Shown one piece after another: positions 1 to 64,000 of a stretch of 64,000 bases of DNA. Below the pieces are notes generated by a model. It had not been told where the DNA came from, did not search any database, and was given only the letters and a program-made list of their open reading frames with translations. The number at the start of each line of letters is the position of its first letter. Positions within the stretch are counted from its first letter, which is position 1. The translations under genes were made by a program, and so were the position numbers. This stretch comes from Microgenomates group bacterium (GTDB lineage Bacteria > Patescibacteriota > Microgenomatia > UBA12405): positions 278,994 to 342,993 of the forward strand of contig JBAQNJ010000001.1 of assembly GCA_049303675.1 (NCBI GenBank), given 5' to 3'.

Positions 1-2013
1 TAATTTTGGTGATGGACAAATAATTGTGTTACCTACCCCCTCAATAAAATAATCATTTTTACCACAAATATTTTTTTTATATATTCCTGTTGGGGGTATC
101 AACCATGATTGATTTTCCTGTCCTTTCAACATTTCTCTCATCATATTATTCCAAATTGGCGTCGCTCCCGAAATTCCTGATGCCACCCAACTCATCGGAG
201 TATTATCATTATTGCCTACCCACGAGGCTACTAATATATTTGGTGTCCACCCGATACACCAATTATCCCGTAAATTATTGGTTGTCCCAGTTTTGACTGC
301 AATTGTATAGTTATCAATCTTAAGTTTTGAATTTAATCCAAATATCGGTGAACGTGCCTCATTATCACTTAGGGCACTATCAATTAAAAATGCCAGCTTA
401 GGGTCGACCGTATCCACCAACTCTGGTTTAATTGTAAATATTTCTTCACCCAAAAAATTTTCAATTTTTAATATTGGATTTATTTCAGTTTTTTTACCCA
501 TATTGGCAAATATGCTATATGCATTTGCCAACTCAATCATTTTTACCTCACCACTACCCAGAGCCAACGATAAACCATATCTACTTCTATCCTGCCAAGT
601 ACTTATTCCCATTTGTTGTGCCAAATCTATCATATTGTTTATCCCATTGGCCGCCAACAATTTTACTGAGGGAATATTCAATGACGACGCCAGTGCCGTT
701 CTCAATGTCACTTGCCCCATATATTTACCATTGTAGTTAACTGGTACATATTCTTTTTGCCCAGCAATTTTATAACTAACTTTTTGGTCATCAACCAGTG
801 ATAACAAACTCCAGCCATTTTTCAAAGCCAGCAGATAATTTATAGGTTTAATCGAAGACCCAGGTTGTCGTAGAGCAGTCGTCACATTATATTTTCCATC
901 TATTTCCGTAGAAAAATAATCTTTTGACCCCACCATAGCCAATACCTCCCCAGTATTAGGTTTTATCACCAATGCCGCCCCGTTAGAAATTCTCAATCTA
1001 TTTATATTTTTTAGTTCGTTAGCGACTATTTGTTCAGCTTTTTTTTGAACATTTATATCGAGACTTGTAGTTACTACCATTCCTCTTCTGGCAAAATTAT
1101 CATATCCAAATTTATTTTGTAAATATTCTTTTATGTAAAATACAAAATGAGGAGCCTCGATTTTTGGTTTGACAGTTACGATATTCAGACTTTGACTTCT
1201 TATTTCCGCAGCTTCATTTTCACTGATGAATCCAGCTACTCTCATCTCATTAATAACATGTTTTTGTCGCAAATACCCAAACCTTGGGTTATCTCCAGTT
1301 GGTGAATATGACGATGGTGCTGCTGGCAATCCTGCCAGATAAGCAGCCTCCGCTGTGTTTATATTCCACACATCTTTGCCAAAATATTTTTTTGATGCTT
1401 CTTCCACCCCATATGTTTCCCCGCCATATGCCACTTGGTTAAAATATTTCTCCAATATCTCCTCTTTCGACAATTTCCTCTCTACCATTAGGGCTAGGAT
1501 CATCTCTCGCATTTTTCTCGTCCATGTTTTTTCATTTGAAAAAAAGACACTTTTCACTAACTGTTGGGTTATTGTCGATCCTCCTCGTAGTCCATCACCA
1601 CTGTTTCTCTTTATAAAATTATAAATCACAGCAGTCATCACGCCTCTTAACGATATCCCCTGATGTGACAAGAACTCCTTATCTTCGATCGCCAATGTTG
1701 CTTGAATTAAGGATTTGGGTATTTTTTCATACTTTACCCATGTCCGATCTTCATCTTTATAGAATTTATAGAGCAGGACTCCATTTCTATCCAATATTTG
1801 TGAAGAAAGATTTGGCGGGTTATATATTTCATTTACATTCGGTAGGTTTCTCATTACATTAATATAAAACCACACCAAAATCCCCGTCATCCCCGTCAAC
1901 ATCAGGCCCACAAACAAATACGAAGATATGATTCTCCAAAATATTTTTAAAACATATAGTACTGGCCAGCCCAACGCGATTAATATTTTTTTAAGCCGGA
2001 AGATCAATCGCAT
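1..2013 (-). CDS. Penicillin-binding protein 1A family paralog (GT51 transglycosylase + transpeptidase), C-terminally truncated by window start
   Basis: Open minus-strand frame from ATG at 2013 to window edge (absent from ORF track because no in-window stop). My translation: MRLIFRLKKILIALGWPVLYVLKIFWRI...LAIEDKEFLSHQGISLRGVMTAVIYNF...RGGSTITQQLVKSVFFSNEKTW, the same GT51 motifs (EDxxF, RGGSTITQQ) as the neighbouring 727-aa PBP. Confidence 0.6.
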   Translation of the reverse strand, partial: MRLIFRLKKILIALGWPVLYVLKIFWRIISSYLFVGLMLTGMTGILVWFYINVMRNLPNVNEIYNPPNLSSQILDRNGVLLYKFYKDEDRTWVKYEKIPKSLIQATLAIEDKEFLSHQGISLRGVMTAVIYNFIKRNSGDGLRGGSTITQQLVKSVFFSNEKTWTRKMREMILALMVERKLSKEEILEKYFNQVAYGGETYGVEEASKKYFGKDVWNINTAEAAYLAGLPAAPSSYSPTGDNPRFGYLRQKHVINEMRVAGFISENEAAEIRSQSLNIVTVKPKIEAPHFVFYIKEYLQNKFGYDNFARRGMVVTTSLDINVQKKAEQIVANELKNINRLRISNGAALVIKPNTGEVLAMVGSKDYFSTEIDGKYNVTTALRQPGSSIKPINYLLALKNGWSLLSLVDDQKVSYKIAGQKEYVPVNYNGKYMGQVTLRTALASSLNIPSVKLLAANGINNMIDLAQQMGISTWQDRSRYGLSLALGSGEVKMIELANAYSIFANMGKKTEINPILKIENFLGEEIFTIKPELVDTVDPKLAFLIDSALSDNEARSPIFGLNSKLKIDNYTIAVKTGTTNNLRDNWCIGWTPNILVASWVGNNDNTPMSWVASGISGATPIWNNMMREMLKGQENQSWLIPPTGIYKKNICGKNDYFIEGVGNTIICPSPKL

Positions 2014-2017
2014 TATT

Positions 2018-4201
2018 TTAGTTTATTATTGTCGCTGGTAATTTTACAGGGTTTGTCGTCCCTTGTTCCAAGTTCACTGGACAGTCCAAACACACCCACA
2101 CACCGGTGGCGTCTTTAACAGACAGGTGGTCTTGCCATTCAATGTTCGGACTGGTATCCCCCTCTTTAAGAGTCCTATTAGTGTCTTTGTCAATCAAAAT
2201 ATTATTACGTATAGACAACCTCTCTGTTGGCATAAACTCCTTTTTGAAGTATTCATAGTGTGAATCACAGCCACCATCTGGCGGTAGTTGCCCAGTTAAG
2301 TTGCACACCGATATTTTCTGGACATCTGTTGGCATCACTTGTTTCCTGACTATTTTATCCTTCAGTAGATATGTCATGATCTTATTCCAAATTGGTGCCG
2401 CCCCCGTGGTGCCTGATACCAAATATCCCATTCGACTATTATTATTATTGCCTACCCAAACAGCAGTTACCACATCTGGTGTATAGCCAATCGTCCAGTT
2501 GTCTCTTAGATCATTAGTGGTTCCCGTTTTTACGGCCACCTCACTATGCCCCTTTATATTTAGAAGGGAGCCTCTGCCAAATACCATTCCCCTAGCTCCA
2601 TCATCACTCAATATGTCAGTGATAATAAAACTTGTCTCTCGTGATAGCACTCGTTTTCCCGGAGTTTCTGTATAAGTTTCTAGGACTTTTCCATGGCGAT
2701 CAGTTATGTTTAGAATAGTAGTTAGCTCCTGCCTTACCCCTCCACTTGCCAAAACTCCAAAGGCAGTATTCATCTCTGTCATCATCACTTCGCCTCCTCC
2801 CAGTGTTAAGGACAGTCCATATTTCGATGGATCAGCATAAGTACTAATTCCCATGGCCGATGCCGATGCTACAAAATTTACTAGACCCACCAACTTTAGC
2901 GTTTTTACAGCGGGGATATTCAGCGAATTTCCTAGAGAATTCCTCAAACTTTGGACTCCAGTATATCTTCCTCCATAGTTTGTTGGACAATATAGTTTTT
3001 GTCCCTCGACTCTAAAGCACGTCGGGTCATCATCAAAAACTGTTGCGGCTGTGACCACCCCCATTTCAATTCCGGTGGCATAATTTAGAGGCTTGATTGA
3101 TGATCCCGGCTGTCTTAGAGCAGTGGTGACATTAAAATTTCCTTCAATATCATTGGCAAAATAATCTTTTGAACCGACCATTGCCAGCACCTGTCCATTT
3201 TTCGGATCAGTAATTAGGGCAGCTCCGTTGCTAATTTTCTGTTTTACTAGTTTAGCTGTCTCTGAGGCAATCACTTCTTGGGCATATTGTTGGATATCTC
3301 TATCGAGGGTAGTGGTAATCCTCAGCCCTCCTTCGTTCACCATTTTTGCTCCATATTTTTCAATCAGTTGTTCTTTGACATAAAACACAAAATGAGGTGC
3401 TATTATTTTGTCTTTATTCACATAATAGTTCAAAGGTTCTCTTGCCGCCTTCTCTTTTTCCTCGCCACTAATATATCCCAGTTCCTGCATTCTGGTTAGC
3501 ACCATTAACTGCCTATTTTTTGCCGCTTCAGGGTAAGCAAAAGGAGAGTACCTTGTCGGCGAACCAGGTAGACCAGCCAATAATGCCATCTCTGCCAAGG
3601 TTAAGTCTTTGACCTCCTTGTTAAAGATCCCCTTGGCAGCTGCCTTCACCCCCCAGAGTGTTCCTCCGTATGGTGTTTGGTTAAAATACATCTCCAATAT
3701 CTGGTTCTTACTATATAGTATCTCAGTTACTACCGTCAAAATAGCCTCTTTTATTTTTCTGGTCCATGTCCTTTCTCGGGTCAACAGGGCGTTCTTGACT
3801 AATTGTTGGGTTAGGGTCGATCCTCCTTGAAGCCGTTTTTGAAAGACTGTCCTGTACAGACCTCTCATAATACCTTTTATATCAAAACCGCTGTGGCTAT
3901 AAAAATTAGCATCTTCTATCGCCATTGTTGCTTTTATCAAGTTAATCGGTATTTGGTCAAATCCAATAATATTTCTTTTTTTATCCGTATATATTTCATA
4001 AATTAGTTTTCCATTTCTGTCGTATATTTCCGAATTTTCAGGGTAAGTGTCAGAACTCAACTTTGTCGGATTGGGCATATCCCGCAGCACATAACCTAAT
4101 CCCAACACAATTATTAGCAATATACCCCCCGATACTATTAGTCCTTTATTCCTAATAGTTCCAGGTAAAACGAGTTTTTTCTTGATTTTTGTTCCAATCA
4201 T
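2018..4201 (-). CDS. Penicillin-binding protein 1A (bifunctional transglycosylase/transpeptidase)
   Basis: 727 aa; N-terminal TM; AIEDANFYSHSGFD, GGSTLTQQLVKN (GT51); later SxxK-type transpeptidase region (GSSIKP), KTGTT. Confidence 0.85.
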   Translation of the reverse strand: MIGTKIKKKLVLPGTIRNKGLIVSGGILLIIVLGLGYVLRDMPNPTKLSSDTYPENSEIYDRNGKLIYEIYTDKKRNIIGFDQIPINLIKATMAIEDANFYSHSGFDIKGIMRGLYRTVFQKRLQGGSTLTQQLVKNALLTRERTWTRKIKEAILTVVTEILYSKNQILEMYFNQTPYGGTLWGVKAAAKGIFNKEVKDLTLAEMALLAGLPGSPTRYSPFAYPEAAKNRQLMVLTRMQELGYISGEEKEKAAREPLNYYVNKDKIIAPHFVFYVKEQLIEKYGAKMVNEGGLRITTTLDRDIQQYAQEVIASETAKLVKQKISNGAALITDPKNGQVLAMVGSKDYFANDIEGNFNVTTALRQPGSSIKPLNYATGIEMGVVTAATVFDDDPTCFRVEGQKLYCPTNYGGRYTGVQSLRNSLGNSLNIPAVKTLKLVGLVNFVASASAMGISTYADPSKYGLSLTLGGGEVMMTEMNTAFGVLASGGVRQELTTILNITDRHGKVLETYTETPGKRVLSRETSFIITDILSDDGARGMVFGRGSLLNIKGHSEVAVKTGTTNDLRDNWTIGYTPDVVTAVWVGNNNNSRMGYLVSGTTGAAPIWNKIMTYLLKDKIVRKQVMPTDVQKISVCNLTGQLPPDGGCDSHYEYFKKEFMPTERLSIRNNILIDKDTNRTLKEGDTSPNIEWQDHLSVKDATGVWVCLDCPVNLEQGTTNPVKLPATIIN

Positions 4202-4781
4202 CTATTCGATTTATTAGTTTTGAATAATTTTCTTGGTCTAATTCATATTCACCCTTATTTCTAGTAAATATTTCGCCATAAGCAAACCCAGCCCACAATA
4301 TTTGCGTTCTAAATTGTCTTAATTGGGCATCAGTTACCTTCAGCTGCTTAATTAAACCGTCCGAATATTCTAGTTTATCCACAGCTTCATTTCCAGACTC
4401 AATTGCCAAATTTCGGTTACCATCTTTGGCCAATTTCTCAAACTCCACTGCTTTTTTGTCGGCGATTAGCAATGCCACCTTCACTTTTTCATTTCCCTGA
4501 CTAAAGGTAATCCACAAAAAATCTCTGACTCTTTTAAAACCATAAAGAATATTACTCGGTAACATCCCCGTTTGTGGTAACTTATATGTTCCTGCCAAAG
4601 TTTCCCCATCGTCGAAATTTTTTAGAAATTTAATTTCATCATTTTTTAGACCAGCATAAGCGCCATCCTCAGCCATTAAATTCAACCCCGCCCTTGTCAT
4701 AGACACAAACAGTATCACCACTCCTAGGCCAACTGCGATAACTCTTAACAATATCTTCATATGTCTATCCAATTTTATCAT
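4152..4781 (-). CDS. Hypothetical membrane-anchored protein
   Basis: 209 aa ORF with N-terminal hydrophobic segment; 50-nt overlap with PBP start. Confidence 0.4.
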   Translation of the reverse strand: MIKLDRHMKILLRVIAVGLGVVILFVSMTRAGLNLMAEDGAYAGLKNDEIKFLKNFDDGETLAGTYKLPQTGMLPSNILYGFKRVRDFLWITFSQGNEKVKVALLIADKKAVEFEKLAKDGNRNLAIESGNEAVDKLEYSDGLIKQLKVTDAQLRQFRTQILWAGFAYGEIFTRNKGEYELDQENYSKLINRIDDWNKNQEKTRFTWNY

Positions 4782-5541
4782 CTGGATGGAAAAAAGCCCT
4801 CTTTAGATCCACTTGTCCATTCTTAATTTTATTTTTCATGTACAATTTTTGCGGCCAGTAGACCAGCCAATTTATAAAGTTTAAAAATATTGTCTCATTT
4901 CTTTGTTTTGACTTTTTACTTTTTACTTTTGACTTTCGACTATATGGCGTCGCCACATATCTCCCAATCCACTTATTTTCCCTTATAAATTTCTTATATA
5001 TGCCACTTCTGTCTAGTACCGGTACCATCAATATTGAATCCATGGCATTTTTCAAGTTTTGCCTTTTTTGAGGTATTTCCAGCACGTCCTCTTCTAGCCA
5101 CAAATTAAAACAGAATTCATCACCCTTTTCGTTTTTGCCATACTTTCTATGGGGGATACCTCTTAATACCACAAATATTCTCAGCCACAATCTTGTCACC
5201 CATAGGCGGTTTTGTCTGGTGACAATCATCAAATCTATGTCGTCATCGACTTTTGGGTAGCCCGCCGCTACCGAGCCAGTTATGCCAACCAACAAAATAT
5301 TAGGGAAAAACTTTTCAATTAGTTTTACCACCTCCTTTGTTTTTACTATTTTATTATTCTTATTTTTAATTTTTAATTCGTAATTATTAATTCGTAATTT
5401 TTCCAATGCTCTATTTATGAGTTTTTCATTAAATACTGCCCCAGAAATCAAACGTTCCTTTATCACCCGTTTACTATATTCCACCCCATATTTTCTACCG
5501 TATTCTCTAGTTTTATTAATTGCCTCGTTTAATTGGTCCAC
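4765..5541 (-). CDS. Nucleotidyltransferase-domain protein (Pol-beta superfamily)
   Basis: LLVGITGSVAAGYPKVDDDIDLMIV = GS...DxD nucleotidyltransferase signature; contains Lys-rich segment encoded by heptamer repeat. Confidence 0.55.
   Translation of the reverse strand: MDQLNEAINKTREYGRKYGVEYSKRVIKERLISGAVFNEKLINRALEKLRINNYELKIKNKNNKIVKTKEVVKLIEKFFPNILLVGITGSVAAGYPKVDDDIDLMIVTRQNRLWVTRLWLRIFVVLRGIPHRKYGKNEKGDEFCFNLWLEEDVLEIPQKRQNLKNAMDSILMVPVLDRSGIYKKFIRENKWIGRYVATPYSRKSKVKSKKSKQRNETIFLNFINWLVYWPQKLYMKNKIKNGQVDLKRAFFHPDDKIG
4906..4940. repeat. Heptanucleotide tract (gacttttt/acttttt)
   Basis: ttttgactttttactttttacttttgactttcgac; on minus strand encodes KSKVKSKKSK in nucleotidyltransferase gene. 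Confidence 0.75.
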
Positions 5542-7080
5542 TCTCTATTCTACCTTGGTATAATAATAGTCGTATCTATGAATAAAAATGGCCGTTTATA
5601 CCGAATTCTTGAGATGGTTCCAGGAGTGTTTGCTTGGACAGCCATCACTTTCCCCATTTGGGGAGCCTTTATTTTTCCCAAGGTGGTTGCCTATTTTGTG
5701 ATTGCTTTTCTAATTTACTGGCTTTTTCAATCATTCAAATCAGCCATTTTTGCCATTATTGGTTATTTCAAAATTCATCGAGCTCAAAACACCTTGTGGT
5801 TTGAGCTATACAAACAACACCAAGATACCTCATGGTTGGAATATTCCAAAATTCACCATGTAATTATCATTTCCTCATACAAAGAACCTGTTGAAGTTAT
5901 CGACATGGCTGTAGGCAGTCTAGCTGCTCAAATTGATATCGACCTGCATCAGCTCCATGTGATTGTCGCCCAAGAGCAACGTGCCGGTATAGAAAATAAT
6001 CAGAGAACAATCAAATATTTTCAATCAAAATACAAAAACATTTTTGGCAACTTAATTTTTACCGAACATCCAGCAAATATCCATGGTGAAACTATTGGCA
6101 AACACAGCAACGAGGCCTACGCCGCCAAATATTTCAAAAAACACTATATCGATAATCACCAGTTTGATATTAATTTTCTAACACTCAGTTCTTGTGACGT
6201 TGATACTATTTTTAATCCCAAATATTTCTCTGCTCTTACTTATAACTTCGCCTCTTCCCCAAATCGTTATTTTAGATTCTGGCAGTCTCCCATCTTTTGG
6301 CATCACAATATTAATAGTGTCCCAGGACCAATTAGAATCATCGGAACTCTAGGCAATGTCATTCACATCGCCAATATTCAGGAGCCAGATGGTTTGTTTT
6401 TTAATTACTCCTGCTATTCATCGTCATATAAACTAATCGATTCAGCCGGTTACTGGGATGTCGACATGATACCTGAAGACTGGCATATTTTTCTCCAAAC
6501 ATTTTTTAGTAGCGGTGGTCGTAGCCAGGTTGAACCTATATTTCTCCCTACCATTGTCGACGCCCCCGATGGCAACAACTATCTTGACGCTCTCAAAAAT
6601 AGATACTCTCAATCCGTTCGTCACGCCTGGGGGGCTATTGATATACCCTATGCTATCCGCCAATCTGTGCTTCACCCCGAAATACCCTTTATCACCCGAG
6701 CCCTCCGTGTTTACAAGTTAGTCGAATCACATTTCATTTGGTCTAGTAATTGGTTCATCCTTACCCTAGGCACTTCACTTCCTGTTGTTCTCAACCCCAA
6801 ATTCTTCCAAACCACTATTGGTTTCAACCTACCTCGTATTTCCAATATCATTCTTACGCTCTGTCTTTTCCCGCTCATCTCCCTAATAATTCTCGACTGG
6901 AAACTCCGGCCAAAATATCAAAAAACTGGATTCAAAAATATCATGAACAATATCCTTCAATGGCCTTTTATGCCTTTGGCTACCTTGACCATGTCTGTCC
7001 TCCCCGGTCTCCATTCTCATACTCGACTCATGTTGGGCCAAAGGCTGGAATACAAGACTACCCAAAAAAAGGCAAAGTAA
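5533..7080 (+). CDS. Membrane glycosyltransferase, family 2-like
   Basis: 515 aa; N- and C-terminal TM clusters; central domain with SCDVDTIF (DxD-like) and FWQSPIFWHH (QxxRW-like) motifs. Confidence 0.5.
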   Translation: MVHSLFYLGIIIVVSMNKNGRLYRILEMVPGVFAWTAITFPIWGAFIFPKVVAYFVIAFLIYWLFQSFKSAIFAIIGYFKIHRAQNTLWFELYKQHQDTSWLEYSKIHHVIIISSYKEPVEVIDMAVGSLAAQIDIDLHQLHVIVAQEQRAGIENNQRTIKYFQSKYKNIFGNLIFTEHPANIHGETIGKHSNEAYAAKYFKKHYIDNHQFDINFLTLSSCDVDTIFNPKYFSALTYNFASSPNRYFRFWQSPIFWHHNINSVPGPIRIIGTLGNVIHIANIQEPDGLFFNYSCYSSSYKLIDSAGYWDVDMIPEDWHIFLQTFFSSGGRSQVEPIFLPTIVDAPDGNNYLDALKNRYSQSVRHAWGAIDIPYAIRQSVLHPEIPFITRALRVYKLVESHFIWSSNWFILTLGTSLPVVLNPKFFQTTIGFNLPRISNIILTLCLFPLISLIILDWKLRPKYQKTGFKNIMNNILQWPFMPLATLTMSVLPGLHSHTRLMLGQRLEYKTTQKKAK

Positions 7081-7093
7081 GCTAAAATATTTT

Positions 7094-8545
7094 ATGGTCA
7101 AGGTTTTTATACACAAGAACCGTTTTTTTATTATTCTATTTTTAATTTTTGTTTTATTACGTTTACCTTCTCTTTTTGAACCATATTGGTATGGCGATGA
7201 GGGGATTTATCTGGTACTAGGTCAAGCCATCCGTAGAGGTCTTGTTCTCTATACCCAAATTCACGATAACAAACCACCCACTCTCTATTACCTCGCTGCC
7301 CTTGCCCAGACAGTTTTTGGTTTTCGGCTTCTGTTGGCCCTATTCATGGCCGGAGCTTACTATTATTTTTATTTATTATCCAATAAATTATTGTCCTCAA
7401 AACTTTCTCAAGTTTCTTGTTTCTTGTTTCTTGTTTTAACTTCCATTCCCCTAATCGAAGGTAATATCGCCAATGCCGAGGTCTTTATGCTCCTCCCCAC
7501 TATTGCCGGTATATATTATTTTCTCTATTCCCATTCTAGTTTCAAATTTCTAGTTTCAGGCCTTTTACTTGGTTTCGCTTTCACCATCAAAATTCCAGTA
7601 GTAGTCGAATTTGGTTTTCTTGGTCTCTGGCTATTGATAAACAATAAAAATAATATCTACTCTACTCTAAAAAATTTATTCTTCTTCTCTCTTGGTTTCA
7701 TTTTTCCTTTTACCCTATACTTTATTTATTTTTATTTTAAGGGGGCTTTATCAGATTTTGTCTTCGCCTCAATTCTCCAAAATTTTGGCTATCTATCATC
7801 ATGGCAAACAGGCACTCACTCTGGCACGGCCACCAATAGTGGGTTGATAATCAGAGCCGTTACTCTGCTTGTTTTTTGGGGCACCACTTATTATCTGTAT
7901 TTAAAAAAATATCTCACCAAAAACACTTACCTTATTTTATTTTGGTTTTCTGCCACCATTTTTGGTGCACTTTTATCTGCCCGCCCATATCCTCACTATT
8001 TGATTCAGGTCACTCCGCCTCTCTGTCTGTTGATTCTCGCTATTTTTGATTCCAAGTTACATCCAAAAATTCGCTACTTTATTTTATTTTTGTGTTTTGT
8101 GTTTTGTGTTTTGATTTTTAGATTTAAATTCTATGCCTATCCCGTCTTTTCCTATTATAAAAACTATTATTCCCATCTCACCAGTCTAAGCTCACGCAGT
8201 TATCGAAATTATTTTGGATCCCGAGTTGACGATACCTACCAAATTTCCCAATACCTAAAAGACAATACCAGTCCTAACGACAAAATATTTGTTTGGGCCG
8301 ACGAACCCTATATTTATGCTCTCTCTTCTCGACTGCCAGTCGGCCGATTTACGGTTGCCTATCATATAGTCGACTTCAACCAGTACCTGCCCACATACAA
8401 CCAATTAATTGTTGATTTTCCCAAAGTAATTGTTACTTTTCCAATGAATAATCGACCCTATCCCGAACTCGAGAGATTACTAAAACTTTACTATCATCCC
8501 GATGCCAGCATCGGTGACTCAACCATATATTTTCGTACAGATTAA
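7094..8545 (+). CDS. GT-C fold glycosyltransferase, PMT_2/ArnT-like (dolichyl/undecaprenyl-phosphate-sugar dependent)
   Basis: 483 aa polytopic; first loop PYWYGDEGIY...HDNKPPTLYYL matches DE...KPPL signature of PMT_2/ArnT family; contains internal 7-mer (tttcttg x3) and 8-mer (tgtgtttt x3) nucleotide repeats. Confidence 0.55.
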   Translation: MVKVFIHKNRFFIILFLIFVLLRLPSLFEPYWYGDEGIYLVLGQAIRRGLVLYTQIHDNKPPTLYYLAALAQTVFGFRLLLALFMAGAYYYFYLLSNKLLSSKLSQVSCFLFLVLTSIPLIEGNIANAEVFMLLPTIAGIYYFLYSHSSFKFLVSGLLLGFAFTIKIPVVVEFGFLGLWLLINNKNNIYSTLKNLFFFSLGFIFPFTLYFIYFYFKGALSDFVFASILQNFGYLSSWQTGTHSGTATNSGLIIRAVTLLVFWGTTYYLYLKKYLTKNTYLILFWFSATIFGALLSARPYPHYLIQVTPPLCLLILAIFDSKLHPKIRYFILFLCFVFCVLIFRFKFYAYPVFSYYKNYYSHLTSLSSRSYRNYFGSRVDDTYQISQYLKDNTSPNDKIFVWADEPYIYALSSRLPVGRFTVAYHIVDFNQYLPTYNQLIVDFPKVIVTFPMNNRPYPELERLLKLYYHPDASIGDSTIYFRTD

Positions 8546-8547
8546 AC

Positions 8548-8928
8548 ATGTCCATTTTCCACCGAGCCTCGATTTACATCTCTAAAATAGGTCAATTCTG
8601 GCAGGAGGATATCAATGGTACTATCCTGCGCTGGAATCTAGCTATTATCATCCTCCAGCTTATTTTTATTTGGTATTGGTACACGGATCTCCCTCCCGAA
8701 ATACCATTATTTTATTCACGCCCCTGGGGGGCAGAACAGTTGGCCGGCAGTTCTAAAGTCTTTCTCCTGCCCATGTTTTCGTTTTCAACTGTGTTGTTAA
8801 ACAACCTTTTGGCCATCTTTTTCCTCCGTTACAATCTACTGCTATCCAGATTGCTCATAGTTGTGTCACTGCTGTTCTCAATATTTTCATTCGTTGCTGT
8901 TTTTCGGTCAATTAGTCTCATCATTTAA
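8548..8928 (+). CDS. Small polytopic membrane protein
   Basis: 126 aa, three hydrophobic segments, inside glycosyltransferase locus. Confidence 0.35.
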   Translation: MSIFHRASIYISKIGQFWQEDINGTILRWNLAIIILQLIFIWYWYTDLPPEIPLFYSRPWGAEQLAGSSKVFLLPMFSFSTVLLNNLLAIFFLRYNLLLSRLLIVVSLLFSIFSFVAVFRSISLII

Positions 8929-9984
8929 ATGATAAATACTTTTTATTTTTCATTACTTACCTCCTTTATTATTGTACTTATTCTGACACCTGTCATTCGA
9001 AACTATTTTATTTCCAAATCATTTATCGAAGACCCTTTGGAAAAACAGGCTAAAACCAACAATGCTACAGCTACCACCAAGTTACCTCGGGGAGGTGGAC
9101 TATCTATCTTTTTGGGGATTTTTTTATCACTTATTATCTTTCTTCCTCTCGACAAACATTTAATCGGCATTATCCTAGCACTTTGCCTCACTTTGTTAGT
9201 CGGTGTCTGGGACGATATCCACGATGTCAGTCCTAAAATCAGATTGTTTACCAATCTATTGGCAGCCGTAATTGTTGTTTCCTCTGGCGTTGGTATTGCC
9301 TATATTTCCAATCCATTTGGCGGAATAATTGACTTATCGTTTTTACAGTACACGTTCGATTTCTTTGGTACCCATAGTATCTGGATTCTCTCCGACATCC
9401 TCGCTATCATTTGGATAGTCTGGTGCATGAATATCACCGGCTGGTCTGGGGGAGTTGAAGGACAACTCCCAGGGTTTGTCGGTATCTCCGCCTTGTTTAT
9501 TGGTTTTGTCGGACTCAAGTATTCACAGGATATCTCCCAATGGCCGCTAATAATATTTTCTGCCATTGTCACCGGATCATATTTTGGATTTTTGCCCTAC
9601 AACTTTCATCCCCAATCAATCATGATTGGTTATAGTGGTAAAAGTATTGCTGGACTATCTCTGGCCATTCTGTCCATCCTCTCAGGGGCCAAACTAGCCA
9701 CTCTTTTTTTACTAATGGCCATTCCTATGTTGGATGCTATATTTGTAATTGTTCGCCGCTTTATTCAAAGGAAGTCCCTCGTCAGATCAGATGGTCAGCA
9801 TCTCCATCATCAATTACTCAAGTTGGGATGGAGTAGCCAAAAAATAGCTATTTTCTATTGGGCAGTTAGTTTATTTATGGGAATTATTACACTCTATCTC
9901 AATACCCAGCAAAAAATAATTGTTAGTCTTTTTATTTTAATTATCTTCTCTTTTTCACTGGCTACAATATCTCGGCGTATTTAG
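8929..9984 (+). CDS. Glycosyltransferase family 4 polyprenyl-phosphate sugar-1-phosphate transferase (WecA/MraY-like)
   Basis: 351 aa polytopic; VGVWDDIHDVSPKIRL (DD motif), many TM helices typical of MraY/WecA. Confidence 0.8.
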   Translation: MINTFYFSLLTSFIIVLILTPVIRNYFISKSFIEDPLEKQAKTNNATATTKLPRGGGLSIFLGIFLSLIIFLPLDKHLIGIILALCLTLLVGVWDDIHDVSPKIRLFTNLLAAVIVVSSGVGIAYISNPFGGIIDLSFLQYTFDFFGTHSIWILSDILAIIWIVWCMNITGWSGGVEGQLPGFVGISALFIGFVGLKYSQDISQWPLIIFSAIVTGSYFGFLPYNFHPQSIMIGYSGKSIAGLSLAILSILSGAKLATLFLLMAIPMLDAIFVIVRRFIQRKSLVRSDGQHLHHQLLKLGWSSQKIAIFYWAVSLFMGIITLYLNTQQKIIVSLFILIIFSFSLATISRRI

Positions 9985-10747
9985 ACAAGATCCAACCATT
10001 TTTATTGTTGCCCAAATCAATTTGAGTCCAATCAGTACTTTGTTGCAGTACCTTATACTTTTCCCCAGGTTTAATTTTTGTAACTTCAGTTCCACTACTA
10101 TTTGCGCTACTTCTGACTCTGAGCCACCCAGTTTCTGTCTCCAATATCCTCAGCATTTTTTCACCAGTTACTTCAGTTGGAGTTGGCACAGTCGTTGTCA
10201 CCGCCTGAACTTTTTCTTCAATTAAATCGGCATCAATTACCAACTGATAGCCGTTCACCATTCGAATGTATGAATTTATACTTTTGTGTCCGGGGTAGGA
10301 GATAGTTAACTTTCTGTCTCCCTCACCAATGTCTTCTAGTCGAATTGGCGAAAATCCCTTTACCTCATCATCTATCAGGACGGTCGACCGGTCAGGTCGC
10401 GAGCTCAACATAATTCCTGATTTTTTTGTATCCCCAGTTCCTTCGAAATAGAGCAAGTATCCACCATTTTGGCCATCTTCACTAAATTCACGATTAATAA
10501 CCGTATTTGCCCCGTTTTCCAGATGAACTGTTTTTATCCATTCTTGGCCATTTATCATTAGTTTAACTTTTACTTCCCCTGGCTTGAGTGTATTGCTTTT
10601 ATACGGAGTCATTCCTGCCTCTTTATCGTCTATATATACTTTTGCACTTGGGTAAGAGATTATTTCAATTCCCGATTTAGGAACACTCCAATTACATGCC
10701 GACAGTCCAAATGCCAGTGTCACCAGTATCCACAACTTCAATTTCAT
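9962..10747 (-). CDS. Lipoprotein with C-terminal SH3-like domain
   Basis: MKLKLWILVTLAFGLSAC lipobox; C-terminal W..GWI..Y SH3b-like. Confidence 0.5.
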   Translation of the reverse strand: MKLKLWILVTLAFGLSACNWSVPKSGIEIISYPSAKVYIDDKEAGMTPYKSNTLKPGEVKVKLMINGQEWIKTVHLENGANTVINREFSEDGQNGGYLLYFEGTGDTKKSGIMLSSRPDRSTVLIDDEVKGFSPIRLEDIGEGDRKLTISYPGHKSINSYIRMVNGYQLVIDADLIEEKVQAVTTTVPTPTEVTGEKMLRILETETGWLRVRSSANSSGTEVTKIKPGEKYKVLQQSTDWTQIDLGNNKNGWILSKYAEIL

Positions 10748-10769
10748 AACATCAAGTATACTAAATCAA

Positions 10770-11690
10770 ATGCGTCATTGGCTGATTTTTATTATTATTT
10801 CCTGTTCTTGTATTTTTTTGTCTTATTCTTACTTCTTAAATCATAAATCATATATCATATCCCCAACTGTTTATCAAAATTATATCCCGACAATCACTCC
10901 AACCCCCACACTGTCACCAACTGTGACAGTGGGCTTCGTCGGCGACCTTGGACTAGGCCGACACATCACCAGTACTGCTCGCAATAAAAATGATTTCAGT
11001 TGGAGCTTCACTCAAATTAATCCATGGCTATTGCAAAACGATTTTACCCTCGCCAATTTAGAGTCACCCATTATAACCAATTGTCCCTTAGGAAAAACCG
11101 GTACTTTTACTTTTTGTGGCGACCCAAAATTCATTCCCTACCTTACTCCATTTGTTATGAACCTCAACAATAACCATATTCTCAACTATGGTCTCGACGG
11201 TCTAAACCAGACAAAAAAATATTTACCCGACACCAGTTTTTACGACAATTTTTATATTAAAAAAGTGAATGGAATTTCTTTTGGATTTCTAGGATATGAT
11301 TTTATTACCTATCCACTCCAAGACAAACAGAAAATACTCAACGCTATAAGGTTGGCTAAACCACAGGTTGATTTTCTAGTGATATCCATTCACTGGGGTA
11401 ATGAGTATCTACCCCAACCAGAAAAATGGCGAGTAGAGTTGGCTCATCAAATGATCGATGCTGGGGCCGATTTTATTCATGGCCATCATCCTCATGTTTG
11501 GCAGGGGGTCGAGACTTACAAGGATAAATTAATTTTTTATTCTTTTGGCAACTTTATTTTTGACCAGAGTTGGTCCTACGAGACATCCCATTCCCAAATC
11601 GCCCGAGTTACTTTTGGCGACAATAAAATAAATTATGAATTATTTCCCATTGAGATCCGTTTTAACTCCCAACCCCGTCTAATACCTTGA
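10770..11690 (+). CDS. CapA/PgsA-family metallophosphatase (poly-gamma-glutamate capsule synthesis-like)
   Basis: ISIHWGNEY...HGHHPHVWQG...SFGNFIFDQ motifs of CapA (PGA_cap). Confidence 0.75.
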   Translation: MRHWLIFIIISCSCIFLSYSYFLNHKSYIISPTVYQNYIPTITPTPTLSPTVTVGFVGDLGLGRHITSTARNKNDFSWSFTQINPWLLQNDFTLANLESPIITNCPLGKTGTFTFCGDPKFIPYLTPFVMNLNNNHILNYGLDGLNQTKKYLPDTSFYDNFYIKKVNGISFGFLGYDFITYPLQDKQKILNAIRLAKPQVDFLVISIHWGNEYLPQPEKWRVELAHQMIDAGADFIHGHHPHVWQGVETYKDKLIFYSFGNFIFDQSWSYETSHSQIARVTFGDNKINYELFPIEIRFNSQPRLIP

Positions 11691-12270
11691 GCACCTCAAT
11701 CGGTTTTTTCACTGTGGCCACCACTCTTTTCTCTTTTTCTTCAAAGTGCATTTTAGTTACTAGATCTTTTACAACAGCTTCCCATTCTTTGCCCACAAAA
11801 ATTAATGGCTCATGATGCCCATACTCAAATTTAGCCAGTTCCCACACCAACCCCACCTCCGCCAAAGTACCTGTCCCTCCACGAAAAACTACAAAAGCAT
11901 CGGCAATCTCCACTAGCTTGGTTACTCGCTCTTCAATATTGTTAGTTATAGTAACTTTACTGGCATACTCCATGTTTTTATTGTCATTCCCTTCATAATT
12001 ATTTGGCTCCCTCTTCGGATCTATAATCACCAATTCAACCCTTCCCCCTGCCTCTCTCGCTCCTTCAGTCGCTGCCCCCATAATTCCTGGGCCACCTCCA
12101 TTTACTATGGTATATCCATTTTCTGCCAACAATTTAGCCGTATTTCGCGCCAATTTATAAGTATGATCTTTTTCAGCTATATCAGCATCACCAAAAAATG
12201 CCACTCTCTTTATAATCTTATTTGTTTTTTGTAGCATCTTTTTTGTGAAATAGTTTAATTTTTGTATCAA
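11662..12270 (-). CDS. LOG-family Rossmann protein (cytokinin riboside 5'-monophosphate phosphoribohydrolase-like)
   Basis: TIVNGGGPGIMGA...FRGGTGTLAE...PLIF motifs. Confidence 0.8.
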   Translation of the reverse strand: MIQKLNYFTKKMLQKTNKIIKRVAFFGDADIAEKDHTYKLARNTAKLLAENGYTIVNGGGPGIMGAATEGAREAGGRVELVIIDPKREPNNYEGNDNKNMEYASKVTITNNIEERVTKLVEIADAFVVFRGGTGTLAEVGLVWELAKFEYGHHEPLIFVGKEWEAVVKDLVTKMHFEEKEKRVVATVKKPIEVLKVLDGVGS

Positions 12271-12673
12271 AACTCTTAGATTTAAATTGTTTTGGTAATA
12301 GTTCAGATAATTTTTTTATTTCAAAGTTACTATTCATATCACTAGCAATTATTTCAAAGTCACAATCATTTACCTGGCTAAATTGGGTCAAGTATTGCAG
12401 ACATGCTCCGCACGGATAAGTTATATTGTCATCGACAACACAGATTGCCTTAAAATCATAGTTTCCGTGTACTACTGCATGGTCTATTGCTGACATTTCC
12501 GCACATACCCCTAGACTAGAAATCACCCCCTCTGAGTTACACCCACCATAAATCTCATTATCACTAGTTAGTACTGCCGCCCCAAAACTATGTCCAGACT
12601 TAAAAGAGAAGGCCTTATCTCTGGCTATTTTTGCCGTCACAATTAAACTATTTATTTCTTTGGTTGTTAGCAT
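12218..12673 (-). CDS. cdd: Cytidine deaminase
   Basis: CAEMSAIDHAV and PCGACLQYL zinc-binding motifs (H/CAE...PCGxC). Confidence 0.8.
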   Translation of the reverse strand: MLTTKEINSLIVTAKIARDKAFSFKSGHSFGAAVLTSDNEIYGGCNSEGVISSLGVCAEMSAIDHAVVHGNYDFKAICVVDDNITYPCGACLQYLTQFSQVNDCDFEIIASDMNSNFEIKKLSELLPKQFKSKSFDTKIKLFHKKDATKNK

Positions 12674-13256
12674 CCAGCAGTTTCCAATAATTAACTTCTG
12701 AGTAAATTATATCTGCTCCTGCCTCCACGATTTTTTCATAATTATCTACATCCACCCCACCATCAATTCCCACCCTATAGCCCATATCTTTTACTTTTTT
12801 TATTTTATCCAAGACTTTTCCTTCGAAATCAAAATAGCCAAAACCGGCCCTTCTTCCCATTAGCAATATTATGTCCCAATCTCCCTCAATAGTTTTTACT
12901 TCGGTATCCACATCAAATGCCAGACCTGCCTCCGCCGCCTCATTTTTGACTTTGTCCAAAAACATAGTCTTGTCACTCATCATCTCCGATTGCCCAATTA
13001 TCCTACTGGCGCCCACCTTTACACATTTATTTATCCAATTAATCGGCTCCTTGACCATTAGGTGTACATCCCACAAACTATTTTTTGTCTCAAAATCGAG
13101 CTTGCCGAGCAGTTCTAGTTCAAAAGTTTTCCCCTTTGCAAAGACACTATCGCACACATCTATCTGTATCCAGTTTGAATAATCCCGAATTTGTCTAATT
13201 CTCTCCTCCGCCTCTTCGTATTGTTTTTTTAGTCCAATTGTTGGGATAATCTGCAT
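12648..13256 (-). CDS. Ribulose-phosphate 3-epimerase-like TIM-barrel protein (divergent)
   Basis: Aligns to Rpe: IIPTIG, IQIDVCD (vs HxDVMD), DVHLMV, ILLMGRRAGFG, VGIDGGV, EAGADII; metal-binding His/Met replaced (Q/C). Confidence 0.6.
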   Translation of the reverse strand: MQIIPTIGLKKQYEEAEERIRQIRDYSNWIQIDVCDSVFAKGKTFELELLGKLDFETKNSLWDVHLMVKEPINWINKCVKVGASRIIGQSEMMSDKTMFLDKVKNEAAEAGLAFDVDTEVKTIEGDWDIILLMGRRAGFGYFDFEGKVLDKIKKVKDMGYRVGIDGGVDVDNYEKIVEAGADIIYSEVNYWKLLDANNQRNK

Positions 13257-13265
13257 TTTATATTC

Positions 13266-13296
13266 TGTAGACTGTTAACTGTTCACTGATAACTAT
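13266..13296. repeat. 14-mer repeat family copy (intergenic rpe-like/gap)
   Basis: tgtagactgttaactgttcactgataactat. Confidence 0.7.
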
Positions 13297-14327
13297 TTAC
13301 AAATGTACATAGCCATCTCTATCAACCGACATGAATAGCCGTATTCGTTATCGTACCATGCTCCAATACACACCATATCATCGGCCACTACATTGGTCAT
13401 TCGAGCATCGATAATACATGATCCATTGTTACCAATAATATCCGATGACACCAATGGTTCATAAGATACTTTCACTTTTCCCACTAGTTCTGGGCTCACG
13501 CTAGCCTCTTCGAAAATAGCGTTTACTTCTTCTATGGTTGTTTTTCGGACCATCTTAAAAGTTAAATCGGAATACGAGCCACAGACTACAGGAACTCGGA
13601 TGGCCGTCCCTGCAAACCTCCCTTTTGCCTCAGGATAAGCCGCAATTACCGCCTCCGCCGCCCCAGTGGCTGTCGGGACTATATTTATTGCCGCCGCTCT
13701 TGCTCGTCTTGGGTCTTTTCCCCCACCATCAACTATATTTTGATTGGTAGTATAGGCATGAATTGTTGTCAAAGATCCTTCTTGGAACCCAATTTTTTCA
13801 TCAATCAGTTTGACAATTGGTGCCACACAATTTGTGGTACATGAACCATTGGAAATTAATTCTTCCCCTTTATATCTATTTTCATTTACTCCCAGTATGA
13901 ATACTGGAATTTTTGGATCCTTAGCCGGCGCCGATAATACCACTTTCTTTGCTCCACCTCTAATATGCCCCAACGCTTTTGTGTCATTAAATGCCCCAGT
14001 GCACTCCAACACTACTTCAGCCCCATAATCACCCCAACGAATTTTACTCGGATCCGTTTCACCGAGTAAGGGAATTACTGTTTCCCCGACTGCCAATCTT
14101 CCCAATTCTCCGCCTTTTTGTGGATCAGCTGTTTCTACCTTCATCGGCATCCTGCCATATACCGAGTCATATTTAAATTGCATAGCATAGGCCTCCGCCG
14201 GCAAGTCTCCTTTAGTATTTATCGCCACTACTTCCACATTATATTTTTCCAGTAGTATCGCCCGTAGCACCACCGTTCCAATTCTCCCAAAACCATTAAT
14301 TCCAATTTTTATTTTTTTATTTTCCAT
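13293..14327 (-). CDS. gap: Glyceraldehyde-3-phosphate dehydrogenase
   Basis: IGINGFGRIGT...SNGSCTTNC active-site motif. Confidence 0.9.
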   Translation of the reverse strand: MENKKIKIGINGFGRIGTVVLRAILLEKYNVEVVAINTKGDLPAEAYAMQFKYDSVYGRMPMKVETADPQKGGELGRLAVGETVIPLLGETDPSKIRWGDYGAEVVLECTGAFNDTKALGHIRGGAKKVVLSAPAKDPKIPVFILGVNENRYKGEELISNGSCTTNCVAPIVKLIDEKIGFQEGSLTTIHAYTTNQNIVDGGGKDPRRARAAAINIVPTATGAAEAVIAAYPEAKGRFAGTAIRVPVVCGSYSDLTFKMVRKTTIEEVNAIFEEASVSPELVGKVKVSYEPLVSSDIIGNNGSCIIDARMTNVVADDMVCIGAWYDNEYGYSCRLIEMAMYICK

Positions 14328-14375
14328 AATTCAATTTTATACATAATTCTTAATACTTGATACTAAATACTTTTA

Positions 14376-15434
14376 TTATTCCCATGCTACTAATTTTCCT
14401 TTTGTCAACAGTTCCAACATCATTCCACCACCAGAAGCTATCAAATCAATTTTATCCTTCATTCCCAAATTCTCAATCGATGCAGTTGTATCACCACCAG
14501 CAATTATCTTATAAGCATTTGATTCAGCCACAGCGACAGCTATCTCTTCTGTCCCTTTTTTACAATCTTCTTTTTCGAACCATCCCATCGCTCCCGCCCA
14601 GACTATCATCTTTGATTCACTAATTACTTTTTTAAATTCTTCAATATCCTCCTCGCTCAAATCAAACGTGTCCTCCCTCAACTTAGCAATTTTTATTTTT
14701 CCACTATTCACTGTTAACTGTTCACTATTAACTAAAAGCGGTAATTTACCGCCAATAAGTATGTTATCAGCGATCTTGAGGATTTCAGCAATGTGGTCCA
14801 GTTTGTCTTCCTTTGCTCCCCCTAAAATAATGGTCAAGGGACTAGTCTTTTCCTCCACCACTTTCATTATTTTATTTACCTCTTCAATAAACGCCAGTCC
14901 ATAAAATCCAGGCATCTCTTTATACAACATGTTAGACCTTTCTCTTCGGTGGGACACCGCTAGGGCATCATTCACAAAAAATTGACAAATTTCCACCAAG
15001 TTTTTCAAAAAATCACTGTCATTATTTTCTTCACCCTTCCAAAAACGTAAATTTTCCAAAAACACAATCTGATTTTTAGATATCGCCATATCTAATTTTT
15101 CAAAATTACCCACATCTTCCACAAAAATACTCTCAATCATATTTTCGCCATTTGGTTCAAGTAGCGTCATCAACTCCAAGTAGACAGGTCTAAGTGATAA
15201 CTTTGGATCATAGCCATCAGGCTTGCCCGCCGTAGCCTTGGCGTAGGTGGGTCTACCTAGTTTTCCCACAATCACTATCTTACATTTTTTATCCATCAGT
15301 AACCTTATCGTTGGAATTGACTTAGACAACCTAGCATTGTCCCTCACCATCCCCTCCATCATAGGCACGTCCAAGTCTAGTTTTAGAATTACTTTTGTTT
15401 CTGGTAATATTTCCTCAACCGATCTCAGTTTCAT
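14376..15434 (-). CDS. pgk: Phosphoglycerate kinase
   Basis: KVILKLDLDVPM, GGGMMLELL; likely start MKLRSVEEIL (ORF track extends to 15530); contains in-frame 14-mer repeat insertion (VNSEQLTVNSG). Confidence 0.85.
   Translation of the reverse strand: MKLRSVEEILPETKVILKLDLDVPMMEGMVRDNARLSKSIPTIRLLMDKKCKIVIVGKLGRPTYAKATAGKPDGYDPKLSLRPVYLELMTLLEPNGENMIESIFVEDVGNFEKLDMAISKNQIVFLENLRFWKGEENNDSDFLKNLVEICQFFVNDALAVSHRRERSNMLYKEMPGFYGLAFIEEVNKIMKVVEEKTSPLTIILGGAKEDKLDHIAEILKIADNILIGGKLPLLVNSEQLTVNSGKIKIAKLREDTFDLSEEDIEEFKKVISESKMIVWAGAMGWFEKEDCKKGTEEIAVAVAESNAYKIIAGGDTTASIENLGMKDKIDLIASGGGMMLELLTKGKLVAWE
14702..14734. repeat. 14-mer repeat family copy, in-frame in pgk
   Basis: cactattcactgttaactgttcactattaact (minus strand encodes VNSEQLTVNSG). 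Confidence 0.75.
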
Positions 15435-15861
15435 ACTTTTTAATTTTATTAATTCTTCTGATATACCTCTCCTCAGATCCAAAAGTAGTTGCCAAAAACA
15501 GCGCCATAATCTTTTCGTTATCTTCCACACTTACCGAATCTGCCGACAAGCAAAGTACATTAATATCATCGTCATTTCGAGCCGCCCGCACTAGCTTCTC
15601 CGAAGTGCACAACCCAGCCCGTATTCCTTTGACCTTATTGGCCGCAATCGATGCACCAGCTCCTGAGCCACATACCAATATTCCCTTAACATTTTCCACC
15701 GCCACTTTTTCTGCCAGCTTTATGGCTATATCCGTATAATCATCATCTTTGTCGTACTCGGATGCTCCCAAATCCCTAAATTCATAATGTTCGGATTCCA
15801 ATATTTTTTTTAGTTCTTCCTTGAGTCTAAAGCCTCTATGATCGGCGCCAATATAAATCAT
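15415..15861 (-). CDS. rpiB: Ribose-5-phosphate isomerase B
   Basis: MIYIGADHRGF...GILVCGSGAGASIAANK (RpiB/LacAB). Confidence 0.85.
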   Translation of the reverse strand: MIYIGADHRGFRLKEELKKILESEHYEFRDLGASEYDKDDDYTDIAIKLAEKVAVENVKGILVCGSGAGASIAANKVKGIRAGLCTSEKLVRAARNDDDINVLCLSADSVSVEDNEKIMALFLATTFGSEERYIRRINKIKKYETEIG

Positions 15862-15881
15862 CTATTATAATATTACCATCA

Positions 15882-16574
15882 ATGTCCACTATTTTTCTCA
15901 AAGGCCAGAAATACACTTACCAAGTATCTCGAAAAGCAATCAGCTCCATTACTCTAAAACTAAAATCCCGCCGTTGTTTTATGATGTCCGTCCCCCTATT
16001 TACTCCACAGTTCATGATCAACAACTTTTTACATGAACATACCGACTGGCTTGTCAATAATTCCTCAAAACTAACACCTCAAAAAACCCTCAGAAGGACA
16101 AAACAACTCCAAATTCTTGATAATAGTTATCAATTAATCATCACAAAAACACTGAGGGACTCCGTAGTAATATTCCATGATGAACACAAAATTTATGCAA
16201 ATACCACCTCACTGTCCAACTCTTATCTCAAAAAACTATTTGATACCAAATTTCGCCCCCTATCCTTATCTCTCATCACCCAAGAGATCTCTGATTTGTC
16301 GACTAAACATAGTTTTACTGTTGGCAAGATATCTGTCAAAAACACCACTTCTCGTTTCGGTTCTTGTTCTAGTACCAACAATCTAAATTTTAATTGGCAA
16401 ATAATATTTTTGCCCCGACCCATTTTTATCCACATTCTTCTTCACGAGTTAACTCATACAATCCATCACAATCACTCCTACAAATTTTGGGATCAATTAT
16501 CCCAGTTTGACCCAGACTGGCATTCTCATCGCCAGTATCTTCGCACCCACGCCAGTCTCCATTTTTTGATCTAA
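15882..16574 (+). CDS. YgjP/DUF45-family metal-dependent hydrolase (M48-like)
   Basis: LLHELTHTIHHNHSYKFW = HExxHxxxxNH signature. Confidence 0.7.
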   Translation: MSTIFLKGQKYTYQVSRKAISSITLKLKSRRCFMMSVPLFTPQFMINNFLHEHTDWLVNNSSKLTPQKTLRRTKQLQILDNSYQLIITKTLRDSVVIFHDEHKIYANTTSLSNSYLKKLFDTKFRPLSLSLITQEISDLSTKHSFTVGKISVKNTTSRFGSCSSTNNLNFNWQIIFLPRPIFIHILLHELTHTIHHNHSYKFWDQLSQFDPDWHSHRQYLRTHASLHFLI

Positions 16575-16887
16575 ATTACCGATTTAATCTATTCTTAATT
16601 TGCCCTTGTGTATATTTGGGCTATGATCACCCCACTTCTCCCCAATTCTGTTTTTGATTTTTTTAATCTAATTAGTCATCAATCAGATACAAAAAATCAA
16701 TCAAACAAGATTAACTATTACCGAAAAATAAATTTAGGCATACTCAAATTCGAGTCTTATATTTATCATCATCCCAGTGGTGCCAACTTACCCCGAATTT
16801 CCCTTCATTCCGGCTGGTCTCGCCACCGTCGCCATACTATAATAAAATTCAAGTTAGATCATCTTAGTTATTATTGATAACAAAAAT

Positions 16888-17808
16888 ATGAAGATAGGCT
16901 ATATCGGACTTGGCAAAATGGGTAAAAATATGGTGTTTCGTTTATTAGAACAGAGGATCGACGTTGTCGCTTGGAACAGATCTCCCCAACCAATGGTCGA
17001 AGTTGGTGCCTCTGGAGCCAATACTTCCTCAGATATTATTCATCTTATTTCCCAACTCGAAGCTCCTCGTATTATTTGGCTAATGTTGCCAGCAGGCGAT
17101 GTTACCGACCAAATTATAGATATTTTAATCCCTCTATTAAGCCCCCATGATTTAATCATTGACGGCGCCAATTCTTTTTACAAAGATACACTCAAAAGAG
17201 GTCAGTTATTATCCCAACATTCAATCCGATTTATGGACATTGGTGTTTCCGGTGGTCCGGATGGCGCTCGAAATGGTGCTTGCCTCATGGTCGGAGGAAC
17301 AAGTGAAGACTATCAATATATTTTACCAGTGATTAAGGCCGCCAGTGCCCCGCAAGCCTTTGGCCATTTTGGACCGCTCGGTTCAGGCCACTTTGCCAAA
17401 ATGGTCCACAATGGAATCGAATATGGCATGATGCAGGCCATTGCCGAGGGTGCGGCAGTACTAAAAAATAGCTCATTTGATCTGGATTTAGTTGAAATTT
17501 TTCGAGTCTATGGACTAGGTTCAGTTATTTCCTCTCGCTTAGTTGATTGGACCCGAGAAGCATTGGAAGATGATATAAATTTAGTCAATATATCCGCCAA
17601 AATAAATGCCTCTGGTGAAGGGGAGTGGACAGTTAAAACAGCTCACGAGCTAGGAATCGAAGTGCCAATTATTGAAAAGTCTTTAGATATTCGTACGGCT
17701 TCTCAAACTGAAAGCAGTGATTCACCCAATTCCTTTCGCAACAAGGTTGTTTCCGCCCAAAGAGGCAAATTCGGTCATCATCCAGTCACCAAAAGCGAAG
17801 AGGTGTAA
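16888..17808 (+). CDS. 6-phosphogluconate dehydrogenase (decarboxylating), short NAD-binding form
   Basis: MKIGYIGLGKMGKNMVFRL Rossmann N-terminus; HNGIEYGMMQAIAEG; TATAAT at about 16838 upstream. Confidence 0.8.
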   Translation: MKIGYIGLGKMGKNMVFRLLEQRIDVVAWNRSPQPMVEVGASGANTSSDIIHLISQLEAPRIIWLMLPAGDVTDQIIDILIPLLSPHDLIIDGANSFYKDTLKRGQLLSQHSIRFMDIGVSGGPDGARNGACLMVGGTSEDYQYILPVIKAASAPQAFGHFGPLGSGHFAKMVHNGIEYGMMQAIAEGAAVLKNSSFDLDLVEIFRVYGLGSVISSRLVDWTREALEDDINLVNISAKINASGEGEWTVKTAHELGIEVPIIEKSLDIRTASQTESSDSPNSFRNKVVSAQRGKFGHHPVTKSEEV

Positions 17809-17820
17809 TATAATCTCTGT

Positions 17821-18684
17821 ATGTTCACACCCCAAAAATCAAAAACACTTTTATTTTTATTAATTTTAGTTTGGTTCCCTCTTTCGTGGTTTATTATTCA
17901 GTTACCCATCTCCCAATTTAACTCTGTCTTACAAAACGCCCCCAAGTACATCAATGAAAACTTATTAATCAAATATCCTACCGATTTAATTATCACTCTC
18001 AAGTCCGGACAAGTTTCCCTCAATCAGCCCTCACCTTATTGTCTTGTCCTAGATGATAAGTCCAATAGTGGTGTCGTTTTTGATACTGCCCTGACCGGTG
18101 CCCCAAATCCAGCCGATCTTGGTGCAAACGGTAAATATTCTCAACTTTGCACGCCTATGGGTATAATTGGCCGCCAATTTGTCCTCTATCCTGACAAAGA
18201 AAACTCCTACAAAGTTACCCAAATTAGTCCCGACCTAAATTACACCATCGACAAACCTGCCATCACCAAGTTTGTCGATCAATATTTACCCAATCTCCTC
18301 AGTTTCGCCAAGAGTGGTTACTATTTTGGTCCAATTATTCTGGCACTATTTGCCTATCTCTATTTTTTATTGATCAATACGTGGTATACCCTTGTCACCC
18401 GTTTTTTTACACGAGTTCTCAAAATTTCCACTTCGTATCCAGTCGATCAAATTTTTAACTTAACTTTATTTTTCTATACTTTTGTCTTAGCCTTTGATTG
18501 GATAATCATTGGCTACTTTGTCCACACCTTAGCTGGTTTGACCAACGTCTCCGCCATTTTCTTCCTGCGGAATACTATCGTGATTACACTGTTGTCTTTG
18601 TATTACCAAACTTCCCGTCCACCTATAGTTCCATCTCAATCCCCACTGGACAGTGGTCCGAGCCCATTACCTCCGGCAGTATAA
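17821..18684 (+). CDS. Hypothetical membrane protein
   Basis: 287 aa with several hydrophobic segments. Confidence 0.4.
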   Translation: MFTPQKSKTLLFLLILVWFPLSWFIIQLPISQFNSVLQNAPKYINENLLIKYPTDLIITLKSGQVSLNQPSPYCLVLDDKSNSGVVFDTALTGAPNPADLGANGKYSQLCTPMGIIGRQFVLYPDKENSYKVTQISPDLNYTIDKPAITKFVDQYLPNLLSFAKSGYYFGPIILALFAYLYFLLINTWYTLVTRFFTRVLKISTSYPVDQIFNLTLFFYTFVLAFDWIIIGYFVHTLAGLTNVSAIFFLRNTIVITLLSLYYQTSRPPIVPSQSPLDSGPSPLPPAV

Positions 18685-19393
18685 AAGCATTTTTTAAATT
18701 GGGGAGTAGTTTATTATCTACAAAAAAATAATCAATTCTCCATCCCACATTTCTCAATCTGGCTTTAGTGATTTGATCCCACCAACTATAATTTTCCGGC
18801 TCTTTATTGAATTCTCTAAATGTATCCACCCAGCCATTTTCTACCAATTTGTCTATCCATCGTCTCTCTATATCCAAAAATCCCGAAGTCTTCGAATTTT
18901 CCTTGGGTCGACTCAGATCAATTTCAGTGTGGGCCGTATTCACATCTCCACAAAAAATTACCCTCTCCCCATTATCTCTCAAATTATTTATATATTTCAA
19001 AAAATATTCATAAAAATCCATTTTATATTGCAGTCGACCCTTATCTCTTTTTCCGTTAGGAAAATAGACATTGAGTAGTGTAAATTCATCATATTTGGCA
19101 ATTATTACCCGCCCCTCTCCATCCCAATCATTATCTCTATCTCCATTAATTATTACTTTTGGCTCCAGTTTGGAAAATATCCCCACTCCAGAATATCCCG
19201 CTTTTTCCGCATCATTTAGGAAGAATCTATATTCTGCCGGTGCTCCCATTGGCACTTGTTCAAATTTCGCCTTGCATTCCTGAAGACAATAAATCTCTGC
19301 CTTGTCCTTGGCTACAAACTCATACAACCCCTTTTTTATCGCTGCCCTTATCCCCGCCACGTTCCATGAGATTATTCGTATTTTTTGACTCAT
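18623..19393 (-). CDS. xth: Exodeoxyribonuclease III / AP endonuclease
   Basis: MSQKIRIISWNVAGIRAA...LQECK...GDHCP motifs. Confidence 0.85.
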   Translation of the reverse strand: MSQKIRIISWNVAGIRAAIKKGLYEFVAKDKAEIYCLQECKAKFEQVPMGAPAEYRFFLNDAEKAGYSGVGIFSKLEPKVIINGDRDNDWDGEGRVIIAKYDEFTLLNVYFPNGKRDKGRLQYKMDFYEYFLKYINNLRDNGERVIFCGDVNTAHTEIDLSRPKENSKTSGFLDIERRWIDKLVENGWVDTFREFNKEPENYSWWDQITKARLRNVGWRIDYFFVDNKLLPNLKNAFILPEVMGSDHCPVGIEMEL

Positions 19394-19779
19394 ATTTTTT
19401 CGGAAAACATTAATACATAGCCACTATTGTCCTTCATTGAAAATTCTTTTGATCCGTAAAAGGTTGTATGTTTTTCAGCGACTATCTCAACTTTACCTTT
19501 TACCTTTTCATACAGCTCATCCAATCCTTCAAGCTCAATATATTGAACTACACTTCCACCAATACTTTTTGTCTTAAACTCGACAATTTCTTCTCCCATA
19601 CTTTCGGGAGTCATAAACATAAACCCAACTTCACTTTCTGGCCACATGACATTAGCCCACACTAGGTCGCCTTCCCCGACACTGTTGGTTAATTCAAAAC
19701 CCAATACACTAGTATAAAAGTCGACAGATTCTTTAATGTTCCTAACCACCAACTCTGGAGTTAATCTTTTTATTTTCAT
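19390..19779 (-). CDS. Glyoxalase/VOC-family protein
   Basis: ELVVRNIKESVDFYTSVLGFEL VOC signature. Confidence 0.7.
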   Translation of the reverse strand: MKIKRLTPELVVRNIKESVDFYTSVLGFELTNSVGEGDLVWANVMWPESEVGFMFMTPESMGEEIVEFKTKSIGGSVVQYIELEGLDELYEKVKGKVEIVAEKHTTFYGSKEFSMKDNSGYVLMFSEKI

Positions 19780-19797
19780 AACAAATTATATAGTATG

Positions 19798-20151
19798 CTA
19801 TATTTCACCCCTCAGCCACCTAATTCTTTCTATATATTCATCATAATTTCGCAACTCTCCGTTTTTCTCAAAAGTATATCTCGCTCCCCGAATATCCATC
19901 TTGGCTTGTTCGCTTGCCTCCACCACTTCTACCTCAATTGCTGTTCTCAATCCAATTTCCAATGCTCTGGCAATCCTATGATGACCAAATTTGACATACA
20001 GGTTACCGTCCCCAGTATCCTCCAAAACAACTCCTTCAAAATTAATATCTCCAATTTGTTTAGCCCTAGCCAAATCACGGGCAGAATTGTATCTAGGGTA
20101 ATCAGTGGGGATTATTTTTTCTTTATCGAGAATAACCATTTTTCTGGTCAT
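19798..20151 (-). CDS. ParB-like nuclease domain protein
   Basis: 117 aa; GHHRIARALEIG (GHHR ParB/Srx motif). Confidence 0.55.
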   Translation of the reverse strand: MTRKMVILDKEKIIPTDYPRYNSARDLARAKQIGDINFEGVVLEDTGDGNLYVKFGHHRIARALEIGLRTAIEVEVVEASEQAKMDIRGARYTFEKNGELRNYDEYIERIRWLRGEI

Positions 20152-20195
20152 GTCCGATTATAGTCCTTCTTACCTAGATTAGCATGATTATTATT

Positions 20196-20245
20196 GATAT
20201 AATCCCACAGTAACCCGGTGATAGTCCCGCCGCTGCGGGACGGTT
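20196..20245 (+). repeat. Partial duplicate of tRNA-Tyr promoter + 5' part (acceptor to D-arm) with inserted GC hairpin tcccgccgctgcggga
   Basis: tgatataat...cagtaacccggtgatag[tcccgccgctgcgggac]ggttatgc matches 20510..20556 except hairpin replaces caaagc. Confidence 0.7.
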
Positions 20246-20512
20246 ATGCAAATAATGTATTATGTCTATATTTTAAAAAGTTTGGTTGACGGAAAAATTT
20301 ATACAGGTTTTACTTCTGACCTAAAGCACCGATATCAACAACATTTAGACGGAATGGTTTTTTCGACCAAAAATCGTCGACCACTTAAACTAATTTATTA
20401 CGAAGCTTTTTTATCAAAAATAGATGCAGCAAAACAAGAAAAGTATCTAAAGTCAGGTGGTAAAGCAAAAATTGATTTAAAAACAAAAATAAAAAATAGC
20501 TTAGAACTTTGA
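20246..20512 (+). CDS. GIY-YIG nuclease domain protein
   Basis: MYYVYILKSLVDGKIYTGFTSDLKHRYQQHLDG...KYLKSGGKAK; GIY-YIG with conserved R/H and E-bearing region. Confidence 0.65.
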   Translation: MQIMYYVYILKSLVDGKIYTGFTSDLKHRYQQHLDGMVFSTKNRRPLKLIYYEAFLSKIDAAKQEKYLKSGGKAKIDLKTKIKNSLEL

Positions 20513-20518
20513 TATAAT
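20510..20518 (+). promoter_or_regulatory. Extended -10 (TGaTATAAT) for tRNA-Tyr
   Basis: tgatataat 14 nt upstream of tRNA 5' end; identical copy at 20196. Confidence 0.45.
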
Positions 20519-20531
20519 TTGGCTCAGTAAC

Positions 20532-20603
20532 CCGGTGATAGCAAAGCGGTTATGCGTCGGTCTGTAAAACCGATCTAGGTAGGTTCAACTCCTACTCACC
20601 GGA
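20532..20603 (+). tRNA. tRNA-Tyr(GUA), class-I-like (short variable loop, C1:G72)
   Basis: Manual cloverleaf: acceptor CCGGTGA/TCACCGG, anticodon stem TCGGT/ACCGA loop CTGTAAA (anticodon GTA), V-loop TCTAG, T-arm GTAGG-TTCAACT-CCTAC, discriminator A. Confidence 0.7.
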
Positions 20604-20611
20604 CATAATTT

Positions 20612-20663
20612 TAGCGACGGTCTGTAACCCCGCCGCTGCGGGGCAACTCCTACTCACCGGACT
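20612..20663 (+). repeat. Partial duplicate of tRNA-Tyr 3' part (anticodon loop to acceptor 3') with same GC hairpin replacing V-loop/T-stem
   Basis: gcgacggtctgtaa[ccccgccgctgcgggg]caactcctactcaccgga vs tRNA gcgtcggtctgtaaaaccgatctaggtaggttcaactcctactcaccgga. Confidence 0.7.
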
Positions 20664-21297
20664 CATTTTTTAATCTCTCTAATATTTTTGGTGTTATCGG
20701 CCATAAAGTAGCCGCAGTATAATCCGCGTATTCTTCTGGTGTCATTTCTGATAAAGTATTTTTTTTCCCTTCAGGAATAAAAAACCAATCAAAATAATAA
20801 CCAAGTTTTGTAATTCGTAATTCATTTGCCGCTGTACCTCTTGTTCTGACACCTTCCGAAATTACTTCACCATTAGGTATAGCCAAGGCAATTCCATAAC
20901 CAAAATAAATAGTTCGATTTTCAGTACCATTCAATTTGTCTAACAGTTTTTGAGTATTAGTTACGTCCGACTCGTATCGATTGTCTACTCCCAGTATCAT
21001 TTTGTCGTTGCCTGTTAATTCTTTTTTGGATTCTGTCCCTGGCCAGCCACCAAGTGCTTCAAATTCAATTCCTCTGTCAAAAGAAATCGACATCAGACCA
21101 GATGCTCTGCAGTAAGCCCTAGCCTTCAATTCACTATCACCTACAAAGCTACCCGAATTCTCCTCAACTTCAATATCTATCCCCAGTTCTTTAGGGTTTA
21201 CAAATCTATACAGCTTATCAAGTCCCAACTTTCGACAAGAATATAAAAATGGTTCTACCTTTGATCTATTTGTCGTCGCAATTAGTAGGTCTTTCAT
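20650..21297 (-). CDS. Ham1/RdgB-family non-canonical purine NTP pyrophosphatase (divergent)
   Basis: Manual alignment to RdgB: LLIATTNRSKVEP~VVLATGNVGKVRE; EENSGSF..ELKAR; LGGWPGTES; GYYFDWFFIPEGKKNTLSEMTPEE~[24 protein letters not shown]. Confidence 0.55.
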   Translation of the reverse strand: MKDLLIATTNRSKVEPFLYSCRKLGLDKLYRFVNPKELGIDIEVEENSGSFVGDSELKARAYCRASGLMSISFDRGIEFEALGGWPGTESKKELTGNDKMILGVDNRYESDVTNTQKLLDKLNGTENRTIYFGYGIALAIPNGEVISEGVRTRGTAANELRITKLGYYFDWFFIPEGKKNTLSEMTPEEYADYTAATLWPITPKILERLKNESGE

Positions 21298-21308
21298 ACA
21301 CGCTTTAA

Positions 21309-21818
21309 CTACCTTATTTTACACGAATATTTTATTAGATCCTTCGTGATTTTATTTACATCGACCTTTTTTCCATCAACTTTGAAAAAAGCCAAATATC
21401 TAAGCCCAGCTCCCGGTGCTTCACTCATCATTATTTTTAAAACTATTTCTCCAATTTCTTTAGTACTAGTTACTTTCTTCTGACTCAGAATCAACTTTTC
21501 TTCAACCTCATCGAATATTTTCTTTGATGTAATTCCTGAATCTCCTCTATCTATTTTCTTTTGTCCGACGACTACATGGTAAATGGATGAGTATAATTTT
21601 GCTCCAACATATTTAACTCTTTTTCCAGATCTTTTAACGACTGTAATATGTCCTAAATCAATCTTCTCGTGAGTTGTAAACAAAAAATCACATTTTAGAC
21701 ACTTCCTTCTTCTCCATATTTGAATTCCTTTATTTGTTGGCCTTGAGTTCGTCACCTCAATTTGTTCACTTCCACAATTCGGACAAAACATACCCATATA
21801 TTGACATATAATAGCCAT
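21309..21818 (-). CDS. nrdR: Transcriptional repressor NrdR (zinc ribbon + ATP-cone)
   Basis: MFCPNCGSEQIEVTNSR...RRRKCLKCDFLFTTHEKID...VVKRSGKRV; true start probably internal Met (MFCPNCG, about 21791). Confidence 0.8.
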   Translation of the reverse strand: MAIICQYMGMFCPNCGSEQIEVTNSRPTNKGIQIWRRRKCLKCDFLFTTHEKIDLGHITVVKRSGKRVKYVGAKLYSSIYHVVVGQKKIDRGDSGITSKKIFDEVEEKLILSQKKVTSTKEIGEIVLKIMMSEAPGAGLRYLAFFKVDGKKVDVNKITKDLIKYSCKIR

Positions 21819-21855
21819 TTTATCAATTTATAATTTACTTTTGAACTAAAATAAG

Positions 21856-22296
21856 TTGTCATATCTGTCAACAATATGTTCTATCAAATCGATCCTGTTT
21901 GACATTAAATATAAATATCAAATGACAAGGGAAAATATAATCAACATCACAATAAGTGAGCCTTCCCAAATATGTATTATTGTTAGGCAAGCCAACAAAT
22001 TCATCGCTTCAAAACCTTATCTGGGTGTTCATACCATTGGAGCCAGTGCAAATGGTGTAATTTCGTACCCTGTCGGCAACATCGAAGGTTCGTATCTAAA
22101 ACCAACTGTCAAACCAGTCACAATTAGTCCGCCGTTTAGAATTTCCTTATCACAAGATACCAATATTGTTGTTAGTTTTCAGGCGAAAGGCGAATTCTCA
22201 CCAGAACCATCACAAGACTGGATGCTCGACCGACTTAAGAACCAATTTACCAGTGTCATAGCCGACTCACATCCAAAATTAAGACAGTCCACTTAA
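21856..22296 (+). CDS. Hypothetical protein
   Basis: 146 aa ORF, no recognisable motif. Confidence 0.3.
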   Translation: MSYLSTICSIKSILFDIKYKYQMTRENIINITISEPSQICIIVRQANKFIASKPYLGVHTIGASANGVISYPVGNIEGSYLKPTVKPVTISPPFRISLSQDTNIVVSFQAKGEFSPEPSQDWMLDRLKNQFTSVIADSHPKLRQST

Positions 22297-22315
22297 ATTA
22301 TCAGTTAAATTTAAT

Positions 22316-22618
22316 ATGAAAAATATCGTCGTCGACAAGCCAAGTGAAATAAGTCAAATTGCCTATTTCCTTAATCATTCAGATATCTTTAGCTCCGTTA
22401 ATATCAGTTCAATTAGTGCCAATCAAAATTATCTCAAATGGTCCGCTCCTTCAACAGATTATCCTTGCATTTATAATTCATATTATCTATTTTCACCATT
22501 CAAAATAGTATTGTATCCACATCCTTTTGTTGTTCCAACTGATGAAAGTGGCGAAAGTAAAATTATTCTTGACCAAGTAAAAACAAAATTAATGGAAGCC
22601 ATTCTCAGGATAATCTGA
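22316..22618 (+). CDS. Hypothetical protein
   Basis: 100 aa ORF downstream, same strand. Confidence 0.3.
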   Translation: MKNIVVDKPSEISQIAYFLNHSDIFSSVNISSISANQNYLKWSAPSTDYPCIYNSYYLFSPFKIVLYPHPFVVPTDESGESKIILDQVKTKLMEAILRII

Positions 22619-22635
22619 TTTTGCTATAATCATTT

Positions 22636-23685
22636 GTGCAGATTTCTACCTTAATCCTCGAAAATTTTCGCTCTTACACACGACGTGAACTAAAACTTGA
22701 TTCAAAAACTAATTTAATTTTGGGACACAATGGTGCCGGCAAGACTAATATTTTAGAAGCTATTTATTTCCTGTCCTGTGGTAAAAGTTTTCGTAGTAGT
22801 TCCCTATCGCAATTAATCAATTGGAACAGTACTTACACTAGTGTTCAGGGTCAACTTGATGACCATACTCTCGAGGCTCAGCTAATCAAGAATGCTGCCA
22901 AAATGTCCCTTAGTCGTCAGTTCAAACTCGACCAAGTGATCAAAACTCGTCCCAAATATCTCGGCACTATGAAATGTGTTGTTTTTGAGCCAGAGGATAT
23001 TCGACTAGTTAATGGTTCACCCACCCGTCGTCGCGATTATCTCGATAGTGTTTTTGCTACCACCGAGTGGCGTTATGCTGGTGCCCTGTCCCAATTTCAC
23101 CGAGCTCTTAAGCATCGCAATGAATTGCTAGATCAAATCAGGGACGGCAAAAACCAAAAATCAGAGTTATTTTACTGGGATCAGTCTCTTATTAAAAACT
23201 CAGAAATAATTCACGATTTCCGGCAAAAATTTATACAATCAGTCAATCAATTTTTTCAGAACCATTCTTTCACCGAAATAAAAACTTTGTTTTTAACCTA
23301 CCACCCCTCAGTTCTGACTCAAGAAAAATTAGAACTCAATTATTTCCACGACCTCAATTCCGGATTTACCCAAGCAGGAATTCATCGTGACGATTTTACC
23401 TTCAATAATTCAATTTTCTCCACTGAAGACAAGAATTTAGCTTATTGGGGGAGTCGTGGTCAACAGAGACTAGCAGTCCTAGCTCTCAGACTTGCTCAAA
23501 TAAATTATCTAGAGGAAACCTATTCTCAAAAGCCAATTTTACTTCTCGACGATATTTTTTCCGAGCTCGATCCCGAGCATCGCCAGTTAGTTGTCAACAT
23601 CTGTCAAACGTACCAAACCATTTTTACCTCCGCCGAGGACAATATTTCTCACTTTTTACCTCAAGCTAACCAAATTAGTCTCTAA
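22636..23685 (+). CDS. recF: DNA replication and repair protein RecF
   Basis: NFRSYTRREL...ILGHNGAGKTNILEAIYFLSCGKSFR Walker A; C-terminal LLLDDIFSELD signature. Confidence 0.85.
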   Translation: MQISTLILENFRSYTRRELKLDSKTNLILGHNGAGKTNILEAIYFLSCGKSFRSSSLSQLINWNSTYTSVQGQLDDHTLEAQLIKNAAKMSLSRQFKLDQVIKTRPKYLGTMKCVVFEPEDIRLVNGSPTRRRDYLDSVFATTEWRYAGALSQFHRALKHRNELLDQIRDGKNQKSELFYWDQSLIKNSEIIHDFRQKFIQSVNQFFQNHSFTEIKTLFLTYHPSVLTQEKLELNYFHDLNSGFTQAGIHRDDFTFNNSIFSTEDKNLAYWGSRGQQRLAVLALRLAQINYLEETYSQKPILLLDDIFSELDPEHRQLVVNICQTYQTIFTSAEDNISHFLPQANQISL

Positions 23686-23710
23686 AGATATTGTATAATC
23701 TGACTAAATT

Positions 23711-23929
23711 ATGAAAATATCACCAATTATGGATTCAGATGAAGCCACTGCCCAGCAAAGGCTGAAAGAAATATATCGACGTCAAAGAAATGACCTTTCT
23801 ACTGAAACTAGTCTTGAGGATTTACGAACCGAACTAACAATTACCACCAGATTATTGGAACTAAAATGTCGAATTCAATTGAGCAACATGGAAAATATTG
23901 TTGCCGCTTCGGTCGAGGCACAGATGTAA
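23711..23929 (+). CDS. Hypothetical small protein
   Basis: 72 aa ORF between recF and rRNA. Confidence 0.3.
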   Translation: MKISPIMDSDEATAQQRLKEIYRRQRNDLSTETSLEDLRTELTITTRLLELKCRIQLSNMENIVAASVEAQM

Positions 23930-24119
23930 AACTATTTACCCCCTCCACAAACGCAATATTTGTTCTATAATACCTACACTGTCTTTATCAAGACAGGTTT
24001 TTATTGTACATTAACATTCAACCACTCTATTTTTTTAAAGCCACGGCTGTTAGTATCAGAGAGATGACACCGATAATTCGGTATTTCTTTTTTGAAAATC
24101 ATCCCGATCATTCGGGATT

Positions 24120-25617
24120 TGTACTAAGAGTTTGATCGTGGCTCAGGGTAAACGCTGGCGATGTGCCTAAGACATGCAAGTCGAACGGGATTCATTATCT
24201 TCACAAAGTTTCTAATTTTAGTGATTTTGTGAAGATAGTGAGTTTAGTGGCGAACGGGTGAGTAATGAGTACGAACGTACTCTCAAGCGGAACATAGCCC
24301 ACCGAAAGGTGGAGTAATTTTCCATAGTCTCGCAAGAGTAAAGATGCAAATCACTTGAGAAGCGGCGTACTTGCCACCAGCTAGTTGGTAGGGTAACGGC
24401 CTACCAAGGCTATAACGGCTAACGGCTCTTAGCGGAGAGTCCGTCACAATGGGACTGAGACACGGCCCATACTTCTACGGAAGGCAGCAGTTAGGAATCT
24501 TGCGCAATGGACGAAAGTCTGACGCAGCGACATCGCGTGAAGGATGAAGGCCCTCGGGTCGTAAACTTCTTTTATTGTGCCATGAAGGCATTTTGAATCA
24601 ACAGCTACTAACTACGTGCCAGCAGTCGCGGTAATACGTAGGCTGTAAGCGTTACCCGGTTTTATTGGGCGTAAAGCGTCTGTAGGTGGTTTTGTAAGTC
24701 TTGTTTCAAAGACCCCAGCTTAACTGGGGGCAGGGGCAGGATACTGCAAGACTAGAGTGATATCGGGGTTACTGGAATTTTTAGTGTAGGGGTAAAATCC
24801 GTGGATACTAAAAAGAACACCAAGCGCGAAGGCGGGTAACCAGGTATTTACTGACACTCAGAGACGAAAGCTAGGGTAGCCAATCAGATTAGAGACCTGA
24901 GTAGTCCTAGCTGTAAACTATGTATGTTAATTCTCTGTAATTTATTATGGGGGATGTAAGCTAACGCGTTAAACATACCGCCTGGGGAGTATAGCCGCAA
25001 GGCCGAAACTCAAACGAATTGGCGGGGAGGCGCACAACCAGTGGAGCATGTGGTTCAATTCGATACGAAGCGATGAACCTTACCTGGGTTTGAAATGTAT
25101 CTGCAAACCCCCAGAAACGGGGGAATCCTTAGAGGGTGATACACAGCTGTTGCATGGCTGTCGTCAGCTCGTGACGTGAGTTGTTCTCTTAAGTGAGGTA
25201 ACGAGCGCAACCCCCATCCGGTGTTATTGTGTCACCGGAGACTGCCTAGCATTATTTTGTTAGGAGGAAGGAGGGGACGACGTCAAGTCAGCATGATGCT
25301 TATGTCCAGGGCTACACACATCCTACAATGAGGAAGACAATGGGTCGCGAAACCGCGAGGTGGAGCCAATCCCACAAACTTCCTCTCAGTTGGGATTGCA
25401 GGCTGAAACTCGCCTGCATGAACCCGGAATTGGTAGTAATCGCGCATCAGCAGCGCGCGGTGAATACGTTCTCGCCTCTTGCACACACTGCCCGTCAAAT
25501 CAGCAAAGTTGAGGGCACCTGAAGCTTGGCCTTTGGCCGAATCAAGGTGAATTCAGCGATGAGGGTTAAGTCGTAACAAGGTATCTGTACTGGAAGGTGC
25601 AGATGGATCACCTCCTT
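24120..25617 (+). rRNA. rrs: 16S ribosomal RNA
   Basis: AGAGTTTGATCGTGGCTCAG at 24127; GTGCCAGCAGTCGCGGTAATAC; 3' end GGATCACCTCCTT at 25605-25617. Confidence 0.95.
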
Positions 25618-25721
25618 TGAGGATTTATCCGTATTCCAATTTATTGGATATCGGATCATGAATCGAACTCTTTCTGGTACTAACATTTTTGGCTTTAAAT
25701 AAAATAGTGGTTGAATAAAAT

Positions 25722-25752
25722 AAAAATCCCCCAGTAATGGGGGATTTTTTTT
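25722..25752 (+). terminator. Intrinsic terminator immediately after 16S
   Basis: aaaaatcccccagtaatgggggattttttttg hairpin + T-run about 105 nt after 16S 3' end; no 23S or tRNA follows. Confidence 0.7.
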
Positions 25753-25762
25753 GCAATAAATA

Positions 25763-25981
25763 TTATTTGGTTTTAGGTTTAAGATACTGAATTGATATTC
25801 CACCTGGAGTCAATTCGTCTTTCTTTTCCACTCTCTGCCATCCCGCACTACTAAATATCAAAGCCACTGCTGGTTCTTCAACTGGAGATACATAAAAAAC
25901 ATCCCTATCCTTTTCACTTAGAGCTAACCTCGCTCTTGAAACTAATGAATCTTCGATCGCTTGTGCTATTTGTTCTGTCAT
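25763..25981 (-). CDS. Hypothetical small protein
   Basis: 72 aa ORF convergent on 16S terminator. Confidence 0.3.
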   Translation of the reverse strand: MTEQIAQAIEDSLVSRARLALSEKDRDVFYVSPVEEPAVALIFSSAGWQRVEKKDELTPGGISIQYLKPKTK

Positions 25982-26049
25982 ATTGAACTTATTCTCTCCC
26001 TCTCTCTTCTATAAGTCAAATTTTCCGATATTTTTAGTACAATCAACCA

Positions 26050-26573
26050 TGAATCTAATTTTTATCTATGGCCCTCCGGCCACTGGCAAACTTACAGTTG
26101 CTAAAGAATTGTCAATATTGACCAATTATCCTGTCTTTCATAATCACTTAACTTATGATTTAGCATTTTCATTGTTTAAGGGTTATAAGTTTGGAAAATT
26201 AATTGAACAAATTCGGCTTGATGTTTTTCAACACGCCATTAATCAAAAGTTGTCAGGCTTAATTTTTACAGTCGCCTATGGATATGGCTCTGACGATCAA
26301 TTCGTAAAATCAGTTATAAAATTAATCGAAAAATCAGGTAATAAAATTAATTTTGTCCAGCTAAAATGTTCTCGAGAAGAATTACATGATCGTGTCAATC
26401 AGGACTCTCGTCAACAATTTGGCAAGGTCAAAGATGTCCAAAATTTAGACGAATTATTAAACACCAATGACTACTTTACTCCTATTTCATTCGTCAAAAA
26501 TCTAATAATTGACAACACATCTCTCGACCCAAAAACTGTCGCCGAAAAAATTATGAATGAGTTTGCAATATAA
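26050..26573 (+). CDS. P-loop NTPase/kinase (AAA_33-like)
   Basis: MNLIFIYGPPATGKLTVAKEL Walker A at probable start (ORF track begins 25983). Confidence 0.6.
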
Positions 26574-26588
26574 TCCGACTAACCTTCT

Positions 26589-27311
26589 ATGCCTCCATTT
26601 GTTACCAAACTAAAAATCGAGCCGGACAAACTTCCCCAACACATTGCCATTATTATGGACGGCAACCGTCGTTGGGCCAAACAAAACAATTTTGACCCCA
26701 GCAAAGGCCACGAGGCAGGCGCTGCCAATCTCCAAAAAATTGTCGAATATTGTCGCGATATTGGCGTCAAACATTTGACAGTCTATGCCCTATCTACCGA
26801 AAACTGGCGACTCCGTTCCCCCCTCGAAGTCAGGGGATTATTTAATTTATTGATCAAGGTAGTCAAGACCAAGGCCGAGGAATATCAGCGTTCCGGCATC
26901 AAGTTTTTTGTCCTCGGCAATTTTCAAGCTTTCCCTCACAAGGTCAAAGAAGCAATCAAAAAAATATTATCTCTGGCCATAGTTAAGGAAAAAATACAGT
27001 TCAATATCGCTCTCAATTACGGCGGTCGTGATGAAATCGTTCATGCTCTGAAGAAAATTATTCAGGACAAAGTTCCTGAAAACAAAATAGACGAAAATTT
27101 AATTAGCAGCTATCTCTATACCAAAAATCAGCCCGATCCTGATCTCATTATTCGTCCGGGCGGTGAATTTAGACTTTCCAATTTTCTTATTTGGCAAATG
27201 TCCTATGCCGAACTATTTTTCACCAATATTCTCTGGCCAGATTTTACCCCCCGTGAACTCGAAAAAGCCATCTACTGGTACCAGCAGCGCGACCGCCGCA
27301 TGGGAAAATAA
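26589..27311 (+). CDS. uppS: Undecaprenyl pyrophosphate synthase
   Basis: HIAIIMDGNRRWAK...ALSTENW...FLIWQ motifs. Confidence 0.9.
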   Translation: MPPFVTKLKIEPDKLPQHIAIIMDGNRRWAKQNNFDPSKGHEAGAANLQKIVEYCRDIGVKHLTVYALSTENWRLRSPLEVRGLFNLLIKVVKTKAEEYQRSGIKFFVLGNFQAFPHKVKEAIKKILSLAIVKEKIQFNIALNYGGRDEIVHALKKIIQDKVPENKIDENLISSYLYTKNQPDPDLIIRPGGEFRLSNFLIWQMSYAELFFTNILWPDFTPRELEKAIYWYQQRDRRMGK

Positions 27312-27313
27312 AT

Positions 27314-28249
27314 CTATATATTTATTTTCCACTTTGGCGGGTAAAAATACTTAATCAAATTGTTTGCTGGTTGATATCTCGTTTTTATTCGTACTCGATT
27401 ACTTACCAACTTTGGAAATTTTACTCGACAGTATTTATCAGTTTCACAAAACCATCCCTGACAATCAATCGCACTCATAGGCCTGCCTCCCAGATTTTTG
27501 AAATCAATTCCTAGTCTCCGAAATTCTTTTTCCTGATTTTCCACCATATATCGTATGATATCCTCATCACTCTTTCCAGATGTATTTACAAAACATTTGG
27601 CAATTCCTCTGAGTGCCCCAGGCCCAGCTACAGTAAAGTCATTTTCATCAAAATCAAATATTTCGGAATAATTAAAATCAATCGCCAACTGATACGCCAT
27701 AAAATTTCCCAGTAGAGGAAAACCTTTCAAACCTTCATACAATTTTTTCAAAGAATTTGCGCTCAAAATTAACTGTGTATTTTTCTTATTTCCAAAAATA
27801 AAATTCAACAAAGCTAGGTGATTTTCGTGTTTTTTATCAAAACCAAATATTTTGTTCGCACACAAAATAAATGCATTGCCGTATATTGGTTTATTTTCTT
27901 TTATCTTTTCTAATATTCTTGCGTATCTATCAGCACTAAAATTTTTTAGGCTAATTTCTCCCAGATCTAACTCTAACTGCTGCCATGTTTCAATTTTATT
28001 GAGTAGTCTAAATAACAAAATTCTAAAAAGAGTATCCTCTGCCGTAAATTTATCAGTGTAGATTACGTTTTTAATCAAAAATTGGGAAACTCTGTCACTT
28101 GCTCGGTAGACATTACAAAATTTATAACTTTGGTAAATTGGATCATCTGTCAAATGAACAGTTTTATTATTTAATTTACGAAAAAATATTTCTTGTCGCT
28201 CAGCTGCTGTTTTCCAATAGGTGTCATAAACTTTTTGCCGAACTCTCAT
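27314..28249 (-). CDS. Hypothetical protein
   Basis: 311 aa, no motif I can name with confidence; last gene of minus-strand pilin-like operon. Confidence 0.4.
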   Translation of the reverse strand: MRVRQKVYDTYWKTAAERQEIFFRKLNNKTVHLTDDPIYQSYKFCNVYRASDRVSQFLIKNVIYTDKFTAEDTLFRILLFRLLNKIETWQQLELDLGEISLKNFSADRYARILEKIKENKPIYGNAFILCANKIFGFDKKHENHLALLNFIFGNKKNTQLILSANSLKKLYEGLKGFPLLGNFMAYQLAIDFNYSEIFDFDENDFTVAGPGALRGIAKCFVNTSGKSDEDIIRYMVENQEKEFRRLGIDFKNLGGRPMSAIDCQGWFCETDKYCRVKFPKLVSNRVRIKTRYQPANNLIKYFYPPKWKINI

Positions 28250-28254
28250 TTTAT

Positions 28255-28545
28255 CTAGTGACTCAAAAAATCAAACCCCTGTGCCGCCAATCTCATTCTC
28301 ATTACCCCCGCAATCAGCTCTTTATCCCATTCTTCCTGTGCCGATTTCACTTCTCTGGCCTTATCCTCAGCCATTCTCGCCTCTGGGCTCATGGCTTCTC
28401 TTCTAGCAACGGATCTCTCTAACAATTTTGTAAATTCTTCTTTTGCTGCCAACGCCCTAGGGGTAAAACTGCTTCCAGCCCCAGAGAGAGTCTCTATCCA
28501 TCTCTGGTCATTCTTACCATCATCCATTTTGCTTCTCATCCCCAA
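28255..28545 (-). CDS. Hypothetical charged small protein
   Basis: 96 aa, locally higher GC. Confidence 0.3.
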   Translation of the reverse strand: MGMRSKMDDGKNDQRWIETLSGAGSSFTPRALAAKEEFTKLLERSVARREAMSPEARMAEDKAREVKSAQEEWDKELIAGVMRMRLAAQGFDFLSH

Positions 28546-28817
28546 TTATATCCTATTTTTTTACCAACCCGATCTATTGCCGAGTATACAACCACCACTT
28601 GTTTCGCCAACGCCTCATCAATTTCTGCCGAAGATGCTCCCATTGGCAGTAGTAGCCCCCGAGGGAATATGGCTCTGCCTGTACCTACTGGTATTGGCAC
28701 TCGGCACTCTATACAAGCTGTATGAGGAAAGCTAGGTATTCCCCCACATGGCTCTTTTTTTTTCCAATCTTCTTGCGGACAATCTCTTGGTACTTTTCCC
28801 ATACAGAGGTATATCAC
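28536..28817 (-). CDS. Hypothetical Cys-rich small protein
   Basis: 93 aa with CxxxC...C...CxxC pattern. Confidence 0.3.
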   Translation of the reverse strand: MIYLCMGKVPRDCPQEDWKKKEPCGGIPSFPHTACIECRVPIPVGTGRAIFPRGLLLPMGASSAEIDEALAKQVVVVYSAIDRVGKKIGYNWG

Positions 28818-28824
28818 ACTTTCA

Positions 28825-29106
28825 CTACAAAAATTTTACCCCAAACACAACTTGTACAATTTGCGCCACAAAATAGGCCACAAATATAATGATGAATCCA
28901 ATTATCGCCGCCGAAATCTTGCCATAGCCATCTTTTGATTTGGCTTGGTCCCCGCCAGCAGTCATCAGGGTAATTCCTCCCACAATCAACATCACTAGCA
29001 TCGCCAATCCGGCAATGACGTACACATATGGTAAAACTGCACTAATCACCGACCCAATAGTCGGAAACTTAGTACTAATCGCATCAGTTGGAAGTGTTAC
29101 TGCCAT
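28825..29106 (-). CDS. TrbC/VirB2-like two-TM pilin-family protein
   Basis: 93 aa; TM1-MTAGGDQAKSKDG loop-TM2 architecture. Confidence 0.5.
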   Translation of the reverse strand: MAVTLPTDAISTKFPTIGSVISAVLPYVYVIAGLAMLVMLIVGGITLMTAGGDQAKSKDGYGKISAAIIGFIIIFVAYFVAQIVQVVFGVKFL

Positions 29107-29107
29107 A

Positions 29108-29521
29108 TTAATTTATTCCGGGAATTTTTAATATTCCTACGGCCAATAGTCGTAGTAAAAAAAGTGCAAAAATAGACACTAGTAGTCCCGTAATCGCCGA
29201 TGTCACCGTTTCTTGCGCCCCTGCCACTTTCTTGGGATCTCCTCCCGAGGTGGTTAGTAGGAAAAATCCGTAACACATTAGTAGAAATGCAATTCCCCCC
29301 GCCACTCCAAACATCGAAGGTAGCAGCCACGCTACAAATTGATCTATTTTTACCGGTACACAGCCAAAGGCAGTATTTACCTTGGGATCATTACCAGTTT
29401 GGCAAAATGCTTTATTGGTCGCTGCCATAATTGGGCTGACTGTATTTATCATCAACACCGTCACAATTACAGCAACCTTCGCCAATTTCCCAAAATTCAT
29501 ACACAAGTATATCATGCACAC
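29108..29521 (-). CDS. TrbC/VirB2-like two-TM pilin-family protein (paralog)
   Basis: 137 aa; signal/TM then LLTTSGGDPKKVAGAQE loop then TM. Confidence 0.5.
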   Translation of the reverse strand: MCMIYLCMNFGKLAKVAVIVTVLMINTVSPIMAATNKAFCQTGNDPKVNTAFGCVPVKIDQFVAWLLPSMFGVAGGIAFLLMCYGFFLLTTSGGDPKKVAGAQETVTSAITGLLVSIFALFLLRLLAVGILKIPGIN

Positions 29522-29525
29522 CTAA

Positions 29526-31226
29526 ATGATAAACTTACTAGTGATCCAAAAAATGCTTTTCTTTTTTACTTTTTACTTTTTACTTTTTACTTTCGTCCCC
29601 CATGTTTTTGCCGATATAAATGATGATATAGCGCAGCTTAGTAAACAAATTTCCGCCCTAGATGCTGCCATCGCCCCCCTCAAAAAAGAATCTACCGGAC
29701 TCTCCGCCAAAATTTCCTCAGCCAAAGCCACCATTCTCAAAACCGAAAAACAAATTACCGACCTTGGTGTCCGCCTGATTGACAAGGAGGCGGATCTCGA
29801 AGTCCAAAAAACTCTTCTCTCTTCTCGAGTTCGTCGTTATTACATCAACACCAAAAAATACAATCCACTCCTCATCTTTTTTGCCTCTACCGAGAGTACT
29901 TCTCTCCTCCGCCAATATTCTTGGTATCAATCAATTATTAGTACTGATCGCAATACCATTGTTGGCTATGTCAACGATATTAATTCTCTTAATCAAAATA
30001 AAATAAAATTAGAAGCTGAAAAAGTCAAATTGGCCGTCATCAAAAAAAATCTTGAATCCCGTTTTGGCTTTTTAGCCGGTGAAATCCAAAAAGCCGAGGC
30101 CTACAAAAATGAACTTAGCAAAAAACAGCAAGCCTTAATCGCCGAGAAAACCGCTATGTTCAACACCAGCGTTGGTGACGTCTCCTCATCCGACGATCCC
30201 GCCTCTAGATCCGATTATAATCCGGGGTTTTCCCCTGCTTTTGCTGTCTTTTCTTTTGGCGCCCCCCATCGTAAAGGTATGTCCCAATACGGTGCTTTTG
30301 GTCGATCCAAGGCAGGGCAATCCGCCGAAACCATTCTCAAGGCCTACTATGGCGATATTCGTCTCGAGAAAATGGACTCACCAGCTTCAATCCGCACCAC
30401 AGTTGGTATCCTTCCCTTCGAAGATAATTACTTAGTCGGTATCGCCGAAATGCCCGCTAGTTGGGGAGATTTAGGTGGCTATGAAGCACTCAAAGCTCAG
30501 GCCATTGCCGCTCGCACTTATGCCATCAATTCCACCAACAATTTATCCGGCACTATTTGTGTCACCGAGGCTTGTCAGGTCTACAGTCGTTCCCGACTCA
30601 ATTCACCGGGGCGCTGGCGTCAGGCAGTTATTGATACTCGGGGTATAGTTATCAAAAGCAACAAAACTGGCCGAGTTTTCTCCACCATGTATGCTTCGAC
30701 TTCTGGTGGGGCCATCACTTCATATTCCAGTTCCGATCACAGCACTCCTATGGTTTGGGATACCACTTGTGGCAGCCAGTCCTGCTGGCCATCTGGAGCC
30801 TACGAAAAATCAGCAGGTTCTTCGTGGTATTACAAGGGTTGGTACAAGACTCGTAGCAATGTCTCCGCCGGTCGATCTCATCCATGGTTAAATCAAGAGG
30901 AATTTTCCGACATTATCAATGCTATTATTTATTTTTCCAAAAACAAAGACTCTTCTCATTTATCTCAAATCCAAAATTGTCTCGGTTCCTGTGATTCAAA
31001 TGCGTGGTCTAGGGACGAACTTCGTAGGCAAGTAGGCAACGCCGTAAGTTCAGTCAACTCTGTCTCTGTTGACTATTCTACCGCTGGCTATACCCAAACC
31101 GTTCGAGTCAGTACCGACAAAGGTGATTTTAGCTTTAATGGCACAGACTTTAAAGAAATATTTACCCTCCGTGCCCCAGGTGCCCTGACTGCTAAATCCA
31201 GTCTCTTCAATATTGAGAAAAAATAA
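29526..31226 (+). CDS. SpoIID/LytB-domain cell-wall protein with N-terminal coiled coil
   Basis: APHRKGMSQYGAFGRSKAGQSAETILKAYYGD = SpoIID/LytB core; N-terminal signal/TM encoded by (acttttt)4 heptamer tract. Confidence 0.7.
   Translation: MINLLVIQKMLFFFTFYFLLFTFVPHVFADINDDIAQLSKQISALDAAIAPLKKESTGLSAKISSAKATILKTEKQITDLGVRLIDKEADLEVQKTLLSSRVRRYYINTKKYNPLLIFFASTESTSLLRQYSWYQSIISTDRNTIVGYVNDINSLNQNKIKLEAEKVKLAVIKKNLESRFGFLAGEIQKAEAYKNELSKKQQALIAEKTAMFNTSVGDVSSSDDPASRSDYNPGFSPAFAVFSFGAPHRKGMSQYGAFGRSKAGQSAETILKAYYGDIRLEKMDSPASIRTTVGILPFEDNYLVGIAEMPASWGDLGGYEALKAQAIAARTYAINSTNNLSGTICVTEACQVYSRSRLNSPGRWRQAVIDTRGIVIKSNKTGRVFSTMYASTSGGAITSYSSSDHSTPMVWDTTCGSQSCWPSGAYEKSAGSSWYYKGWYKTRSNVSAGRSHPWLNQEEFSDIINAIIYFSKNKDSSHLSQIQNCLGSCDSNAWSRDELRRQVGNAVSSVNSVSVDYSTAGYTQTVRVSTDKGDFSFNGTDFKEIFTLRAPGALTAKSSLFNIEKK
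29561..29597. repeat. Heptanucleotide tract (ACTTTTT)x4 + actttcgtc
   Basis: cttttttactttttactttttactttttactttcgtc inside 5' end of SpoIID gene. Confidence 0.8.
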
Positions 31227-31311
31227 TCCTCTCCAATTTATTAACTCAATCAATTTGATAAAAAACCTATCTTGATGTAAAATCTCACTCAAATTAGCCA
31301 AGCACCTATTT

Positions 31312-31632
31312 ATGAGCATTCATCTAATCGCCATTGCCCTCCATGGCCCAAATCATCCCCCAGTTATTGAAATTAATGATGATCAACAACCAAACTTTTC
31401 ACATAACAGTGGTCTTCCTTATCGTCGGACAGCTGTGCCTATTTTTTCCGGTGATGACATTGTTGCTGCCGATAAGGGCGATATCGGGACGGTTGATCTA
31501 AGGTTCAAAAACAAAGATGGAAATACTGTTTTCAAACCAATACTAGACTTAAAACCAGGTGAGCTCTGTTCCGCTACCACCACTAATCTTCCCAGTGGCC
31601 ACAGATATACATTTATTTTGCAACGTCTCTAA
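31312..31632 (+). CDS. Hypothetical protein
   Basis: 106 aa ORF. Confidence 0.3.
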   Translation: MSIHLIAIALHGPNHPPVIEINDDQQPNFSHNSGLPYRRTAVPIFSGDDIVAADKGDIGTVDLRFKNKDGNTVFKPILDLKPGELCSATTTNLPSGHRYTFILQRL

Positions 31633-31691
31633 AATCTGTACTCATCTATGCTTTTTCTAACCAGTGGGGGACCAACATTTCCCGTCGCACT

Positions 31692-32171
31692 TTGCTGGAA
31701 TTAGAGAAAAAATTGCCAAAAAACAATTTGCTAAATTATCAAATTGTTTATTTTCATCCCAAAACTTTTTTCAATAAATATATAAAAAGTTTTTGCACCC
31801 CTTCCCCCTTGTTAAAGGGGGATCGAGGGGGATTAATCATTGGTCTTGGCGATTTCTTTGGTGACATTACCAAAATCCGTCTCGAAACTATTACCCATAA
31901 TCAATATGCTCAAAACTCAATTTATCCATTTTCACCCATCAATTTAGATATTTCGCTGCCACCACTGGAAGATATTGACGAAAGAATCTTTACCGTTAGT
32001 GAACACATGGGCAAATACAATTGCAACTGGATTGTCTATTCTACCGAATTATATATCCGTCAACATGCCCCAGCCACAAAGCAATTATTTTTTCACCTGC
32101 CCCGTTCCCAAAATGCCACCATTTTAGCCTCTCAAATATACAATTTGCTCAATAATAATCAAATAATTTAG
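31692..32171 (+). CDS. Hypothetical protein (contains repeat copy in-frame; start uncertain)
   Basis: 159 aa ORF; hairpin repeat at 31804-31834 encodes SPLLKGDRGGL. Confidence 0.25.
   Translation: MLELEKKLPKNNLLNYQIVYFHPKTFFNKYIKSFCTPSPLLKGDRGGLIIGLGDFFGDITKIRLETITHNQYAQNSIYPFSPINLDISLPPLEDIDERIFTVSEHMGKYNCNWIVYSTELYIRQHAPATKQLFFHLPRSQNATILASQIYNLLNNNQII
31804..31834. repeat. Hairpin repeat family copy 1 (short form)
   Basis: cccccttgttaaagggggatcgagggggatt. Confidence 0.8.
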
Positions 32172-32175
32172 TGTT

Positions 32176-32218
32176 TTCCCCCTTTTCAAGGGGGAAGCGG
32201 CGTAGCCGAGGGGGTTTT
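32176..32218. repeat. Hairpin repeat family copy 2 (long form)
   Basis: ttcccccttttcaagggggaagcggcgtagccgagggggtttt, followed by ttataat 5 nt before ATG 32235. Confidence 0.8.
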
Positions 32219-32234
32219 GATGTTATAATTAACC

Positions 32235-32942
32235 ATGCCTCGAATCAAAGATGTTGATAATGTCGCTCCTGACGATTTAATTACTTCCCCAAAAACTAAT
32301 TTAACTATAAATACAAATCCAATTATAAAATCACCCAACAAGTTGGTCGATACAGAGACTTTAAACGACAAGGTTTACTCAATTTTTGGTCACACCAAGT
32401 CCTCATTTTCCTCTGCCCTAGTTTTCCCTCATGTCTTTAGTTTTGCCGAGCAGGACGACGATGAAAAAATTCTCGTCGCTATGCGTCCCCATTGGTTCAC
32501 CAATGTTTCTTGGATTTTCACCTCTATTTTTTTATTTCTCCTTCCTAGCCTAATCCATTTTGTTCCCCTTATCAACACCCTCCCGTGGAACTACCAGTTT
32601 GTCATTACCCTCTCTTGGTATCTAATCGCCATTGCCTACACTTTCGAGAAATTTATGGGCTGGTATTTCGATGTCTATATTATTACTGACCGTCGGGTCA
32701 TTGACATCGACTTTATCAATCTCCTTACCAAAAAATACGCCGAAGCAGATATATCCAAGATACAAGATGTCTCCTCGAAGGTTTCTGGTGTTAGCCAGAC
32801 ATTCTTCAATTATGGCTCAGTTCTCATCCAGACCGCCTCCGAAGTCAATGAATTGCACTTTGACAAAGTTGCCAATCCCGAAAAAATTGTCAAAATATTA
32901 CAGGAATTAGGCGAGTTAGAAGAATCCAAACACCATGAATAA
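32235..32942 (+). CDS. Membrane protein with bacterial PH (bPH_2/DUF304-like) domain
   Basis: Two TM helices then YFDVYIITDRRVIDIDF...GSVLIQTAS pattern. Confidence 0.5.
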   Translation: MPRIKDVDNVAPDDLITSPKTNLTINTNPIIKSPNKLVDTETLNDKVYSIFGHTKSSFSSALVFPHVFSFAEQDDDEKILVAMRPHWFTNVSWIFTSIFLFLLPSLIHFVPLINTLPWNYQFVITLSWYLIAIAYTFEKFMGWYFDVYIITDRRVIDIDFINLLTKKYAEADISKIQDVSSKVSGVSQTFFNYGSVLIQTASEVNELHFDKVANPEKIVKILQELGELEESKHHE

Positions 32943-33150
32943 TCTCAATCTCTATTTTTTACTGGCCCAAAAATTTTCTTTTGTTCTCGGTTCTATTATT
33001 TATCTTGTTTTTGCCCTAATTGTGGTGAAGCAAACTACTATGATGAGTAAAAACGTTATCGACAAATTCAATCCTGTTCTGATCTCCATTGCCTATCTCC
33101 ACCTCGCCTTTTCCATATTTCTCGTCTTCCTTACTTTAGTAATACTCTAA
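32935..33150 (+). CDS. Small membrane protein
   Basis: 71 aa, two hydrophobic segments, overlaps upstream gene stop. Confidence 0.3.
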   Translation: MNNLNLYFLLAQKFSFVLGSIIYLVFALIVVKQTTMMSKNVIDKFNPVLISIAYLHLAFSIFLVFLTLVIL

Positions 33151-33189
33151 CAAAGATTATCCCCCTCTTTCGTCAATATAGTTTGTACT

Positions 33190-33234
33190 TCTCCCTTTTT
33201 CAAGGGGAGATGCGGCGAAGCCGAGAGGGGTTTT
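33190..33234. repeat. Hairpin repeat family copy 3 (long form)
   Basis: tctccctttttcaaggggagatgcggcgaagccgagaggggtttt then tagtat 8 nt before ATG 33250. Confidence 0.8.
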
Positions 33235-33249
33235 GTAGTATCATTAATC

Positions 33250-35052
33250 ATGCACTTTATTTGTCGATCTTTCCTCGGTCAAGCACAGCCCAATTCTTGG
33301 TCTCAGTATTGGGAGAACGAACCAGAGGATCAGGCTCTCGCTGCCAATCGTGGCCATCTTTTTGCCCTGCTCAATCTTGTCGTTGATCAAAATATCCCCA
33401 CTAGCGATATCGGTCATCGGCTTATCAATGAACTCAATCAACAATATTTTTCTTCATCCCTTGATCCAATTCCCGTTTCACTGACGCAGGCTATCCAGAC
33501 AGTTGTCAATCAACCAGCCTACAACTTACTCGACATTTCTCTGACTATCGCCATTATTCACCAGTCCCAGCTCTATCTGGCTATGTACAACTCCGGTTAT
33601 GTTTTTCTCGTTCGCCAGCATCAGTTCTCTCAGCTTCTTAGCGGCACCACCTCGAAGGTCAATCTCGTCTCTGGCCTGATTGCCCCCGATGACATTATCT
33701 TTATTTGCACTCAAAATTTTTATGACAATGCTACCCTAAATGGTATCAAGAGTTACCTGTCATTAGGCAAAACAGAAGACATTGAGGAGAGCATTATGGC
33801 CGACATTTACACTTTTACCGAGCAGGCCACCCTCGCTTCCCTCCTCATCGGAATTCACCCCGATGTCGATACCCCTTCCCCTCTTCCTGACAGCCCCGAG
33901 CCTAGTTCTCCCCCAGTTTCTGAGGTTATTTCTCCTCCCGATGTCTACATTTCCCACCTCGACTCTACCGCCATCAAAAATCGTCGTTATTTCAACATCA
34001 TTATTGCCATCATTTTGATTTTAGCCCTGTCTGTCAGTGTTTTCTTTGGCAATCAGCGTAATCAAAAAAATAATTTACAAACCAAATATCAGACCCTCAA
34101 ATCAGCCTATCAGGCCAAAATGAGTAGTGCTCTAGCCACCAAAAATATCAATCTCGAAGAGGCCCAGAAGATTGCTGCCGAGGCCAAAAGTATCGCCCTC
34201 GAATTGCAGTCTCTCAAGATAAATTCAGCCGAATCATCCCAGTTATTAGCTGATGCCCTCAATATACTGTCCCAAACTGGTTCTGCCGACAGTTACTCAC
34301 CCCAAGACTACTACGACACCACCGATCTCAACTCTGCTGCGAATTATTCTCATCTTATTTCTGCCAAAAACTTTTTATATCTCCTCGATCAGACTTCAGG
34401 TCGTCTCGACCGCCTCGATCTAGCCGCCAAAAGCAAACAAAAAATTATCCAAAATGATCAACTAAAAAATGCCACCGATATCGCCGAAAATAATGGTCAA
34501 CTCTACCTCCTCATCGACAAAAAAATCTATCAAGTTAGTGGCACTTCCCTTAATTCAGTTATTGATATTCCCACCGACATTCCCGACTTCACCTCCGGCA
34601 AAATCCACTTTTGGAACAGTAGTCTCTATCTTCTTGGCACCAACATTTGGAAATTCACCCCCTCAGGCACCTCCTTTTCTCAGGCCCAAGTCTGGCTCAA
34701 GGATGGCAACAATTTACCACCCACTAGTTCCTCATTGGCCATCAATGGCCAAGTTTGGGTCTTAGCCAAGTCAGGGGATCTTTCCTCCTACACTCGGGGT
34801 ACCCGCGATGCCACCCCGCCCCATATTGCCACCAATTTATCAGCCGCCGATCACTTAGTTGTTTCTCTTGACTCAGAAATTATTTCCTTTGTCGATGGCA
34901 GTTCCGTTGTTTATATTTATCACAAATCTACCGCATCCGCCTCCAAATACAATTTTGGCAATCGTCAGATTCTTAGTACCGCTCTCGATTCTACTAACAA
35001 TCGTCTTTTAGTTCTCTGTGCCGACAAAAAAATCTACCAAATTAAATTATAG
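33250..35052 (+). CDS. Large hypothetical protein: cytoplasmic N-domain, single TM, Ser/Pro-rich linker, beta-rich C-domain
   Basis: 600 aa; TM RRYFNIIIAIILILALSVSVFFG; SPLPDSPEPSSPPVSEVISPP linker. Confidence 0.45.
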   Translation: MHFICRSFLGQAQPNSWSQYWENEPEDQALAANRGHLFALLNLVVDQNIPTSDIGHRLINELNQQYFSSSLDPIPVSLTQAIQTVVNQPAYNLLDISLTIAIIHQSQLYLAMYNSGYVFLVRQHQFSQLLSGTTSKVNLVSGLIAPDDIIFICTQNFYDNATLNGIKSYLSLGKTEDIEESIMADIYTFTEQATLASLLIGIHPDVDTPSPLPDSPEPSSPPVSEVISPPDVYISHLDSTAIKNRRYFNIIIAIILILALSVSVFFGNQRNQKNNLQTKYQTLKSAYQAKMSSALATKNINLEEAQKIAAEAKSIALELQSLKINSAESSQLLADALNILSQTGSADSYSPQDYYDTTDLNSAANYSHLISAKNFLYLLDQTSGRLDRLDLAAKSKQKIIQNDQLKNATDIAENNGQLYLLIDKKIYQVSGTSLNSVIDIPTDIPDFTSGKIHFWNSSLYLLGTNIWKFTPSGTSFSQAQVWLKDGNNLPPTSSSLAINGQVWVLAKSGDLSSYTRGTRDATPPHIATNLSAADHLVVSLDSEIISFVDGSSVVYIYHKSTASASKYNFGNRQILSTALDSTNNRLLVLCADKKIYQIKL

Positions 35053-35080
35053 TAGTTTTTTTGTACAACTTTGATATAAT

Positions 35081-35575
35081 TTGATTATGCCAGTTGATAA
35101 AACCCATCGAGAAATATTAGACCATGCCATCAACATTGCCTATCAAAACGCCACCAAATTCACTGCTCGCCAGCCAAATAGTGACTTCGCTACCACCTCT
35201 GCAGAAATAGATAGTTCTCGGGGTAAAGCCCATTTGTCAATTGGTGTCACTCGAACACAGCAAGGGCTAGATACCGAAGTCAGTCTTCAGCCAGCAGGTA
35301 GTGGTAAAGGCAATGACTGGAGCTATCGACTTGTATCCCAAACCGTCTGGCCAGATATCTACGGTCAACTAGTTGGAACTATGGACCATTACCCAGAAAC
35401 ACAAGGCATGACTGCCTCAGAAGCATTGGAAGTTTTACAGAAGACCTCACCCATAGAAATATCTTTTCCAAGGCGAGAACAACATTCATCTGAGGAAATC
35501 AGCTTTTTTCTACTGAGGGGAGATGGCAGAAGTGTGATTGACGATCTAGCTCGAATGGTCCGACCCCGTCGATAA
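35081..35575 (+). CDS. Hypothetical protein
   Basis: 164 aa ORF. Confidence 0.35.
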   Translation: MIMPVDKTHREILDHAINIAYQNATKFTARQPNSDFATTSAEIDSSRGKAHLSIGVTRTQQGLDTEVSLQPAGSGKGNDWSYRLVSQTVWPDIYGQLVGTMDHYPETQGMTASEALEVLQKTSPIEISFPRREQHSSEEISFFLLRGDGRSVIDDLARMVRPRR

Positions 35576-35577
35576 AA

Positions 35578-36006
35578 TTATCGTTTTTTTCTATCCAATA
35601 TTACGTCAATATATCCCGTTTTCACCCCTTCTGCTTGAGGTCTGCCCACGCCCATCATCAAAAAATACATTTTTTCTTCGCTTGCCGGCATGTCTTTTAT
35701 CCAAGCATCAGTTTTAGACATCGGTTCGATTATTTGCAAGTGGCCCACACACCTACTATCAGGATTTTCTCCTCTAGGTGTCAAATAAGTTATATTTTTT
35801 AGTGCTCGAAGTTGTTCTAGCGTCAAGCCTTCCTCTTCCCCTAACATAGTTTCAAAATTTTTTTGAGTATGTTCGGCAATTTCTTTATGAAAATCACTTG
35901 CCCTAGGTATTAGTATGAGTGCAAAAATATCCTTATTGACTGCATCCATCATTTGGGCTGAAGCTTTCAATTTCTTATAATACTCTCTAAATTTCTCGTC
36001 ATCCAT
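35578..36006 (-). CDS. Hypothetical protein
   Basis: 142 aa ORF. Confidence 0.35.
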   Translation of the reverse strand: MDDEKFREYYKKLKASAQMMDAVNKDIFALILIPRASDFHKEIAEHTQKNFETMLGEEEGLTLEQLRALKNITYLTPRGENPDSRCVGHLQIIEPMSKTDAWIKDMPASEEKMYFLMMGVGRPQAEGVKTGYIDVILDRKKR

Positions 36007-36047
36007 ATCATTATTATATCAATAAAGCCCATAATATACAATGTTTT

Positions 36048-36089
36048 TCTCCCTTGTCATAGGGAGAAGCGGCTGTGCCGAGAGGGATT
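36048..36089. repeat. Hairpin repeat family copy 4 (long form)
   Basis: tctcccttgtcatagggagaagcggctgtgccgagagggatt. Confidence 0.8.
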
Positions 36090-36155
36090 GAAATATGAGA
36101 TAATCACTTAGTTTGTTTTATTCATAAATCATATTTCTTATTTCATACACCAACT

Positions 36156-36566
36156 ATGAGGTACTTCAATCGAGATTCACTCGACTACGAGTTCAAAGAC
36201 AAGTACGAAGCAGGCCTCGTCCTCACTGGTTCTGATGCCAAATCTCTCCGGACTCAGGGAGTCCTCTTCAATGGCTCCAAAATCGAGATAATTGATGGTA
36301 TTCCTACAGTTTTCAATCTGACTATCGAGCCCTACAAGTATTCCCAAAACCAATCGATCGACACCACTCGGGAACGAAAAATCTTATTATCGCAGAGGGA
36401 AATAGCCAAGTTAATTAGTCTCCGCAATCAAAAATATATGATCATCCCCATCAGTATATTTTTGAAGCACAATTGGTTCAAAATGGAAATTGGTGTCGGC
36501 CGCAAGCTCCGCAAATACGAAAAAAGAGAAAAAATCAAAGCCAAGGATTCTCTACGTCACTCCTAA
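36156..36566 (+). CDS. smpB: SsrA-binding protein SmpB
   Basis: DKYEAGLVLTGSDAKSLR...KILLSQREIAKL...MEIGVGRKLRKYEKREKIK. Confidence 0.85.
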   Translation: MRYFNRDSLDYEFKDKYEAGLVLTGSDAKSLRTQGVLFNGSKIEIIDGIPTVFNLTIEPYKYSQNQSIDTTRERKILLSQREIAKLISLRNQKYMIIPISIFLKHNWFKMEIGVGRKLRKYEKREKIKAKDSLRHS

Positions 36567-36567
36567 A

Positions 36568-36804
36568 CTAGCCAATTTTTCCCTTTTCTGTCTGAACTAG
36601 GGGACCAGTCACTTCCAATTTTTGTCGACCTCTTAGTACCGCAAGTTCTGATTTTTTCACTACCGTCCCAATCCTCACCTGATTATCATCAGTTCCATAG
36701 ACCACTGTATCATCACCCACAGTTTGTATTTCTTTCACCAAAATACGCCCGCTATTTGTCGGCCAGATAAATGGTTTTTCCACTATATTGTTATCATTTG
36801 ACAC
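36568..36804 (-). CDS. Hypothetical small protein
   Basis: 78 aa ORF. Confidence 0.3.
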   Translation of the reverse strand: MSNDNNIVEKPFIWPTNSGRILVKEIQTVGDDTVVYGTDDNQVRIGTVVKKSELAVLRGRQKLEVTGPLVQTEKGKIG

Positions 36805-36882
36805 ATCGCTAATCTATCATATTATTGTCATTTTTTCTCCTTGTTGCTGGCCAATGCCCCTAGTTTGTAGTAACCTATATGT

Positions 36883-38211
36883 ATGTCCAAATACATCATT
36901 GACGGTGGTACACCACTCTCCGGTGAAGTTTTTATCCGTGGCGCCAAAAATGCCAGTTACAAGCAAATCATTGCCTCCCTGCTGACCAGTGATTCCGTCG
37001 AACTGACCAACATTCCTCAAATTTCCGACGTTCACATTACCACTAGTATTGCCCAAAACTTAGGCGTTTCTGTCGAAGAGGTTGGCGAGCATGGCCTGAT
37101 TATCACCGCCAAAAATATCACCCATTCGGTCATTCCCAGTGGTACCGGCGAGAAATCACGCACTTCTTTTATATTTATTGGTCCCTTGCTAGCCCGTACC
37201 GGTAGCATTACCTTTCCTTCTCCGGGAGGCGACAAATTGGGGGAGCGGCCCCTTGATCGTCTTTTTGCCTGTCTGACTCAGATGAATGTCCAGATAGTTG
37301 CCGCCGAGGATTCCTATACTCTCACTACTTCAGGGCTTGTCGGTACTGATTATACTTTCGAAAAGCCTTCACACACCTCCACCGAAGTTGTCATCATGAC
37401 TGCTTGTCTGGCTGCAGGGGAGACAATTATTCGCCATGCCGCCTGCGAGCCCGAAATCGACGACCTCATCCACTTACTCAATCAAATGGGTGCCCAGATC
37501 AAGCGAGATACTACCGAACCTTCCACTATTTATATTACTGGTGTCCAGTCACTCCATGGTGCTACTCATCAGGTTATCTCCGACCGCAATGAGGCAGTCA
37601 CTTTTGCTTGTGCTGCTCTCAGTACCCGTGGTTCCATCAGTATTTTGCGCCTCAACCCTCAGATAATTGCCACATTTTTAGATACCATCGAAAAAATGGG
37701 AGCGCAGGTCAATCGGGGCAAGGATGAAGTTAAGATTAGCTGGCACCAGCCTCTCTCTGCTATCGATATTGCCACCGGACCAGAGCCGGAATTTATGACT
37801 GACTGGCAAGCAGTTTTTAGTCTAGTTCTTACTCAGGCCGTCGGGGTTAGTAGTGTCATCGAGCGGGTTTTCCCTTCTCGTTTCCAACACATCCAATTGC
37901 TCAACCAAATGGGAGCCAAGACCAAATTTTTTCAGCCAGATATAGCCGATCCTGCCGCTTATTACCACTTCAATCCTAGTTCCGATCGCCCTGAATTTTT
38001 TCATGGCGTTACCATCTATGGCCCCACCAAATTACAGCCAGCCGATATGAAAATCTCCGATCTCCGAGCCGGTGCTACCTCCACCCTCGCCGCTCTCACT
38101 GCTCAGGGCACATCTACCATTGAGGGTGTCGAGTTTATCGAGCGCGGCTACGAAAAATTAGCCGATAGATTGGCTTCACTAGGTGCTCGCATCAAGTACA
38201 TCAAGACTTAG
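36883..38211 (+). CDS. murA: UDP-N-acetylglucosamine 1-carboxyvinyltransferase
   Basis: MSKYIIDGGTPLSGEVFIRGAKNAS..., 442 aa EPT family. Confidence 0.9.
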   Translation: MSKYIIDGGTPLSGEVFIRGAKNASYKQIIASLLTSDSVELTNIPQISDVHITTSIAQNLGVSVEEVGEHGLIITAKNITHSVIPSGTGEKSRTSFIFIGPLLARTGSITFPSPGGDKLGERPLDRLFACLTQMNVQIVAAEDSYTLTTSGLVGTDYTFEKPSHTSTEVVIMTACLAAGETIIRHAACEPEIDDLIHLLNQMGAQIKRDTTEPSTIYITGVQSLHGATHQVISDRNEAVTFACAALSTRGSISILRLNPQIIATFLDTIEKMGAQVNRGKDEVKISWHQPLSAIDIATGPEPEFMTDWQAVFSLVLTQAVGVSSVIERVFPSRFQHIQLLNQMGAKTKFFQPDIADPAAYYHFNPSSDRPEFFHGVTIYGPTKLQPADMKISDLRAGATSTLAALTAQGTSTIEGVEFIERGYEKLADRLASLGARIKYIKT

Positions 38212-38455
38212 TGCTATAATTTTCCATATGTCCAAAAAATCAACAGCATCTCTCGAAATTGAATTACCTCAAGACACTATTACTGCGATCAAAGCCTATG
38301 CCTCCGAGAAACACCTATCTTTCAACAAAGCTACCCTCAGGTTTATCAGTATTGGTCAACAATTCGAACAATTGGCCAGTGAATCAGGAGTGACTTTTCA
38401 CACCAAGCTGCCTGCCAGTCGTCATCCTCATCCATTTGGTCGCAAATTTCCCTAA
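38183..38455 (+). CDS. Hypothetical small protein
   Basis: 90 aa ORF overlapping murA end. Confidence 0.25.
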   Translation: MLASSTSRLSAIIFHMSKKSTASLEIELPQDTITAIKAYASEKHLSFNKATLRFISIGQQFEQLASESGVTFHTKLPASRHPHPFGRKFP

Positions 38456-38859
38456 CCAATTTTTGTTGTTAGTCCATATATCGGCAATATTATTGCCACC
38501 ACCAACAGTCCCACTACTAGTCCGATCAACAGCATTGCCAACCATTGTAATTCACTAATCATCAAATCCTTCGAGCTAATCATTGAACCTTCCTTGTATT
38601 TTAGTAGTCTCTCATCAAACTTAATATCCATAAAATTTGGTGAGAATATGTATCCCGCAAAAATAATCAATCCTACTACCACATAATTAATGTACTTCTC
38701 TACCAAAATAGTTATTGCCAGTTTATCCACCCCCATTTCAGTATACAGTCCCGTTAGCTTTGGCATTACCACATACGACATTAATCCCAGTACTATCGCC
38801 ATTACTATTGATACTATGGCCACCTGCAACTTTTGCCCTTTCAAAATATCCCTTGCCAC
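38452..38859 (-). CDS. PilC/GspF-like (T2SS-F domain) C-terminal fragment
   Basis: 135 aa; C-terminus LLIGLVVGLLVVAIILPIYGL resembles PilC/GspF terminal helix; only one partial domain. Confidence 0.4.
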   Translation of the reverse strand: MARDILKGQKLQVAIVSIVMAIVLGLMSYVVMPKLTGLYTEMGVDKLAITILVEKYINYVVVGLIIFAGYIFSPNFMDIKFDERLLKYKEGSMISSKDLMISELQWLAMLLIGLVVGLLVVAIILPIYGLTTKIG

Positions 38860-38892
38860 TTCTTTTTTTATATAAGCTGGTTACATAGACTA

Positions 38893-39132
38893 TTATACAA
38901 AATGTTTCTTGGCAAAAGCTATTCCCGACCCTGTTTTAAGATATTTCTCAAATTTATATGCGATATATTTGTCATTAAATGCAAAATACACCTTTACTTT
39001 CCAGGGTTTATAAAATTGTGTTGCGGGTACTTTTCCTTCATTGTGCATTTTAATCCGCTCTTTTAGGTCTTCAGTACATCCTACATACCTCCGTCCGTAC
39101 TTATTTGTAAGTATGTAAACATAAGAAAACAT
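38893..39132 (-). CDS. GIY-YIG nuclease domain protein (paralog of 20246..20512)
   Basis: MFSYVYILTNKYGRRYVGCTEDLKERIKMHNEG...KYLKTGSG. Confidence 0.65.
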   Translation of the reverse strand: MFSYVYILTNKYGRRYVGCTEDLKERIKMHNEGKVPATQFYKPWKVKVYFAFNDKYIAYKFEKYLKTGSGIAFAKKHFV

Positions 39133-39206
39133 TACAAATTTTATTACAAATGGAGGACTTTGTCCTCCGGAGCAGAGAGATTATTTGACAATTTAGACAG
39201 TTGGCG

Positions 39207-39246
39207 TATACGAAAAACGCGCCTTTGTATACACAAAAGCGCGCGC
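39207..39246 (-). terminator. Intrinsic terminator after tmRNA candidate
   Basis: Minus strand GCGCGCTTTTGTGTATACAAAGGCGCGTTTTTCG: long GC-clamped hairpin + T5. Confidence 0.6.
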
Positions 39247-39678
39247 AGGAGGAGATGCTCGGTATTGAGCCGAGGTCCAAAGTGGACTATAAAAAACGTC
39301 TACAAGCTTAATTTACTTTATCCTACACTTTCAACAACTAAAGTAAACGAAAAGTGTTGAAATGTCGATTATTGAGGGCATTACCCCTCTCTTAAATCCA
39401 CGATCTAATCGAGAAGATCGGGACAGCATTCTAGTTTAATTTACACTAGCTAGTCTTCTCTAGAAAAGGGGACTAACTAATGGATGATTCTGTTTAGGCA
39501 AGAGCCCAAACAGGAGCCTTAGAAGCTAGAGCGCCTTTTACAGCGTTTGCAACTTTGGTTAAATCAACACCAAAAGTATTTTTGGCATGTTTGTTTTTGA
39601 CCCTGTTTAACGACTCAATGGATCAAAGTCGGCTTGCGGTTTTTTAAGGTACTCACCTTGTCGATGCAATACATCTCC
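39247..39678 (-). ncRNA. ssrA: tmRNA (ssrA) candidate
   Basis: Minus strand: 5' GGAGATG-TATTGCATCGACAAGG (cf. GGAUUCGACGGG), internal tag ORF GCA AAC GCT ... TAA = ANAVKGALASKAPVWALA*, 3' GGAC-CTCGG-CTCAATA-CCGAG-CATCTCC (T-arm + acceptor strand complementary to 5' GGAGATG) then terminator; smpB 2.7 kb away. Confidence 0.55.
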
Positions 39679-39720
39679 AAGTTATAGAACTACATATTCT
39701 ACCAATAATCAGCCCAAAAA

Positions 39721-40065
39721 TCAACCTTTTTTGTAAAACCTACTTACAGGTTTTACATTTTTCGGAAGAATTTCTCTGGAGACCACATCCCCAGGTCTAA
39801 AATTATCACCTTCAACTACAACTGATATAACTGGTCTATAACAAGCGAAATCTTCTTTTTTCCATACCAACACTTTTCCGAGAGACAATGTTTGTCTCAC
39901 CGGCCTACCATTTTCAAAAGATGTCCCCGTTCCAATTACTTCTATAGTTTTTTCGAGTGCACGCTCCATAATTCCGTCATCCATTCCTGCCAATTTTCCT
40001 TCTCGTTCCCACTTGTCCCATTGAGCTCTATTTTTAGGATTTGCTTTTGATTCATTCATAATCAA
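39721..40065 (-). CDS. Hypothetical protein
   Basis: 114 aa ORF. Confidence 0.35.
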   Translation of the reverse strand: MIMNESKANPKNRAQWDKWEREGKLAGMDDGIMERALEKTIEVIGTGTSFENGRPVRQTLSLGKVLVWKKEDFACYRPVISVVVEGDNFRPGDVVSREILPKNVKPVSRFYKKG

Positions 40066-40145
40066 ATTATATCATATGTTATAGGTTCTTTCAAGTATTC
40101 GTTAGAATTATCCAAGTTGTATAGTCGACTAACTTACGATTAAAA

Positions 40146-40358
40146 TCAACCTTTCAACTCTTTAGCATACAATCTTCTAGCATATCGTTGCATTAGCTCA
40201 CCCATTTCCGGTGCCCGTCTATCGAGCATATTCTCCACTACCTTCTTTCGTTCAGCAGCACTAACTGGTGGAAGAACTCTTCCCCTTATCCCAGGCGCAA
40301 TTTCCTCCAAAACTATTTTTTGAGGTACTTCGTCTAAATTACCTTCCATTGTTTTCAT
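40146..40358 (-). CDS. Hypothetical small protein
   Basis: 70 aa ORF. Confidence 0.3.
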   Translation of the reverse strand: MKTMEGNLDEVPQKIVLEEIAPGIRGRVLPPVSAAERKKVVENMLDRRAPEMGELMQRYARRLYAKELKG

Positions 40359-40397
40359 AACCCGATTATATCACCAAGTTGTTATACTCTTTTCACA

Positions 40398-41018
40398 ATG
40401 CCCATTCCATTTTTAGTCAAATCAGTCAAAAATCTTAGTTACCTAGACGACAAATTTACTCTCAGTTGGCCCAAATTTGTCGAGTGGTACTCTAGCCGCA
40501 AAGCCATCAAAGCCTTTGCTAAAGTCAAGCCATTCATAGTTGGGGAGAATATTCTTGATGTTGGTTTTGGCGCCGGCACCATCGGTAAAATTATCGCCAC
40601 CTCAGGGTATAATCTCACCGGAATCGATGTGGCCGATCTAAGCATTTATTCCGATCTAAAGGCAGTTATCTATGATGGTGTCAAAATGCCTTTTAAGAAT
40701 AAACAGTTCGACACTGCCGTCATTATTCACGTCCTCCATCATTGTTCTGACCCTGTTGCTACTTTAATCGAAGCCAAAAGATGTGCCAAAAGAGTTGTCT
40801 TTATCGAGGATACCTACCGCAATTCGTTTGAAAAGGCCATTGTTTCCTTCAATGACAACCTTGGCAACTGGGAATTTTATCAACATCCATATCAGACCGA
40901 TTTATCTTGGCGCCAAACTATCCAGAAGCTGGGATACAAACTTATTTATCAACAAAGTTGGACAGAGATGTCACCTTCAATCCTTCCCTCCCGATATTGT
41001 CTTTGTGTTATTGAGTAA
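40398..41018 (+). CDS. Class I SAM-dependent methyltransferase
   Basis: ILDVGFGAGTIGKIIA...GIDVAD motif I/II. Confidence 0.7.
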   Translation: MPIPFLVKSVKNLSYLDDKFTLSWPKFVEWYSSRKAIKAFAKVKPFIVGENILDVGFGAGTIGKIIATSGYNLTGIDVADLSIYSDLKAVIYDGVKMPFKNKQFDTAVIIHVLHHCSDPVATLIEAKRCAKRVVFIEDTYRNSFEKAIVSFNDNLGNWEFYQHPYQTDLSWRQTIQKLGYKLIYQQSWTEMSPSILPSRYCLCVIE

Positions 41019-41039
41019 ATTGTGGCAATCTTTACCTAG

Positions 41040-41666
41040 ATGTCTCTTCTATTCGATCTTCTCTTTCCCCGTACCTGCGCCGGCTGTGGTCGAGTCGGCC
41101 ACTATCTTTGTCGGGATTGTCAGTCAAAACTTGTTTATCAAAGTGTTTATCAAAACAATCGTCTCTCTCTGTTTCGTTATCATGGTGCCATCAAGCAATT
41201 AATTACCGATCTCAAATTTAGCTTTGTCAGCGATATTGTCCCTGAAATAGGGGACATTCTGGTTTACGGGCTAGTCAACAAATATCCCCACCTTCTTCGC
41301 TATTGGCAGCAAAATAATTATATTTTAGTCCCTATTCCCCTTTATGAATCTCGCCACAATTGGCGCGGATACAATCAATCAGAATTGTTATGTCAAAAAT
41401 TATCAGCCGAATTAAACCTATCCTACGAACCAAATCTATTGGTCCGCACTCGCAACACCATCCCCCAGACTAGTATTCGCGACCGCCGCCTTCGTAAAAC
41501 CAACATCAATTCTTCATTTTCGTTTCGTTCCGATTTATTAAATTCTGTTAAATTATTAAATTTTATTATTGTAGACGACGTCTACACCACCGGTTCCACC
41601 ATTCATTCTGCTGCTTCCGCTTTTCCTAGAGGCTCAAATCTCTGGGCTCTCACAATAGCTGGATAG
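41040..41666 (+). CDS. comF: ComF-family phosphoribosyltransferase-domain protein
   Basis: N-terminal CAGCGRVGHYLCRDC zinc finger; C-terminal IIVDDVYTTGSTI PRTase motif; contains 36-nt AT repeat in-frame. Confidence 0.75.
   Translation: MSLLFDLLFPRTCAGCGRVGHYLCRDCQSKLVYQSVYQNNRLSLFRYHGAIKQLITDLKFSFVSDIVPEIGDILVYGLVNKYPHLLRYWQQNNYILVPIPLYESRHNWRGYNQSELLCQKLSAELNLSYEPNLLVRTRNTIPQTSIRDRRLRKTNINSSFSFRSDLLNSVKLLNFIIVDDVYTTGSTIHSAASAFPRGSNLWALTIAG
41522..41557. repeat. 36-nt AT-rich repeat copy a
   Basis: gatttattaaattctgttaaattattaaattttatt inside comF. Confidence 0.75.
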
Positions 41667-41696
41667 TTACGTCTTTTAGTGATACAATAGTTCAAT

Positions 41697-42125
41697 ATGT
41701 TTCGTATTATCACCGAGAAATCATTAATACAGGAGCAGAAGCGAGTCGGTCGATCCGGACGCACTCTCGGATTTTCTCCTATTCACGCTCATGAAATAAA
41801 CTTGGTTAGGGATATTGTCGCCGCATCTGAATCTTCTGCACTCGGCAAACATACAGTCGAAGAAGCCACAGTTGTATTTGGACTTCTCCCCCGCAGATGC
41901 GTTATTATCGAGGGTCCTGCACACGGGCTAAGTCCGTTTTGGAACGTTTTCAACGATGTTGCCGATACTTTGGCTCAGGCAAAGTCACTCAAAGCGGAGG
42001 GATATTCTTTTCAGGTCACCCAATCACTTCAAGACCTTGCCACTGGTAAGTTGCAGGAGCGAAAAGAGAAACGCCAGAGAATACTGGAACGTAAAATAAA
42101 GACACAGCTAGATCTTCGTGGTTAG
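41697..42125 (+). CDS. Hypothetical protein
   Basis: 142 aa ORF. Confidence 0.3.
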   Translation: MFRIITEKSLIQEQKRVGRSGRTLGFSPIHAHEINLVRDIVAASESSALGKHTVEEATVVFGLLPRRCVIIEGPAHGLSPFWNVFNDVADTLAQAKSLKAEGYSFQVTQSLQDLATGKLQERKEKRQRILERKIKTQLDLRG

Positions 42126-42155
42126 TTTATTCTGAATACAAACCATTACCCAAAA

Positions 42156-42824
42156 TCATCCCTGGCTAATCACTCTACTTTTTCTTATCTCTTCTTCTGT
42201 CTTCATTTCTCCCATTACTTCTTTTGGCATACTTACCGTCGCTTCATCAATCAACTTTCCATCAATTGGAGTTAGTGAGCTGAGGTAAAAATTCTCTACA
42301 TCCAGTCCGTGGTTCGACAGCGATTCTCTCAATTCTTTCTTAATTTCATCTTCTATTTGGCTTCGGCTAGTCGCTAGCGCCATATTGAGAGTATGGTTAG
42401 TCAGTACTTTTCGTATTCTACTGCGAGTTACCGGTCGGACCACTTTTGACACAAAATTTTCCCCTATATTTTGCCAAATCTCTGGCAATCTCTCGGTATC
42501 TAGTTTGATTAGAGCCGTGGCTTCTACCGCTACAAATTTATTGTCCGCCGTCACTGCATTAATTACTTCATCACCCATAATTTCTTTGTTGTCCTTGACG
42601 GTCACATCCTTTGATATCGTGTATTCAATTAGTTGGGCATTAAACAATTTGACGCGATGAATAATCGGGATTTTAAAATGCATCCCTGGGTACCATACAT
42701 TTTGTAGGACTCCCTGAAATATACTATAGATACAGCCCACATGCCCAGGGGGGACAGTGACGATAAATCCGCCGACTACTTCGTCAACGAATAGGGAGAC
42801 TAATAGATTATCAATTGATGCCAT
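42156..42824 (-). CDS. SPFH/band-7 domain protein
   Basis: VPPGHVGCIYSIFQGVLQNVWYPGMHFKIPIIHRV resembles SPFH core (pGlhf.iPfi). Confidence 0.55.
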   Translation of the reverse strand: MASIDNLLVSLFVDEVVGGFIVTVPPGHVGCIYSIFQGVLQNVWYPGMHFKIPIIHRVKLFNAQLIEYTISKDVTVKDNKEIMGDEVINAVTADNKFVAVEATALIKLDTERLPEIWQNIGENFVSKVVRPVTRSRIRKVLTNHTLNMALATSRSQIEDEIKKELRESLSNHGLDVENFYLSSLTPIDGKLIDEATVSMPKEVMGEMKTEEEIRKSRVISQG

Positions 42825-42831
42825 ATTCGGT

Positions 42832-43491
42832 CTAAATTATACCATTAAACCCACTTGCCAACTCTCGAAGTTCTTTCTCTGGATCTTTTGCCAATACGAA
42901 ATCACTCGCCGACACCACTCCAACTGCCCCCATCTTTAGGCAAACTTCTACATCAGCTTTGCTTTTGATTCCTGCTCCGGCAATTAGTTTTATTCCCTTG
43001 GCCATCTCCACCGCGTTTTTAATCATTTTTGGCTCTTCCGATGAGATTGACTTATCTTTACTGCCAATTAGACTTGGCGGTTCATACATTATCCAATCAG
43101 GCTTACCACTTGCTCCCCATTTTTCGATTTGGCCCAATGTCCCCATGCACAGGCATATTTCAAACCCATCTGGTTTCCCCTTGATTATTTTAAGCACTGT
43201 CCCTTTAGGTTTTTTGTGTTCCGAGTGGTTGACTAGTGACCCTTTTATCCCCAGCATTCTTGCCTGATCCATACTTGTCCAGCCAGTGGCCTTACCCCCA
43301 TTATATTCATCCACATTTTGTAGCCATACCTCTGCCCCTGTTTCTTGGATTATCCGTACTGCATCCAGTGCCGAGGCTACCACCACCATTCTGATTTTTG
43401 TCTCATCAGCCACTTTTTTGACAATTTTTGCCAACTTTACCGCCCCATCTCCAAAAGTTTCTTTATATATTTTAAAATTAATTAATATCAT
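42832..43491 (-). CDS. tpiA: Triosephosphate isomerase, archaeal-type short form
   Basis: MILINFKIYKETFGDGAVKLAKIV (archaeal TIM N-terminus x-I-N-F-K-x-Y), 219 aa, C-terminal GAGIK...G motifs. Confidence 0.7.
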   Translation of the reverse strand: MILINFKIYKETFGDGAVKLAKIVKKVADETKIRMVVVASALDAVRIIQETGAEVWLQNVDEYNGGKATGWTSMDQARMLGIKGSLVNHSEHKKPKGTVLKIIKGKPDGFEICLCMGTLGQIEKWGASGKPDWIMYEPPSLIGSKDKSISSEEPKMIKNAVEMAKGIKLIAGAGIKSKADVEVCLKMGAVGVVSASDFVLAKDPEKELRELASGFNGII

Positions 43492-43492
43492 T
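43457..43492. repeat. 36-bp perfect direct repeat (copy A = tpiA start region)
   Basis: gtttctttatatattttaaaattaattaatatcatt; identical at 43538..43573. Confidence 0.9.
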
Positions 43493-43537
43493 GTTTCCTT
43501 TTAACTTTATAAACTTTCAACTTTACAAACTCTTCTT

Positions 43538-43573
43538 GTTTCTTTATATATTTTAAAATTAATTAATATCATT
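43538..43573. repeat. 36-bp perfect direct repeat (copy B, upstream duplicate of tpiA first 12 codons)
   Basis: Creates upstream ORF MILINFKIYKETRRVCKVESL* on minus strand. Confidence 0.9.
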
Positions 43574-43574
43574 A

Positions 43575-43610
43575 AGTTTATTAAATTCTGTTAAATTATT
43601 AAATTTTATT
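43575..43610. repeat. 36-nt AT-rich repeat copy b
   Basis: agtttattaaattctgttaaattattaaattttatt at 3' end of SBP gene/upstream of tpiA. Confidence 0.75.
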
Positions 43611-45105
43611 TTATTCCATACTTCTGCCTCATTTGTTCGATCCCATTTCGGAGTGCTGGCATTACCTCTTCCATGGTCGCATTTTTGACCACAATTCCAT
43701 TAATTGCGTCCCCAAAATATTTACTCATTTCATCATTTAATCCCTCATCAAAAGTCCGCGAGGACAAATACCAGCCACTACTATTATTGGCCACCTTCGC
43801 AAAGGGTCGGGTCAGGGGATTGGACTCCATCTTTGTTGCCATACTTTTACGGGGATATATTTCCCCAAAGCTTCTAATTTGTGAGGCAGCAGTATACATT
43901 TTTTCTAGGCTTTCTTTGGTGGCTAGGAATGCCAAAAATTTCCAAGCTTCTTTTTGATATTTACTCTTGGCACTGACTCCTTCCGCCCAATAAGTCGACC
44001 AGTGAATATTGGTTAGGTTGGCCTCATTATTCACCTGATCCGGTGGCACATCTTTGAGTGTTGGTAGCTGGGGCACGGTGGTTATATCGTATCTTAGGCT
44101 GGGTATTTTCATTTCTTCTATATTAAATACCCGCCAGCTGGGGGCAAAATAAAAGGCCAACTTGCCATTGGCAAACAGTTCGGTCGAGCTCGGCAGTGCC
44201 TCATCCCAGACTTTATCTTTAGTTTTAAACAGAGTGTAATAAGTCAGTACATCTTGCATTTTTTTCTCACTTTCGGCATCCACGGCCAGCGGATCTACTC
44301 CGCCCTGTTTCATCATTAGTCCGACTATATCACTCCAATGATCCACATTATCCACTAGTCCCATGGCTGCTCCCGCCACTGTAATCTTGCCATTGGCATC
44401 TCGGACGGTCAGTTTATTGGCCGATTGTTCTAGGTCCCACCATGATTTGGGCAGGCTCACTCCCCCCGACTCCACCAAATCTTTGTTGTAAAACAGTGAC
44501 AATCCATCATACATTAGTGGTATCCCCAGCCAGCTCCCACTTATTTTTATGGTATTTTTATATCCCTCAAAAAAGTCGCTATCCAATCCCACTGTTGTCG
44601 ATATATCTGTTGGTACCTTGGCCAAGTCACCGGTAAACATCGGCAGCCAGCTACTGTGATATCTAAAAATATCTGGCGCATCAGTCTCTCCACCCTCAAT
44701 TCTAGTTTTTAGTCGAGTTCGGTAATTTACCTTTTGATTACGCACGTAATTAATTTTTATATTTGGGTTTTTCGATTCGTAGTCAGCAATTATTGCCTGT
44801 ATTGTCGCCGGTTCTTCCCATAGTCCCCAATAATTCAAAGTTATCACTGGTGTTTTTCCTCCTAGGTTAGGGATAATTACTTTGAATATCAAAAACAAAA
44901 TTAGTAGTATTAGTGCACCAATTCCCCCATAAATTAGGTATTTTTTAGTATCAATTGGCTTGGCCAGTGGCAGATTATTTGTTACCGTTATTTCCTCTTT
45001 CTGATCACTAATCACTGTTTTCTGTTCACTTATTTCGCTTTCATCCGCTAGGCTACTAAACCTCCGTGGTGGTAATGGTGATTTGATTTCTTCCTCAACA
45101 GGCAT
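43606..45105 (-). CDS. ABC transporter extracellular solute-binding protein (family 1, sugar-type) with N-terminal membrane anchor
   Basis: 499 aa; TM then domain with WGLWEEPATIQAIIADYE... typical SBP_bac_1 pattern. Confidence 0.65.
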   Translation of the reverse strand: MPVEEEIKSPLPPRRFSSLADESEISEQKTVISDQKEEITVTNNLPLAKPIDTKKYLIYGGIGALILLILFLIFKVIIPNLGGKTPVITLNYWGLWEEPATIQAIIADYESKNPNIKINYVRNQKVNYRTRLKTRIEGGETDAPDIFRYHSSWLPMFTGDLAKVPTDISTTVGLDSDFFEGYKNTIKISGSWLGIPLMYDGLSLFYNKDLVESGGVSLPKSWWDLEQSANKLTVRDANGKITVAGAAMGLVDNVDHWSDIVGLMMKQGGVDPLAVDAESEKKMQDVLTYYTLFKTKDKVWDEALPSSTELFANGKLAFYFAPSWRVFNIEEMKIPSLRYDITTVPQLPTLKDVPPDQVNNEANLTNIHWSTYWAEGVSAKSKYQKEAWKFLAFLATKESLEKMYTAASQIRSFGEIYPRKSMATKMESNPLTRPFAKVANNSSGWYLSSRTFDEGLNDEMSKYFGDAINGIVVKNATMEEVMPALRNGIEQMRQKYGIK

Positions 45106-45146
45106 ATCTAATCTTAACAGATTTTACTATGTGTTAATATAATCAT

Positions 45147-45719
45147 ATGCAAAAAATAATCATCATCCACTCTGTTGTTTTAGCCATTATTTTGGCCATT
45201 GCTGGTTTTGCTTATGCCAAGTATTGGAACGTTGCCATTGTCAATGGTCGCCCTATTACCCGTCTTTCCTATATCAAATTAATGGAAAAACAGGCCGGCA
45301 AACAAATTCTAAGTCAAATGGTCGATGATGCCATTATCATGGCCGAAGCCGATGCCAAGGGACTCAAAATTGATCAAGCCGCCATCGATGAAGAATTAGC
45401 CAAAATAGAAACCAATCTCAAATCCAAGGGTCAAACTCTTGATGCCGCCCTAGCTAGTGCTGGCATGACCCGCGACGATCTCACTGGTCAAATCAAATTG
45501 AAGAAAATTCAGGATGCCCTCTCTGCCTCCAAAATCGAAGTCACCCAAGCCAAAATCGATGAATTTCTCAAAGCCAACAAAGCTCTGTTGCCTACTGGCA
45601 AAACCCGCGACGAGCTCAACACTCTCGCCAAAAATCAGCTAATTCTCGAGGCTGATCAGGCCTCCGCTACCGCTTGGCTCGATACTCTTCGCGCCTCCGC
45701 CAAAGTCATCTACAAATAA
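45147..45719 (+). CDS. SurA N-terminal-like chaperone domain protein, membrane-anchored
   Basis: 190 aa; TM; VAIVNGRPITRLSYIKLMEKQAGKQILSQMVDDAII pattern. Confidence 0.45.
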   Translation: MQKIIIIHSVVLAIILAIAGFAYAKYWNVAIVNGRPITRLSYIKLMEKQAGKQILSQMVDDAIIMAEADAKGLKIDQAAIDEELAKIETNLKSKGQTLDAALASAGMTRDDLTGQIKLKKIQDALSASKIEVTQAKIDEFLKANKALLPTGKTRDELNTLAKNQLILEADQASATAWLDTLRASAKVIYK

Positions 45720-45765
45720 GTTCACTCGCTCTTGACTTTGTAATACAAACACACTACAATGTGTT

Positions 45766-46086
45766 ATGTCTACACTACAAACAGTCAATGCCCGCCAGTC
45801 TGACTTTATCCAAATCAGACTTGATTCTCAGACCAAAAAAATGGCCACCAATATACTCGACAAACTTGGTTTATCTCCATCTCAGGCCATCAAACTATTT
45901 TTAAACAAGGTTATTATGACTCGGTCAATTCCTTTCTCTCTTGAACTGTCACCCGACTATATTGAGCCATTATCACCCACCCAATCTGCCGAGGTTGGAC
46001 TTGCCCTTACCCAAATCCAAAATGGTAAATACGTCAAAATAGATATGTCCGATTCCAAAGCAGTTAAAAAACATTTGGGTGTCTAA
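45766..46086 (+). CDS. Type II antitoxin, RelB/DinJ family
   Basis: IQIRLDSQTKKMATNILDKLGLSPSQAIKLFLNKVIMTRSIPFSL. Confidence 0.6.
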   Translation: MSTLQTVNARQSDFIQIRLDSQTKKMATNILDKLGLSPSQAIKLFLNKVIMTRSIPFSLELSPDYIEPLSPTQSAEVGLALTQIQNGKYVKIDMSDSKAVKKHLGV

Positions 46087-46089
46087 AAA

Positions 46090-46386
46090 GTGGCTCACTG
46101 CAATTTGTTATTTTCAAAGATATTTCTCCAAAAACAGCAAAAGTTAGCCAAAACTGATCATCAGTTAGCCCAAAAAGTCTACCGAGTCTTACAGATACTT
46201 GAGACTGATCCCAAAAACTTGTCTCTTCATTCTCACAAGGTTTCTACCAAAAACTTTGGTACTGCTTGGAGCTCGTCAGTCACTGGGGACATCCGGATTA
46301 TCTGGAATTACGACTCCCAAAATAATCTGGTTATATTTATACCTACTCTCGGTTCACACTCGGGCAAAGATAAAGTCTACAAATAA
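46090..46386 (+). CDS. Type II toxin, YafQ/RelE family
   Basis: LHSHKVSTKNFGTAWSSSVTGDIRIIWNYD...IPTLGSHSG matches YafQ (H.L.G...W.c.i..D.RLIy...IGTHS). Confidence 0.6.
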   Translation: MAHCNLLFSKIFLQKQQKLAKTDHQLAQKVYRVLQILETDPKNLSLHSHKVSTKNFGTAWSSSVTGDIRIIWNYDSQNNLVIFIPTLGSHSGKDKVYK

Positions 46387-46417
46387 TAATTTATTTTACT
46401 TTAGACAGTATCAATAC

Positions 46418-46455
46418 TTTCCCCTCTTTGCTCAAAGAGGGGCTAGGGGTGATTT
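46418..46455. repeat. Hairpin repeat family copy 5 (short form)
   Basis: tttcccctctttgctcaaagaggggctaggggtgattt. Confidence 0.7.
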
Positions 46456-46589
46456 AAAATCTTGCATTCTATTTTTAGTTTCGCTATTATTCTTAGAGTG
46501 TTTAGAAGACCCTTAGGGGTTGACAACCGAGTCCGCCAAATGGTCCACGGTGCCCACTAAAACACGCCTTATCAATTAAAAGGAAAAAT

Positions 46590-47690
46590 ATGAATTATCC
46601 TCAATTTTCGTCCGAATCTGTCTGTGAAGGTCACCCCGACAAAGTCTGTGACCAAATTAGTGATGCTATCTTAGACGCTGCCTATACCCTCGACCCTATG
46701 GCTCGGGTCGCTATCGAGACTTTGGCTACGGTCAACAAATTAGTTTTAGCCGGAGAAGTTACTATTAATGGTACTCTCGATTATGCCGCTATTGCCCGCC
46801 AAAAGATCGCCGAGCTCGATTTTCTCGATTCAGTTTTAGATTTTACCGACAAATGCGACATCGAAATTGCTGTCCACACACAGTCACCCGATATTGCTCA
46901 GGGCGTCAATGCTGGTGGAGCCGGTGATCAGGGGATGATGTTTGGTTATGCTTGTCGCGAGACACCCGAACTAATGCCCCTTCCCATTTCCATGGCTCAC
47001 AAATTATGCCGTCAAATGGACGAATTACAGCGCATTCATCGTTGGATGCGCCCCGATGGCAAGTCTCAGGTTACCGTTCGTTATGATGGTCAGACTCCGG
47101 TAGCCATCGAGCGAGTTGTCTTGGCCAAGCCCATGAATTACGACCTCGCCCCTGCTGATTATTCTCACTTTTTCTATCAAAATGTCATTGTTCCAGTCTT
47201 AGCTGAATACAAGTTTGAAATCAGTGAAGACAAAATGATTCTCAATGGTACCGGTAAATGGACCATTGGTGGCCCCTCCGCCGATACTGGCGTTACTGGC
47301 CGCAAAATTGTCGTTGATACTTACGGTGGTATGGGTCGTATTGGTGGTGGTTGCTTTTCCGGCAAGGATACTACCAAGGTCGATCGCAGTGCCGCCTACG
47401 CCGCTCGCTATATTGCCAAAAATATTGTGGCTGCAGGTCTCGCCGATCGCTGCGAGGTTCAATTAGCCTATGCTATTGGTCAAGTCCTGCCTGTTGGTCA
47501 ATCTATTGAGACTTTTGGCACTGCCAAGTCAGAATTAAAGGTAATCGAAGATTTTGCATGGAAATTACTCGAATTATCGGTCGCTGGTATCAACAGTGGT
47601 CTCAATCTCCGCGTGCCAATGTATGCCAAAACCGCCCGCTATGGCCACTTTGGCCATCCCGAGTATCCATGGGAGAAGATAAAAGGCTAA
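46590..47690 (+). CDS. metK: S-adenosylmethionine synthetase
   Basis: FSSESVCEGHPDKVCDQISDAILDA; GGGCFSGKDTTKVDRSAAYAARYIAKN. Confidence 0.9.
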   Translation: MNYPQFSSESVCEGHPDKVCDQISDAILDAAYTLDPMARVAIETLATVNKLVLAGEVTINGTLDYAAIARQKIAELDFLDSVLDFTDKCDIEIAVHTQSPDIAQGVNAGGAGDQGMMFGYACRETPELMPLPISMAHKLCRQMDELQRIHRWMRPDGKSQVTVRYDGQTPVAIERVVLAKPMNYDLAPADYSHFFYQNVIVPVLAEYKFEISEDKMILNGTGKWTIGGPSADTGVTGRKIVVDTYGGMGRIGGGCFSGKDTTKVDRSAAYAARYIAKNIVAAGLADRCEVQLAYAIGQVLPVGQSIETFGTAKSELKVIEDFAWKLLELSVAGINSGLNLRVPMYAKTARYGHFGHPEYPWEKIKG

Positions 47691-47691
47691 A

Positions 47692-47726
47692 CAAAAACCC
47701 CTCCGAAAACTTTCGGAGGGGTTTTA
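47692..47726 (+). terminator. Intrinsic terminator after metK
   Basis: aaaaacccctccgaaaactttcggaggggtttt. Confidence 0.75.
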
Positions 47727-47752
47727 GGTTAAAAAATTGAAACTTAGATTAA

Positions 47753-47944
47753 CTATCTAACAATTAGTGTCGTAGGATCAGTCAGTGGAGGTCCAACTTT
47801 AGTCAATTGATCTACTCTTGGGTTGAGGGGCTGATTAGTGACATCACCTACCGTACCTTTATTTTTTAACAAAGCATCAGTATCAATTATGCTGTCAGTA
47901 TTGGCGGTAACTGATTTTGGTTTTAGCTCTGATTTTTTAATCAT
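47753..47944 (-). CDS. Hypothetical small protein
   Basis: 63 aa ORF. Confidence 0.25.
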   Translation of the reverse strand: MIKKSELKPKSVTANTDSIIDTDALLKNKGTVGDVTNQPLNPRVDQLTKVGPPLTDPTTLIVR

Positions 47945-48019
47945 ATTGAGCTTATAATATCACATAAATCGATATTATCAAGTAGTCAAGTTTAATATCA
48001 TTTTTGTTACAATCTCTCT

Positions 48020-48436
48020 ATGCAAGTTAGTATCTACACCGATGGTGGTAGTCGAGGCAATCCAGGCCCTTCCGGTTTTGGCGTCGTTATTTATGACGAA
48101 CACAAAAAAATCATCGAAAAAATCAGTCAGTTTGTGGGAGTGAAGACCAACAATGAAGCCGAATATCTCGCCCTCAATGAGGCAATTTCTTGGGTCAAGC
48201 ACAATTATCAAAAGTTGGACATCACTCAAATCGAATTTTATTCCGATTCTCAGCTCTTAGTCCGCCAAATGCAAGGCAAATACAAGGTCAAGGCTCCTAC
48301 TATTGTTCCACTTTATCGTCTTGCGGCCTCCACTCTCTTTGAATTAAAATTAAATTATTCTTTTCACGAAATTTTACGTGAATTAAATTCCGTCGCCGAC
48401 TCTCTTGCTAATCAAGCAATGGATAATAAAAAATAA
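48020..48436 (+). CDS. rnhA: Ribonuclease H I-like
   Basis: MQVSIYTDGGSRGNPGPSGFGVVIY...EAEYLALNEA...YSDSQLLV. Confidence 0.8.
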   Translation: MQVSIYTDGGSRGNPGPSGFGVVIYDEHKKIIEKISQFVGVKTNNEAEYLALNEAISWVKHNYQKLDITQIEFYSDSQLLVRQMQGKYKVKAPTIVPLYRLAASTLFELKLNYSFHEILRELNSVADSLANQAMDNKK

Positions 48437-50217
48437 TGAATAATAATCTATATAAAAATAGTACTTTCCCCCTTTTTCAAGGGGGGATTAAGGGGGGTTT
48501 TGTATTAAAAACTTTTTTTTACTTTTTACTTTTTACTTTTGTTTTTATTTTAATTTTTACTCTCCCTCTTATTTTCGGTTTTGGCAAAACCGGCAAAAAC
48601 ACTCTTGTTTTAGGCAAAGACTATTCCTTACTCTCCAAATCCCAAATAATTTCTCGCTTATCAGTCGATTTTCCTCTTCCTCCCAGCCTGAATATTCAGA
48701 CCTCAAACCGCAAATTTACTCTCAATTTAGCCGATATCTCCGCCCAATACGACTATCCCTCAATCGCATCCAATCTACTATTCCGTCGACTTCATAGTGG
48801 AGTTTTACCTTATTTTAAGGCATTTTTTCAGCCAAAAAACTTTAGCCTTAGTCTCGATTACAGCTCCGATTCACTCGATAAACAAATTGCCAATATCTCC
48901 CAGCAGGTCGATCATCCCTTTGTTCCCTCCCAATTTAGTCTCGATGAGAAATCCAAAGAAATCATCCTCAAAAACGGTGAACGGGGGCAAAGAGTCAATT
49001 CTGAAGAATTGAAAAACCGTCTCGTCTCTGCTCTTCGTTATTATGAGGCATCTACCCCTATCGACCTTCCCCTCGACCCTATTGGTGAGTTGCCCACTAC
49101 TGATCAAATTAGTAGTGCCACCGCTGTCGCTCAGTCCCTTATCGGCAAGAAGCTCGAATTTTCCGCCCCCGACGAGGTTGTCACCCTCGACGACAAGACC
49201 CTTATTTCTTGGGTCGACTTTGGGACCATTTGTCGCCGCTCCACAGTTGATGATTATGTCGCTGGACTGAAGTCTAGTCTGAAAAAGGATCCTGTCGAAG
49301 CCGTCTTCAAATTTGAAAATGGTCAAGTCCTCGAATTTCAACCATCTAAAAATGGTTATCTATTAGATGACTCCAATTTAAGCCAACAAATTTGTTCAAA
49401 AATAGTTGAACTATCCCAATCCTCGGACAAAATAATTAAGGATAAATTCCCAGTTATCACCCTCGAAACCAAGACTCAAAACTCTGATGTCAACAATTTA
49501 GGCATCAAAGAATTAATTGGCAGTGGCACCTCTACCTTCCGTCACAGTAGTACTATTCGCAATATCAATGTCGAGCGCGGCGCCCAAATAGTCAATCGCA
49601 TTTTAGTCGCCCCAGGCGAAAAGTTTTCCTTTGTCAAAGCTCTTGGCGATGTCACCATCGAAAATGGTTTCAAAATGGCTTATGTCATTCGGGCCGGCAA
49701 GACGGAATTAGACGTTGGTGGTGGTATCTGTCAGGTCTCCACCACTTTTTTCCGCGCCCTTCTCAATTCTGGGCTCGATATAATTGACAGACGCAACCAC
49801 GCCTATCGAGTCCAATACTATGAAGAAGACATGCCCCCAGGTTATGACGCCACTGTTTTTATCCCCAGTCCTGATTTATCTTTTGTCAACGACACTGGCC
49901 ATCATATCCTTATTCAAAGTAAATATGATGGTAAAAATAAACGGCTTACCTACGATCTTTATGGTACCTCCGATGGTCGATCTGTCGATATTAGCAACTA
50001 TCGCCAATGGGGAGCTGCTCCTGCTCCTCCGGCGGTCTATATTGACGATCCTACCTTACCGGCGGGCAAAGTCGTTCAGGACGAGCACGCTATTCCAGGA
50101 CTGAAGACATCTTTTGACTGGAAAGTGACCCGAGCCGGAGAGATAATCCATCAGAAAACCTTTACCAGCAATTTCGTCCCTTGGGCCGCCGTTTTCCGTC
50201 GCGGACCGCAAATTTAA
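48436..50217 (+). CDS. VanW-family protein with N-terminal TM
   Basis: GGGICQVSTTFFRALLNSGLDIIDRRNHAYRVQYY...GYDATVF VanW core; N-terminus carries hairpin repeat copy 6 and heptamer tract in-frame. Confidence 0.7.
   Translation: MNNNLYKNSTFPLFQGGIKGGFVLKTFFYFLLFTFVFILIFTLPLIFGFGKTGKNTLVLGKDYSLLSKSQIISRLSVDFPLPPSLNIQTSNRKFTLNLADISAQYDYPSIASNLLFRRLHSGVLPYFKAFFQPKNFSLSLDYSSDSLDKQIANISQQVDHPFVPSQFSLDEKSKEIILKNGERGQRVNSEELKNRLVSALRYYEASTPIDLPLDPIGELPTTDQISSATAVAQSLIGKKLEFSAPDEVVTLDDKTLISWVDFGTICRRSTVDDYVAGLKSSLKKDPVEAVFKFENGQVLEFQPSKNGYLLDDSNLSQQICSKIVELSQSSDKIIKDKFPVITLETKTQNSDVNNLGIKELIGSGTSTFRHSSTIRNINVERGAQIVNRILVAPGEKFSFVKALGDVTIENGFKMAYVIRAGKTELDVGGGICQVSTTFFRALLNSGLDIIDRRNHAYRVQYYEEDMPPGYDATVFIPSPDLSFVNDTGHHILIQSKYDGKNKRLTYDLYGTSDGRSVDISNYRQWGAAPAPPAVYIDDPTLPAGKVVQDEHAIPGLKTSFDWKVTRAGEIIHQKTFTSNFVPWAAVFRRGPQI
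48465..48501. repeat. Hairpin repeat family copy 6 (short form), in-frame in VanW N-terminus
   Basis: tttccccctttttcaaggggggattaaggggggtttt encodes FPLFQGGIKGGF. Confidence 0.8.
48511..48541. repeat. Heptanucleotide tract actttttttt(actttttx2)acttttg
   Basis: encodes FFYFLLFTF of VanW signal/TM. Confidence 0.75.
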
Positions 50218-50235
50218 CAATTTAATTAAACGCGA

Positions 50236-50652
50236 ATGCCGCAACACTTTTTTTGTCCTCACGCCTTAATCAGAAAAGATGGTAAGTATTTAGTAATGCA
50301 TCGTTCCGCCAATACCGGCTATAAGCCGGGATTTTGGGATATCCCTGGCGGCCACTTCAACGAAGGTGAAGACAACATTGCCGAAGTGGTTATGAGAGAA
50401 ACGTTGGAAGAGACAGGTTTACATATCGCTGTAGGCAAAGTCGTTCACATTTCTTCAGAGATCCAGAGTCCCCAACGACATCAATTTTGTGGCATATATG
50501 AGTGTGAACCTCTGGCAGGTGAAGAAATCAATTTAGATCCAGTTGAACATGACGAGTATCGCTGGGTCACTCCACAGGAGATGGCCGAGCTTCCAATCAT
50601 GTTTTTTGTTCAAAGTCTTCTCGAGAATTATTTACTGAAATCTCAAATATAG
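50236..50652 (+). CDS. NUDIX hydrolase
   Basis: GGHFNEGEDNIAEVVMRETLEETGL Nudix box. Confidence 0.75.
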   Translation: MPQHFFCPHALIRKDGKYLVMHRSANTGYKPGFWDIPGGHFNEGEDNIAEVVMRETLEETGLHIAVGKVVHISSEIQSPQRHQFCGIYECEPLAGEEINLDPVEHDEYRWVTPQEMAELPIMFFVQSLLENYLLKSQI

Positions 50653-50669
50653 TTTTTGTCTATATTCTC

Positions 50670-51038
50670 TTATTTAATCCAATAGCCAGAAATTCTTGTT
50701 CTTTGAGTCCTACCAATTTCACTCAGGTTCTTTTCTTGACACCAGCATCCTCTGTAAGAATCGTATACCATCTCCACCTCTCCAATTTCGGGAATCACAA
50801 TTTTTTTGGACAACTCGACATGCTGTGTATGACCGGCGCTAAATCTTTCTGCTTGTGGGAGCTGGTGTACGGCTCTCACCGTAAACTCTCCTGTTCCAAA
50901 TCGTTTCTCTAGTCCAGGTTCCAAAGTCACCACTTCTCCTACTGCTATTTTTCTTAATATAGCTGGGTCGCTCAACACTGCTGCAGTCACAAGATCTAAT
51001 CCTAATTCCTTATATTGACCAAAAGAAAGCGTTTTCAT
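50670..51038 (-). CDS. Hypothetical protein
   Basis: 122 aa ORF. Confidence 0.35.
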   Translation of the reverse strand: MKTLSFGQYKELGLDLVTAAVLSDPAILRKIAVGEVVTLEPGLEKRFGTGEFTVRAVHQLPQAERFSAGHTQHVELSKKIVIPEIGEVEMVYDSYRGCWCQEKNLSEIGRTQRTRISGYWIK

Positions 51039-51089
51039 ACCCTATATTATACGAAACACCAATTATATAGTCAACTATCCATCAAATTT

Positions 51090-51737
51090 CTATATTCTAT
51101 GTTCAGGATTGCTCTGCATTTTTCCTTTCGCCAGCCAGGGGCTGGGTCTCTTTGATCCTTTTTTATAACACTCTTTCAATTCTGTCACCAGTTCAGGTAT
51201 AAATTGCAAGTCAATTTTCTCCACTATATTTAGAGTATTAAACCAAATCATTTCCCAGCCATCATGGGCATATCCTAGGTATTTCCATTCCTGCATTTCC
51301 AGTAGGTACGCCGTCCAATCGGCCGCTTTTATTACTAGCTTTTCTCTTTCATTCAATTCTTCACCATACTTTGATGTGTCCATCTCTTCCGATATCGATG
51401 ACATCATTTCTTTATACGCCTTCTCTCCCGCCTTACTTGCCTCTTCTTTTATATTTATCTCCCAAAAACTGGCATAACTCGGACTTCCTGAGGGTATGTC
51501 TCCAATTACAATTTCCCGCCAATCATGGGTCATTGCATATCTCATCACTTTGTCAAAACTTATTTCTGGTTCGCCTAGTTTATCGACAAATAGCATGGCA
51601 AGGTAGCCCACCATATACGAATGTTCGGCAATCGATATATTCATACTCGTGGGCAGCCCCAAGGCCAAGTTCCCTCCAGTTCTTTTAATCCTATTTAAGT
51701 TTTGTAAATTTTGTACCAGTTCAAATATTTTTTTCAT
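51090..51737 (-). CDS. HD-domain phosphohydrolase (YfbR-like)
   Basis: AEHSYMVGYLA...AMTHDWREIVIGDIP (H..HD...D). Confidence 0.65.
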   Translation of the reverse strand: MKKIFELVQNLQNLNRIKRTGGNLALGLPTSMNISIAEHSYMVGYLAMLFVDKLGEPEISFDKVMRYAMTHDWREIVIGDIPSGSPSYASFWEINIKEEASKAGEKAYKEMMSSISEEMDTSKYGEELNEREKLVIKAADWTAYLLEMQEWKYLGYAHDGWEMIWFNTLNIVEKIDLQFIPELVTELKECYKKGSKRPSPWLAKGKMQSNPEHRI

Positions 51738-51780
51738 GACGAATTATAACTTTTTTGTAGGGGCGACGCTAGCCGTCGCC

Positions 51781-52884
51781 CTAAAAGTTTAATCGTGGAT
51801 CACGGTCCAGAGTCTCGGGATCCGACCATTCTTTTCGCTTCGCCAATTCCCAGCCCACTCTTCCAATCATGGCCGCATTATCGGTATTTAGCCATATTTT
51901 CGCTGGCATATAAATTAGCAATTTCTTTTTTCTGGCTAGGGCTCTCAGTTTTTTTCGAAGCATCATATTGGCCAGTACCCCTCCCGAGGCCATTATAGTT
52001 TTTGGCTCATATTTATCAATCGCCAAATCAAATTTTCTAATCAAAGTATTGAATACCGACTCTTGAAATGTTGCCGCCAGACTAGCCAAATTTTTATTTT
52101 TTTCCTCTATTGACCAGTCTTTTATTTTATAATAAAAACTAGTTTTCAGTCCCGAAAAGCTATAGTCCAACACTTTTTTATCGGCGAGCGGTTTGGGTAA
52201 TTCAAACAAATTATTATTGGCGCCAGCTTGCATCGCCAGTCGCTCTATCACCGGCCCCCCAGGGTATCCCAAACCCAGTAATTTTGCCGCCTTATCCAAC
52301 GCTTCTCCCGCCGCATCATCCAACGTTTCCCCCACTACAGTATATTTTTGTAAGGGCGTACCCTTGTGGTCGCCCTTTTCCAAAAGTACAATCTTCGTAT
52401 GTCCTCCACTTACCGTCAGGCAAATAGCTGGCAGCTCTATCTCTCTCTCTGGCAATCCTTTACTATTTTTGACGAGGTTAGACAATATATGTCCCTCCAC
52501 ATGATTCACCGCCACCAATTTTTTATTATATTTTATCGCCAATTCACAGGCAGTTTTCACCCCTACTCCTAGAGCAATCGCCAGCCCCGGCCCTTTCGTC
52601 ACTGCAATTACATCAACAGACTTCATGTAATATTCCAATGTCTTTCTCTCCCTTGTCAAAGGGAGATGCCCCGAAGGGGAGAGGGATTGAGAACGTTTCA
52701 ATGCCGTCATTATCACCGGCAAAATTCTCGCTTGATGTGCTCTTTTCGCAATATCCGGTACCACCCCACCCCAATCTTTATGCAAATCAGTTTGCGAGGA
52801 AATTACATTACTTATCACTCGATCATTTTCCAGCACTGCCGCACAGGTATCATCACAGCTGGTTTCAATCGCCAATATTTTCAT
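51781..52884 (-). CDS. tsaD: tRNA N6-adenosine threonylcarbamoyltransferase TsaD
   Basis: MKILAIETSCDDTCAAVLE...VTKGPGLAIALGVGV...VNHVEGHIL; carries in-frame hairpin repeat copy 7 (LPLTRERK). Confidence 0.9.
   Translation of the reverse strand: MKILAIETSCDDTCAAVLENDRVISNVISSQTDLHKDWGGVVPDIAKRAHQARILPVIMTALKRSQSLSPSGHLPLTRERKTLEYYMKSVDVIAVTKGPGLAIALGVGVKTACELAIKYNKKLVAVNHVEGHILSNLVKNSKGLPEREIELPAICLTVSGGHTKIVLLEKGDHKGTPLQKYTVVGETLDDAAGEALDKAAKLLGLGYPGGPVIERLAMQAGANNNLFELPKPLADKKVLDYSFSGLKTSFYYKIKDWSIEEKNKNLASLAATFQESVFNTLIRKFDLAIDKYEPKTIMASGGVLANMMLRKKLRALARKKKLLIYMPAKIWLNTDNAAMIGRVGWELAKRKEWSDPETLDRDPRLNF
52645..52688. repeat. Hairpin repeat family copy 7 (long form, inner hairpin CCCCGAAGGGG), in-frame in tsaD
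   Basis: tctctcccttgtcaaagggagatgccccgaaggggagagggatt. Confidence 0.8.
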
Positions 52885-52905
52885 AATTGGGTATATTATA
52901 AATTA

Positions 52906-53466
52906 ATGAGTCGCCATCTACCCTACATATTATTATCCCTCATTTTTTTAGGGCTATCCCTCTTTGGTGTTAATTACCTCAAAAGCATAGTTGTCGTCCA
53001 GCCGGAACCGCTAGTCAACGATGTTTTTCCCATTCCAACTGCCGCTGCCACGGCAACAGCGGTCCCTACCGATATCTCTGCAACTATGACTCTCGCCCCT
53101 ACAGTGACTCCTGTTACCCAAACTCTAACTAGTGACAAATATCACTTTAGCTTAGTTTACCCATCTTTCCGTACTTTATACGAAGCAGCCGAGAATGGGG
53201 GTACCCGTTTTACCCTTTATTCTGCCTCTGGCAATATCACTCTTCACGCTGGCACCCTCTGGTCATGGACTCATCCCAGCCGTGTTTTTTCCACCGAGTT
53301 ACTCGTTTCCGGACAGCCCACCTTTGTCTACCGTGTTCCCACCCAGACAATTGTCGACTTCCAAAACGGTGGTATCAACTACACTATTCAGTGTGTCCAC
53401 AAAGACATTCCTTCAGCCGTTCTCGAGTGCGACAATATTATCTCCAGCTTCGTTCTAACTTCCTAA
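52906..53466 (+). CDS. Secreted/anchored hypothetical protein
   Basis: Likely start MSRHLPYILLSLIFLGLSLFGV (ORF track starts 52666 inside tsaD); Thr/Ala-rich linker. Confidence 0.45.
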   Translation: MSRHLPYILLSLIFLGLSLFGVNYLKSIVVVQPEPLVNDVFPIPTAAATATAVPTDISATMTLAPTVTPVTQTLTSDKYHFSLVYPSFRTLYEAAENGGTRFTLYSASGNITLHAGTLWSWTHPSRVFSTELLVSGQPTFVYRVPTQTIVDFQNGGINYTIQCVHKDIPSAVLECDNIISSFVLTS

Positions 53467-54136
53467 TCAACATATTTTTTTTGACGTATTCTCTGGTAAA
53501 TGACACCAAACTCTTTTTTCTATCAATACTCATCTCAAAATCACCAACTCTTATTTTCTCTATTATCTCCTGCCAACTTTTTATCCCTTCACCAAAAACC
53601 ATTTTTCCCTTACCGAGATACATTAGTGCATGAGCATCACTGCCAGTTATGGATATCATGTTCAGTTTTTTTGCCAGACGTACTGCCTTTCTGGTAGCCA
53701 ATTTTGTTTGGGCCACACAATAGCTTTCCATCGCGTCTAGGTCAAGTTTTTTTATTTTGCTATTCAGCGACGAGCCAAACTTGTTAAACGGGTGAGCCGC
53801 GATAGCCAACCCACCTTGTTGATGAATCAGTTCTATTGTCTCCTTAGCACTTAACTTGGCCGGAATTTCTCTCAATATGCCATAAGCTAATATATGTCCA
53901 TCTTTACTGGATATTTCACACGCCGGCACCAGCACTATCGGCAGTTTTTTGTCCCCAATTATTTTTTTTGCCCTCCGATATCCTTCTAGTGAATCATGAT
54001 CGGTAATTGCCAATATTTCAATTCCTAGCTCAATACATCTCTCCATAATTTCCTCCACCGACATCACCGAGTCATAAAACTTTTTGAAGTAGGGGAGTCT
54101 AGTTGTCCGGCTATGGCAATGTAATTCCGCAATCAT
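53438..54136 (-). CDS. PHP-domain phosphoesterase
   Basis: MIAELHCHSRTT...LAITDHDSLEGY...HPF motifs. Confidence 0.7.
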   Translation of the reverse strand: MIAELHCHSRTTRLPYFKKFYDSVMSVEEIMERCIELGIEILAITDHDSLEGYRRAKKIIGDKKLPIVLVPACEISSKDGHILAYGILREIPAKLSAKETIELIHQQGGLAIAAHPFNKFGSSLNSKIKKLDLDAMESYCVAQTKLATRKAVRLAKKLNMISITGSDAHALMYLGKGKMVFGEGIKSWQEIIEKIRVGDFEMSIDRKKSLVSFTREYVKKNMLIRKLERSWR

Positions 54137-54159
54137 TATGTATTATATATAATTCGAAG

Positions 54160-54194
54160 TCCCCCTTGTTAAAGGGGGATTTAGGTGGATTAGG
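54160..54194. repeat. Hairpin repeat family copy 8 (short form)
   Basis: tcccccttgttaaagggggatttaggtggattagg between divergent PHP and lemA. Confidence 0.75.
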
Positions 54195-54208
54195 TGTTAT
54201 TATAAAGT

Positions 54209-54769
54209 ATGAACAAAACACTTATCTCTATTGTTGCCATTCTTGTTTTTCTCGGTCTGGTTCTCGCCGGAGTCTACAACAATCTTATCTCTCTAAATCA
54301 AAAAGTTGACCTTGCTTGGGCTCAGGTTGATACTCAGTATCAGCGTCGTTTTGACCTCATTCCCAATTTAGTCTCATCAGTCCAAGGCGAGATGAAACAG
54401 GAGCAGAAAATATTCTCCGACATTGCTACCGCTCGGACTCAATATTCCGGTGCTGCCTCGGTCAATGACAAAGCCACTGCCGCCACAGCCTTAGAGGGGA
54501 CTTTGGGCAGATTATTAGTTATTATGGAAAATTATCCCGTTCTAAAATCCAACGAAAATGTCACTCGACTTATGGATGAATTGGCTGGTACCGAAAATCG
54601 TATCAGTGTCGAGCGCTCTCGTTTCAACAATCAGGTTACTACCTACAACATGGTAGTAATTCGATTCCCTGGCAATCTTCTCGCTCGACTTTTTGGCTTT
54701 AGTTCACGAGCATTTTTTCAAAGTGCCAGTGGCGCCGATGTTGCCCCACGAGTGGAAATTAATCCCTAA
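54209..54769 (+). CDS. lemA: LemA-family protein
   Basis: TM then NNLISLNQKVDLAWAQVDTQYQRRFDLIPNLV. Confidence 0.8.
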   Translation: MNKTLISIVAILVFLGLVLAGVYNNLISLNQKVDLAWAQVDTQYQRRFDLIPNLVSSVQGEMKQEQKIFSDIATARTQYSGAASVNDKATAATALEGTLGRLLVIMENYPVLKSNENVTRLMDELAGTENRISVERSRFNNQVTTYNMVVIRFPGNLLARLFGFSSRAFFQSASGADVAPRVEINP

Positions 54770-54772
54770 TTC

Positions 54773-55615
54773 ATGAGAACAATTTGGCTTAGCTTTCTTT
54801 TCTTTATTTTTTCACTTTCGCAGGTCTTTGCTCAAAATATTCCCAATCCCACGAGCTATGTTAATGATTACGCCAATGTTTTATCTGATCAGTTTGAAGC
54901 CCAATTAGACCAGCAAATATCCGATTTTCAAAAGAAAACTTCTATTGAAATCGCAGTAGTCACGGTTGCCTCCCTCGATGGCACCACTGTCGATGATTAT
55001 GCGGTCAAGTTGTTTGAGAAATGGGGCATTGGTCAGGCCAAAAAAGATAATGGCTTATTATTTCTAATTGCCCCAAATGAAAAAAAAGTCCGCCTTGAAG
55101 TCGGTTATGGCTTGGAAGGCACTATCACCGATGGTCGTGCTGGAAATATTCTGGACACTCAGGTACTGCCAGAATTCAAAAAAAATGATTATGAAGCCGG
55201 AGTCAAAAACGGTGTCGATGTGCTAATTTCTTACCTCAATGATCCTTCCTCTATCCCCGCCACCACTTCTGATTTACCATCAGAGTCTACCATCACTTGG
55301 CTAATGATAATTTTATTTTCCGGTCTGCCAATTTATTTTCTGTCCTATCTTAGCCGCTCTCGGGAAATCACTACTGGCGCTATTGTCGGAGGTCTTATTG
55401 GTTACTTAATATACGGCTTTATTTTTGCCATTATTTTGGGTATTTTTGGACTAATACTTGACCTAATTCTCTCTCGCAATTACAAAAAATTTACCTCGAT
55501 GGGACTATCGACTAGTTTTTGGAAAAGTCGTGGTGGTTTTGGCGGTGGGGGAGGTGGATTTGGAGGTTTTGGTGGAGGGGGTAGTGGCGGCGGCGGCTCG
55601 TCGAGAGGTTGGTAG
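54773..55615 (+). CDS. TPM-domain (YgcG-like) protein with Gly-rich C-terminus
   Basis: VNDYANVLSDQFEAQLDQQISDFQKKTSIEIAVVTVASLDG; C-terminal GGFGGGGGGFGGFGGGGSGGGG. Confidence 0.75.
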   Translation: MRTIWLSFLFFIFSLSQVFAQNIPNPTSYVNDYANVLSDQFEAQLDQQISDFQKKTSIEIAVVTVASLDGTTVDDYAVKLFEKWGIGQAKKDNGLLFLIAPNEKKVRLEVGYGLEGTITDGRAGNILDTQVLPEFKKNDYEAGVKNGVDVLISYLNDPSSIPATTSDLPSESTITWLMIILFSGLPIYFLSYLSRSREITTGAIVGGLIGYLIYGFIFAIILGIFGLILDLILSRNYKKFTSMGLSTSFWKSRGGFGGGGGGFGGFGGGGSGGGGSSRGW

Positions 55616-55727
55616 CGCTAGTGTCATTCCCGCGCCGTGTCAGTCTGTAGCTTTAGCGTAGGATGATAGGTGGGAATCTATTAAATTTATTTGTCCTATT
55701 CATAAATCTTAAATCGTATATCTTAAA

Positions 55728-56816
55728 TCAAAAATTTATCTCCCGTGTCGTCTCATCCACATAGCTAAAATTAATCGGTATATAGTTAGTTATTTTTTTT
55801 AATTTATTTAGGTATTCTTCACCCATATTTTCCGGCCACTCAATACAGGCAACTAGCTCTGAGCTTGTCGAAGGGAATTGTTCCAAAAATTTTATTTCCT
55901 CAAATTCATATTTATTTCCCAATCTATACAAATCAAAATGTAAAAATTTCTTGCACTGATAACTGTTCACTGATAACTGTTCACTGATTAAATATTCATT
56001 ATAAATTACAAACGTCGGGCTAGTTATTTTTTCCTTTACCCCGAGTAGTTGTCCTATCTTTCGGGAAAATACAGTCTTTCCACAACCTAGGTCTCCGCTC
56101 AATCCAAACACTAGAGGTTTTCTCTCCCTTGTTAAAGGGAGAAGCGGCGTAGCCGAGAGGGATTTGTTCAACAAAAATTCAGCAATTTTCTCCGTTTCCT
56201 TTTCCGATTTAGAAATTAGTGTTTGGGATTTCCCCACTATCAAGTCTCCCCGTCTGAGGATTTTTATCTCCGGTTCAGTGGCGTCAATTACTGTCGATGG
56301 TTTGTTCCGTGGTAATTTACCACTGTCCACCATCATATCGATCATCATCAATTTTTTCTGGGACAGAGTTTTTACAAAGCTTGCCAGTGAATAGTGGGGA
56401 GTCCGTCCCGACAGATTCGCTGACGTCGCCGTCACTGGCCCTCCCACCGCCTTCACCAGATCCATTATCCATTGGTTATCCGGTATTCGTATTCCCAATG
56501 TCCCATTTTCCGCCTCTATACCCTTGGCCACCTTATGTTTGCCCTCCGACACAATCGTAAAAGGTCCGGGTAGCAAGTTTGCATAAATATTTTCTGCATT
56601 TTCACTCAGTTTTACAAAATCTTGTGCCATTTTTTTATCTGCTACAGCTATCGATATCGCCTTCCCCGTCCATCTGTTTTTAAATGCGAGAAGTTTATCT
56701 GTTGCGCTCTGGCTTCTCGGATCTACCGCCAAAATGTACACCGTATCACTCGGGAATATTACTAGCCCACCATCTTTTATTATTCTGGCCGCCTTTTCAA
56801 TATCCTCGACTTTCAT
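55728..56816 (-). CDS. Fused TsaC/Sua5 (YrdC domain) and TsaE (P-loop) protein
   Basis: N: GGLVIFPSDTVYILAVDP...; C: SEKETEKIAEFLL...GDLGCGKTVFSRKIG...SPTFVIYNEY...HFDLYRL; carries hairpin copy 9 and 14-mer repeat in-frame in TsaE part. Confidence 0.75.
   Translation of the reverse strand: MKVEDIEKAARIIKDGGLVIFPSDTVYILAVDPRSQSATDKLLAFKNRWTGKAISIAVADKKMAQDFVKLSENAENIYANLLPGPFTIVSEGKHKVAKGIEAENGTLGIRIPDNQWIMDLVKAVGGPVTATSANLSGRTPHYSLASFVKTLSQKKLMMIDMMVDSGKLPRNKPSTVIDATEPEIKILRRGDLIVGKSQTLISKSEKETEKIAEFLLNKSLSATPLLPLTRERKPLVFGLSGDLGCGKTVFSRKIGQLLGVKEKITSPTFVIYNEYLISEQLSVNSYQCKKFLHFDLYRLGNKYEFEEIKFLEQFPSTSSELVACIEWPENMGEEYLNKLKKITNYIPINFSYVDETTREINF
55954..55989. repeat. 14-mer tandem repeat (aactgttcactgat)x2.5
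   Basis: cactgataactgttcactgataactgttcactgatt encodes ISEQLSVNSYQ. Confidence 0.8.
56121..56165. repeat. Hairpin repeat family copy 9 (long form), in-frame in TsaE domain
   Basis: tctctcccttgttaaagggagaagcggcgtagccgagagggattt encodes (minus) SLSATPLLPLTRERK. Confidence 0.8.
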
Positions 56817-56832
56817 GGGGATATTCTATCAC

Positions 56833-57246
56833 TTAAGGGTTAGATTTTTGAGCTTCTTCCAATAACACCTTCGACACCCTCTCAAGTCCCCACATCTGAA
56901 TTTGATAAAGACTTACATCTGTTGTTACCGCGCCTGTTAAAAACCCTCTGTCAAATTCTTCCTTTGCTACTTCTGAGCAATGAAGGGCAAAACCAGCTAG
57001 AGCCAAATCGGGATTTAATTTATTTACTTGATCATAAATTGTCAGCGCTACTAGATCATCGTTTCCACTTTGATATTCGAGTTTCATACCAGTTTCTTGT
57101 ACTCTCAGGCTATTCACCAGATCTAAAGTAATTTCTCTAGCTGTCTCCAAACCAATTTTTTCTGGAGTAGCTTTTTCAAATTTTTCTCTCAAACCATCAT
57201 CTGTTAAAAGCCTTTGATTTAACTTGCTACTTCCTTCGTTAAACAT
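56833..57246 (-). CDS. Hypothetical protein
   Basis: 137 aa ORF. Confidence 0.35.
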   Translation of the reverse strand: MFNEGSSKLNQRLLTDDGLREKFEKATPEKIGLETAREITLDLVNSLRVQETGMKLEYQSGNDDLVALTIYDQVNKLNPDLALAGFALHCSEVAKEEFDRGFLTGAVTTDVSLYQIQMWGLERVSKVLLEEAQKSNP

Positions 57247-57305
57247 TTTTTTATATTAAATTTTTAATCTGCCCTCATTATATTTCATTTCTCTCCCATG
57301 TCAAA

Positions 57306-57725
57306 ATGTTAAACTCTCTTATGTCCAAGTATGCAATACCACTTTTCATTTGTCTTATTCTTACAAGTCTTATCTATAGTCAGAAAAATAATTTTTCCTC
57401 GGGCAACCGCTATTACTCGACTTTGCAACAGTGGTATTCGTTTGCCCAAACAGGGGACTGGGTAAGTGCTGATCGTCTCGCCACTCGTCTTGATCCAGCC
57501 GACATTGCTCACTATCGTTCACTTTATCATCCCGACGAATTAAAAAAAGATATAAATACCCTGATGTTGGCGCCCCAAAAATCCGTCGAGGATTGGATAG
57601 AATTAGCCCGTATTCAGGCAATCTTAGGCAAAGGCAGTGAGTCACTCGAATCTTTGTCCCGGGCTCATTCTCTCGACCTCCTGCGCGACGACATTAGTCG
57701 TCTCTATTACCAGACCAAAAAATAA
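57306..57725 (+). CDS. Hypothetical secreted protein
   Basis: 139 aa, N-terminal hydrophobic segment. Confidence 0.35.
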   Translation: MLNSLMSKYAIPLFICLILTSLIYSQKNNFSSGNRYYSTLQQWYSFAQTGDWVSADRLATRLDPADIAHYRSLYHPDELKKDINTLMLAPQKSVEDWIELARIQAILGKGSESLESLSRAHSLDLLRDDISRLYYQTKK

Positions 57726-57771
57726 CTCCCAAAAGTTTTTACTTTTGTCTTTTGTTTTTAGGATTTAGAAT

Positions 57772-58488
57772 TTATTTATCTTTCTCTTCTTTCTTTTTCT
57801 CCTCCGCCTTCTTGGCATCATCTGCCGCCTTTTCTTCTTCTGTCTTTTGGTTCATAGCTGGGGCGACCACTACTTCAGTCGTCTCTTCTACTACTGGTTC
57901 GACTTCTACCTTAGGTTCTTCGACTTTGACCACTACTTGTTCTGGATCATTTTTAATTTCGATTTTACTTCGATCAACAATTAGGTCAGCTACCGTAATT
58001 TCTGAATCTAGGGTCACTAGTTTTGCCAAATCAACCTCAATTTTTTCTGGTAAATCAGTTGGTAGTGCTTCGACCTCAATTTCGTTCACTGCTTCCACCA
58101 GTACATTTCCTAGTTTTACTGCCTCCGATTCGCCCACAAATTCAATCGGGACGAAGGTGGTAATCTTTTCTTTCAGGTTCACTTTATAACAGTCAATATG
58201 AGTCATTAGTCCGGTGACAGGGTGATATTGGGGGTTACGGAACAATATTGGCAATGCTTTTCCATCTAGTTCTAGTTCTACTAGTCCTGATTCTCCCGCA
58301 TGGGCAAAAATTGCGGCCATTTCTTTTTCATTTATTTGAATTGAAACAGGTTCAAATCCGTGTCCATAGACACTTGAGGGCATTAATCCCTGTTTGCGTA
58401 GTTGGCGGACTTTTTTACCAGTAATTGTTCGGACACTAGCGGACAGTTTTGATTTTTCTTTGGTCATATTATTCTTGGAAGCCTTCAC
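57772..58488 (-). CDS. rplY: 50S ribosomal protein L25/general stress protein Ctc
   Basis: RTITGKKVRQLRKQGLMPSSVYGHG...; Lys/Glu-rich C-terminal extension. Confidence 0.8.
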   Translation of the reverse strand: MKASKNNMTKEKSKLSASVRTITGKKVRQLRKQGLMPSSVYGHGFEPVSIQINEKEMAAIFAHAGESGLVELELDGKALPILFRNPQYHPVTGLMTHIDCYKVNLKEKITTFVPIEFVGESEAVKLGNVLVEAVNEIEVEALPTDLPEKIEVDLAKLVTLDSEITVADLIVDRSKIEIKNDPEQVVVKVEEPKVEVEPVVEETTEVVVAPAMNQKTEEEKAADDAKKAEEKKKEEKDK

Positions 58489-58579
58489 CCACTAACTCGG
58501 GGCTAACTCAACCATAGCAAGGACTGTGTCACGCCATAGCTTTGCGTCGGCGGACTGAGGCTATTCTAGCACAAATTAT

Positions 58580-58780
58580 TTATATTGTTATAGTAAAGAT
58601 TCCCCGTCCATATGTTTTTCTTGTATCTGTTTCTTCTTCTTTTTGAGGAGGAGTTACGTATCCCTCAGGCATTTCAACTCTTGCAGTTACTTGTGTTGAT
58701 ACAGGTGTAAAACCATCTTTCTTCACGATAGCTTTCCTCTCAGCAACTTTATTTGAAAATTCTTTCCATAATATCTTCAT
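58580..58780 (-). CDS. Hypothetical small protein
   Basis: 66 aa ORF. Confidence 0.25.
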   Translation of the reverse strand: MKILWKEFSNKVAERKAIVKKDGFTPVSTQVTARVEMPEGYVTPPQKEEETDTRKTYGRGIFTITI

Positions 58781-58805
58781 GTCCTATATTATATCATTTA
58801 TTTTT

Positions 58806-59426
58806 TTAATTACAATTCAGTGCCTTCTTGTATCCCGCCGCTATTGCCTCAGCTTCAGTGCAAAACCATTGATCTCCCAAGTCAGTTTCAATATCGGTAT
58901 TGGTATAACCCTTGCATTTTGGTAGCACAAATATTTTTTCATTTTCTCGATTATTACCCTTAATTAGGCACTTGGGATTATTCAGATTAGTCGTCTCTAC
59001 GCACTTTCCATAAATCCCTAACTTATTTTTTTCTGCCACATTATCAATTTCACTTATTTGCTTATTGTCACCCTGACTAACATATCTTACCCAGCCACTT
59101 CTGGCCATTTCTTCGTTGAGCATTTTATTGTCAATCCAAGCAGTTGTCAGTAGTCGTCCAAACTTATCATTTGTTTTCCCAACTATCTTTATCTTTTTAT
59201 TTAGAGTCAGCTTCTCCATTTCATTTTTTGCTTCTTCGAATCCACACAATCCTTTCTCTGGCGCGTCAATATTTGCGAGGCGTATTTCTTGGTTATTATC
59301 AACCACCAGTGTGTCTCCATCGATAACTCTTTGGACTGTATACAGCTTTTCCTTATTTATATTTTTTCCAATTCCTACTCCCACACCAATACATACCAAT
59401 ATTGCCAACACAACTTTCCAATTCAT
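58806..59426 (-). CDS. Thermonuclease (SNase-like) family protein, secreted
   Basis: YTVQRVIDGDTLVV...IRLANIDAPEK; N-terminal TM. Confidence 0.75.
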   Translation of the reverse strand: MNWKVVLAILVCIGVGVGIGKNINKEKLYTVQRVIDGDTLVVDNNQEIRLANIDAPEKGLCGFEEAKNEMEKLTLNKKIKIVGKTNDKFGRLLTTAWIDNKMLNEEMARSGWVRYVSQGDNKQISEIDNVAEKNKLGIYGKCVETTNLNNPKCLIKGNNRENEKIFVLPKCKGYTNTDIETDLGDQWFCTEAEAIAAGYKKALNCN

Positions 59427-59429
59427 ACT

Positions 59430-59693
59430 CTAGTACACCTCCTCATGTTTGCCAATTTTTAATAAATATATAGTACCTTTTTCAATTGACAACAAAATTC
59501 TGATTGATTTATTAACTGAAATTGAATACCATTTTGTTCCTGACAACTTATGCAGCCTGAGGCTTGGATGATCTACATCATGTTCGAGAAGATCTACTAT
59601 TTTTCTAATTTTAACTACATACTTTCGATTGTGTCGAGTTAAATTTCGAAGCTGCTGATCAAATTTGTTTCCGAATACAATTTTGTACACCAA
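59430..59693 (-). CDS. Type II toxin, RelE/ParE superfamily
   Basis: 87 aa; ...HPSLRLHKLSGTKWYSISVNKSIRIL... Confidence 0.55.
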   Translation of the reverse strand: MVYKIVFGNKFDQQLRNLTRHNRKYVVKIRKIVDLLEHDVDHPSLRLHKLSGTKWYSISVNKSIRILLSIEKGTIYLLKIGKHEEVY

Positions 59694-59699
59694 CTAACA

Positions 59700-59936
59700 C
59701 TATAGACTCTTGAAATAGTTGTCAATATCTTTCTTGTTTTTTAATACAAAGCCCTTACCAGCCTTCCTCTCAGCTTTTGCTTCTGACAATAATTGATCAA
59801 GCTCTGACTCCATCAAAGTTTTTCGTAGTGATGATCTAACCAGATCACTAAACGAGGCATAATAGCCCTTTTCTATTTCTTTTTCAGCCAAAGTCTTTAA
59901 TGCCTTCGGTAGCGATATATTAATTGTACTAATCAT
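59700..59936 (-). CDS. Type II antitoxin (RHH/ParD-like)
   Basis: 78 aa immediately upstream of toxin; INISLPKALKTLAEKEIEKGYYASFSDLVR. Confidence 0.5.
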   Translation of the reverse strand: MISTINISLPKALKTLAEKEIEKGYYASFSDLVRSSLRKTLMESELDQLLSEAKAERKAGKGFVLKNKKDIDNYFKSL

Positions 59937-59954
59937 GTATGAATATTAGCATAA

Positions 59955-59982
59955 TTGACACATGAAGACAATGTGTTACAAT
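59955..59982 (+). promoter_or_regulatory. Sigma70-like promoter TTGACA-16-TGTTACAAT
   Basis: ttgaca(59955-60) 16-nt spacer tgt tacaat(59977-82); drives small transcript ending at terminator 60077-60105. Confidence 0.55.
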
Positions 59983-59988
59983 ATCCCA

Positions 59989-60060
59989 ATGAAATTAAAC
60001 ATCTCTACAATCTGGTGGCGAGAATCTAGCCCAAGTGCGGGAGATATTAATTTGTCATAA
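59989..60060 (+). other. Leaderless 23-codon small ORF / small RNA candidate
   Basis: ATG at predicted TSS; MKLNISTIWWRESSPSAGDINLS*; bounded by promoter and terminator. Confidence 0.35.
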
Positions 60061-60076
60061 GTTCTAGTTTTTCCAA

Positions 60077-60105
60077 AAATATCAATCCCGCAACTGCGGG
60101 ATTTT
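60077..60105 (+). terminator. Intrinsic terminator
   Basis: aatcccgcaactgcgggatttttttt. Confidence 0.7.
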
Positions 60106-60184
60106 TTTTCGTTTAAATAGGTCTAAATTTCAAACGAAGTGAAAAAATTTTGCCTATTTACACAATCCGCCTCTGGCGGAGTTT

Positions 60185-60257
60185 GGGTGGATAGTTCAGT
60201 TGGTTAGAATGCTGGTCCCCAAAACCGGCGACAATGGTTCAAGTCCATTTCCACCCA
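60185..60257 (+). tRNA. tRNA-Trp(CCA)
   Basis: Acceptor GGGTGGA/TCCACCC, anticodon stem CTGGT/ACCGG, loop CCCCAAA (anticodon CCA; C at 33), T-arm AATGG-TTCAAGT-CCATT, discriminator A. Confidence 0.7.
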
Positions 60258-60259
60258 CT

Positions 60260-61222
60260 ATGATTAATTATAATCTGACAGTAGATAGGATAAAAAACAG
60301 CCTGCAAAACGGGAGATGTTTCTATGGTGAAACCTATGATTCTCATGGCATGACAATTGACTCTCTAAAGTACTATTTTTTCTTATCTCTACTACATCTG
60401 ATATTAGCTAAATCAAATATCAAAACTGAGTCGACGGTGATAATCGCCGATATTGCCTCGGGTATCAACAAATCTAGTCAAAAAATAAATTGCGATATAG
60501 ATGAGGTGGGGAAAAATCGTCTAGATTATTGTGAAAAAATAAAAAAATATTTTAATTTACCTATCAAGTTTGTTTTAATGAGCAACTTTTTTGCCACCAA
60601 TCCCATTGCAAAACTAGTTGAACAATTCGAAAATGTTGGTCATAGCAACCCCAAAGTGACTGAACTTTTAGCAAAAACAGTACTCCAAAATAAAATTAAA
60701 CAAGAAAATGATTCGGGCTTTCGTTATGGTTATGAAGAAATTGCTACCGGATCATTTTTTAATATCAAAATTGGCCCACCGCGAGAAAAATATTACGACC
60801 AAGCCGCCAAAATTATTTGCAAAAAATTAAAACTGAATCAATTAAAAAGTATTTATCTGACACCCACGTTTCCTTTGGGTCAAGATTTTTCCTATTTCCT
60901 AACTCACCCCGAAATAGAAGAATTTGGACTTACACCATACAAAGCCGGTAGTAACCAAATGCAGGATTTCAGAATAACTATAAATACAACCACGATAGAA
61001 AAAGTTGAGCAACTAATCAACGATACTTACATCACTACTAATCCAAATTTACCAAATCCAATATTTGATTTACTGTTTATTGCCAATATGGCAGAAAAGT
61101 TAAAAAACAAAGAATATGAGTTTCCAGTTTACAAAAATAATATTTATATAAATCCAAAAAAACTAAAGAGTTTTGCTTTCCAGAAAATAACTAGGTTATT
61201 GATTGATCTAAAAAATCTATGA
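60260..61222 (+). CDS. Hypothetical protein
   Basis: ORF track 60200..61222 overlaps tRNA; first ATG after tRNA at 60260. Confidence 0.4.
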   Translation: MINYNLTVDRIKNSLQNGRCFYGETYDSHGMTIDSLKYYFFLSLLHLILAKSNIKTESTVIIADIASGINKSSQKINCDIDEVGKNRLDYCEKIKKYFNLPIKFVLMSNFFATNPIAKLVEQFENVGHSNPKVTELLAKTVLQNKIKQENDSGFRYGYEEIATGSFFNIKIGPPREKYYDQAAKIICKKLKLNQLKSIYLTPTFPLGQDFSYFLTHPEIEEFGLTPYKAGSNQMQDFRITINTTTIEKVEQLINDTYITTNPNLPNPIFDLLFIANMAEKLKNKEYEFPVYKNNIYINPKKLKSFAFQKITRLLIDLKNL

Positions 61223-62385
61223 ATAGCCCACAGGCAATTGCCCAATCACATCAAGAATATCAATCTAAATTAACTATCAAGAAAAAAATTGGGGATTATT
61301 ACTTGGATCAAACCACCAAAAATGGTCTCTCTAGCCTTGATAAAATTAAGGCCTATTTACCTCTTGATCTACAGCCACTTCATTTTCGACGCAGCATCGC
61401 TATCGCCCATCTTGATCTTGAACCAATCATCGAAAAAATTGCCAAGAATCAGGAGTTTGTTATTGTTTCCGGTCTCAATCCGTCTTCTCCCTTACACCTC
61501 GGTCATAAGGCCCTGTTTGATTTACTCCTAAGTTTACAAGGACTAGGAGCCAGAGTATTTATTCCTCTGACCAACGACGAGTCGCTAGTTGATGGTAAGG
61601 TTAGTTCTTTGGCTCAGAGTCTAAACATTGCCAAAACCTCAATTCTCCCCGACATTATCAATTTTGGATTTGATCCGGACAAAACCCATATTTTTATTGA
61701 CTCCGAATATCCCCAGCTCTACAACTTCGCTATGTATCTCAGCCAACATATTTCCTTTGGACAACTTCGTCAAGTCTTTGGTGACGATTCACTGACTACT
61801 CCTGGCCAAATTTTTTATCGTGGAGTCGTTCAAATGGCGCAGATCCTGTTACCCCAACTCCCTGAATTTGGTGGTCCAAAAGTGACTTTGATTCCAGTTG
61901 GTATTGACCAGCACCCATATATATTATTGGCTCGTGATGTTGCCAAAAAAATTGGTATGATTCCACCGTCTGAGTTGGTTATTAGATTCTTGCCTAGCTT
62001 ACTAGGGCCAGAAGATAAAATGTCGGCATCAAAACCAAACACTGCTATTTACCTTAGTGACACTCCAGAGGCAATTCACAAAAAAATTAGTCGAGCCTAT
62101 ACCGGTGCTGTTTCAGCCCTTGATGTATATCAAGAACGGGGTGGTATTCCCGAAATATGCTCAGTTTTTACTCTTCTAAATTTTCATCATCCCGACGGTG
62201 TATTTGTCGAAAATATTAAACAAAGTTATTTGCATGGTCTTATTACCATGTCTGAGTTGAAAGAACTTACAACAGCTTTTATTACCGAATTAGTCACCCG
62301 CCACCAGCAAAAAAGCCCGCCTACCTCTGATCAAATCAATAAGTACATTTTAACTACACCATTAAAATCACTTTTAACCCTATGA
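61219..62385 (+). CDS. trpS: Tryptophan--tRNA ligase, archaeal/eukaryotic type
   Basis: Class I HIGH variant SPLHLGH and KMSAS (EDKMSASKP) as in archaeal/eukaryal TrpRS; adjacent tRNA-Trp. Confidence 0.7.
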   Translation: MNSPQAIAQSHQEYQSKLTIKKKIGDYYLDQTTKNGLSSLDKIKAYLPLDLQPLHFRRSIAIAHLDLEPIIEKIAKNQEFVIVSGLNPSSPLHLGHKALFDLLLSLQGLGARVFIPLTNDESLVDGKVSSLAQSLNIAKTSILPDIINFGFDPDKTHIFIDSEYPQLYNFAMYLSQHISFGQLRQVFGDDSLTTPGQIFYRGVVQMAQILLPQLPEFGGPKVTLIPVGIDQHPYILLARDVAKKIGMIPPSELVIRFLPSLLGPEDKMSASKPNTAIYLSDTPEAIHKKISRAYTGAVSALDVYQERGGIPEICSVFTLLNFHHPDGVFVENIKQSYLHGLITMSELKELTTAFITELVTRHQQKSPPTSDQINKYILTTPLKSLLTL

Positions 62386-62610
62386 ACCAGATACCCGAAT
62401 CTTTAAACAATAATTCAGACCAAAGGAGGCCTCTAGGTGAACTTCCTCACCAGAGGTTAGTTTGGTGAAACTCCATCACAAAGAAGGTTTATCACTTGCT
62501 TATCCCAATCGCCACTCCAAGTTCTTGACCAAGGTGCTGGCGATCAGCGAATTATCAAACATTTAGATAGAGTCGTCCCTCCTGCCGAGTTTCCCAAAAA
62601 AGAGGCTGAG

Positions 62611-63510
62611 GTGTTGGGCAAGTTTTTAAGTCAAAATCAAACGCATCTTTCTGCTATCGATTTAGGTGGAGTATCTCAAGCAGTAGATATCACCAAAAAA
62701 CTAGTCGCTACACCGTCGCTAGTAAAAAATACAAAAATAATTACTGTCTTTGGCGCTACCGAAGCCACACCTCTTCGGGCTCTAGCTTACCCAATCCCTG
62801 CCCTTAAGTTGGCCACGGAAATTGGAGCAGTAAATCATCAGCTTCTTCCTCAGGTTGAATTTATTTTTATGTCAGAGGCAGGAGTTTTAGCCAATGGACT
62901 CGATAGATCCAAAGTTCATCAAGAAAGGGATCTTCTGCAGAAACTAATCAAAGGCTACGTCGACGAATTTCATCCCTTACTTTCTAGTCATGTCAATTTT
63001 TCCAATGACGACAGTTTCACCCCTCAAGTCATTGCCTCATCTAGTTTCAAGAACTTAACTGATGTTCTCCAAAGTTCAAATGCTGTTAATGATTTATCCA
63101 GAATGGGCACTAGTCATGGCGGTACCAATAACTCCCTAAAATACGGTGTTCTTCACTCTTACGTCCACGACCTTGTCTTGGACGATTCAAATGTCGATCT
63201 ACTCATATCTCTCGGTGCCCAGCCCGAAAGACATTTTTACAAGACAAGACAAGTCCTCAAGCCACATCTTCCATCAGTTGATGGCTTTCGACCTGTAAAG
63301 ACAATTCAATATCTGAGTTCATTTAATGTTCCCCCTTACCAGCCATTGGCAAGTGGCGACCCTACGTTACGTCAAGTTATCAATGACTTTAATAATGTCG
63401 ATTTTGATGATCTTCAAACTCCGGTCCGACAAGCCATAAATTTATTGGCCAAGGATACATCAGGATATTCTACTCTCGCTAACTTTCTCAAAGAAAATCA
63501 AAATATTTAA
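62611..63510 (+). CDS. Hypothetical protein
   Basis: 299 aa ORF. Confidence 0.35.
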   Translation: MLGKFLSQNQTHLSAIDLGGVSQAVDITKKLVATPSLVKNTKIITVFGATEATPLRALAYPIPALKLATEIGAVNHQLLPQVEFIFMSEAGVLANGLDRSKVHQERDLLQKLIKGYVDEFHPLLSSHVNFSNDDSFTPQVIASSSFKNLTDVLQSSNAVNDLSRMGTSHGGTNNSLKYGVLHSYVHDLVLDDSNVDLLISLGAQPERHFYKTRQVLKPHLPSVDGFRPVKTIQYLSSFNVPPYQPLASGDPTLRQVINDFNNVDFDDLQTPVRQAINLLAKDTSGYSTLANFLKENQNI

Positions 63511-63527
63511 ATGTTAAACTTCATCAT

Positions 63528-64000
63528 ATGATCGAACCAATTGTTCTTCAAAATAATCAAACACTCGCAAAACTTGGCATTGAATATACCAACCTCGAGC
63601 ATCCACCCATCAAAGAAATCTTTGATTGTATGCGTTTTCTTGGTCTGCCCATTTCCGAAGGTTTTTCCACCCTTATCATGAAGGCTGATGATCGCTATGT
63701 GGCCATCATCCGTCGCGATGATTGTAAATTAGACTTAAACAAAGCCTGTAAGGTAATTGGCTGCTCCAAATTAAATTTAGCATCCCCCGACGAGTTTGAA
63801 GCCTTAACCCACTTACCTTCCGGAGCCGCTTTCGTCGTTAATTCAGGAATAAAAACATATCTCGACCAAAAGCTATTCGATAAAGAATACCTAATTGGTG
63901 GATCAGGCAGTTTGTCAGTCAGTAACAAATACCGTTCCGTTGACCTCAAAAAAATACCCGACAGCATCATTGTCGATATTGCTGATATTAAGGCAAAACA
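63528..64000 (+). CDS. YbaK/ProX-type aminoacyl-tRNA deacylase domain protein (3' partial)
   Basis: Open frame from ATG 63528 to window end: MIEPIVLQNNQTLAKLGIEYTNLEHPP...KADDRYVAIIRRDDCKLDLNKA...GGSGSL; not in ORF track (no stop). Confidence 0.55.
   Translation, partial: MIEPIVLQNNQTLAKLGIEYTNLEHPPIKEIFDCMRFLGLPISEGFSTLIMKADDRYVAIIRRDDCKLDLNKACKVIGCSKLNLASPDEFEALTHLPSGAAFVVNSGIKTYLDQKLFDKEYLIGGSGSLSVSNKYRSVDLKKIPDSIIVDIADIKAK

Follow-up and report, generated by a model that had tools for sequence, protein, structure and literature searches.

A tRNA-Trp and tryptophanyl-tRNA synthetase operon of archaeal/eukaryal type behind a predicted leader-peptide attenuator in a Microgenomates bacterium

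Features of the locus

We analysed a stretch of 64,000 nucleotides, hereafter the window, whose features are collected in Table 1. In NCBI the same sequence is part of a MAG contig of 998,417 bp labelled 'Microgenomates group bacterium', and Rfam searches located a bacterial 16S and a tmRNA within the window; the host is a CPR/Patescibacteria bacterium of the Microgenomates, near Ca. Shapirobacteria.

Table 1. Features of the window discussed in the text, with coordinates, strand and basis of assignment
Feature	Position	Strand	Basis
tRNA-Tyr(GUA), class I	20532..20603	+	ARAGORN; Rfam RF00005; sequence read by eye
Archaeal-type TIM, 219 aa	42832..43491	-	NCBIfam PRK04302; PDB sequence matches
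Promoter-like site TTGACA-16-TACAAT with TG	59955..59982	+	Consensus scan, 11/12 matches
Leader peptide ORF MKLNISTIWWRESSPSAGDINLS	59989..60060	+	Tandem Trp codons 60013-60018; TAA stop 60058-60060
Candidate antiterminator segment UGCGGGAG	60036..60043	+	In last leader codons; complementary to terminator 5' arm
Intrinsic terminator AATCCCGCAACTGCGGGATT, then T8	60084..60111	+	Terminator scan
tRNA-Trp(CCA), archaeal/eukaryal identity (G1:C72, A73), C33	60185..60257	+	ARAGORN; Rfam; sequence
ORF1 of Mukai et al., 320 aa	60260..61222	+	Homology; AF2; Foldseek; hhalign
TrpRS-A1, archaeal/eukaryal-type, 388 aa	61219..62385	+	Motifs; NCBIfam; PDB sequence matches
ORF299, second synthetase-like ORF	62437..63510	+	Listed ORF 62611-63510, 299 aa
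Bacterial-type TrpRS, 5' part, N-terminal YbaK/ProX-like (PF04073) domain	63528..64000	+	TIGR00233, PF04073 + PF00579

The tRNA-Tyr was called by ARAGORN (20532-20604) and by the Rfam tRNA model with 59.9 bits, and its acceptor stem, read by eye as CCGGTGA/TCACCGG, begins with a C1:G72 pair. It has the discriminator A73, a 5-nt variable loop (TCTAG) and no encoded CCA, so that the short variable loop and the C1:G72 pair noted in the first-pass annotation were both borne out, and the combination of C1:G72, A73 and no V-arm matches the archaeal/eukaryal TyrRS identity set. CPR bacteria with tRNA-Tyr(C1-G72) and an archaeal/eukaryal TyrRS have been described (Mukai, Reynolds, Crnkovic and Soll 2017, Life 7:8; PMC5370408) in Roizman-, Davies-, Shapiro-, Wolfe- and Andersenbacteria, and most of their C1-G72 tRNA-Tyr retain the long V-arm. 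The tRNA of the window shares with these C1:G72, A73 and the same radiation, its closest named relatives being the Shapirobacteria, but is of the rarer form that lacks the V-arm. As no TyrRS gene was found in the window or its 8-10 kb flanks, we infer an archaeal/eukaryal-type partner from the tRNA and from the published Shapirobacteria finding (PMC5370408).

The TIM carries the catalytic motifs NFK, NHSE and YEPP (by eye), scored 178.5 bits with NCBIfam PRK04302 (cut-off 132) and matched only 2h6r, 1hg3, 5csr and 1w0m in the PDB at E<=1e-5, which we take to be archaeal TIMs, confirming that the 219-aa tpiA product is of archaeal type. It has the same short form of about 220 aa, here encoded in a bacterium. 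All named sequences among its top homologs (53-78% identity) come from Ca. Shapirobacteria, many of which share it, so the enzyme is no special feature of this genome but the TIM usual in the lineage, and it has no bearing on aminoacylation, for which it had earlier been adduced.

The tRNA-Trp operon and its synthetase-like proteins

The tRNA-Trp was called by ARAGORN (60185-60258) and by Rfam (63.1 bits). Its acceptor stem GGGTGGA/TCCACCC gives G1:C72, which together with A73 matches the archaeal/eukaryal TrpRS identity set, and its anticodon stem CTGGT/ACCGG encloses the 7-nt loop CCCCAAA, which places a C at position 33, as had been claimed. Covariation across 26 homologs supports the cloverleaf (98% of cells paired; 16 of 21 pairs changed on both sides). 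C33 occurs only in the window and in the related loci L003-L010, being fixed in one subclade.

TrpRS-A1 has the motifs HLGH and KMSAS, a single Cys and no Trp; lacking the 4-Cys cluster, it is of the A1 rather than the A2 type. Among NCBIfam models it fits the PRK12285 set best, and it also passed TIGR00233 (211, cut-off 176.75). The best PDB sequence matches were P. horikoshii 3jxe (2e-48) and eukaryotic TrpRS (about 1e-41), whereas bacterial-type TrpRS matched at 1e-11 to 6e-13 only, so the archaeal/eukaryal assignment first made from KMSAS holds. The enzyme is 59% identical (E = 8e-167) to TrpRS-A1 of Beckwithbacteria RBG_13_42_9. It shares an operon with the tRNA-Trp but, contrary to what had been stated, is not its immediate neighbour: the 320-aa ORF1, missed earlier, intervenes, with its start codon 2 nt 3' of the tRNA and its stop overlapping the TrpRS-A1 start (ATGA).

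ORF1 is 47% identical (E = 1e-83) to its Beckwithbacteria RBG_13_42_9 counterpart and has TIDS in place of HIGH, KAGSN in place of KMSKS and no Trp. Its AF2 model (pLDDT 85.8, pTM 0.88) found archaeal/eukaryal TyrRS as top Foldseek matches (E = 1.5e-10, TM 0.67), and hhalign aligned its TPYKAGSN to the KMSSS region, so that a full TyrRS-like class-Ic synthetase fold is predicted. The conserved coding sequence of ORF299, for which a class-Ic synthetase fold is likewise predicted from modelling, starts at an SD-preceded GTG (62437) and is interrupted by an in-frame TAG (62458-62460); it contains neither HIGH/KMSKS nor Trp. The last gene, encoding a TrpRS with KMSKS (TIGR00233, 269 bits; best full-length models PRK12283/PRK12556), extends past the window end and is complete, at 487 aa, in locus L001 (12310-13773).

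The order tRNA-ORF1-TrpRS-A1-(ORF299)-(YbaK)-bacterial-type TrpRS recurs in 80 metagenome loci. All four operon proteins, 1494 aa together, are Trp-free, compared with 1.4% Trp in the ORFs of the window (P ~ 4e-10), and could therefore be made when charged tRNA-Trp is scarce. Trp avoidance extends across the family, with 4 W in 15,403 aa of ORF1 and none in 12/12 TrpRS-A1 homologs.

A predicted tryptophan attenuator

Upstream of the tRNA-Trp we predict a Trp-codon (WW) leader-peptide attenuator that recurs in relatives. Between the -10 box of the promoter-like site and the leader ATG lie 6 nt, so that the leader is probably translated from a leaderless mRNA. Paired with the terminator 5' arm, UGCGGGAG forms a duplex of -11.0 kcal/mol, where shuffles average -4.7 (p = 0.008); in the MFE fold of 60025-60112 its partner is 60084-60092 (z = -2.6). 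Rfam gave no match for the leader/attenuator region.

WW leader ORFs (M..WW..stop) lie 5' of tRNA-Trp in 10 of 38 distinct relatives, where the reverse complement gives 0 and shuffles 0.37 +/- 0.58; they are absent from about 28 of the 38, including the reference Beckwithbacteria locus. In 9 of the 10, a terminator hairpin with T-run lies 4-25 nt from the tRNA, which leaves no room there for a separate tRNA promoter, whereas the spacing of about 75-80 nt in the window could hide a second one. Complementarity among leader segment, 5' arm and 3' arm is kept in four unrelated sequence versions (p <= 0.03 in 7/9), the L007/L010 antiterminator not reaching significance in the simple duplex test.

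Discussion

Archaeal-type Tyr and Trp tRNA systems in CPR bacteria were already published in 2017, and the window clearly belongs to the operon type tRNA-Trp(A73)-ORF1-TrpRS-A1, then bacterial-type TrpRS, exemplified by Ca. Beckwithbacteria RBG_13_42_9 (PMC5370408). It agrees with that operon in gene order, G1:C72/A73, the bacterial-type TrpRS that follows, Trp-free proteins and lack of the 4-Cys cluster. It differs in the C33 of its tRNA, in an ORF1 that starts 2 nt after it, in the additional ORF299 before a bacterial-type TrpRS with a YbaK-like N-terminal domain, about which the earlier paper says only 'fused with small proteins', and in the predicted WW attenuator; that paper notes that some loci have a trp repressor gene and mentions no leader or terminator. 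Its SWISS-MODEL analysis concluded that ORF1 lacks the Rossmann fold, whereas our AF2 model has a complete Rossmann-fold class-Ic architecture.

We consider it likely, taking all parts jointly, that the window holds three archaeal-type components, laterally acquired or lineage-typical and known from the CPR radiation, with an extended Trp operon under attenuator control. Transcription would start at a promoter directly 5' of the 23-codon leader ORF with its two adjacent Trp codons. With charged tRNA-Trp plentiful, the ribosome would reach the stop codon and cover UGCGGGAG, the terminator hairpin would form, and transcription would end before the tRNA gene. With charged tRNA-Trp scarce, the ribosome would stall at WW and UGCGGGAG would pair with the terminator 5' arm, permitting read-through into tRNA-Trp(A73), ORF1, TrpRS-A1, ORF299 and YbaK-TrpRS. 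TrpRS-A1 would then charge the A73 tRNA under archaeal identity rules, and the bacterial-type TrpRS would serve any G73 tRNA-Trp present in the genome.

Such a switch has parallels among the classical ribosome-mediated transcription attenuators: E. coli trpL and pheM-pheST, the trpS2 attenuator predicted in Streptomyces avermitilis (PMC1262725) and, reportedly, that of the auxiliary trpRS1 of S. coelicolor (Vecchione and Sello 2010, J Bacteriol 192:3565). It would share with them tandem Trp codons in a short ORF, overlap of the antiterminator with the terminator 5' arm, a T-run, and control of a (second) TrpRS gene through the supply of charged tRNA-Trp. Unlike in classical attenuators, regulation here would begin with a tRNA gene and extend to an archaeal-type TrpRS that has an orthogonal tRNA of its own, the hosts are CPR bacteria and the leader mRNA of this subclade appears leaderless.

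The first-pass annotation had proposed non-bacterial identity for both Tyr and Trp. Components and tRNA sets are indeed of archaeal/eukaryal type, but Trp identity has not been switched: with a bacterial-type TrpRS in the same operon it is dual. The two traits are also independent of each other, as a relative with ORF1 and TrpRS-A1 (L053) has an ordinary class II G1:C72 tRNA-Tyr. Full replacement of both bacterial identities, with A73/C33 tRNA-Trp and TrpRS-A1 as the only Trp-decoding system, is the most probable of the alternatives, yet unlikely. It would fit the single tRNA-Trp in about 82 kb of genome, with no G73 tRNA-Trp in the window or its flanks, and the loci of the closest relatives (L003-L009), which show A73/C33 tRNA-Trp only. 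Against it stand the bona fide bacterial-type TrpRS that closes the operon, the Beckwithbacteria that carry both pairs (PMC5370408) and L010, a member of the C33 subclade with a G73/U33 tRNA-Trp between TrpRS-A1 and bacterial-type TrpRS. A G73 tRNA-Trp also lies beside the A73 one in L019 and L028, which, with the bacterial-type TrpRS, marks the archaeal-type pair as an added module.

Most likely, ORF1 and ORF299 would be partner subunits, non-catalytic or neofunctionalised, each for the synthetase encoded directly behind it. Like catalytically dead or asymmetric class-Ic partners, such as the Leishmania double-length TyrRS pseudo-dimer (3p0h-j), and like cyclodipeptide synthases, they would combine a class-Ic fold, loss of the ATP-binding signature motifs and linkage, by gene adjacency or fusion, to an active synthetase; they differ in that each of the two has a gene to itself and invariant motifs of its own. 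Somewhat less probable even than full replacement is that the A73 (C33) tRNA-Trp and TrpRS-A1 form an orthogonal pair feeding a non-ribosomal reaction, C33 barring the tRNA from normal elongation and ORF1 and/or ORF299 using Trp-tRNA as substrate, as cyclodipeptide synthases, class-Ic-derived and without ATP motifs, use aminoacyl-tRNAs.

Charging of the tRNA-Tyr by a bacterial-type TyrRS whose requirements have relaxed, as in mitochondria, would be compatible with the lack of a TyrRS gene in the window and flanks; the human mitochondrial enzyme accepts V-arm-less tRNA whichever of the two 1:72 pairs it carries (PMC5370408). We regard it as unlikely, since the full archaeal set is present in the tRNA and Shapirobacteria are listed with archaeal/eukaryal-type TyrRS and C1-G72 tRNA-Tyr (PMC5370408). 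Still less probable is that WW ORF and hairpins are due to chance, the hairpin serving simply as terminator of convergent or neighbouring genes upstream; the symmetric hairpin at 60084-60103 has a terminator score on the minus strand too, and most family loci have no WW ORF, but the enrichment, strand specificity and fixed distance of these ORFs from the tRNA, the three-way complementarity and, as a complementary signature, the Trp-free operon downstream all argue otherwise. Contamination by DPANN archaeal DNA, or its chimeric joining during metagenome assembly, although cross-contamination of CPR and DPANN bins is known, is hardly credible when all parts share one 998-kb contig with bacterial 16S, tmRNA, NrdR and penicillin-binding proteins, the ORF1-TrpRS-A1-ORF299 join is found again on an independent Logan contig and dozens of relatives have the same arrangement adjoining bacterial-type TrpRS.

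The predicted WW attenuator, the class-Ic fold predicted for ORF1 and ORF299, the four Trp-free proteins and the C33 fixed in one subclade go unmentioned in PMC5370408. What seems to be new is a Trp module placed behind a predicted tryptophan-sensing leader-peptide switch and containing two enzyme-like synthetase copies.

Results

An additional, archaeal-type tRNA-Trp/TrpRS pair

The 388-aa synthetase TrpRS-A1 carries HLGH and KMSAS motifs, scored best on the PRK12285 TrpRS models and passed TIGR00233. In sequence comparisons with solved structures it matched archaeal and eukaryotic TrpRS at 2e-48 to 1e-41 and bacterial-type enzymes at 1e-11 to 6e-13, which bears out the KMSAS-type archaeal/eukaryal TrpRS proposed in the first-pass annotation. 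The same annotation had placed this gene beside tRNA-Trp; the two are near neighbours but not directly adjacent, a 320-aa gene (ORF1) lying in between, with its stop codon overlapping the TrpRS-A1 start (ATGA). Since the enzyme contains a single Cys and no C-x22-C-x6-C-x2-C cluster, it is of the A1 type and not the 4-Cys A2 type. It is 59% identical to the reference TrpRS-A1, and ORF1 is 47% identical (E = 1e-83) to its counterpart in Ca. Beckwithbacteria RBG_13_42_9 (P0012, locus L165).

The arrangement matches in every feature the tRNA-Trp(A73)-ORF1-TrpRS-A1 operon of Mukai et al. 2017 (PMC5370408), with an A73, G1:C72 tRNA at its head, ORF1, an A1-type TrpRS, a bacterial-type TrpRS and proteins without Trp. 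In that study ORF1 was an unknown protein, the absence of Trp from these proteins was already noted and the function of the operon was unclear (PMC5370408). Here, none of the 1494 residues of four operon proteins is Trp, compared with 1.4% in the ORFs of the window (P ~ 4e-10), and the avoidance extends across the operon protein families. We collected 193 ORF1 proteins at E<=1e-3 and 80 metagenome loci, a family far larger than the 12 instances of 2017, in which the order tRNA-ORF1-TrpRS-A1-(ORF299)-(YbaK domain)-bacterial TrpRS recurs. Additionally, some metagenome loci (L040, L042, L048, L050 and L051) have ORF1 in two or three copies, accompanied by TrpRS-A and by a TrpRS-like gene of greater divergence (22-28% identity); they probably correspond to the 2017 study's TrpRS-A2 / TrpRS-A-like clusters.

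Features of the window that bear on tRNA identity and on the tryptophan operon
Feature	Position (strand)	Details	Source
tRNA-Tyr(GUA)	20532-20603	acceptor stem CCGGTGA/TCACCGG; C1:G72; A73	ARAGORN, Rfam, sequence reading
Bacterial 16S rRNA, full	24120-25618		Rfam
tmRNA	39247-39678		Rfam
Triose-phosphate isomerase	42832-43491 (-)	219 aa	NCBIfam
Putative promoter	59955-59982	near-consensus TTGACA-16-TACAAT, 5' of tRNA-Trp	
Leader ORF	59989-60060	23 codons, MKLNISTIWWRESSPSAGDINLS; starts 6 nt past the -10 box; tandem Trp codons 60013-60018	
Leader segment	60036-60043	UGCGGGAG; 15-22 nt before the stop codon; complementary to terminator 5' arm	
Terminator hairpin	60084-60111	AATCCCGCAACTGCGGGATT then T8	
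tRNA-Trp(CCA)	60185-60257	G1:C72; A73; anticodon loop CCCCAAA	gene calls, sequence reading
ORF1	60260-61222 (+)	320 aa	
TrpRS-A1	61219-62385 (+)	archaeal/eukaryal-type TrpRS	
ORF299	62437-63510 (+)	synthetase-like ORF; listed start 62611	
YbaK-TrpRS	63528 onward, cut by window end	bacterial-type TrpRS, next-but-one gene after TrpRS-A1; 487 aa in L001 (same operon past the window end), KMSKS, N-terminal YbaK-like domain	

Among relatives with enough upstream sequence, nearly all have a G1:C72/A73 tRNA-Trp 0-250 nt 5' of ORF1, and its cloverleaf covaries strongly, with 98% of cells paired and both sides changed in 16 of 21 pairs. The first-pass reading of a non-bacterial identity in this lineage implied that the archaeal/eukaryal set had fully replaced the bacterial Trp identity; a bacterial-type TrpRS stands in the same operon and relatives carry G73 tRNA-Trp, and we regard full replacement as unlikely. 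Because three related loci (L010, L019 and L028) have a G73 tRNA-Trp beside the A73 one, the archaeal-type pair is an addition. In three others (L047, L067 and L071) the tRNA-Trp 5' of ORF1 combines a bacterial-looking A1:U72 first pair with A73, and may derive from a bacterial tRNA-Trp whose discriminator has become the archaeal one. In the relative L059, Rfam finds a group I intron (1992-2177, 79.6 bits) next to a tRNA gene ~2 kb upstream of the Trp operon.

The anticodon loop of the window tRNA-Trp places a C at position 33, as noted from the start and now borne out by gene calls and sequence reading. U33 is otherwise almost invariant among elongator tRNAs (PMC5041475) and is present in all other members of this tRNA-Trp family. 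Because C33 is common to four different tRNA sequences (the window, L003-6, L007-9 and L010) with ORF1 proteins that share only 53-70% identity, we read it, from these comparisons, as genuine and not an error. Within this C33 subclade, ORF1 begins 2 nt past the discriminator base (ACTATG; the window, 60257-60262, and L003) or with a start codon that shares the final A of the encoded CCA (ACCATG; L008 and L010). In other clades the tRNA and ORF1 are 75-250 nt apart. Processing of the tRNA at its 3' end would therefore either cut away the ORF1 start codon or yield an ORF1 mRNA that lacks a leader. We consider it quite improbable that this tRNA-Trp serves a non-ribosomal, CDPS-like reaction.

Predicted folds of ORF1 and ORF299

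An AlphaFold2 model of ORF1, built with 46 homologs, reached a pLDDT of 85.8 and a pTM of 0.88, and shows parallel Rossmann-fold strands followed by a C-terminal helical domain; its best structural matches were full-length archaeal/eukaryal TyrRS (E = 1.5e-10, TM up to 0.67). Mukai et al. 2017 described the Rossmann fold as missing from ORF1 (PMC5370408), a claim that the predicted structure corrects. A Rossmann-fold class Ic architecture is predicted for ORF299 as well. Neither protein is recognised by a synthetase model of Pfam or NCBIfam, and both lack HIGH and KMSKS: ORF1 has TIDS at the HIGH position and an invariant TPYKAGSN, with KAGSN in place of the signature, that a weak profile alignment sets against the KMSSS loop, and ORF299 has neither motif. 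ORF299 was rejected as a sequence-level paralog of ORF1, as BLASTP and hhalign showed nothing and the sole link is the predicted fold.

Conserved coding sequence also extends 5' of the listed ORF299 start (62422-62611), where an SD (AAAGGAGG) is followed by a GTG at 62437, then MNFLTRG, an in-frame TAG (62458-62460) and FGETPSQRRF...SPLQVLDQGAGDQRIIKHL. This extension is homologous to the N-termini of relatives, in which the TAG position is Ser or Val; an independent Logan contig (L002) has the TAG too. Either a nonsense mutation of recent date, with translation re-initiating further downstream, or read-through of the codon could account for it.

tRNA-Tyr and triose-phosphate isomerase

The C1:G72 pair and 5-nt variable loop initially reported for tRNA-Tyr were confirmed by gene calls and by reading of the acceptor stem. 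C1-G72 tRNA-Tyr together with an archaeal/eukaryal-type TyrRS was described in several CPR groups including Shapirobacteria (Mukai, Reynolds, Crnkovic, Soll, Life 2017, PMC5370408), and the window agrees with this identity in C1:G72, A73 and a CPR bacterial host. No TyrRS was found in the window or in its 8-10 kb flanks on both sides (L001, L163); tblastn searches of the window and related loci with the TyrRS of M. jannaschii, human and B. stearothermophilus returned TrpRS genes only; and, in a genome contig scan with a human/yeast/M. jannaschii TyrRS alignment, the matches listed included DPANN archaea and 3 other CPR genomes (L094, L097, L124) and not this contig. These searches would accommodate a relaxed bacterial TyrRS that charges tRNA-Tyr; the pairing described in CPR groups is with an archaeal/eukaryal-type enzyme, and we hold the relaxed enzyme to be very unlikely. 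ORF1 was rejected as the missing TyrRS because it lacks HIGH/KMSKS, always accompanies tRNA-Trp/TrpRS-A1 and is present in a relative whose tRNA-Tyr is of the normal bacterial type. Since this relative (L053) has a class II G1:C72 tRNA-Tyr, the archaeal-type Trp pair is independent of the Tyr trait.

At 20618-20664, 14 nt past tRNA-Tyr, the 3' part of this gene recurs in degenerate form (GCGACGGTCTGTAAC...CAACTCCTACTCACCGGAC), with a GC hairpin (CCCCGC/GCGGGG) in place of the T-arm, a T-run ~28 nt after the hairpin and no ARAGORN tRNA call; it may be what is left of a duplication or an integration site.

The triose-phosphate isomerase is of the short ~220-aa form and scored 178.5 on PRK04302 (cut-off 132), with the catalytic Lys/His/Glu visible by eye in NFK, NHSE and YEPP. 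At E<=1e-5 it matched only four TIM sequences in the PDB, all archaeal, and together with the profile score these matches uphold the early description of an archaeal-like tpiA.

A putative leader-peptide attenuator

Between the putative promoter and tRNA-Trp lie a leader ORF with tandem Trp codons (WW) and a terminator, whose 5' arm can pair with an upstream leader segment. The duplex of UGCGGGAG with this arm has an energy of -11.0, where shuffles average -4.7 (p = 0.008), and the MFE fold of the leader has a z of -2.6. The resulting antiterminator is predicted to be mutually exclusive with the terminator and to use sequence that a terminating ribosome would cover. This three-way complementarity is kept in four unrelated sequence versions, namely UGCGGGA/UCCCGCA, GGGGUGA/UCACCCC, GGAGGGUU/AACCCUCC and the weaker version of L007/L010. 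Chance could supply a short ORF with two Trp codons, and shuffled sequences gave 0.37 +/- 0.58 ORFs of the form M..WW(W)..stop; 10 of the 38 distinct upstream regions contain one, the opposite strand contains 0, and nine of the ten are followed by a terminator, which makes a chance origin highly improbable. In relatives the T-run ends 4-25 nt before the tRNA, so that a separate promoter for the tRNA would not fit there. A T-box or other known leader RNA was rejected because Rfam gave no matches, either in the leader of the window or in those of 14 related loci without a WW ORF.

Vecchione and Sello reportedly described, in 2010, a classical attenuator before a second trpS in Streptomyces. Since attenuators that precede a second trpS have precedents in that genus (PMC1262725), the mechanism is of a known kind in a new setting; the 2017 account of the Trp operon (PMC5370408) makes no mention of a leader, terminator or attenuation.

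Host genome and neighbouring features

Given the bacterial 16S rRNA and tmRNA, the database protein name 'Microgenomates group bacterium' and Ca. Shapirobacteria as the source of the nearest named homologs of ORF1 and TIM, the host is a CPR/Patescibacteria bacterium, neither an archaeon nor a chimera. An identical TrpRS-A1 protein is encoded on contig JBAQFH010000001.1 (998,417 bp, GCA_049287145.1), where the window corresponds to ~118.5-182.5 kb in reverse. Contamination as the source of the archaeal-type genes is rejected as practically negligible, since all of them lie on that one contig together with the bacterial 16S rRNA and tmRNA genes and dozens of relatives share the operon arrangement next to a bacterial-type TrpRS.

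ARAGORN called two tRNAs in the window. The 16S rRNA gene is free of insertions and has no adjoining 23S rRNA gene, protein ORFs following from 25983. GC skew is negative across the window (1-64000; -0.1 to -0.36 in most 4-kb bins, -0.04 near the 16S gene), which recalls the strand composition disparity known in another Microgenomates genome (PMC7143001). A 362-aa protein (55728-56816, -) joins Sua5/YrdC (PF01300) to TsaE (PF02367), a fusion of two t6A-pathway components, and TsaD lies close to the fusion gene in L001. Finally, a SAM-I/IV riboswitch match of 41.1 bits, exactly the gathering threshold, is located at 46493-46599 (+), immediately 5' of a 366-aa ORF (46590-47690).

Discussion

The pattern seen in the first-pass annotation exists, though it had been explained before, and only part of the interpretation was right. 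Full Trp replacement, CDPS-like use, a relaxed TyrRS, a chance leader and contamination are all less likely than the best explanation, a tryptophan operon of the 2017 type behind a predicted attenuator. We infer that, when charged tRNA-Trp is low, the ribosome would stall at WW and the antiterminator would form, and that read-through would then allow transcription of tRNA-Trp(A73), ORF1, TrpRS-A1, ORF299 and YbaK-TrpRS, whose Trp-free proteins could be translated without Trp. TrpRS-A1 would charge its own A73 tRNA under archaeal rules. ORF1 and ORF299 are most likely partners of the synthetase encoded after each, given the overlap of the ORF1 stop with the TrpRS-A1 start and the co-evolution reported in 2017 (PMC5370408).

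A stronger reading, which we find distinctly doubtful, would make tRNA-Trp(A73, C33)/TrpRS-A1/ORF1 (+ORF299) a Trp-starvation-induced orthogonal aminoacylation module in which the motif-less class Ic paralogs add an activity that ordinary TrpRS lacks, and in which C33, along with the tRNA-ORF1 overlap, would be the sign of a tRNA that has left the role of standard elongator. The added activity could be that of a heterodimeric synthetase whose substrate or inhibitor sensitivity has changed, or a use of Trp-tRNA outside the ribosome.

Archaeal tRNA identity rules inside bacteria are already in the literature, and the window provides another member in a near-complete genome. The attenuator, the two class Ic paralogs and the C33 subclade are additions worth following up. 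With them, an operon so far without explanation becomes a model open to testing, in which a Trp-free emergency module would be induced by stalling at Trp codons and would bring along its own tRNA together with an archaeal-type synthetase and a pair of synthetase-like partners. If true, the module would exemplify a tRNA gene under leader-peptide attenuation and would also be a natural orthogonal tRNA/synthetase pair controlled by the charging state of its own amino acid, with relevance to aaRS evolution, the physiology of auxotrophic CPR bacteria and the engineering of orthogonal pairs.

Follow-up and report, generated by a model that had tools for sequence, protein, structure and literature searches.

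Arrays of VirB2-like pilin genes have already been described in Patescibacteria, often far from virB4. They number 441, comprise 2–11 genes each and are abundant in Microgenomatia (Quinonero-Coronel et al. 2025, PMC12102498). Of the assemblies that contain VirB4, 1,948 also encode VirB2-like pilins, and only 1,135 of them have the pilin gene close to virB4 (PMC12102498). Genes for VirB4 itself are carried by 2,417 of 3,035 Patescibacteria genomes, usually near dnaA in Microgenomatia. Examples include the six-gene array of Southlakia epibionticum ML1 and the "Sec-secreted array" of TM7x (PMC12102498), and the pilin array of S. epibionticum is essential (PMC12857230). Within the window (the whole 64,000 nt stretch of DNA that was analysed), the segment 28825–29500 on the minus strand is probably a conserved two-gene VirB2-like pilin array of a Patescibacteria-type chromosomal T4SS; the locus would then be a largely ordinary example of these arrays.

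An earlier note, made from the DNA sequence alone, had described five minus-strand ORFs and a divergent plus-strand ORF, and all were found in the sequence where it placed them. NCBI gene calls (WAV41_01150, 01155, 01160 and onward) cover the ORFs of the locus. The first gene (29108..29500, minus strand) was identified as a type-A VirB2-like pilin by PF18895, alignment and an AlphaFold2 model. It had been given as a 137 aa protein; the ORF is real, but the protein is most likely 130 aa long, starting at ATG 29500 rather than GTG 29521, because the NCBI call and the conserved promoter element agree on this position. The protein begins with a Sec signal peptide, predicted to be cut after A26, and a short ectodomain carrying an invariant Cys pair (C33 and C47) in an NTA(L/F)GC(I/V)P motif, followed by TM1, the loop TSGGDPKK (TTSGGDPKK when read directly from the sequence), TM2 and a conserved C-terminal IPGxN. 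Invariant residues were read from an alignment of 107 sequences. The AlphaFold2 model (pLDDT 80) has helices at residues 3–19, 52–84 and 89–120, with strands between 32 and 49. Column identity is 0.37 in the N-terminal region versus 0.76–0.88 in the core, and type-A relatives with signal peptides bear variable ectodomains of 150–350 aa that are Cys-rich or Pro/Thr-rich. The N-terminus appears to be the exposed, fast-evolving part of the protein, the site onto which relatives graft domains of this size.

A putative extended −10 promoter-like element, TGATATACT (29506..29514, minus strand), is positioned 5 nt upstream of ATG 29500, suggesting a leaderless or near-leaderless pilin mRNA. Among the 58 type-A pilin ORFs examined at related loci, 39 have the sequence TGnTATACT placed 5–8 nt (mostly 6) ahead of an in-frame start. 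All nine motif-plus-start sites in the window head long ORFs (at least 66 aa), and most coincide with annotated gene starts. In shuffled sequence, motif-plus-start sites heading an ORF of 60 aa or longer numbered 0.04 per shuffle.

The second gene (28825..29106, minus strand) starts 1 nt past the type-A stop codon and encodes a type-B VirB2-like pilin of 93 aa, assigned by PF18895, a sub-cut-off match to NF045849 and an AlphaFold2 model. It has no signal peptide, and consists of an N-tail of about 16 residues, TM1, the loop TAGGDQAKSKDGYGK (motif TAGGDQAK, read directly) and TM2. The model (pLDDT 85.5) has helices at 17–48 and 54–88. Most of its 64 homologs match PF18895, and the named ones come from Candidatus Shapirobacteria. 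The family assignment differs in strength between the two proteins: type B, at 37.5 bits, is above the Pfam gathering score of 26.6 for PF18895 (T4SS_pilin), while type A, at 26.0 bits, is marginally under it, and type-A orthologs are precomputed PF18895 matches. The two proteins are homologous to each other by hhalign (96.7% probability, E 3.7e-10) and by phmmer (E ~1e-5), with 23% identity in the core. Hydropathy and AlphaFold2 both give helix-loop-helix hairpins, bearing out, together with the sequence itself, the previously noted TM-loop-TM layout with a TxGGD(P/Q)xK loop. A and B are homologous hydrophobic helix-loop-helix hairpins of about 70 residues belonging to PF18895. The original TrbC/VirB2-like label is borne out for the VirB2-like T4SS pilin family of Patescibacteria, to which both proteins belong. 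The Pfam scan gave no match of the pilins to canonical TrbC/VirB2 (PF04956) at E <= 0.1. A sequence-level comparison of the family profile with solved T4SS pilins found no match.

Like the Patescibacteria VirB2 arrays, the pair belongs to PF18895, is chromosomal, has no relaxase context, resides in a Microgenomatia-type genome and shares their frequent lack of linkage to virB4. It also consists of tandem divergent paralogs, 23% identical here compared with ~25% reported (PMC12102498). Unlike those arrays, it comprises only two genes, each of a fixed type (one with leader and Cys pair, the other leaderless), and is divergent from a SpoIID gene rather than within a T4SS locus. A further difference is that the orthologous pair is missing from the published census table for two Shapirobacteria genomes, where A and B are not listed as VirB2 and a different VirB2-like gene (T_virB2 profile) is given, itself also flagged as not near virB4. 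The VirB2/TrbC/TraA pilins of Gram-negative bacteria are similar in being small, with a leader (as in type A), two hydrophobic helices and a short basic loop, and the N-out, C-out topology of the mature pilin is the one suggested for A and B. They differ from this locus, which has no PF04956 match, no adjacent virB3/virB4, a monoderm host and a leaderless type B, and the Cys-pair motif and C-terminal IPGxN are specific to the family described here. The best NCBIfam match of type B is NF045849 (Mbov_0395 pilin-like conjugal transfer protein, from Mycoplasma ICEs), which likewise describes a leaderless two-helix protein of ~80 aa from the T4SS of wall-less/monoderm cells; the alignment spans residues 15–84, but its 28.1 bits are under the curated cut-off of 40, so type B is not a member, and there is no ICE context. 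Archaeal Ced/Ted pilins are also hairpin pilins of the VirB2-like class, and the Aeropyrum pernix pilus (PDB 8dfu) was the top Foldseek match for the type-A model and, by TM-score (0.60/0.66), the best one for type B, although the E-values (0.89 and 7.5) are not significant and any helical hairpin scores similarly.

Pfam scans of most window ORFs of at least 110 aa found no VirB4, VirD4, VirB6, PilB or PilT. The Walker A motif is present in just three ORFs of at least 100 aa, namely recF, a TsaE fusion and a 193-aa protein. Flanks of ~8 kb on each side of the window are equally free of such genes. The stretch covered amounts to ~80 kb, with no T4SS ATPase or channel gene for ~38–45 kb to either side of the pilins. 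This confirms, and extends into the flanks, the earlier observation that an ATPase and VirB4/VirB6 are absent from the window. Published work and close relatives speak for the suggestion that the rest of the system is encoded elsewhere: two Shapirobacteria genomes with a type-A ortholog (KKQ49890.1, KKQ30389.1) have an adjacent TrsD and VirB4 pair elsewhere. Relatives and published frequencies together make it likely that the present genome also encodes a VirB4.

The divergent neighbour (29526..31226, plus strand; NCBI start 29541, 561 aa) is a SpoIID/LytB-domain protein, matching PF08486 at 53.8 bits and TIGR02669 at 101.6 bits (cut-off 83.3). It has an N-terminal signal/anchor and weak SMC and PcsB coiled-coil matches at residues ~30–210, in agreement with its first description as a coiled-coil SpoIID/LytB protein. 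The locus was compared with 80 related metagenome loci, 51 of which had enough upstream DNA for the pilin/SpoIID arrangement to be checked. Pilins are divergent from the SpoIID gene in 50 of the 51, exceeding chance, and exactly two pilins are present in 44. The same two types recur, one with a leader and Cys pair, the other leaderless. The adjacency is near-invariant even at 42–45% SpoIID identity. The whole gene order from recF to smpB is collinear in the Shapirobacteria-like clade, and synteny alone is not proof of pilin-SpoIID coupling because this entire order is equally kept. It is possible that SpoIID is a wall-remodelling partner of the pilins.

On the other side, the convergent boundary gene is uppS (undecaprenyl-diphosphate synthase; 26589..27311, plus strand; PF01255 at 263 bits). 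In most relatives its stop is 1–25 nt from the type-B pilin stop (<= 25 nt in 26 of 42 loci); unrelated inserts of 83–3,034 nt occupy this junction in the remaining 16. Here three genes intervene. The first (28536..28802, minus strand) encodes a Cys-rich orphan (C-x10-C-x10-C-x2-C) of 88 aa by the NCBI call, or 93 aa from GTG 28817; it has no Pfam, NCBIfam or PADLOC match and matches only itself among 5.8 billion clusters. The next ORF (28255..28539, minus strand), whose start overlaps the preceding stop by 4 nt, encodes a charged protein of 94 aa (96 aa from TTG 28545) from a rare family: an exhaustive HMMER search of 1.8 billion representatives recovered only two small distant relatives, P0003 (46% identity, E 9.5e-9) and P0006. 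Homologs of both proteins are absent from all 80 related loci. The third product (27314..28249, minus strand; 311 aa), previously termed hypothetical, can be assigned a domain, as it matches PF18723 (HMUDK_hel) at E 2.6e-97 over profile positions 2–279 of 281. It corresponds to the helical domain of 5-hmdU DNA kinases without the P-loop, and a Walker A motif is absent. Its GC content is 0.32 and GC3 0.27, versus 0.43–0.47 for its neighbours. Its homologs (53–68% identical) are found in other CPR lineages, Clostridia, Erysipelotrichaceae and Pedobacter, and have no neighbours in common. A single relative was seen among the 80 loci, weak and on the opposite strand (locus L034). The three genes probably represent a strain-specific, partly foreign insertion at the variable uppS/pilin junction.

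Several alternatives were weighed against a T4SS pilin pair. The earlier note had grouped all five minus-strand genes as one operon; if this were a single functional pilus operon, the Cys-rich, charged and 311-aa proteins would be accessory or assembly factors. The genes are co-directional and tightly packed (gaps of 1, 22, −4 and 5 nt, pilins first), the motif-plus-start scan found no leaderless-type promoter inside the three-gene cassette, and in a consensus scan the only terminator-like site among these genes follows the last of them, making co-transcription in this strain plausible; the trio may be transcribed with the pilins by read-through. That site, a hairpin and T-run (27272..27287, minus strand) 27 nt past the HMUDK_hel stop and inside the 3′ end of uppS, is possibly the end of the minus-strand transcript, although the total of such sites in the region is not above shuffle expectation. 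Against a shared function, uppS usually abuts the type-B pilin, the trio lacks a conserved link to the pilins across the 80 loci, its first two products are orphan or nearly so, and the third, a domain of the cytoplasmic DNA-modification type, deviates in GC and occurs in unrelated contexts in other phyla. Comparative synteny largely refutes the five-gene reading, which is now very improbable; the inserted trio would not be part of pilin function, which leaves the pilin pair, rather than all five genes, as the functional unit. Least probable of all is that A and B are pilins of the Flp/Tad type or of the type IV class that depends on a prepilin peptidase, or else class-II holins in a SpoIID lysis cassette. 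Small hydrophobic proteins do adjoin a peptidoglycan-cleaving enzyme, and type IV pili are in use among Patescibacteria. However, neither A nor B matches Flp or type IV pilin families at E <= 0.1 (Pfam, NCBIfam) or contains a G/(F,M)xxxE prepilin cleavage motif, each has two helices instead of a single N-terminal hydrophobic one, and the Walker A scan found no PilB/PilT/TadA ATPase nearby. The "PilC-like fragment" reported at 38452 also lacks a T2SSF/PilC match at E <= 0.1. As to holins, the pilin C-termini are hydrophobic whereas those of holins are charged, SpoIID has its own signal peptide, and the locus is chromosomal, conserved and flanked by housekeeping genes, not prophage-like.

A less remote alternative, still unlikely, is that A and B form a T4SS-independent envelope module tied to conserved neighbours (SpoIID, a bPH_2 membrane protein, DUF5657 and a 600-aa single-pass protein). 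The PF18895 hairpin would then be a two-helix anchor, perhaps as an A/B heterodimer, displaying a variable disulfide-rich ectodomain while SpoIID opens the wall locally. The near-invariant SpoIID adjacency, the ~80 kb without a T4SS gene and the different VirB2-like gene listed for relatives (though that one is also not near virB4) are consistent with such a module. Ectodomains of 150–350 aa are more in keeping with an anchor for surface display than with a packed filament, and it is difficult to see subunits packing tightly if each bears a 350-aa domain. However, collinearity from recF to smpB makes adjacency weak evidence of coupling, the signal peptide and PcsB-like coiled coil of SpoIID would also fit a function in division or in the wall that has nothing to do with the pilins, and PF18895 ties the pair to arrays that are inside T4SS loci and essential with them in Saccharibacteria.

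To our knowledge, a pilus has never been seen on the T4SS of any Patescibacterium. If A and B are T4SS pilins, the operon would be transcribed as a leaderless mRNA, type A would be inserted via Sec and then cleaved, and type B would insert with its short N-tail out, so that both would sit N-out, loop-in and C-out as a membrane pilin pool. From there they would be extracted into a surface filament or conduit by a T4SS based on VirB4/TrsD, whose genes would lie elsewhere on the ~1-Mb chromosome. Such a structure may serve host-cell contact or uptake, the role proposed for the pilin array of S. epibionticum.

Two small minus-strand genes, type A (29108–29500) and type B (28825–29106), almost certainly encode helical-hairpin proteins of the T4SS_pilin family (PF18895). 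Type B scores 37.5 bits against the Pfam HMM and type A 26.0 bits, respectively above and marginally under the gathering threshold of 26.6 bits, and precomputed PF18895 matches are found in nearly all type B homologs and most type A orthologs. The two proteins match each other by phmmer (E ~1e-5), and hhalign of the two family profiles gives a probability of 96.7% (E 3.7e-10, 68 columns), with a core identity of 23%. AlphaFold2 modelling with family alignments returned a hairpin for each protein: residues 17–48/54–88 in the 93-aa type B (pLDDT 85.5), and 52–84/89–120 in type A (pLDDT 80), the latter with an additional leader helix at residues 3–19 and three short strands within residues 32–49. 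Hydropathy peaks are consistent with these hairpins, and both proteins have the PF18895 layout of two hydrophobic helices with a short polar loop, about 70 residues in all. The loop motifs are TTSGGDPKK and TAGGDQAK. The TM-loop-TM architecture with a TxGGD(P/Q)xK loop, described previously from sequence alone, is supported by motif, family profile, model and hydropathy. All of the ORFs named in the earlier note are present and are also called as genes by NCBI, although type A, given there as 137 aa, most likely starts at ATG 29500 and is then 130 aa long.

Pilin-family HMMs upheld only part of the earlier assignment. PF18895 recognised type B, but the TrbC/VirB2 profile (PF04956) had no match at E ≤ 0.1 in either protein, and the Flp and type IV pilin families were likewise unmatched. 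A Flp/Tad or type IV pilin identity was also rejected on other features, as there are two helices rather than one, no prepilin-peptidase motif and no PilB/TadA ATPase nearby. A holin reading fails the defining features of that group. A PDB sequence search with the pilin family profile gave matches at chance level only, and no solved T4SS pilin.

The pair lies in a window whose gene content resembles that of a Patescibacteria chromosome. The best-named relatives of the pilins belong to Candidatus Shapirobacteria (e.g., HYV64_00360, 81% identity). There is a 16S rRNA gene (24120–25618, plus strand) with no adjacent 23S gene, a tmRNA gene (39247–39678, minus strand) near smpB, and a SAM-I/IV riboswitch (46493–46599, plus strand) directly upstream of metK. 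Members of the DUF5657 and DUF5667 families, which are largely CPR-specific, are also encoded, and the remaining genes that could be identified have housekeeping roles (PBPs, glycolysis and pentose-phosphate enzymes, TsaD/TsaE, MurA, MetK and TrpRS).

Divergent from the pilins is a gene for a 566-aa SpoIID/LytB protein (29526–31226, plus strand), scoring 101.6 against TIGR02669 (cut-off 83.3) and 53.8 against PF08486 (cut-off 23). The previous description of this neighbour as a coiled-coil SpoIID/LytB protein thus holds, although the coiled-coil matches, within the N-terminal 200 residues, are weak. Searching metagenome contigs with the SpoIID protein recovered 80 loci (42–88% identity), some of which represent the same organism sampled repeatedly. 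The genes form a collinear block: recF, uppS (plus), type B (minus), type A (minus), then divergently SpoIID (plus), (p159), a bPH_2 protein, DUF5657, a 600-aa protein and smpB. Divergent pilin ORFs were present in 50 of the 51 loci whose sequence extends 900 nt or more upstream of SpoIID, and numbered two in 44 loci, three in three, eight in one and one in two. An ortholog labelled 'Woesebacteria' showed the identical layout on independent look-up, with both genes flagged as PF18895. The eight tandem pilin ORFs occur upstream of SpoIID in a distant relative (L087:3034–5948, minus strand) with a SpoIID protein of 43% identity. The otherwise collinear block also varies at a second place, from SpoIID to the bPH_2 gene. 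The length of this interval differs by kilobases among relatives, and the 106-aa ORF that follows SpoIID here (31312–31632, plus strand) has no counterpart among the 80 related loci.

Alignments of 107 type A and 58 type B sequences show that the two are distinct orthologous families. Type A proteins share a conserved hairpin, a C-terminal IPGxN and, around the motif NTA(L/F)GC(I/V)P, two invariant cysteines (C33 and C47). They begin with a hydrophobic leader, predicted from sequence to be cleavable, whose −1 residue is almost always Ala. Type B proteins have no leader peptide, and their loop contains GYGK. Within type A, the leader and the segment following it are variable (column identity 0.36–0.37), whereas the motif and hairpin are conserved (0.76–0.88). 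The variable domain is 16 aa long here and reaches about 350 aa in relatives, several of which carry, after a clear signal peptide, Cys-rich or Pro/Thr-rich expansions of 150–350 residues (L055:1726–3129, L054:467–1780, L057:3240–4334, L033:2398–3444, L076:3503–4717 and L089:33–1463, all on the minus strand). These long extensions hold no known Pfam domain; PF18895 matches are confined to the C-terminus, where the long forms score 20–42 bits, and the L076 ortholog, unlike the other five, has no Pfam match at E ≤ 0.01. A variable, expandable segment located behind a signal peptide suggests that the N-terminus of type A lies outside the cell, where it would form an evolving and presumably interacting surface.

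Alignment of the short spacer between the pilins and SpoIID revealed a conserved element, TGnTATACT, on the pilin strand. It lies 5–8 nt (mostly 6) before an in-frame start in 39 of 58 type A ORFs, and proteins read from the starts so defined have the expected length. In the window this promoter-like element is TGATATACT (29506–29514, minus strand), 5 nt before ATG 29500. When the window was scanned for the same architecture (TGnTATA[AC]T, 4–8 nt, start codon), nine extended −10 elements were found 5–7 nt upstream of start codons (22636, 29500, 32235, 35087, 36006, 38228, 40059, 40358 and 58780), each heading an ORF of at least 66 aa. Shuffled sequences gave 0.04 such sites per shuffle with ORFs of at least 60 aa. 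Most of the nine are annotated gene starts, including those of recF, the bPH_2 gene and the genes at 35087 and 36006. Scans for sigma-70 and terminator consensus sequences produced site counts not above shuffle expectation, and the informative promoter signal came only from the comparative alignment. From these patterns we infer that extended −10 promoters giving leaderless mRNAs are probably widespread in this organism, the pilin operon included.

Three further minus-strand genes lie between type B and the convergent uppS gene (26589–27311, plus strand), encoding a Cys-rich protein (28536–28802), a charged protein (28255–28539) and a protein with an HMUDK_hel domain (27314–28249). The gaps between the five minus-strand genes are 1, 22, −4 and 5 nt. 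With such tight packing, no terminator-like site among them and a hairpin beyond the last, the genes are plausibly co-transcribed in this strain. The earlier note had taken all five as one pilin operon, a view contradicted by the comparison of loci: neither the Cys-rich nor the charged protein has a homolog in any of the 80, and the HMUDK_hel gene has a single weak relative, in the opposite orientation, in L034. From the uppS stop to the type B stop is at most 25 nt in 26 of 42 loci and 83–3034 nt in the other 16 (examples, besides the junction between stops 27311 and 28825 here, are L016, L018, L022, L023, L034, L060, L076 and L086). The filled junctions contain PMT-like glycosyltransferases, an extra long pilin, assorted small ORFs or, on the opposite strand in L034, a different HMUDK_hel-like gene together with a Nudix-like gene. 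Being empty in most loci and filled with unrelated material in the others, the junction is a variable hotspot. The small ORFs inserted there in relatives show no similarity to the Cys-rich or charged ORFs. PADLOC found nothing in the inserted cassette; only the Nudix-like gene of L034 matched a candidate system, PDC-S07.

Among 5.8 billion clusters, the Cys-rich protein matched only itself. The charged protein (94 aa) defines a very rare family, with just two distant small relatives, P0003 (115 aa) and P0006 (123 aa), among 1.84 billion representatives; the three share the core 'ALSPExR..EDKAR...EWD'. The 311-aa protein, previously listed as hypothetical, covers the whole of PF18723 (HMUDK_hel; 326 bits, E 2.6e-97). 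It has the helical domain of the 5-hmdU DNA kinases but lacks their P-loop kinase domain, with no Walker A motif and no kinase-domain Pfam match, so it is not itself such a kinase. It is a stand-alone helical-domain protein, and filing it as a kinase is unwarranted. Its gene has a GC content of 0.32 and a GC3 of 0.27, against 0.43–0.47 in its neighbours. Homologs of 53–68% identity occur in Collier-, Woese-, Ames- and Berkelbacteria, Saccharimonadales, Clostridia, Erysipelotrichaceae and Pedobacter, and no conserved neighbour or partner gene was seen across 10 genomes. It appears to be a single-gene function under strong constraint that moves horizontally among cellular (non-phage) genomes. 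Given the unconserved trio, the variable junction and the deviant GC and context of the HMUDK_hel gene, the five genes are not one functional unit.

Pfam searches of the window, covering most ORFs ≥110 aa, and of ~8 kb past either end turned up no T4SS or T4P component, and over the same span no virB3 or virB4 accompanies the pilins. Walker A motifs in the window are limited to recF, a Sua5-TsaE fusion and a 193-aa protein, and it contains no large P-loop ATPase. The earlier statement that the window has no VirB4 or VirB6 agrees with these scans. No VirB4/TrsD of the Patescibacteria clade was found within the ~80 kb read of this genome, nor any VirB4 in the related loci retrieved, and a pilin-profile search returned only orthologs, with no same-genome paralog, among the best 120 matches. 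The ORFs at 5533–7080 and 7094–8545 drew attention as possible TrsD/VirB4 genes, since the index gap of 25 genes from VirB4 to the listed VirB2 gene in relatives fits their spacing. They were rejected, as neither has a Walker A motif or an informative Pfam assignment. The first or second of them resembles PMT-type membrane mannosyltransferases weakly, its companion has no interpretable match, and the sequences of the two read as multi-pass membrane proteins. No T2SSF/PilC match (E ≤ 0.1) was obtained for the gene at 38452–38859 (minus strand), once read as a PilC-like fragment. It encodes a 135-aa three-helix membrane protein with only a weak DUF3796 match, and is a complete gene according to NCBI.

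In a recent census by Quinonero-Coronel et al. (2025), VirB4 was present in 2417 of 3035 Patescibacteria genomes (80% of the phylum), and VirB2-like pilins in 1948 VirB4-containing assemblies but near virB4 in only 1135 of these, using the PF18895, PF04956 and CONJScan profiles (PMC12102498). In Microgenomatia, virB4 tends toward the vicinity of dnaA/dnaN (PMC12102498). The absence of VirB4 beside the pilins is therefore the common case and not an anomaly, and the locus fits the described Patescibacteria arrays of VirB2-like genes unlinked to virB4. Such arrays have 2–11 tandem genes of low mutual identity; here there are two, 1 nt apart, and in relatives two, three or eight. From canonical VirB2/TrbC pilins the pair differs in lacking both PF04956 and virB3/virB4 linkage, and in having a predicted leader on type A only. 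Two Shapirobacteria genomes, GCA_000992285.1 and GCA_000989305.1, are listed with adjacent TrsD-VirB4 genes, two T4CPs, one VirB3-like gene and one VirB2-like gene, the last found with the MPF-T virB2 profile (PMC12102498, Table S3). The earlier suggestion that the rest of the system is encoded elsewhere agrees with these relatives and with the census counts. The type A ortholog of the two genomes (KKQ49890.1/KKQ30389.1, equivalent to P0059) is missing from that table, so the screen did not capture the SpoIID-linked pair, and one or more other VirB2-like genes exist in the clade. The SpoIID-linked subfamily can thus be missed by profile and coverage cut-offs.

The reading that best accommodates these observations places the pair in a T4SS whose motor is distal. 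Transcription would start at the extended −10 element and yield a leaderless message. Type A would be inserted into the membrane by the Sec route and then cleaved, and type B would insert independently of a signal, with its short N-tail outside. The resulting membrane pool of pilins, its basic loops on the cytoplasmic side, could then be extracted and assembled by a VirB4/TrsD machine encoded elsewhere, and might serve in host contact or uptake. Taken as a whole, dependence on a distal T4SS included, this explanation is probable, but with ample room for doubt.

The large ectodomains of relatives and the invariant adjacency to SpoIID would also suit an envelope module independent of any T4SS, in which the hairpin anchors a displayed ectodomain and SpoIID, noted earlier as a possible wall-remodelling partner, would be a true one. 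Adjacency carries less weight in a region that is generally collinear, and the family is associated with T4SS loci elsewhere, making such a module unlikely. More doubtful still is a bolder proposal, that the pair is a distinct clade-wide sub-system overlooked by the census: a two-component scaffold made from leaderless mRNA and independent of, or loosely dependent on, a T4SS, with type A displaying a hypervariable, disulfide-rich host-recognition domain, type B as its obligate partner, and SpoIID giving passage through the wall.

In Southlakia epibionticum, epibiotic growth requires the six-gene pilin array, which has led to the proposal of a pilus-like conduit built by a monoderm T4SS (PMC12857230). 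By itself, the present locus leaves existing knowledge of these systems unchanged. Patescibacteria are obligate epibionts, and to our knowledge no T4SS other than theirs, with its array of VirB2-like pilins, is essential to the cell that carries it. To this the locus contributes comparative detail: two pilin types form a minimal and strictly conserved pair, encoded at a distance from the motor; the exposed N-terminus is variable, and in relatives has grown into large Cys-rich domains; and promoter and start codon are defined. Start codons and operon heads can be fixed simply from the extended −10 motif, and the comparative detail aids in choosing constructs for structural studies and draws attention to a subfamily that may be overlooked by profile-based censuses.

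What the first reader, a model, noticed from the sequence alone, without database searches (positions are those of the whole stretch)
31804..56165. Family of 35-45 nt GC-hairpin repeats inserted in-frame into conserved genes
Nine copies cluster between 31.8 and 56.2 kb, none in the first 31 kb: 31804-31834, 32176-32218, 33190-33234, 36048-36089, 46418-46455, 48465-48501, 52645-52688, 54160-54194 and 56121-56165. Consensus is YTCYCCCTT-(TGTTAAA/TTTTCAA/TGTCAWA)-AGGGRGA, then either AAGCGGCGTAGCCGAG-AGGGRTTT (long form) or a short G-rich tail (short form). The inner 4-bp hairpin keeps its structure across copies while the sequence changes (CGGC-GTA-GCCG, CGGC-GAA-GCCG, CGGC-TGT-GCCG, CCCC-GAA-GGGG), so the structure looks selected. 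Copies lie in intergenic DNA (36048, 46418, 54160, 32176, 33190) and also inside reading frames without breaking them. tsaD carries ...GHLPLTRERKTLEY, the TsaE domain of the tsaC-tsaE fusion carries SLSATPLLPLTRERKPLV between the conserved helix and the P-loop, the VanW N-terminus carries FPLFQGGIKGGF, and hypothetical ORF 31692 carries SPLLKGDRGGL. Two of the three frames on each strand are stop-free. This resembles Rickettsia palindromic elements (in-frame selfish insertions into proteins), but these are much shorter and I do not recognise them as a described family.
Basis: seen in the sequence. Interest (0 to 1): 0.85.

Follow-up and report, generated by a model that had tools for sequence, protein, structure and literature searches.

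The report
Triplex-forming DNA repeats inside essential genes
The nine repeats are real and belong to a known kind of bacterial repeat, short DNA motifs built to fold into a hairpin plus a third strand (BoxC/PIT type), but here, in a tiny-genome CPR bacterium, they also sit in frame inside essential genes and all point the same way relative to DNA replication, which has not been described for this kind.

Summary
All nine copies exist at the stated coordinates, all on the + strand. The 3' G-rich tail is the mirror image of the purine arm of the main hairpin, with A or T opposite A. Each copy is therefore Y-arm / loop / R-arm / linker / mirror arm. That is a class II purine-motif intrastrand triplex motif, the kind known as BoxC, PIT elements or TM_ECO in E. 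coli (Holder 2015). A finder written from that rule alone recovers exactly these nine on the + strand; shuffles give about 0.03.

- **Forms:** the linker is 3 nt in the short form and a covarying mini-hairpin in the long form.
- **Location:** four copies lie inside called genes: tsaD, the tsaC-tsaE fusion, VanW and a hypothetical gene. Solved TsaD structures and several close orthologs lack the segment.
- **Relatives:** related CPR genomes carry the same or different subfamilies at the same protein loops. The tsaD copy is 88-98% identical between genomes whose tsaD is otherwise 68-70% identical.
- **Orientation:** the triplex strand lies on the C-rich (lagging) strand, 9/9 here and 35 vs 8 in two independent samples.

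No transposase, target-site duplication or Rfam family was found. Verdict: a new variant of a known kind. The copying mechanism and any folding in vivo remain unknown.

The parts
31803..31834 (+). Short-form triplex motif: Y TCCCCCTT / loop GTTA / R AAGGGGGA / linker TCG / mirror arm AGGGGGAT(T)
   Evidence: It lies inside the source's gene call 31713-32171 and encodes SPLLKGDRGGL. The reality of that gene is uncertain.
32176..32218 (+). Long-form motif: TTCCCCCTT / TTC / AAGGGGGAA / linker GCGGCGTAGCC (mini-hairpin CGGC-GTA-GCCG) / GAGGGGGTT
   Evidence: Intergenic. It ends 16 nt before the ATG at 32235.
33190..33234 (+). Long-form motif: TCTCCCTTT / TTC / AAGGGGAGA / TGCGGCGAAGCCG / AGAGGGGTT
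   Evidence: Intergenic, between the gene ending at 33150 and the ATG at 33250. The R arm and mirror arm both have four G while the Y arm has CCCT, so the third arm tracks the R arm.
36047..36089 (+). Long-form motif: TTCTCCCT / TGTCAT / AGGGAGAA / GCGGCTGTGCC / GAGAGGGA(TT)
   Evidence: It lies in the divergent intergenic region between the gene at 35578-36006 (-) and smpB at 36156-36566 (+).
46419..46455 (+). Short-form motif of reversed polarity: CCCCTCTTT / GCTC / AAAGAGGGG / CTA / GGGGTGATT
   Evidence: The hairpin has its G-C block at the outer end, and the third arm is still the mirror, with T opposite A. Intergenic, between a YafQ-like toxin gene and the SAM-I/IV riboswitch at 46493-46599.
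48466..48501 (+). Short-form motif: TTCCCCCTT / TTTC / AAGGGGGGA / TTA / AGGGGGGTT
   Evidence: It is in frame and sense in VanW (48436-50217), codons 10-22, encoding FPLFQGGIKGGF.
52645..52688 (+). Long-form motif: TCTCCCTT / GTCA / AAGGGAGA / TGCCCCGAAGGGG / AGAGGGAT(T)
   Evidence: It is antisense and in frame in tsaD, encoding QSLSPSGHLPLTRER. The segment is absent from solved TsaD structures. It is modelled as a low-confidence coil, residues 68-78.
54160..54192 (+). Short-form motif: TCCCCCTT / GTTA / AAGGGGGA / TTT / AGGTGGAT (one mismatched triad)
   Evidence: It lies in the 72-nt divergent intergenic region between the PHP gene at 53438-54136 (-) and lemA at 54209-54769 (+).
56121..56165 (+). 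Long-form motif: TCTCCCTT / GTTA / AAGGGAGA / AGCGGCGTAGCCG / AGAGGGAT(TT)
   Evidence: It is antisense and in frame in the tsaC-tsaE fusion, encoding KSLSATPLLPLTRER just before the P-loop strand.
51781..52884 (-). tsaD, host gene of copy 52645
   Evidence: PF00814.
55728..56816 (-). tsaC(Sua5/YrdC)-tsaE fusion gene, host of copy 56121
   Evidence: PF01300 plus PF02367.
48436..50217 (+). VanW-domain gene, host of copy 48466
   Evidence: PF04294.

Best explanation
The nine copies are members of a lineage-specific family of class II intrastrand purine-motif triplex motifs, the same kind as E. coli BoxC / PIT / TM_ECO.

**Anatomy.** Each unit is 31-45 nt.
- A homopyrimidine arm (TCYCCCTT).
- A 3-6 nt loop.
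- The Watson-Crick purine arm (AAGGGRGA).
- A linker, either 3 nt or a small hairpin with a 3-nt loop.
- A third arm that mirrors the purine arm (AGRGGGATT).

On single-stranded DNA the third arm can lie antiparallel in the major groove, forming G*G-C and A/T*A-T triads.

**Spread (inferred).** The units behave as dispersed, non-autonomous DNA repeats. Near-identical copies sit at unlinked sites and in diverged genomes, with sharp ends and no transposase or target duplication in view. The copying mechanism is unknown.

**In-frame copies (inferred).** In these compact CPR genomes, copies persist where they do least harm. Those places are short intergenic spacers just upstream of start codons, and disordered surface loops or tails of proteins, in reading frames that happen to be open.

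**Orientation (inferred).** Copies keep one orientation relative to replication, with the triplex-capable G-rich strand on the lagging strand, that is, the leading-strand template. Either copies whose purine-motif strand is exposed on the lagging-strand template stall replication and are lost, or insertion itself is strand-specific.

**Shown versus inferred.**
- Shown: the anatomy, the excess over chance, the in-frame positions, the lineage specificity, the orientation bias and the nucleic-acid-level conservation.
- Inferred: triplex folding in vivo, mobility, and the reason for the orientation.
For: **Architecture**
- A rule-only finder recovers exactly the nine copies on +, none real on -, and no class I motifs. 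Shuffles give 0.025-0.05.
- In a hairpin-only metagenome sample (TCTCCCTT-N4-AAGGGAGA, no constraint on flanks), 81 of 137 hairpins carry the mirror arm AGAGGGAW within 18 nt. Displaced control windows give 11 of 137. A direct repeat of the arm is found in 9 of 137. After AGAGGGA the next two bases are TT in 65 of 66.
- Watson-Crick folding leaves the conserved 3' arm unpaired in all nine copies.
- The copy at 46419 has an inverted-polarity hairpin, yet its third arm is still the mirror.

**Linker**
- 41% of 105 distinct long linkers have a stem of 4 bp or more, against 4% when shuffled, with many different stem sequences.

**Known kind**
- PMC4666352 describes class II motifs. It gives TM_ECO as CCCTCNCCC-N3-6-GGGNGAGGG-N3-GGGNGAGGG and shows triplex formation of the isolated strand by CD and NMR.

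**Dispersal**
- The 42-nt long form is nearly identical in several Patescibacteria/Shapirobacteria assemblies and related contigs. Its 5' edge is sharp and its 3' end is TT(T).
- Locus L124 has identical copies in tsaD and in a class I aminoacyl-tRNA synthetase.

**In-frame, lineage-specific**
- The TsaE site carries three different subfamilies in three genomes, and unrelated sequence in a fourth.
- Fitch parsimony gives at least 15 and 29 state changes for the two TsaD loops among 120 orthologs.
- 18 of 98 motifs in low-GC metagenome loci lie in long ORFs.

**Nucleic-acid-level constraint or homogenisation**
- The element is 88-98% identical between tsaD orthologs, against 68-70% for the rest of the gene. 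The differences fall in and next to the mini-hairpin, where GG/CC is swapped for CC/GG on both sides.

**Orientation**
- 9 of 9 here (P = 0.004). The window's skew is replication-type, negative for genes on both strands: third codon positions -0.43 and -0.35.
- Species-representative low-GC loci give 19 vs 4. Metagenome loci with |skew| of 0.1 or more give 16 vs 4. Together 35 vs 8, P = 4e-5.
Against: - Triplex folding in vivo has not been shown for any member of this kind. In E. coli, DMS footprinting did not detect it, and the duplex form competes.
- No enzyme, target-site duplication or empty site was found, so 'mobile' rests on copy distribution only.
- Orthologous copies at the same tsaD position in three genomes could be one old insertion under constraint rather than repeated insertion.
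- The orientation-skew link is absent in high-GC genomes (43 vs 49). In E. coli no strand bias is reported.
- Leading and lagging strands are assigned from skew, not from a mapped origin.
- Five long forms have a second loop of 11-13 nt, longer than the 1-6 nt used to define motifs in the ITxF database.
- Seven of nine copies are sense to, or upstream of, + strand genes. An RNA-level role for those copies is not excluded.
Confidence: 0.72

Rival explanations
1. They are RNA-level cis-regulatory elements, such as a 5' UTR or intercistronic hairpin, a stability element, an attenuator or a terminator. They would act in the mRNAs of the + strand genes they precede.
For: - Seven of nine copies are sense to, or directly upstream of, + strand genes.
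- Three copies end 14-16 nt before a start codon.
- The main hairpin and mini-hairpin are predicted to be stable.
- The mini-hairpin covaries.
Against: - Two copies are antisense inside tsaD and tsaE. In relatives both sense and antisense in-gene copies occur, while the chromosomal orientation stays fixed.
- None of the four copies in the scanned stretch (31-37 kb) is flagged as terminator-like, and only three of the nine are followed by TTTT.
- There is no Rfam match, even at E up to 1.
- The conserved mirror arm has no Watson-Crick partner.
- Purine-motif triplexes are reported not to form in RNA, and E. coli PIT elements had no promoter or terminator activity.
Confidence: 0.12
2. It is a miniature transposon of a known type: a REP/REPIN mobilised by a RAYT (Y1 HUH) transposase, or a MITE mobilised by an IS transposase. 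The triplex-compatible arms would be incidental.
For: - The copies are short, structured, dispersed and strand-biased.
- IS200/IS605-type and REP systems act on hairpins in single-stranded DNA at the fork and show replication-linked orientation (own knowledge).
- Near-identical copies occur across genomes.
Against: - There are no terminal inverted repeats beyond the hairpin, and no target-site duplication in 19 aligned copies.
- There are no inverted pairs (REPIN doublets) in the window.
- No transposase, integrase or HUH domain appears in Pfam scans of 40 window ORFs or in the precomputed Pfam tables for the genes at about 42-63 kb.
- The mirror arm is specifically conserved, which such models do not need.
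- Only 64 kb of a 998-kb genome was seen.
Confidence: 0.1
3. They are ancestral or protein-level features: low-complexity Pro/Gly/Arg-rich linker peptides selected for protein function. The DNA similarity would be a by-product.
For: The same peptide type, SLSxxPxLPLTRE, occurs at the same TsaD position in three genomes.
Against: - The same DNA unit occurs between genes and in both orientations and several frames, giving unrelated peptides such as FPLFQGGIKGGF, SLSATPLLPLTRER and NPSKSPFDKGD.
- Close orthologs and all solved TsaD structures lack the segment.
- The region is modelled as a low-confidence coil.
- DNA identity exceeds that of the surrounding essential gene, with paired changes in the mini-hairpin.
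Confidence: 0.03
4. It is a hairpin/G-quadruplex switch, as proposed for C-rich plus G-rich repeats in E. coli and methanogens. The triplex would be only one of several folds.
For: - Related repeats in Methanomicrobiaceae interconvert between triplex, hairpin and G4 in vitro.
- A second cross-phylum family seen in the genome scan (CCCTTCTCCC...GGGAGAAGGGTTGGGGATGAGGGGG) has four G-tracts.
Against: The copies in this window have only two G-runs of three or more (the R arm and the mirror arm). An intramolecular four-tract quadruplex cannot form from them (sequence).
Confidence: 0.03

Closest known systems
BoxC / PIT (potential intrastrand triplex) elements / TM_ECO of E. coli and other class II intrastrand triplex motifs (Hoyne & Maher 2000, 2002; Holder et al. 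2015, PMC4666352)
   Same: - The same order of parts on one strand: pyrimidine arm, loop, purine arm, loop, mirrored G/A/T arm.
- Stems of 8-10 triads that are G/C-rich.
- Many dispersed copies per genome, usually close upstream of genes.
- No associated transposase.
- The complement is a class III/IV pyrimidine motif.
   Different: - The arm sequence differs: TCYCCCTT against CCCTCNCCC.
- Half the copies have a structured 11-13 nt mini-hairpin as the second loop, instead of 3 nt.
- Copies lie in frame inside essential genes; TM_ECO is 'always intergenic'.
- There is a strict single orientation tied to GC skew; E. coli shows 13 vs 10 with no bias.
- The hosts are CPR/Patescibacteria with genomes of about 1 Mb.
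Rickettsia palindromic elements (RPEs)
   Same: They are non-autonomous repeats that insert in frame into unrelated housekeeping genes of a reduced genome and are tolerated as extra peptide segments (PMC10969869).
   Different: - RPEs are about 100-150 bp and encode a conserved peptide per family.
- They are not homopurine/homopyrimidine mirror repeats.
- The present units are 31-45 nt and are defined by a triplex-compatible fold.
- The same unit is read in several frames and in both orientations.
REP / REPIN elements with RAYT transposases
   Same: They are short (20-40 nt), hairpin-forming, highly repeated and mostly intergenic. Their action is thought to involve single-stranded DNA.
   Different: - No inverted doublets were found.
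- No RAYT was seen in the available sequence.
- REPs have no mirrored third arm.
- REPs are extragenic by definition.
Recurrent G-rich/C-rich repeats of Methanomicrobiaceae (PMC8044849)
   Same: They are intergenic repeats whose single strand forms a GC hairpin with an antiparallel G-rich third strand in vitro.
   Different: - They are archaeal.
- The C-rich tract is 3' of the G-rich part, which is the class I order.
- They have four G-tracts, so a G4 competes.
- They are not reported inside genes.

Membership tests
Class II intrastrand purine-motif triplex motif (PIT / BoxC / TM, ITxF definition) | The order 5'-pyrimidine arm / purine arm (Watson-Crick, antiparallel) / third arm that mirrors the purine arm, with G opposite G and A or T opposite A. 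| tested here: met
   Met in 9 of 9 copies with at most one mismatched triad. The finder uses only this rule. Shuffles give 0.025-0.05 per strand. The mirror arm is found far more often than a direct-repeat arm, 81 vs 9 of 137.
Class II intrastrand purine-motif triplex motif (PIT / BoxC / TM, ITxF definition) | Stem of 6-15 triads, with at most one mismatch when longer than 7. | tested here: met
   Stems are 8-9 triads, with 0 or 1 mismatch.
Class II intrastrand purine-motif triplex motif (PIT / BoxC / TM, ITxF definition) | Both loops 1-6 nt (ITxF search setting). | tested here: inconclusive
   Loop 1 is 3-6 nt in all copies. Loop 2 is 3 nt in the four short forms, but 11-13 nt and folded as a mini-hairpin in the five long forms.
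Class II intrastrand purine-motif triplex motif (PIT / BoxC / TM, ITxF definition) | The isolated strand forms a triplex (CD, NMR, melting). | not testable with these tools
   This was shown only for the E. coli TM_ECO strand in the literature. ViennaRNA models Watson-Crick pairs only and leaves the third arm unpaired.
TM_ECO / BoxC proper (E. coli sequence family) | The consensus CCCTCNCCC-N3-6-GGGNGAGGG-N3-GGGNGAGGG. | tested here: not met
   The arms here are TCYCCCTT / AAGGGRGA / AGRGGGAT, or CCCCTCTTT and its partners. The architecture is the same but the sequence family is different.
Rickettsia palindromic elements | Palindromic repeats of about 100-150 bp in Rickettsia, with a family-specific conserved encoded peptide, often inserted in frame. 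| tested here: not met
   The length is 31-45 nt. The same unit gives different peptides depending on frame and orientation. Only the in-frame behaviour is shared.
MITE | Terminal inverted repeats and target-site duplications. | tested here: not met
   In 19 aligned long-form copies the flanks are unrelated right up to the Y arm and after the TT(T). No direct repeats were seen.
REP / REPIN-RAYT | Inverted doublets of REPs and a RAYT (Y1 transposase) gene in the genome. | tested here: inconclusive
   There are no opposite-strand partners in the window. No Y1/HUH domain was found in the ORFs scanned or in the precomputed Pfam tables. The other 934 kb of the genome could not be read.
Intrinsic terminator | A GC-rich hairpin immediately followed by a T-run on the transcribed strand. 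| tested here: not met
   None of the copies in 31-37 kb is flagged. The hairpin is followed by the linker and G-rich arm. Only 3 of 9 copies then have TTTT.
Any Rfam RNA family | A covariance-model match. | tested here: not met
   There is no match at gathering score over the whole window. There is none at E up to 1 over 31700-36200, which holds four copies.

The most novel reading that the evidence does not exclude
These are structure-defined, replication-coupled mobile DNA units. The folded single strand (hairpin, structured linker and third strand) would itself be the recognised and copied entity. It would insert or survive on one replication strand only. It would recurrently colonise and replace itself at the same permissive loops of essential proteins across CPR bacteria, and be kept by selection at the nucleic-acid level inside coding sequence. 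That would be a new mode of coding-compatible selfish DNA, and the first natural setting where intrastrand triplex formation has a measurable genomic consequence.
Probability: 0.25. Interest if true: 0.85.

Novelty: new variant of a known kind. Interest (0 to 1): 0.62.

Why it matters
Intrastrand triplex repeats (BoxC/PIT) have been known for about 25 years without a demonstrated function or proof of folding in cells. In these CPR genomes the same kind of motif shows three features not reported in the BoxC/PIT papers read here.

- It is embedded in frame in essential genes (tsaD, tsaE, an aminoacyl-tRNA synthetase, VanW), at recurrent hot spots.
- It is conserved better than the surrounding gene, with paired changes that keep the linker hairpin.
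- It is locked to one replication strand.

Together these give indirect in vivo evidence that the single-strand fold matters. They also give a concrete system, orientation-dependent replication assays, in which to test it.

There is a practical side too. These units inflate and diversify CPR protein sequences. TsaD loop lengths run from 7 to 40 and from 9 to 70 residues among close orthologs. This can mislead alignment, phylogeny and domain annotation.

Tried and rejected
- **Genome scan too loose.** It did not return the window's own genome, so a genome-wide copy count and the origin/terminus orientation test could not be done. It was still useful, because it showed the same architecture in many phyla.
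- **Shine-Dalgarno idea dropped.** I considered the G-rich tail as a Shine-Dalgarno site. The G-run lies about 20 nt from the start codons.
- **Promoter idea dropped.** On the opposite strand the hairpin loop reads TTGACA, and two promoter-like sites are flagged. The loop sequence differs in other genomes, and PIT elements had no promoter activity in E. coli.
- **Other structure classes.** No terminator-like sites coincide with the copies scanned, and no Rfam family matches. G-quadruplex is ruled out by having only two G-tracts. No class I motifs were found.
- **Mobility signatures.** No target-site duplication or terminal inverted repeats were found.
- **Viruses as carriers.** 14 viral contigs have the hairpin, but only 1 has the mirror arm.
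- **Strain-level polymorphism.** Other assemblies carrying the same proteins are the same strain, with the same gene layout.
- **Literature.** Searches for CPR or in-frame triplex repeats found nothing.
- **High-GC genomes.** The orientation-versus-skew link does not hold there.

Full report
**Source of the window.** The window is the reverse complement of positions 118,470-182,469 of a 998,417-bp contig, JBAQFH010000001.1 (assembly GCA_049287145.1). This is a CPR/Microgenomates-type metagenome-assembled genome. The window is 40% G+C. Its GC skew is about -0.2 along its whole length. The skew is negative for genes on both strands, with third codon positions at -0.43 and -0.35. It therefore reflects replication and not transcription, and the window's + strand is the C-rich, lagging-type strand.

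**Observation.** All nine copies are at the stated coordinates, and all lie in the same orientation on the + strand. The long-form pattern matches five times against 0.00 in shuffles. Nine copies confined to 24.4 kb of 64 kb has P = 0.0027, a post hoc figure.

The 3' 'G-rich tail' is not a loose tail. It is the mirror image of the purine arm of the main hairpin: AAGGGAGA is followed, after the linker, by AGAGGGAT(T). The same holds for AAGGGGGA and AGGGGGAT, and for AAGGGGAGA and AGAGGGGTT.

Copy 46419 has a hairpin of opposite polarity (CCCCTCTTT/AAAGAGGGG). Its third arm, GGGGTGATT, is still the mirror, with T opposite A.

This is the textbook design of an intrastrand purine-motif triplex. 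A pyrimidine arm and a purine arm pair by Watson-Crick. A third G/A/T arm can then bind antiparallel to the purine arm through G*G-C, A*A-T and T*A-T triads.

**Tests of the architecture.**
- I wrote a finder that knows only this rule. It returns exactly the nine copies on the + strand and nothing real on the - strand. Forty dinucleotide shuffles give 0.025 and 0.05 hits per strand.
- The nine are the only C-rich homopyrimidine/homopurine hairpins in the window. No class I motifs are present.
- Watson-Crick folding of each copy predicts the main hairpin and, in long forms, the mini-hairpin. It leaves the conserved third arm unpaired in all nine.

**Unbiased check elsewhere.** I scanned metagenome contigs with the hairpin alone (TCTCCCTT-N4-AAGGGAGA), which is palindromic and says nothing about flanks. 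This gave 120 loci, and a viral scan gave 14 more.
- Of 137 hairpins, 81 have AGAGGGAW within 18 nt on one side. Displaced control windows give 11.
- Only 9 have a direct repeat of the arm.
- After AGAGGGA the next bases are TT in 65 of 66.
- Linkers are either about 3 nt (TTT in 34 cases) or diverse mini-hairpins.
- Over all loci, 41% of 105 distinct long linkers have a stem of 4 bp or more, against 4% when shuffled. Many different stems occur: GCC/GGC, GTCC/GGAC, GCGGC/GCCG, GGGC/GCCC and GTCAC/GTGAC.

**Known kind.** A literature search led to Holder et al. 2015 (PMC4666352).
- The paper defines class II motifs as pyrimidine, then purine, then reverse-Hoogsteen domain.
- It gives TM_ECO, also called BoxC or PIT elements, as CCCTCNCCC-N3-6-GGGNGAGGG-N3-GGGNGAGGG.
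- It shows by CD and NMR that the isolated strand forms a triplex, but found no evidence for it in vivo.
- It reports the E. coli copies as always intergenic and without strand bias (13 vs 10). It associates them with local genomic instability.
- Earlier work it cites found no promoter or terminator activity. The paper also states that purine-motif triplexes do not form in RNA.
- An archaeal analogue is described in PMC8044849.

It nevertheless showed the same architecture, including a covarying mini-hairpin linker, in many groups. These include Dehalococcoidia, Abditibacterium, Leptospirales, Ignavibacteria, Bacteroidota, Rhizobiales and several CPR groups. The kind is therefore not new. The sequence family here differs from TM_ECO.

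**In-frame copies.**
- *tsaD:* the copy is antisense and encodes QSLSPSGHLPLTRER between the helix ending ...TALKR and the strand VDVIAVT. Thermotoga and E. coli TsaD structures align with a gap there. An AlphaFold model (pLDDT 82.7) gives a low-confidence coil at residues 68-78.
- *TsaD loops among the 120 nearest orthologs:* this loop is 7 residues in 34 orthologs and 16-40 in 86. A second loop is 9 residues in 45 orthologs and up to 70 in the rest. The extra segments are largely translations of such hairpin units: PLTRE, PLTGQG, PLDKGA, PFDKGE, SLTRGG and NPSALRAAPLDKGA. On a rough NJ tree the two loops need at least 15 and 29 state changes.
- *tsaC-tsaE fusion:* the copy encodes KSLSATPLLPLTRER just before the P-loop strand. 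At exactly this site, relatives L123 and L124 carry two other triplex subfamilies. L125 carries 30 nt of unrelated sequence.
- *VanW:* the copy is sense, at codons 10-22. The ATGA start overlapping the RNase H stop is conserved in relatives.
- *Hypothetical gene:* the source's gene call 31713-32171 includes copy 31803, but that gene is poorly supported.
- *Relatives:* L124 has a copy in a class I aminoacyl-tRNA synthetase that is identical to its tsaD copy. L126 has three degenerate tandem units in TsaD loop 2.
- *Metagenome loci:* 18 of 98 motifs found de novo in low-GC loci lie in long ORFs.

**Conservation.** The 42-nt long form is almost identical in several Patescibacteria and Shapirobacteria assemblies. 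It has a sharp 5' edge and a TT(T) 3' end, with no target-site duplication and no terminal inverted repeats.

Between tsaD orthologs the element is 88-98% identical, while the rest of this essential gene is 68-70% identical. The window's differences fall in and next to the mini-hairpin, where GCGGC...GCCG becomes GCCCC...GGGG, so pairing is kept. This means either constraint at the nucleic-acid level or recent re-insertion or homogenisation.

Relative L125, whose TsaD has no insert, has no motif in 19 kb.

**Orientation.**
- All nine copies have the triplex-capable strand on the C-rich strand (P = 0.004). This holds although two sit in - strand genes and the rest in or before + strand genes.
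- In syntenic loci L123 and L124 all real copies are again on the C-rich strand.
- In independent samples the same holds. Species-representative low-GC loci give 19 vs 4. Hairpin-only metagenome loci of at least 3 kb with |skew| of 0.1 or more give 16 vs 4. Together this is 35 vs 8, P = 4e-5.
- High-GC genomes show no link (43 vs 49).

From my own knowledge of (GAA)n and H-DNA work, homopurine strands stall forks when they are the lagging-strand template. The orientation seen here avoids that. Selection against the harmful orientation is therefore a simple explanation. A strand-specific insertion mechanism, as in IS200/IS605, is the alternative.

**Surroundings.** Pfam scans of 40 window ORFs, plus the precomputed Pfam tables for the genes at about 42-63 kb, show housekeeping genes only. 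There is no transposase, integrase or HUH enzyme. No Rfam family matches. No terminator-like site coincides with a copy in the stretch scanned. Only 1 of 14 viral hairpin hits has the mirror arm.

**Verdict.** These are selfish-looking repeats inserted in frame, as in Rickettsia. Structurally, though, they are a CPR family of the known BoxC/PIT class II intrastrand triplex motifs. Three things appear new:
- the structured linker;
- the recurrent in-frame occupation and turnover at loops of essential proteins;
- the replication-strand lock.

The copying mechanism and any folding in vivo remain unproven.

Noticed in passing
window 27314-28249 (-): The ORF matches the 5-hmdU DNA kinase helical domain (PF18723, E = 2.6e-97). 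This is a gene of thymidine hypermodification pathways, otherwise typical of phages. Here it sits in a CPR chromosome among housekeeping genes.
   Followed up: no
window 46493-46599 (+): A SAM-I/IV riboswitch scores exactly at the Rfam gathering score (41.1 bits). It lies directly upstream of, and overlapping the start of, the S-adenosylmethionine synthetase gene at 46590-47690.
   Followed up: no
window 36060-36033 and 33203-33175 (- strand); hairpin loops of copies 36047, 52645, 33190: On the opposite strand the hairpin apex TTGTCAA reads TTGACA, the -35 consensus. With a TATATT 16-17 nt away it gives promoter-like sites pointing leftwards. Loop sequences differ in other genomes, so this is probably incidental.
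   Followed up: partly
L124 10001-11152 (TsaD loop 2) and many TsaD orthologs (P0008, P0040, P0053, P0076 and others): A second, unrelated kind of in-frame insert recurs in the same TsaD loops. The peptides resemble SNFQF..., ISDLRFQKKLKQEKIE and FLKNKEEKINKII. The DNA is AT-rich, for example CAATTTTCAATTTCTAATTCTCAATTTTTAAAAAATAAAAAAG. This may be another repeat family.
   Followed up: partly
window 835-1590 vs 3080-3832: There is a partial second copy, 70-72% identical, of part of the bifunctional penicillin-binding protein gene at 2018-4201 (-). That gene has transglycosylase and transpeptidase domains.
   Followed up: no
L004, L008, L016, L046, L049, L060, L087 (OZ242281.1) and other Dehalococcoidia chromosomes: There are many copies of CTCTCCCCCTTGCGGGGGGAGATGCCGAAGGCAGAGGGGG. 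This has the same Y/R/mini-hairpin/mirror architecture, in a distant phylum. A second cross-phylum family, CCCTTCTCCC-N3-GGGAGAAGGG-TT-GGGGATGAGGGGG, occurs in Hyphomonas, cyanobacteria, Pirellulales and Chloroflexota.
   Followed up: partly
L096 2030-2084 and L082 4798-4856: These are double-ended units. One hairpin has a mirror arm on both sides, so each strand carries a class II motif sharing the same stem.
   Followed up: no
window 39247-39678 (-) and 36156-36566 (+): The tmRNA gene and smpB lie 3 kb apart. Triplex copy 36047 sits 66 nt upstream of smpB.
   Followed up: no
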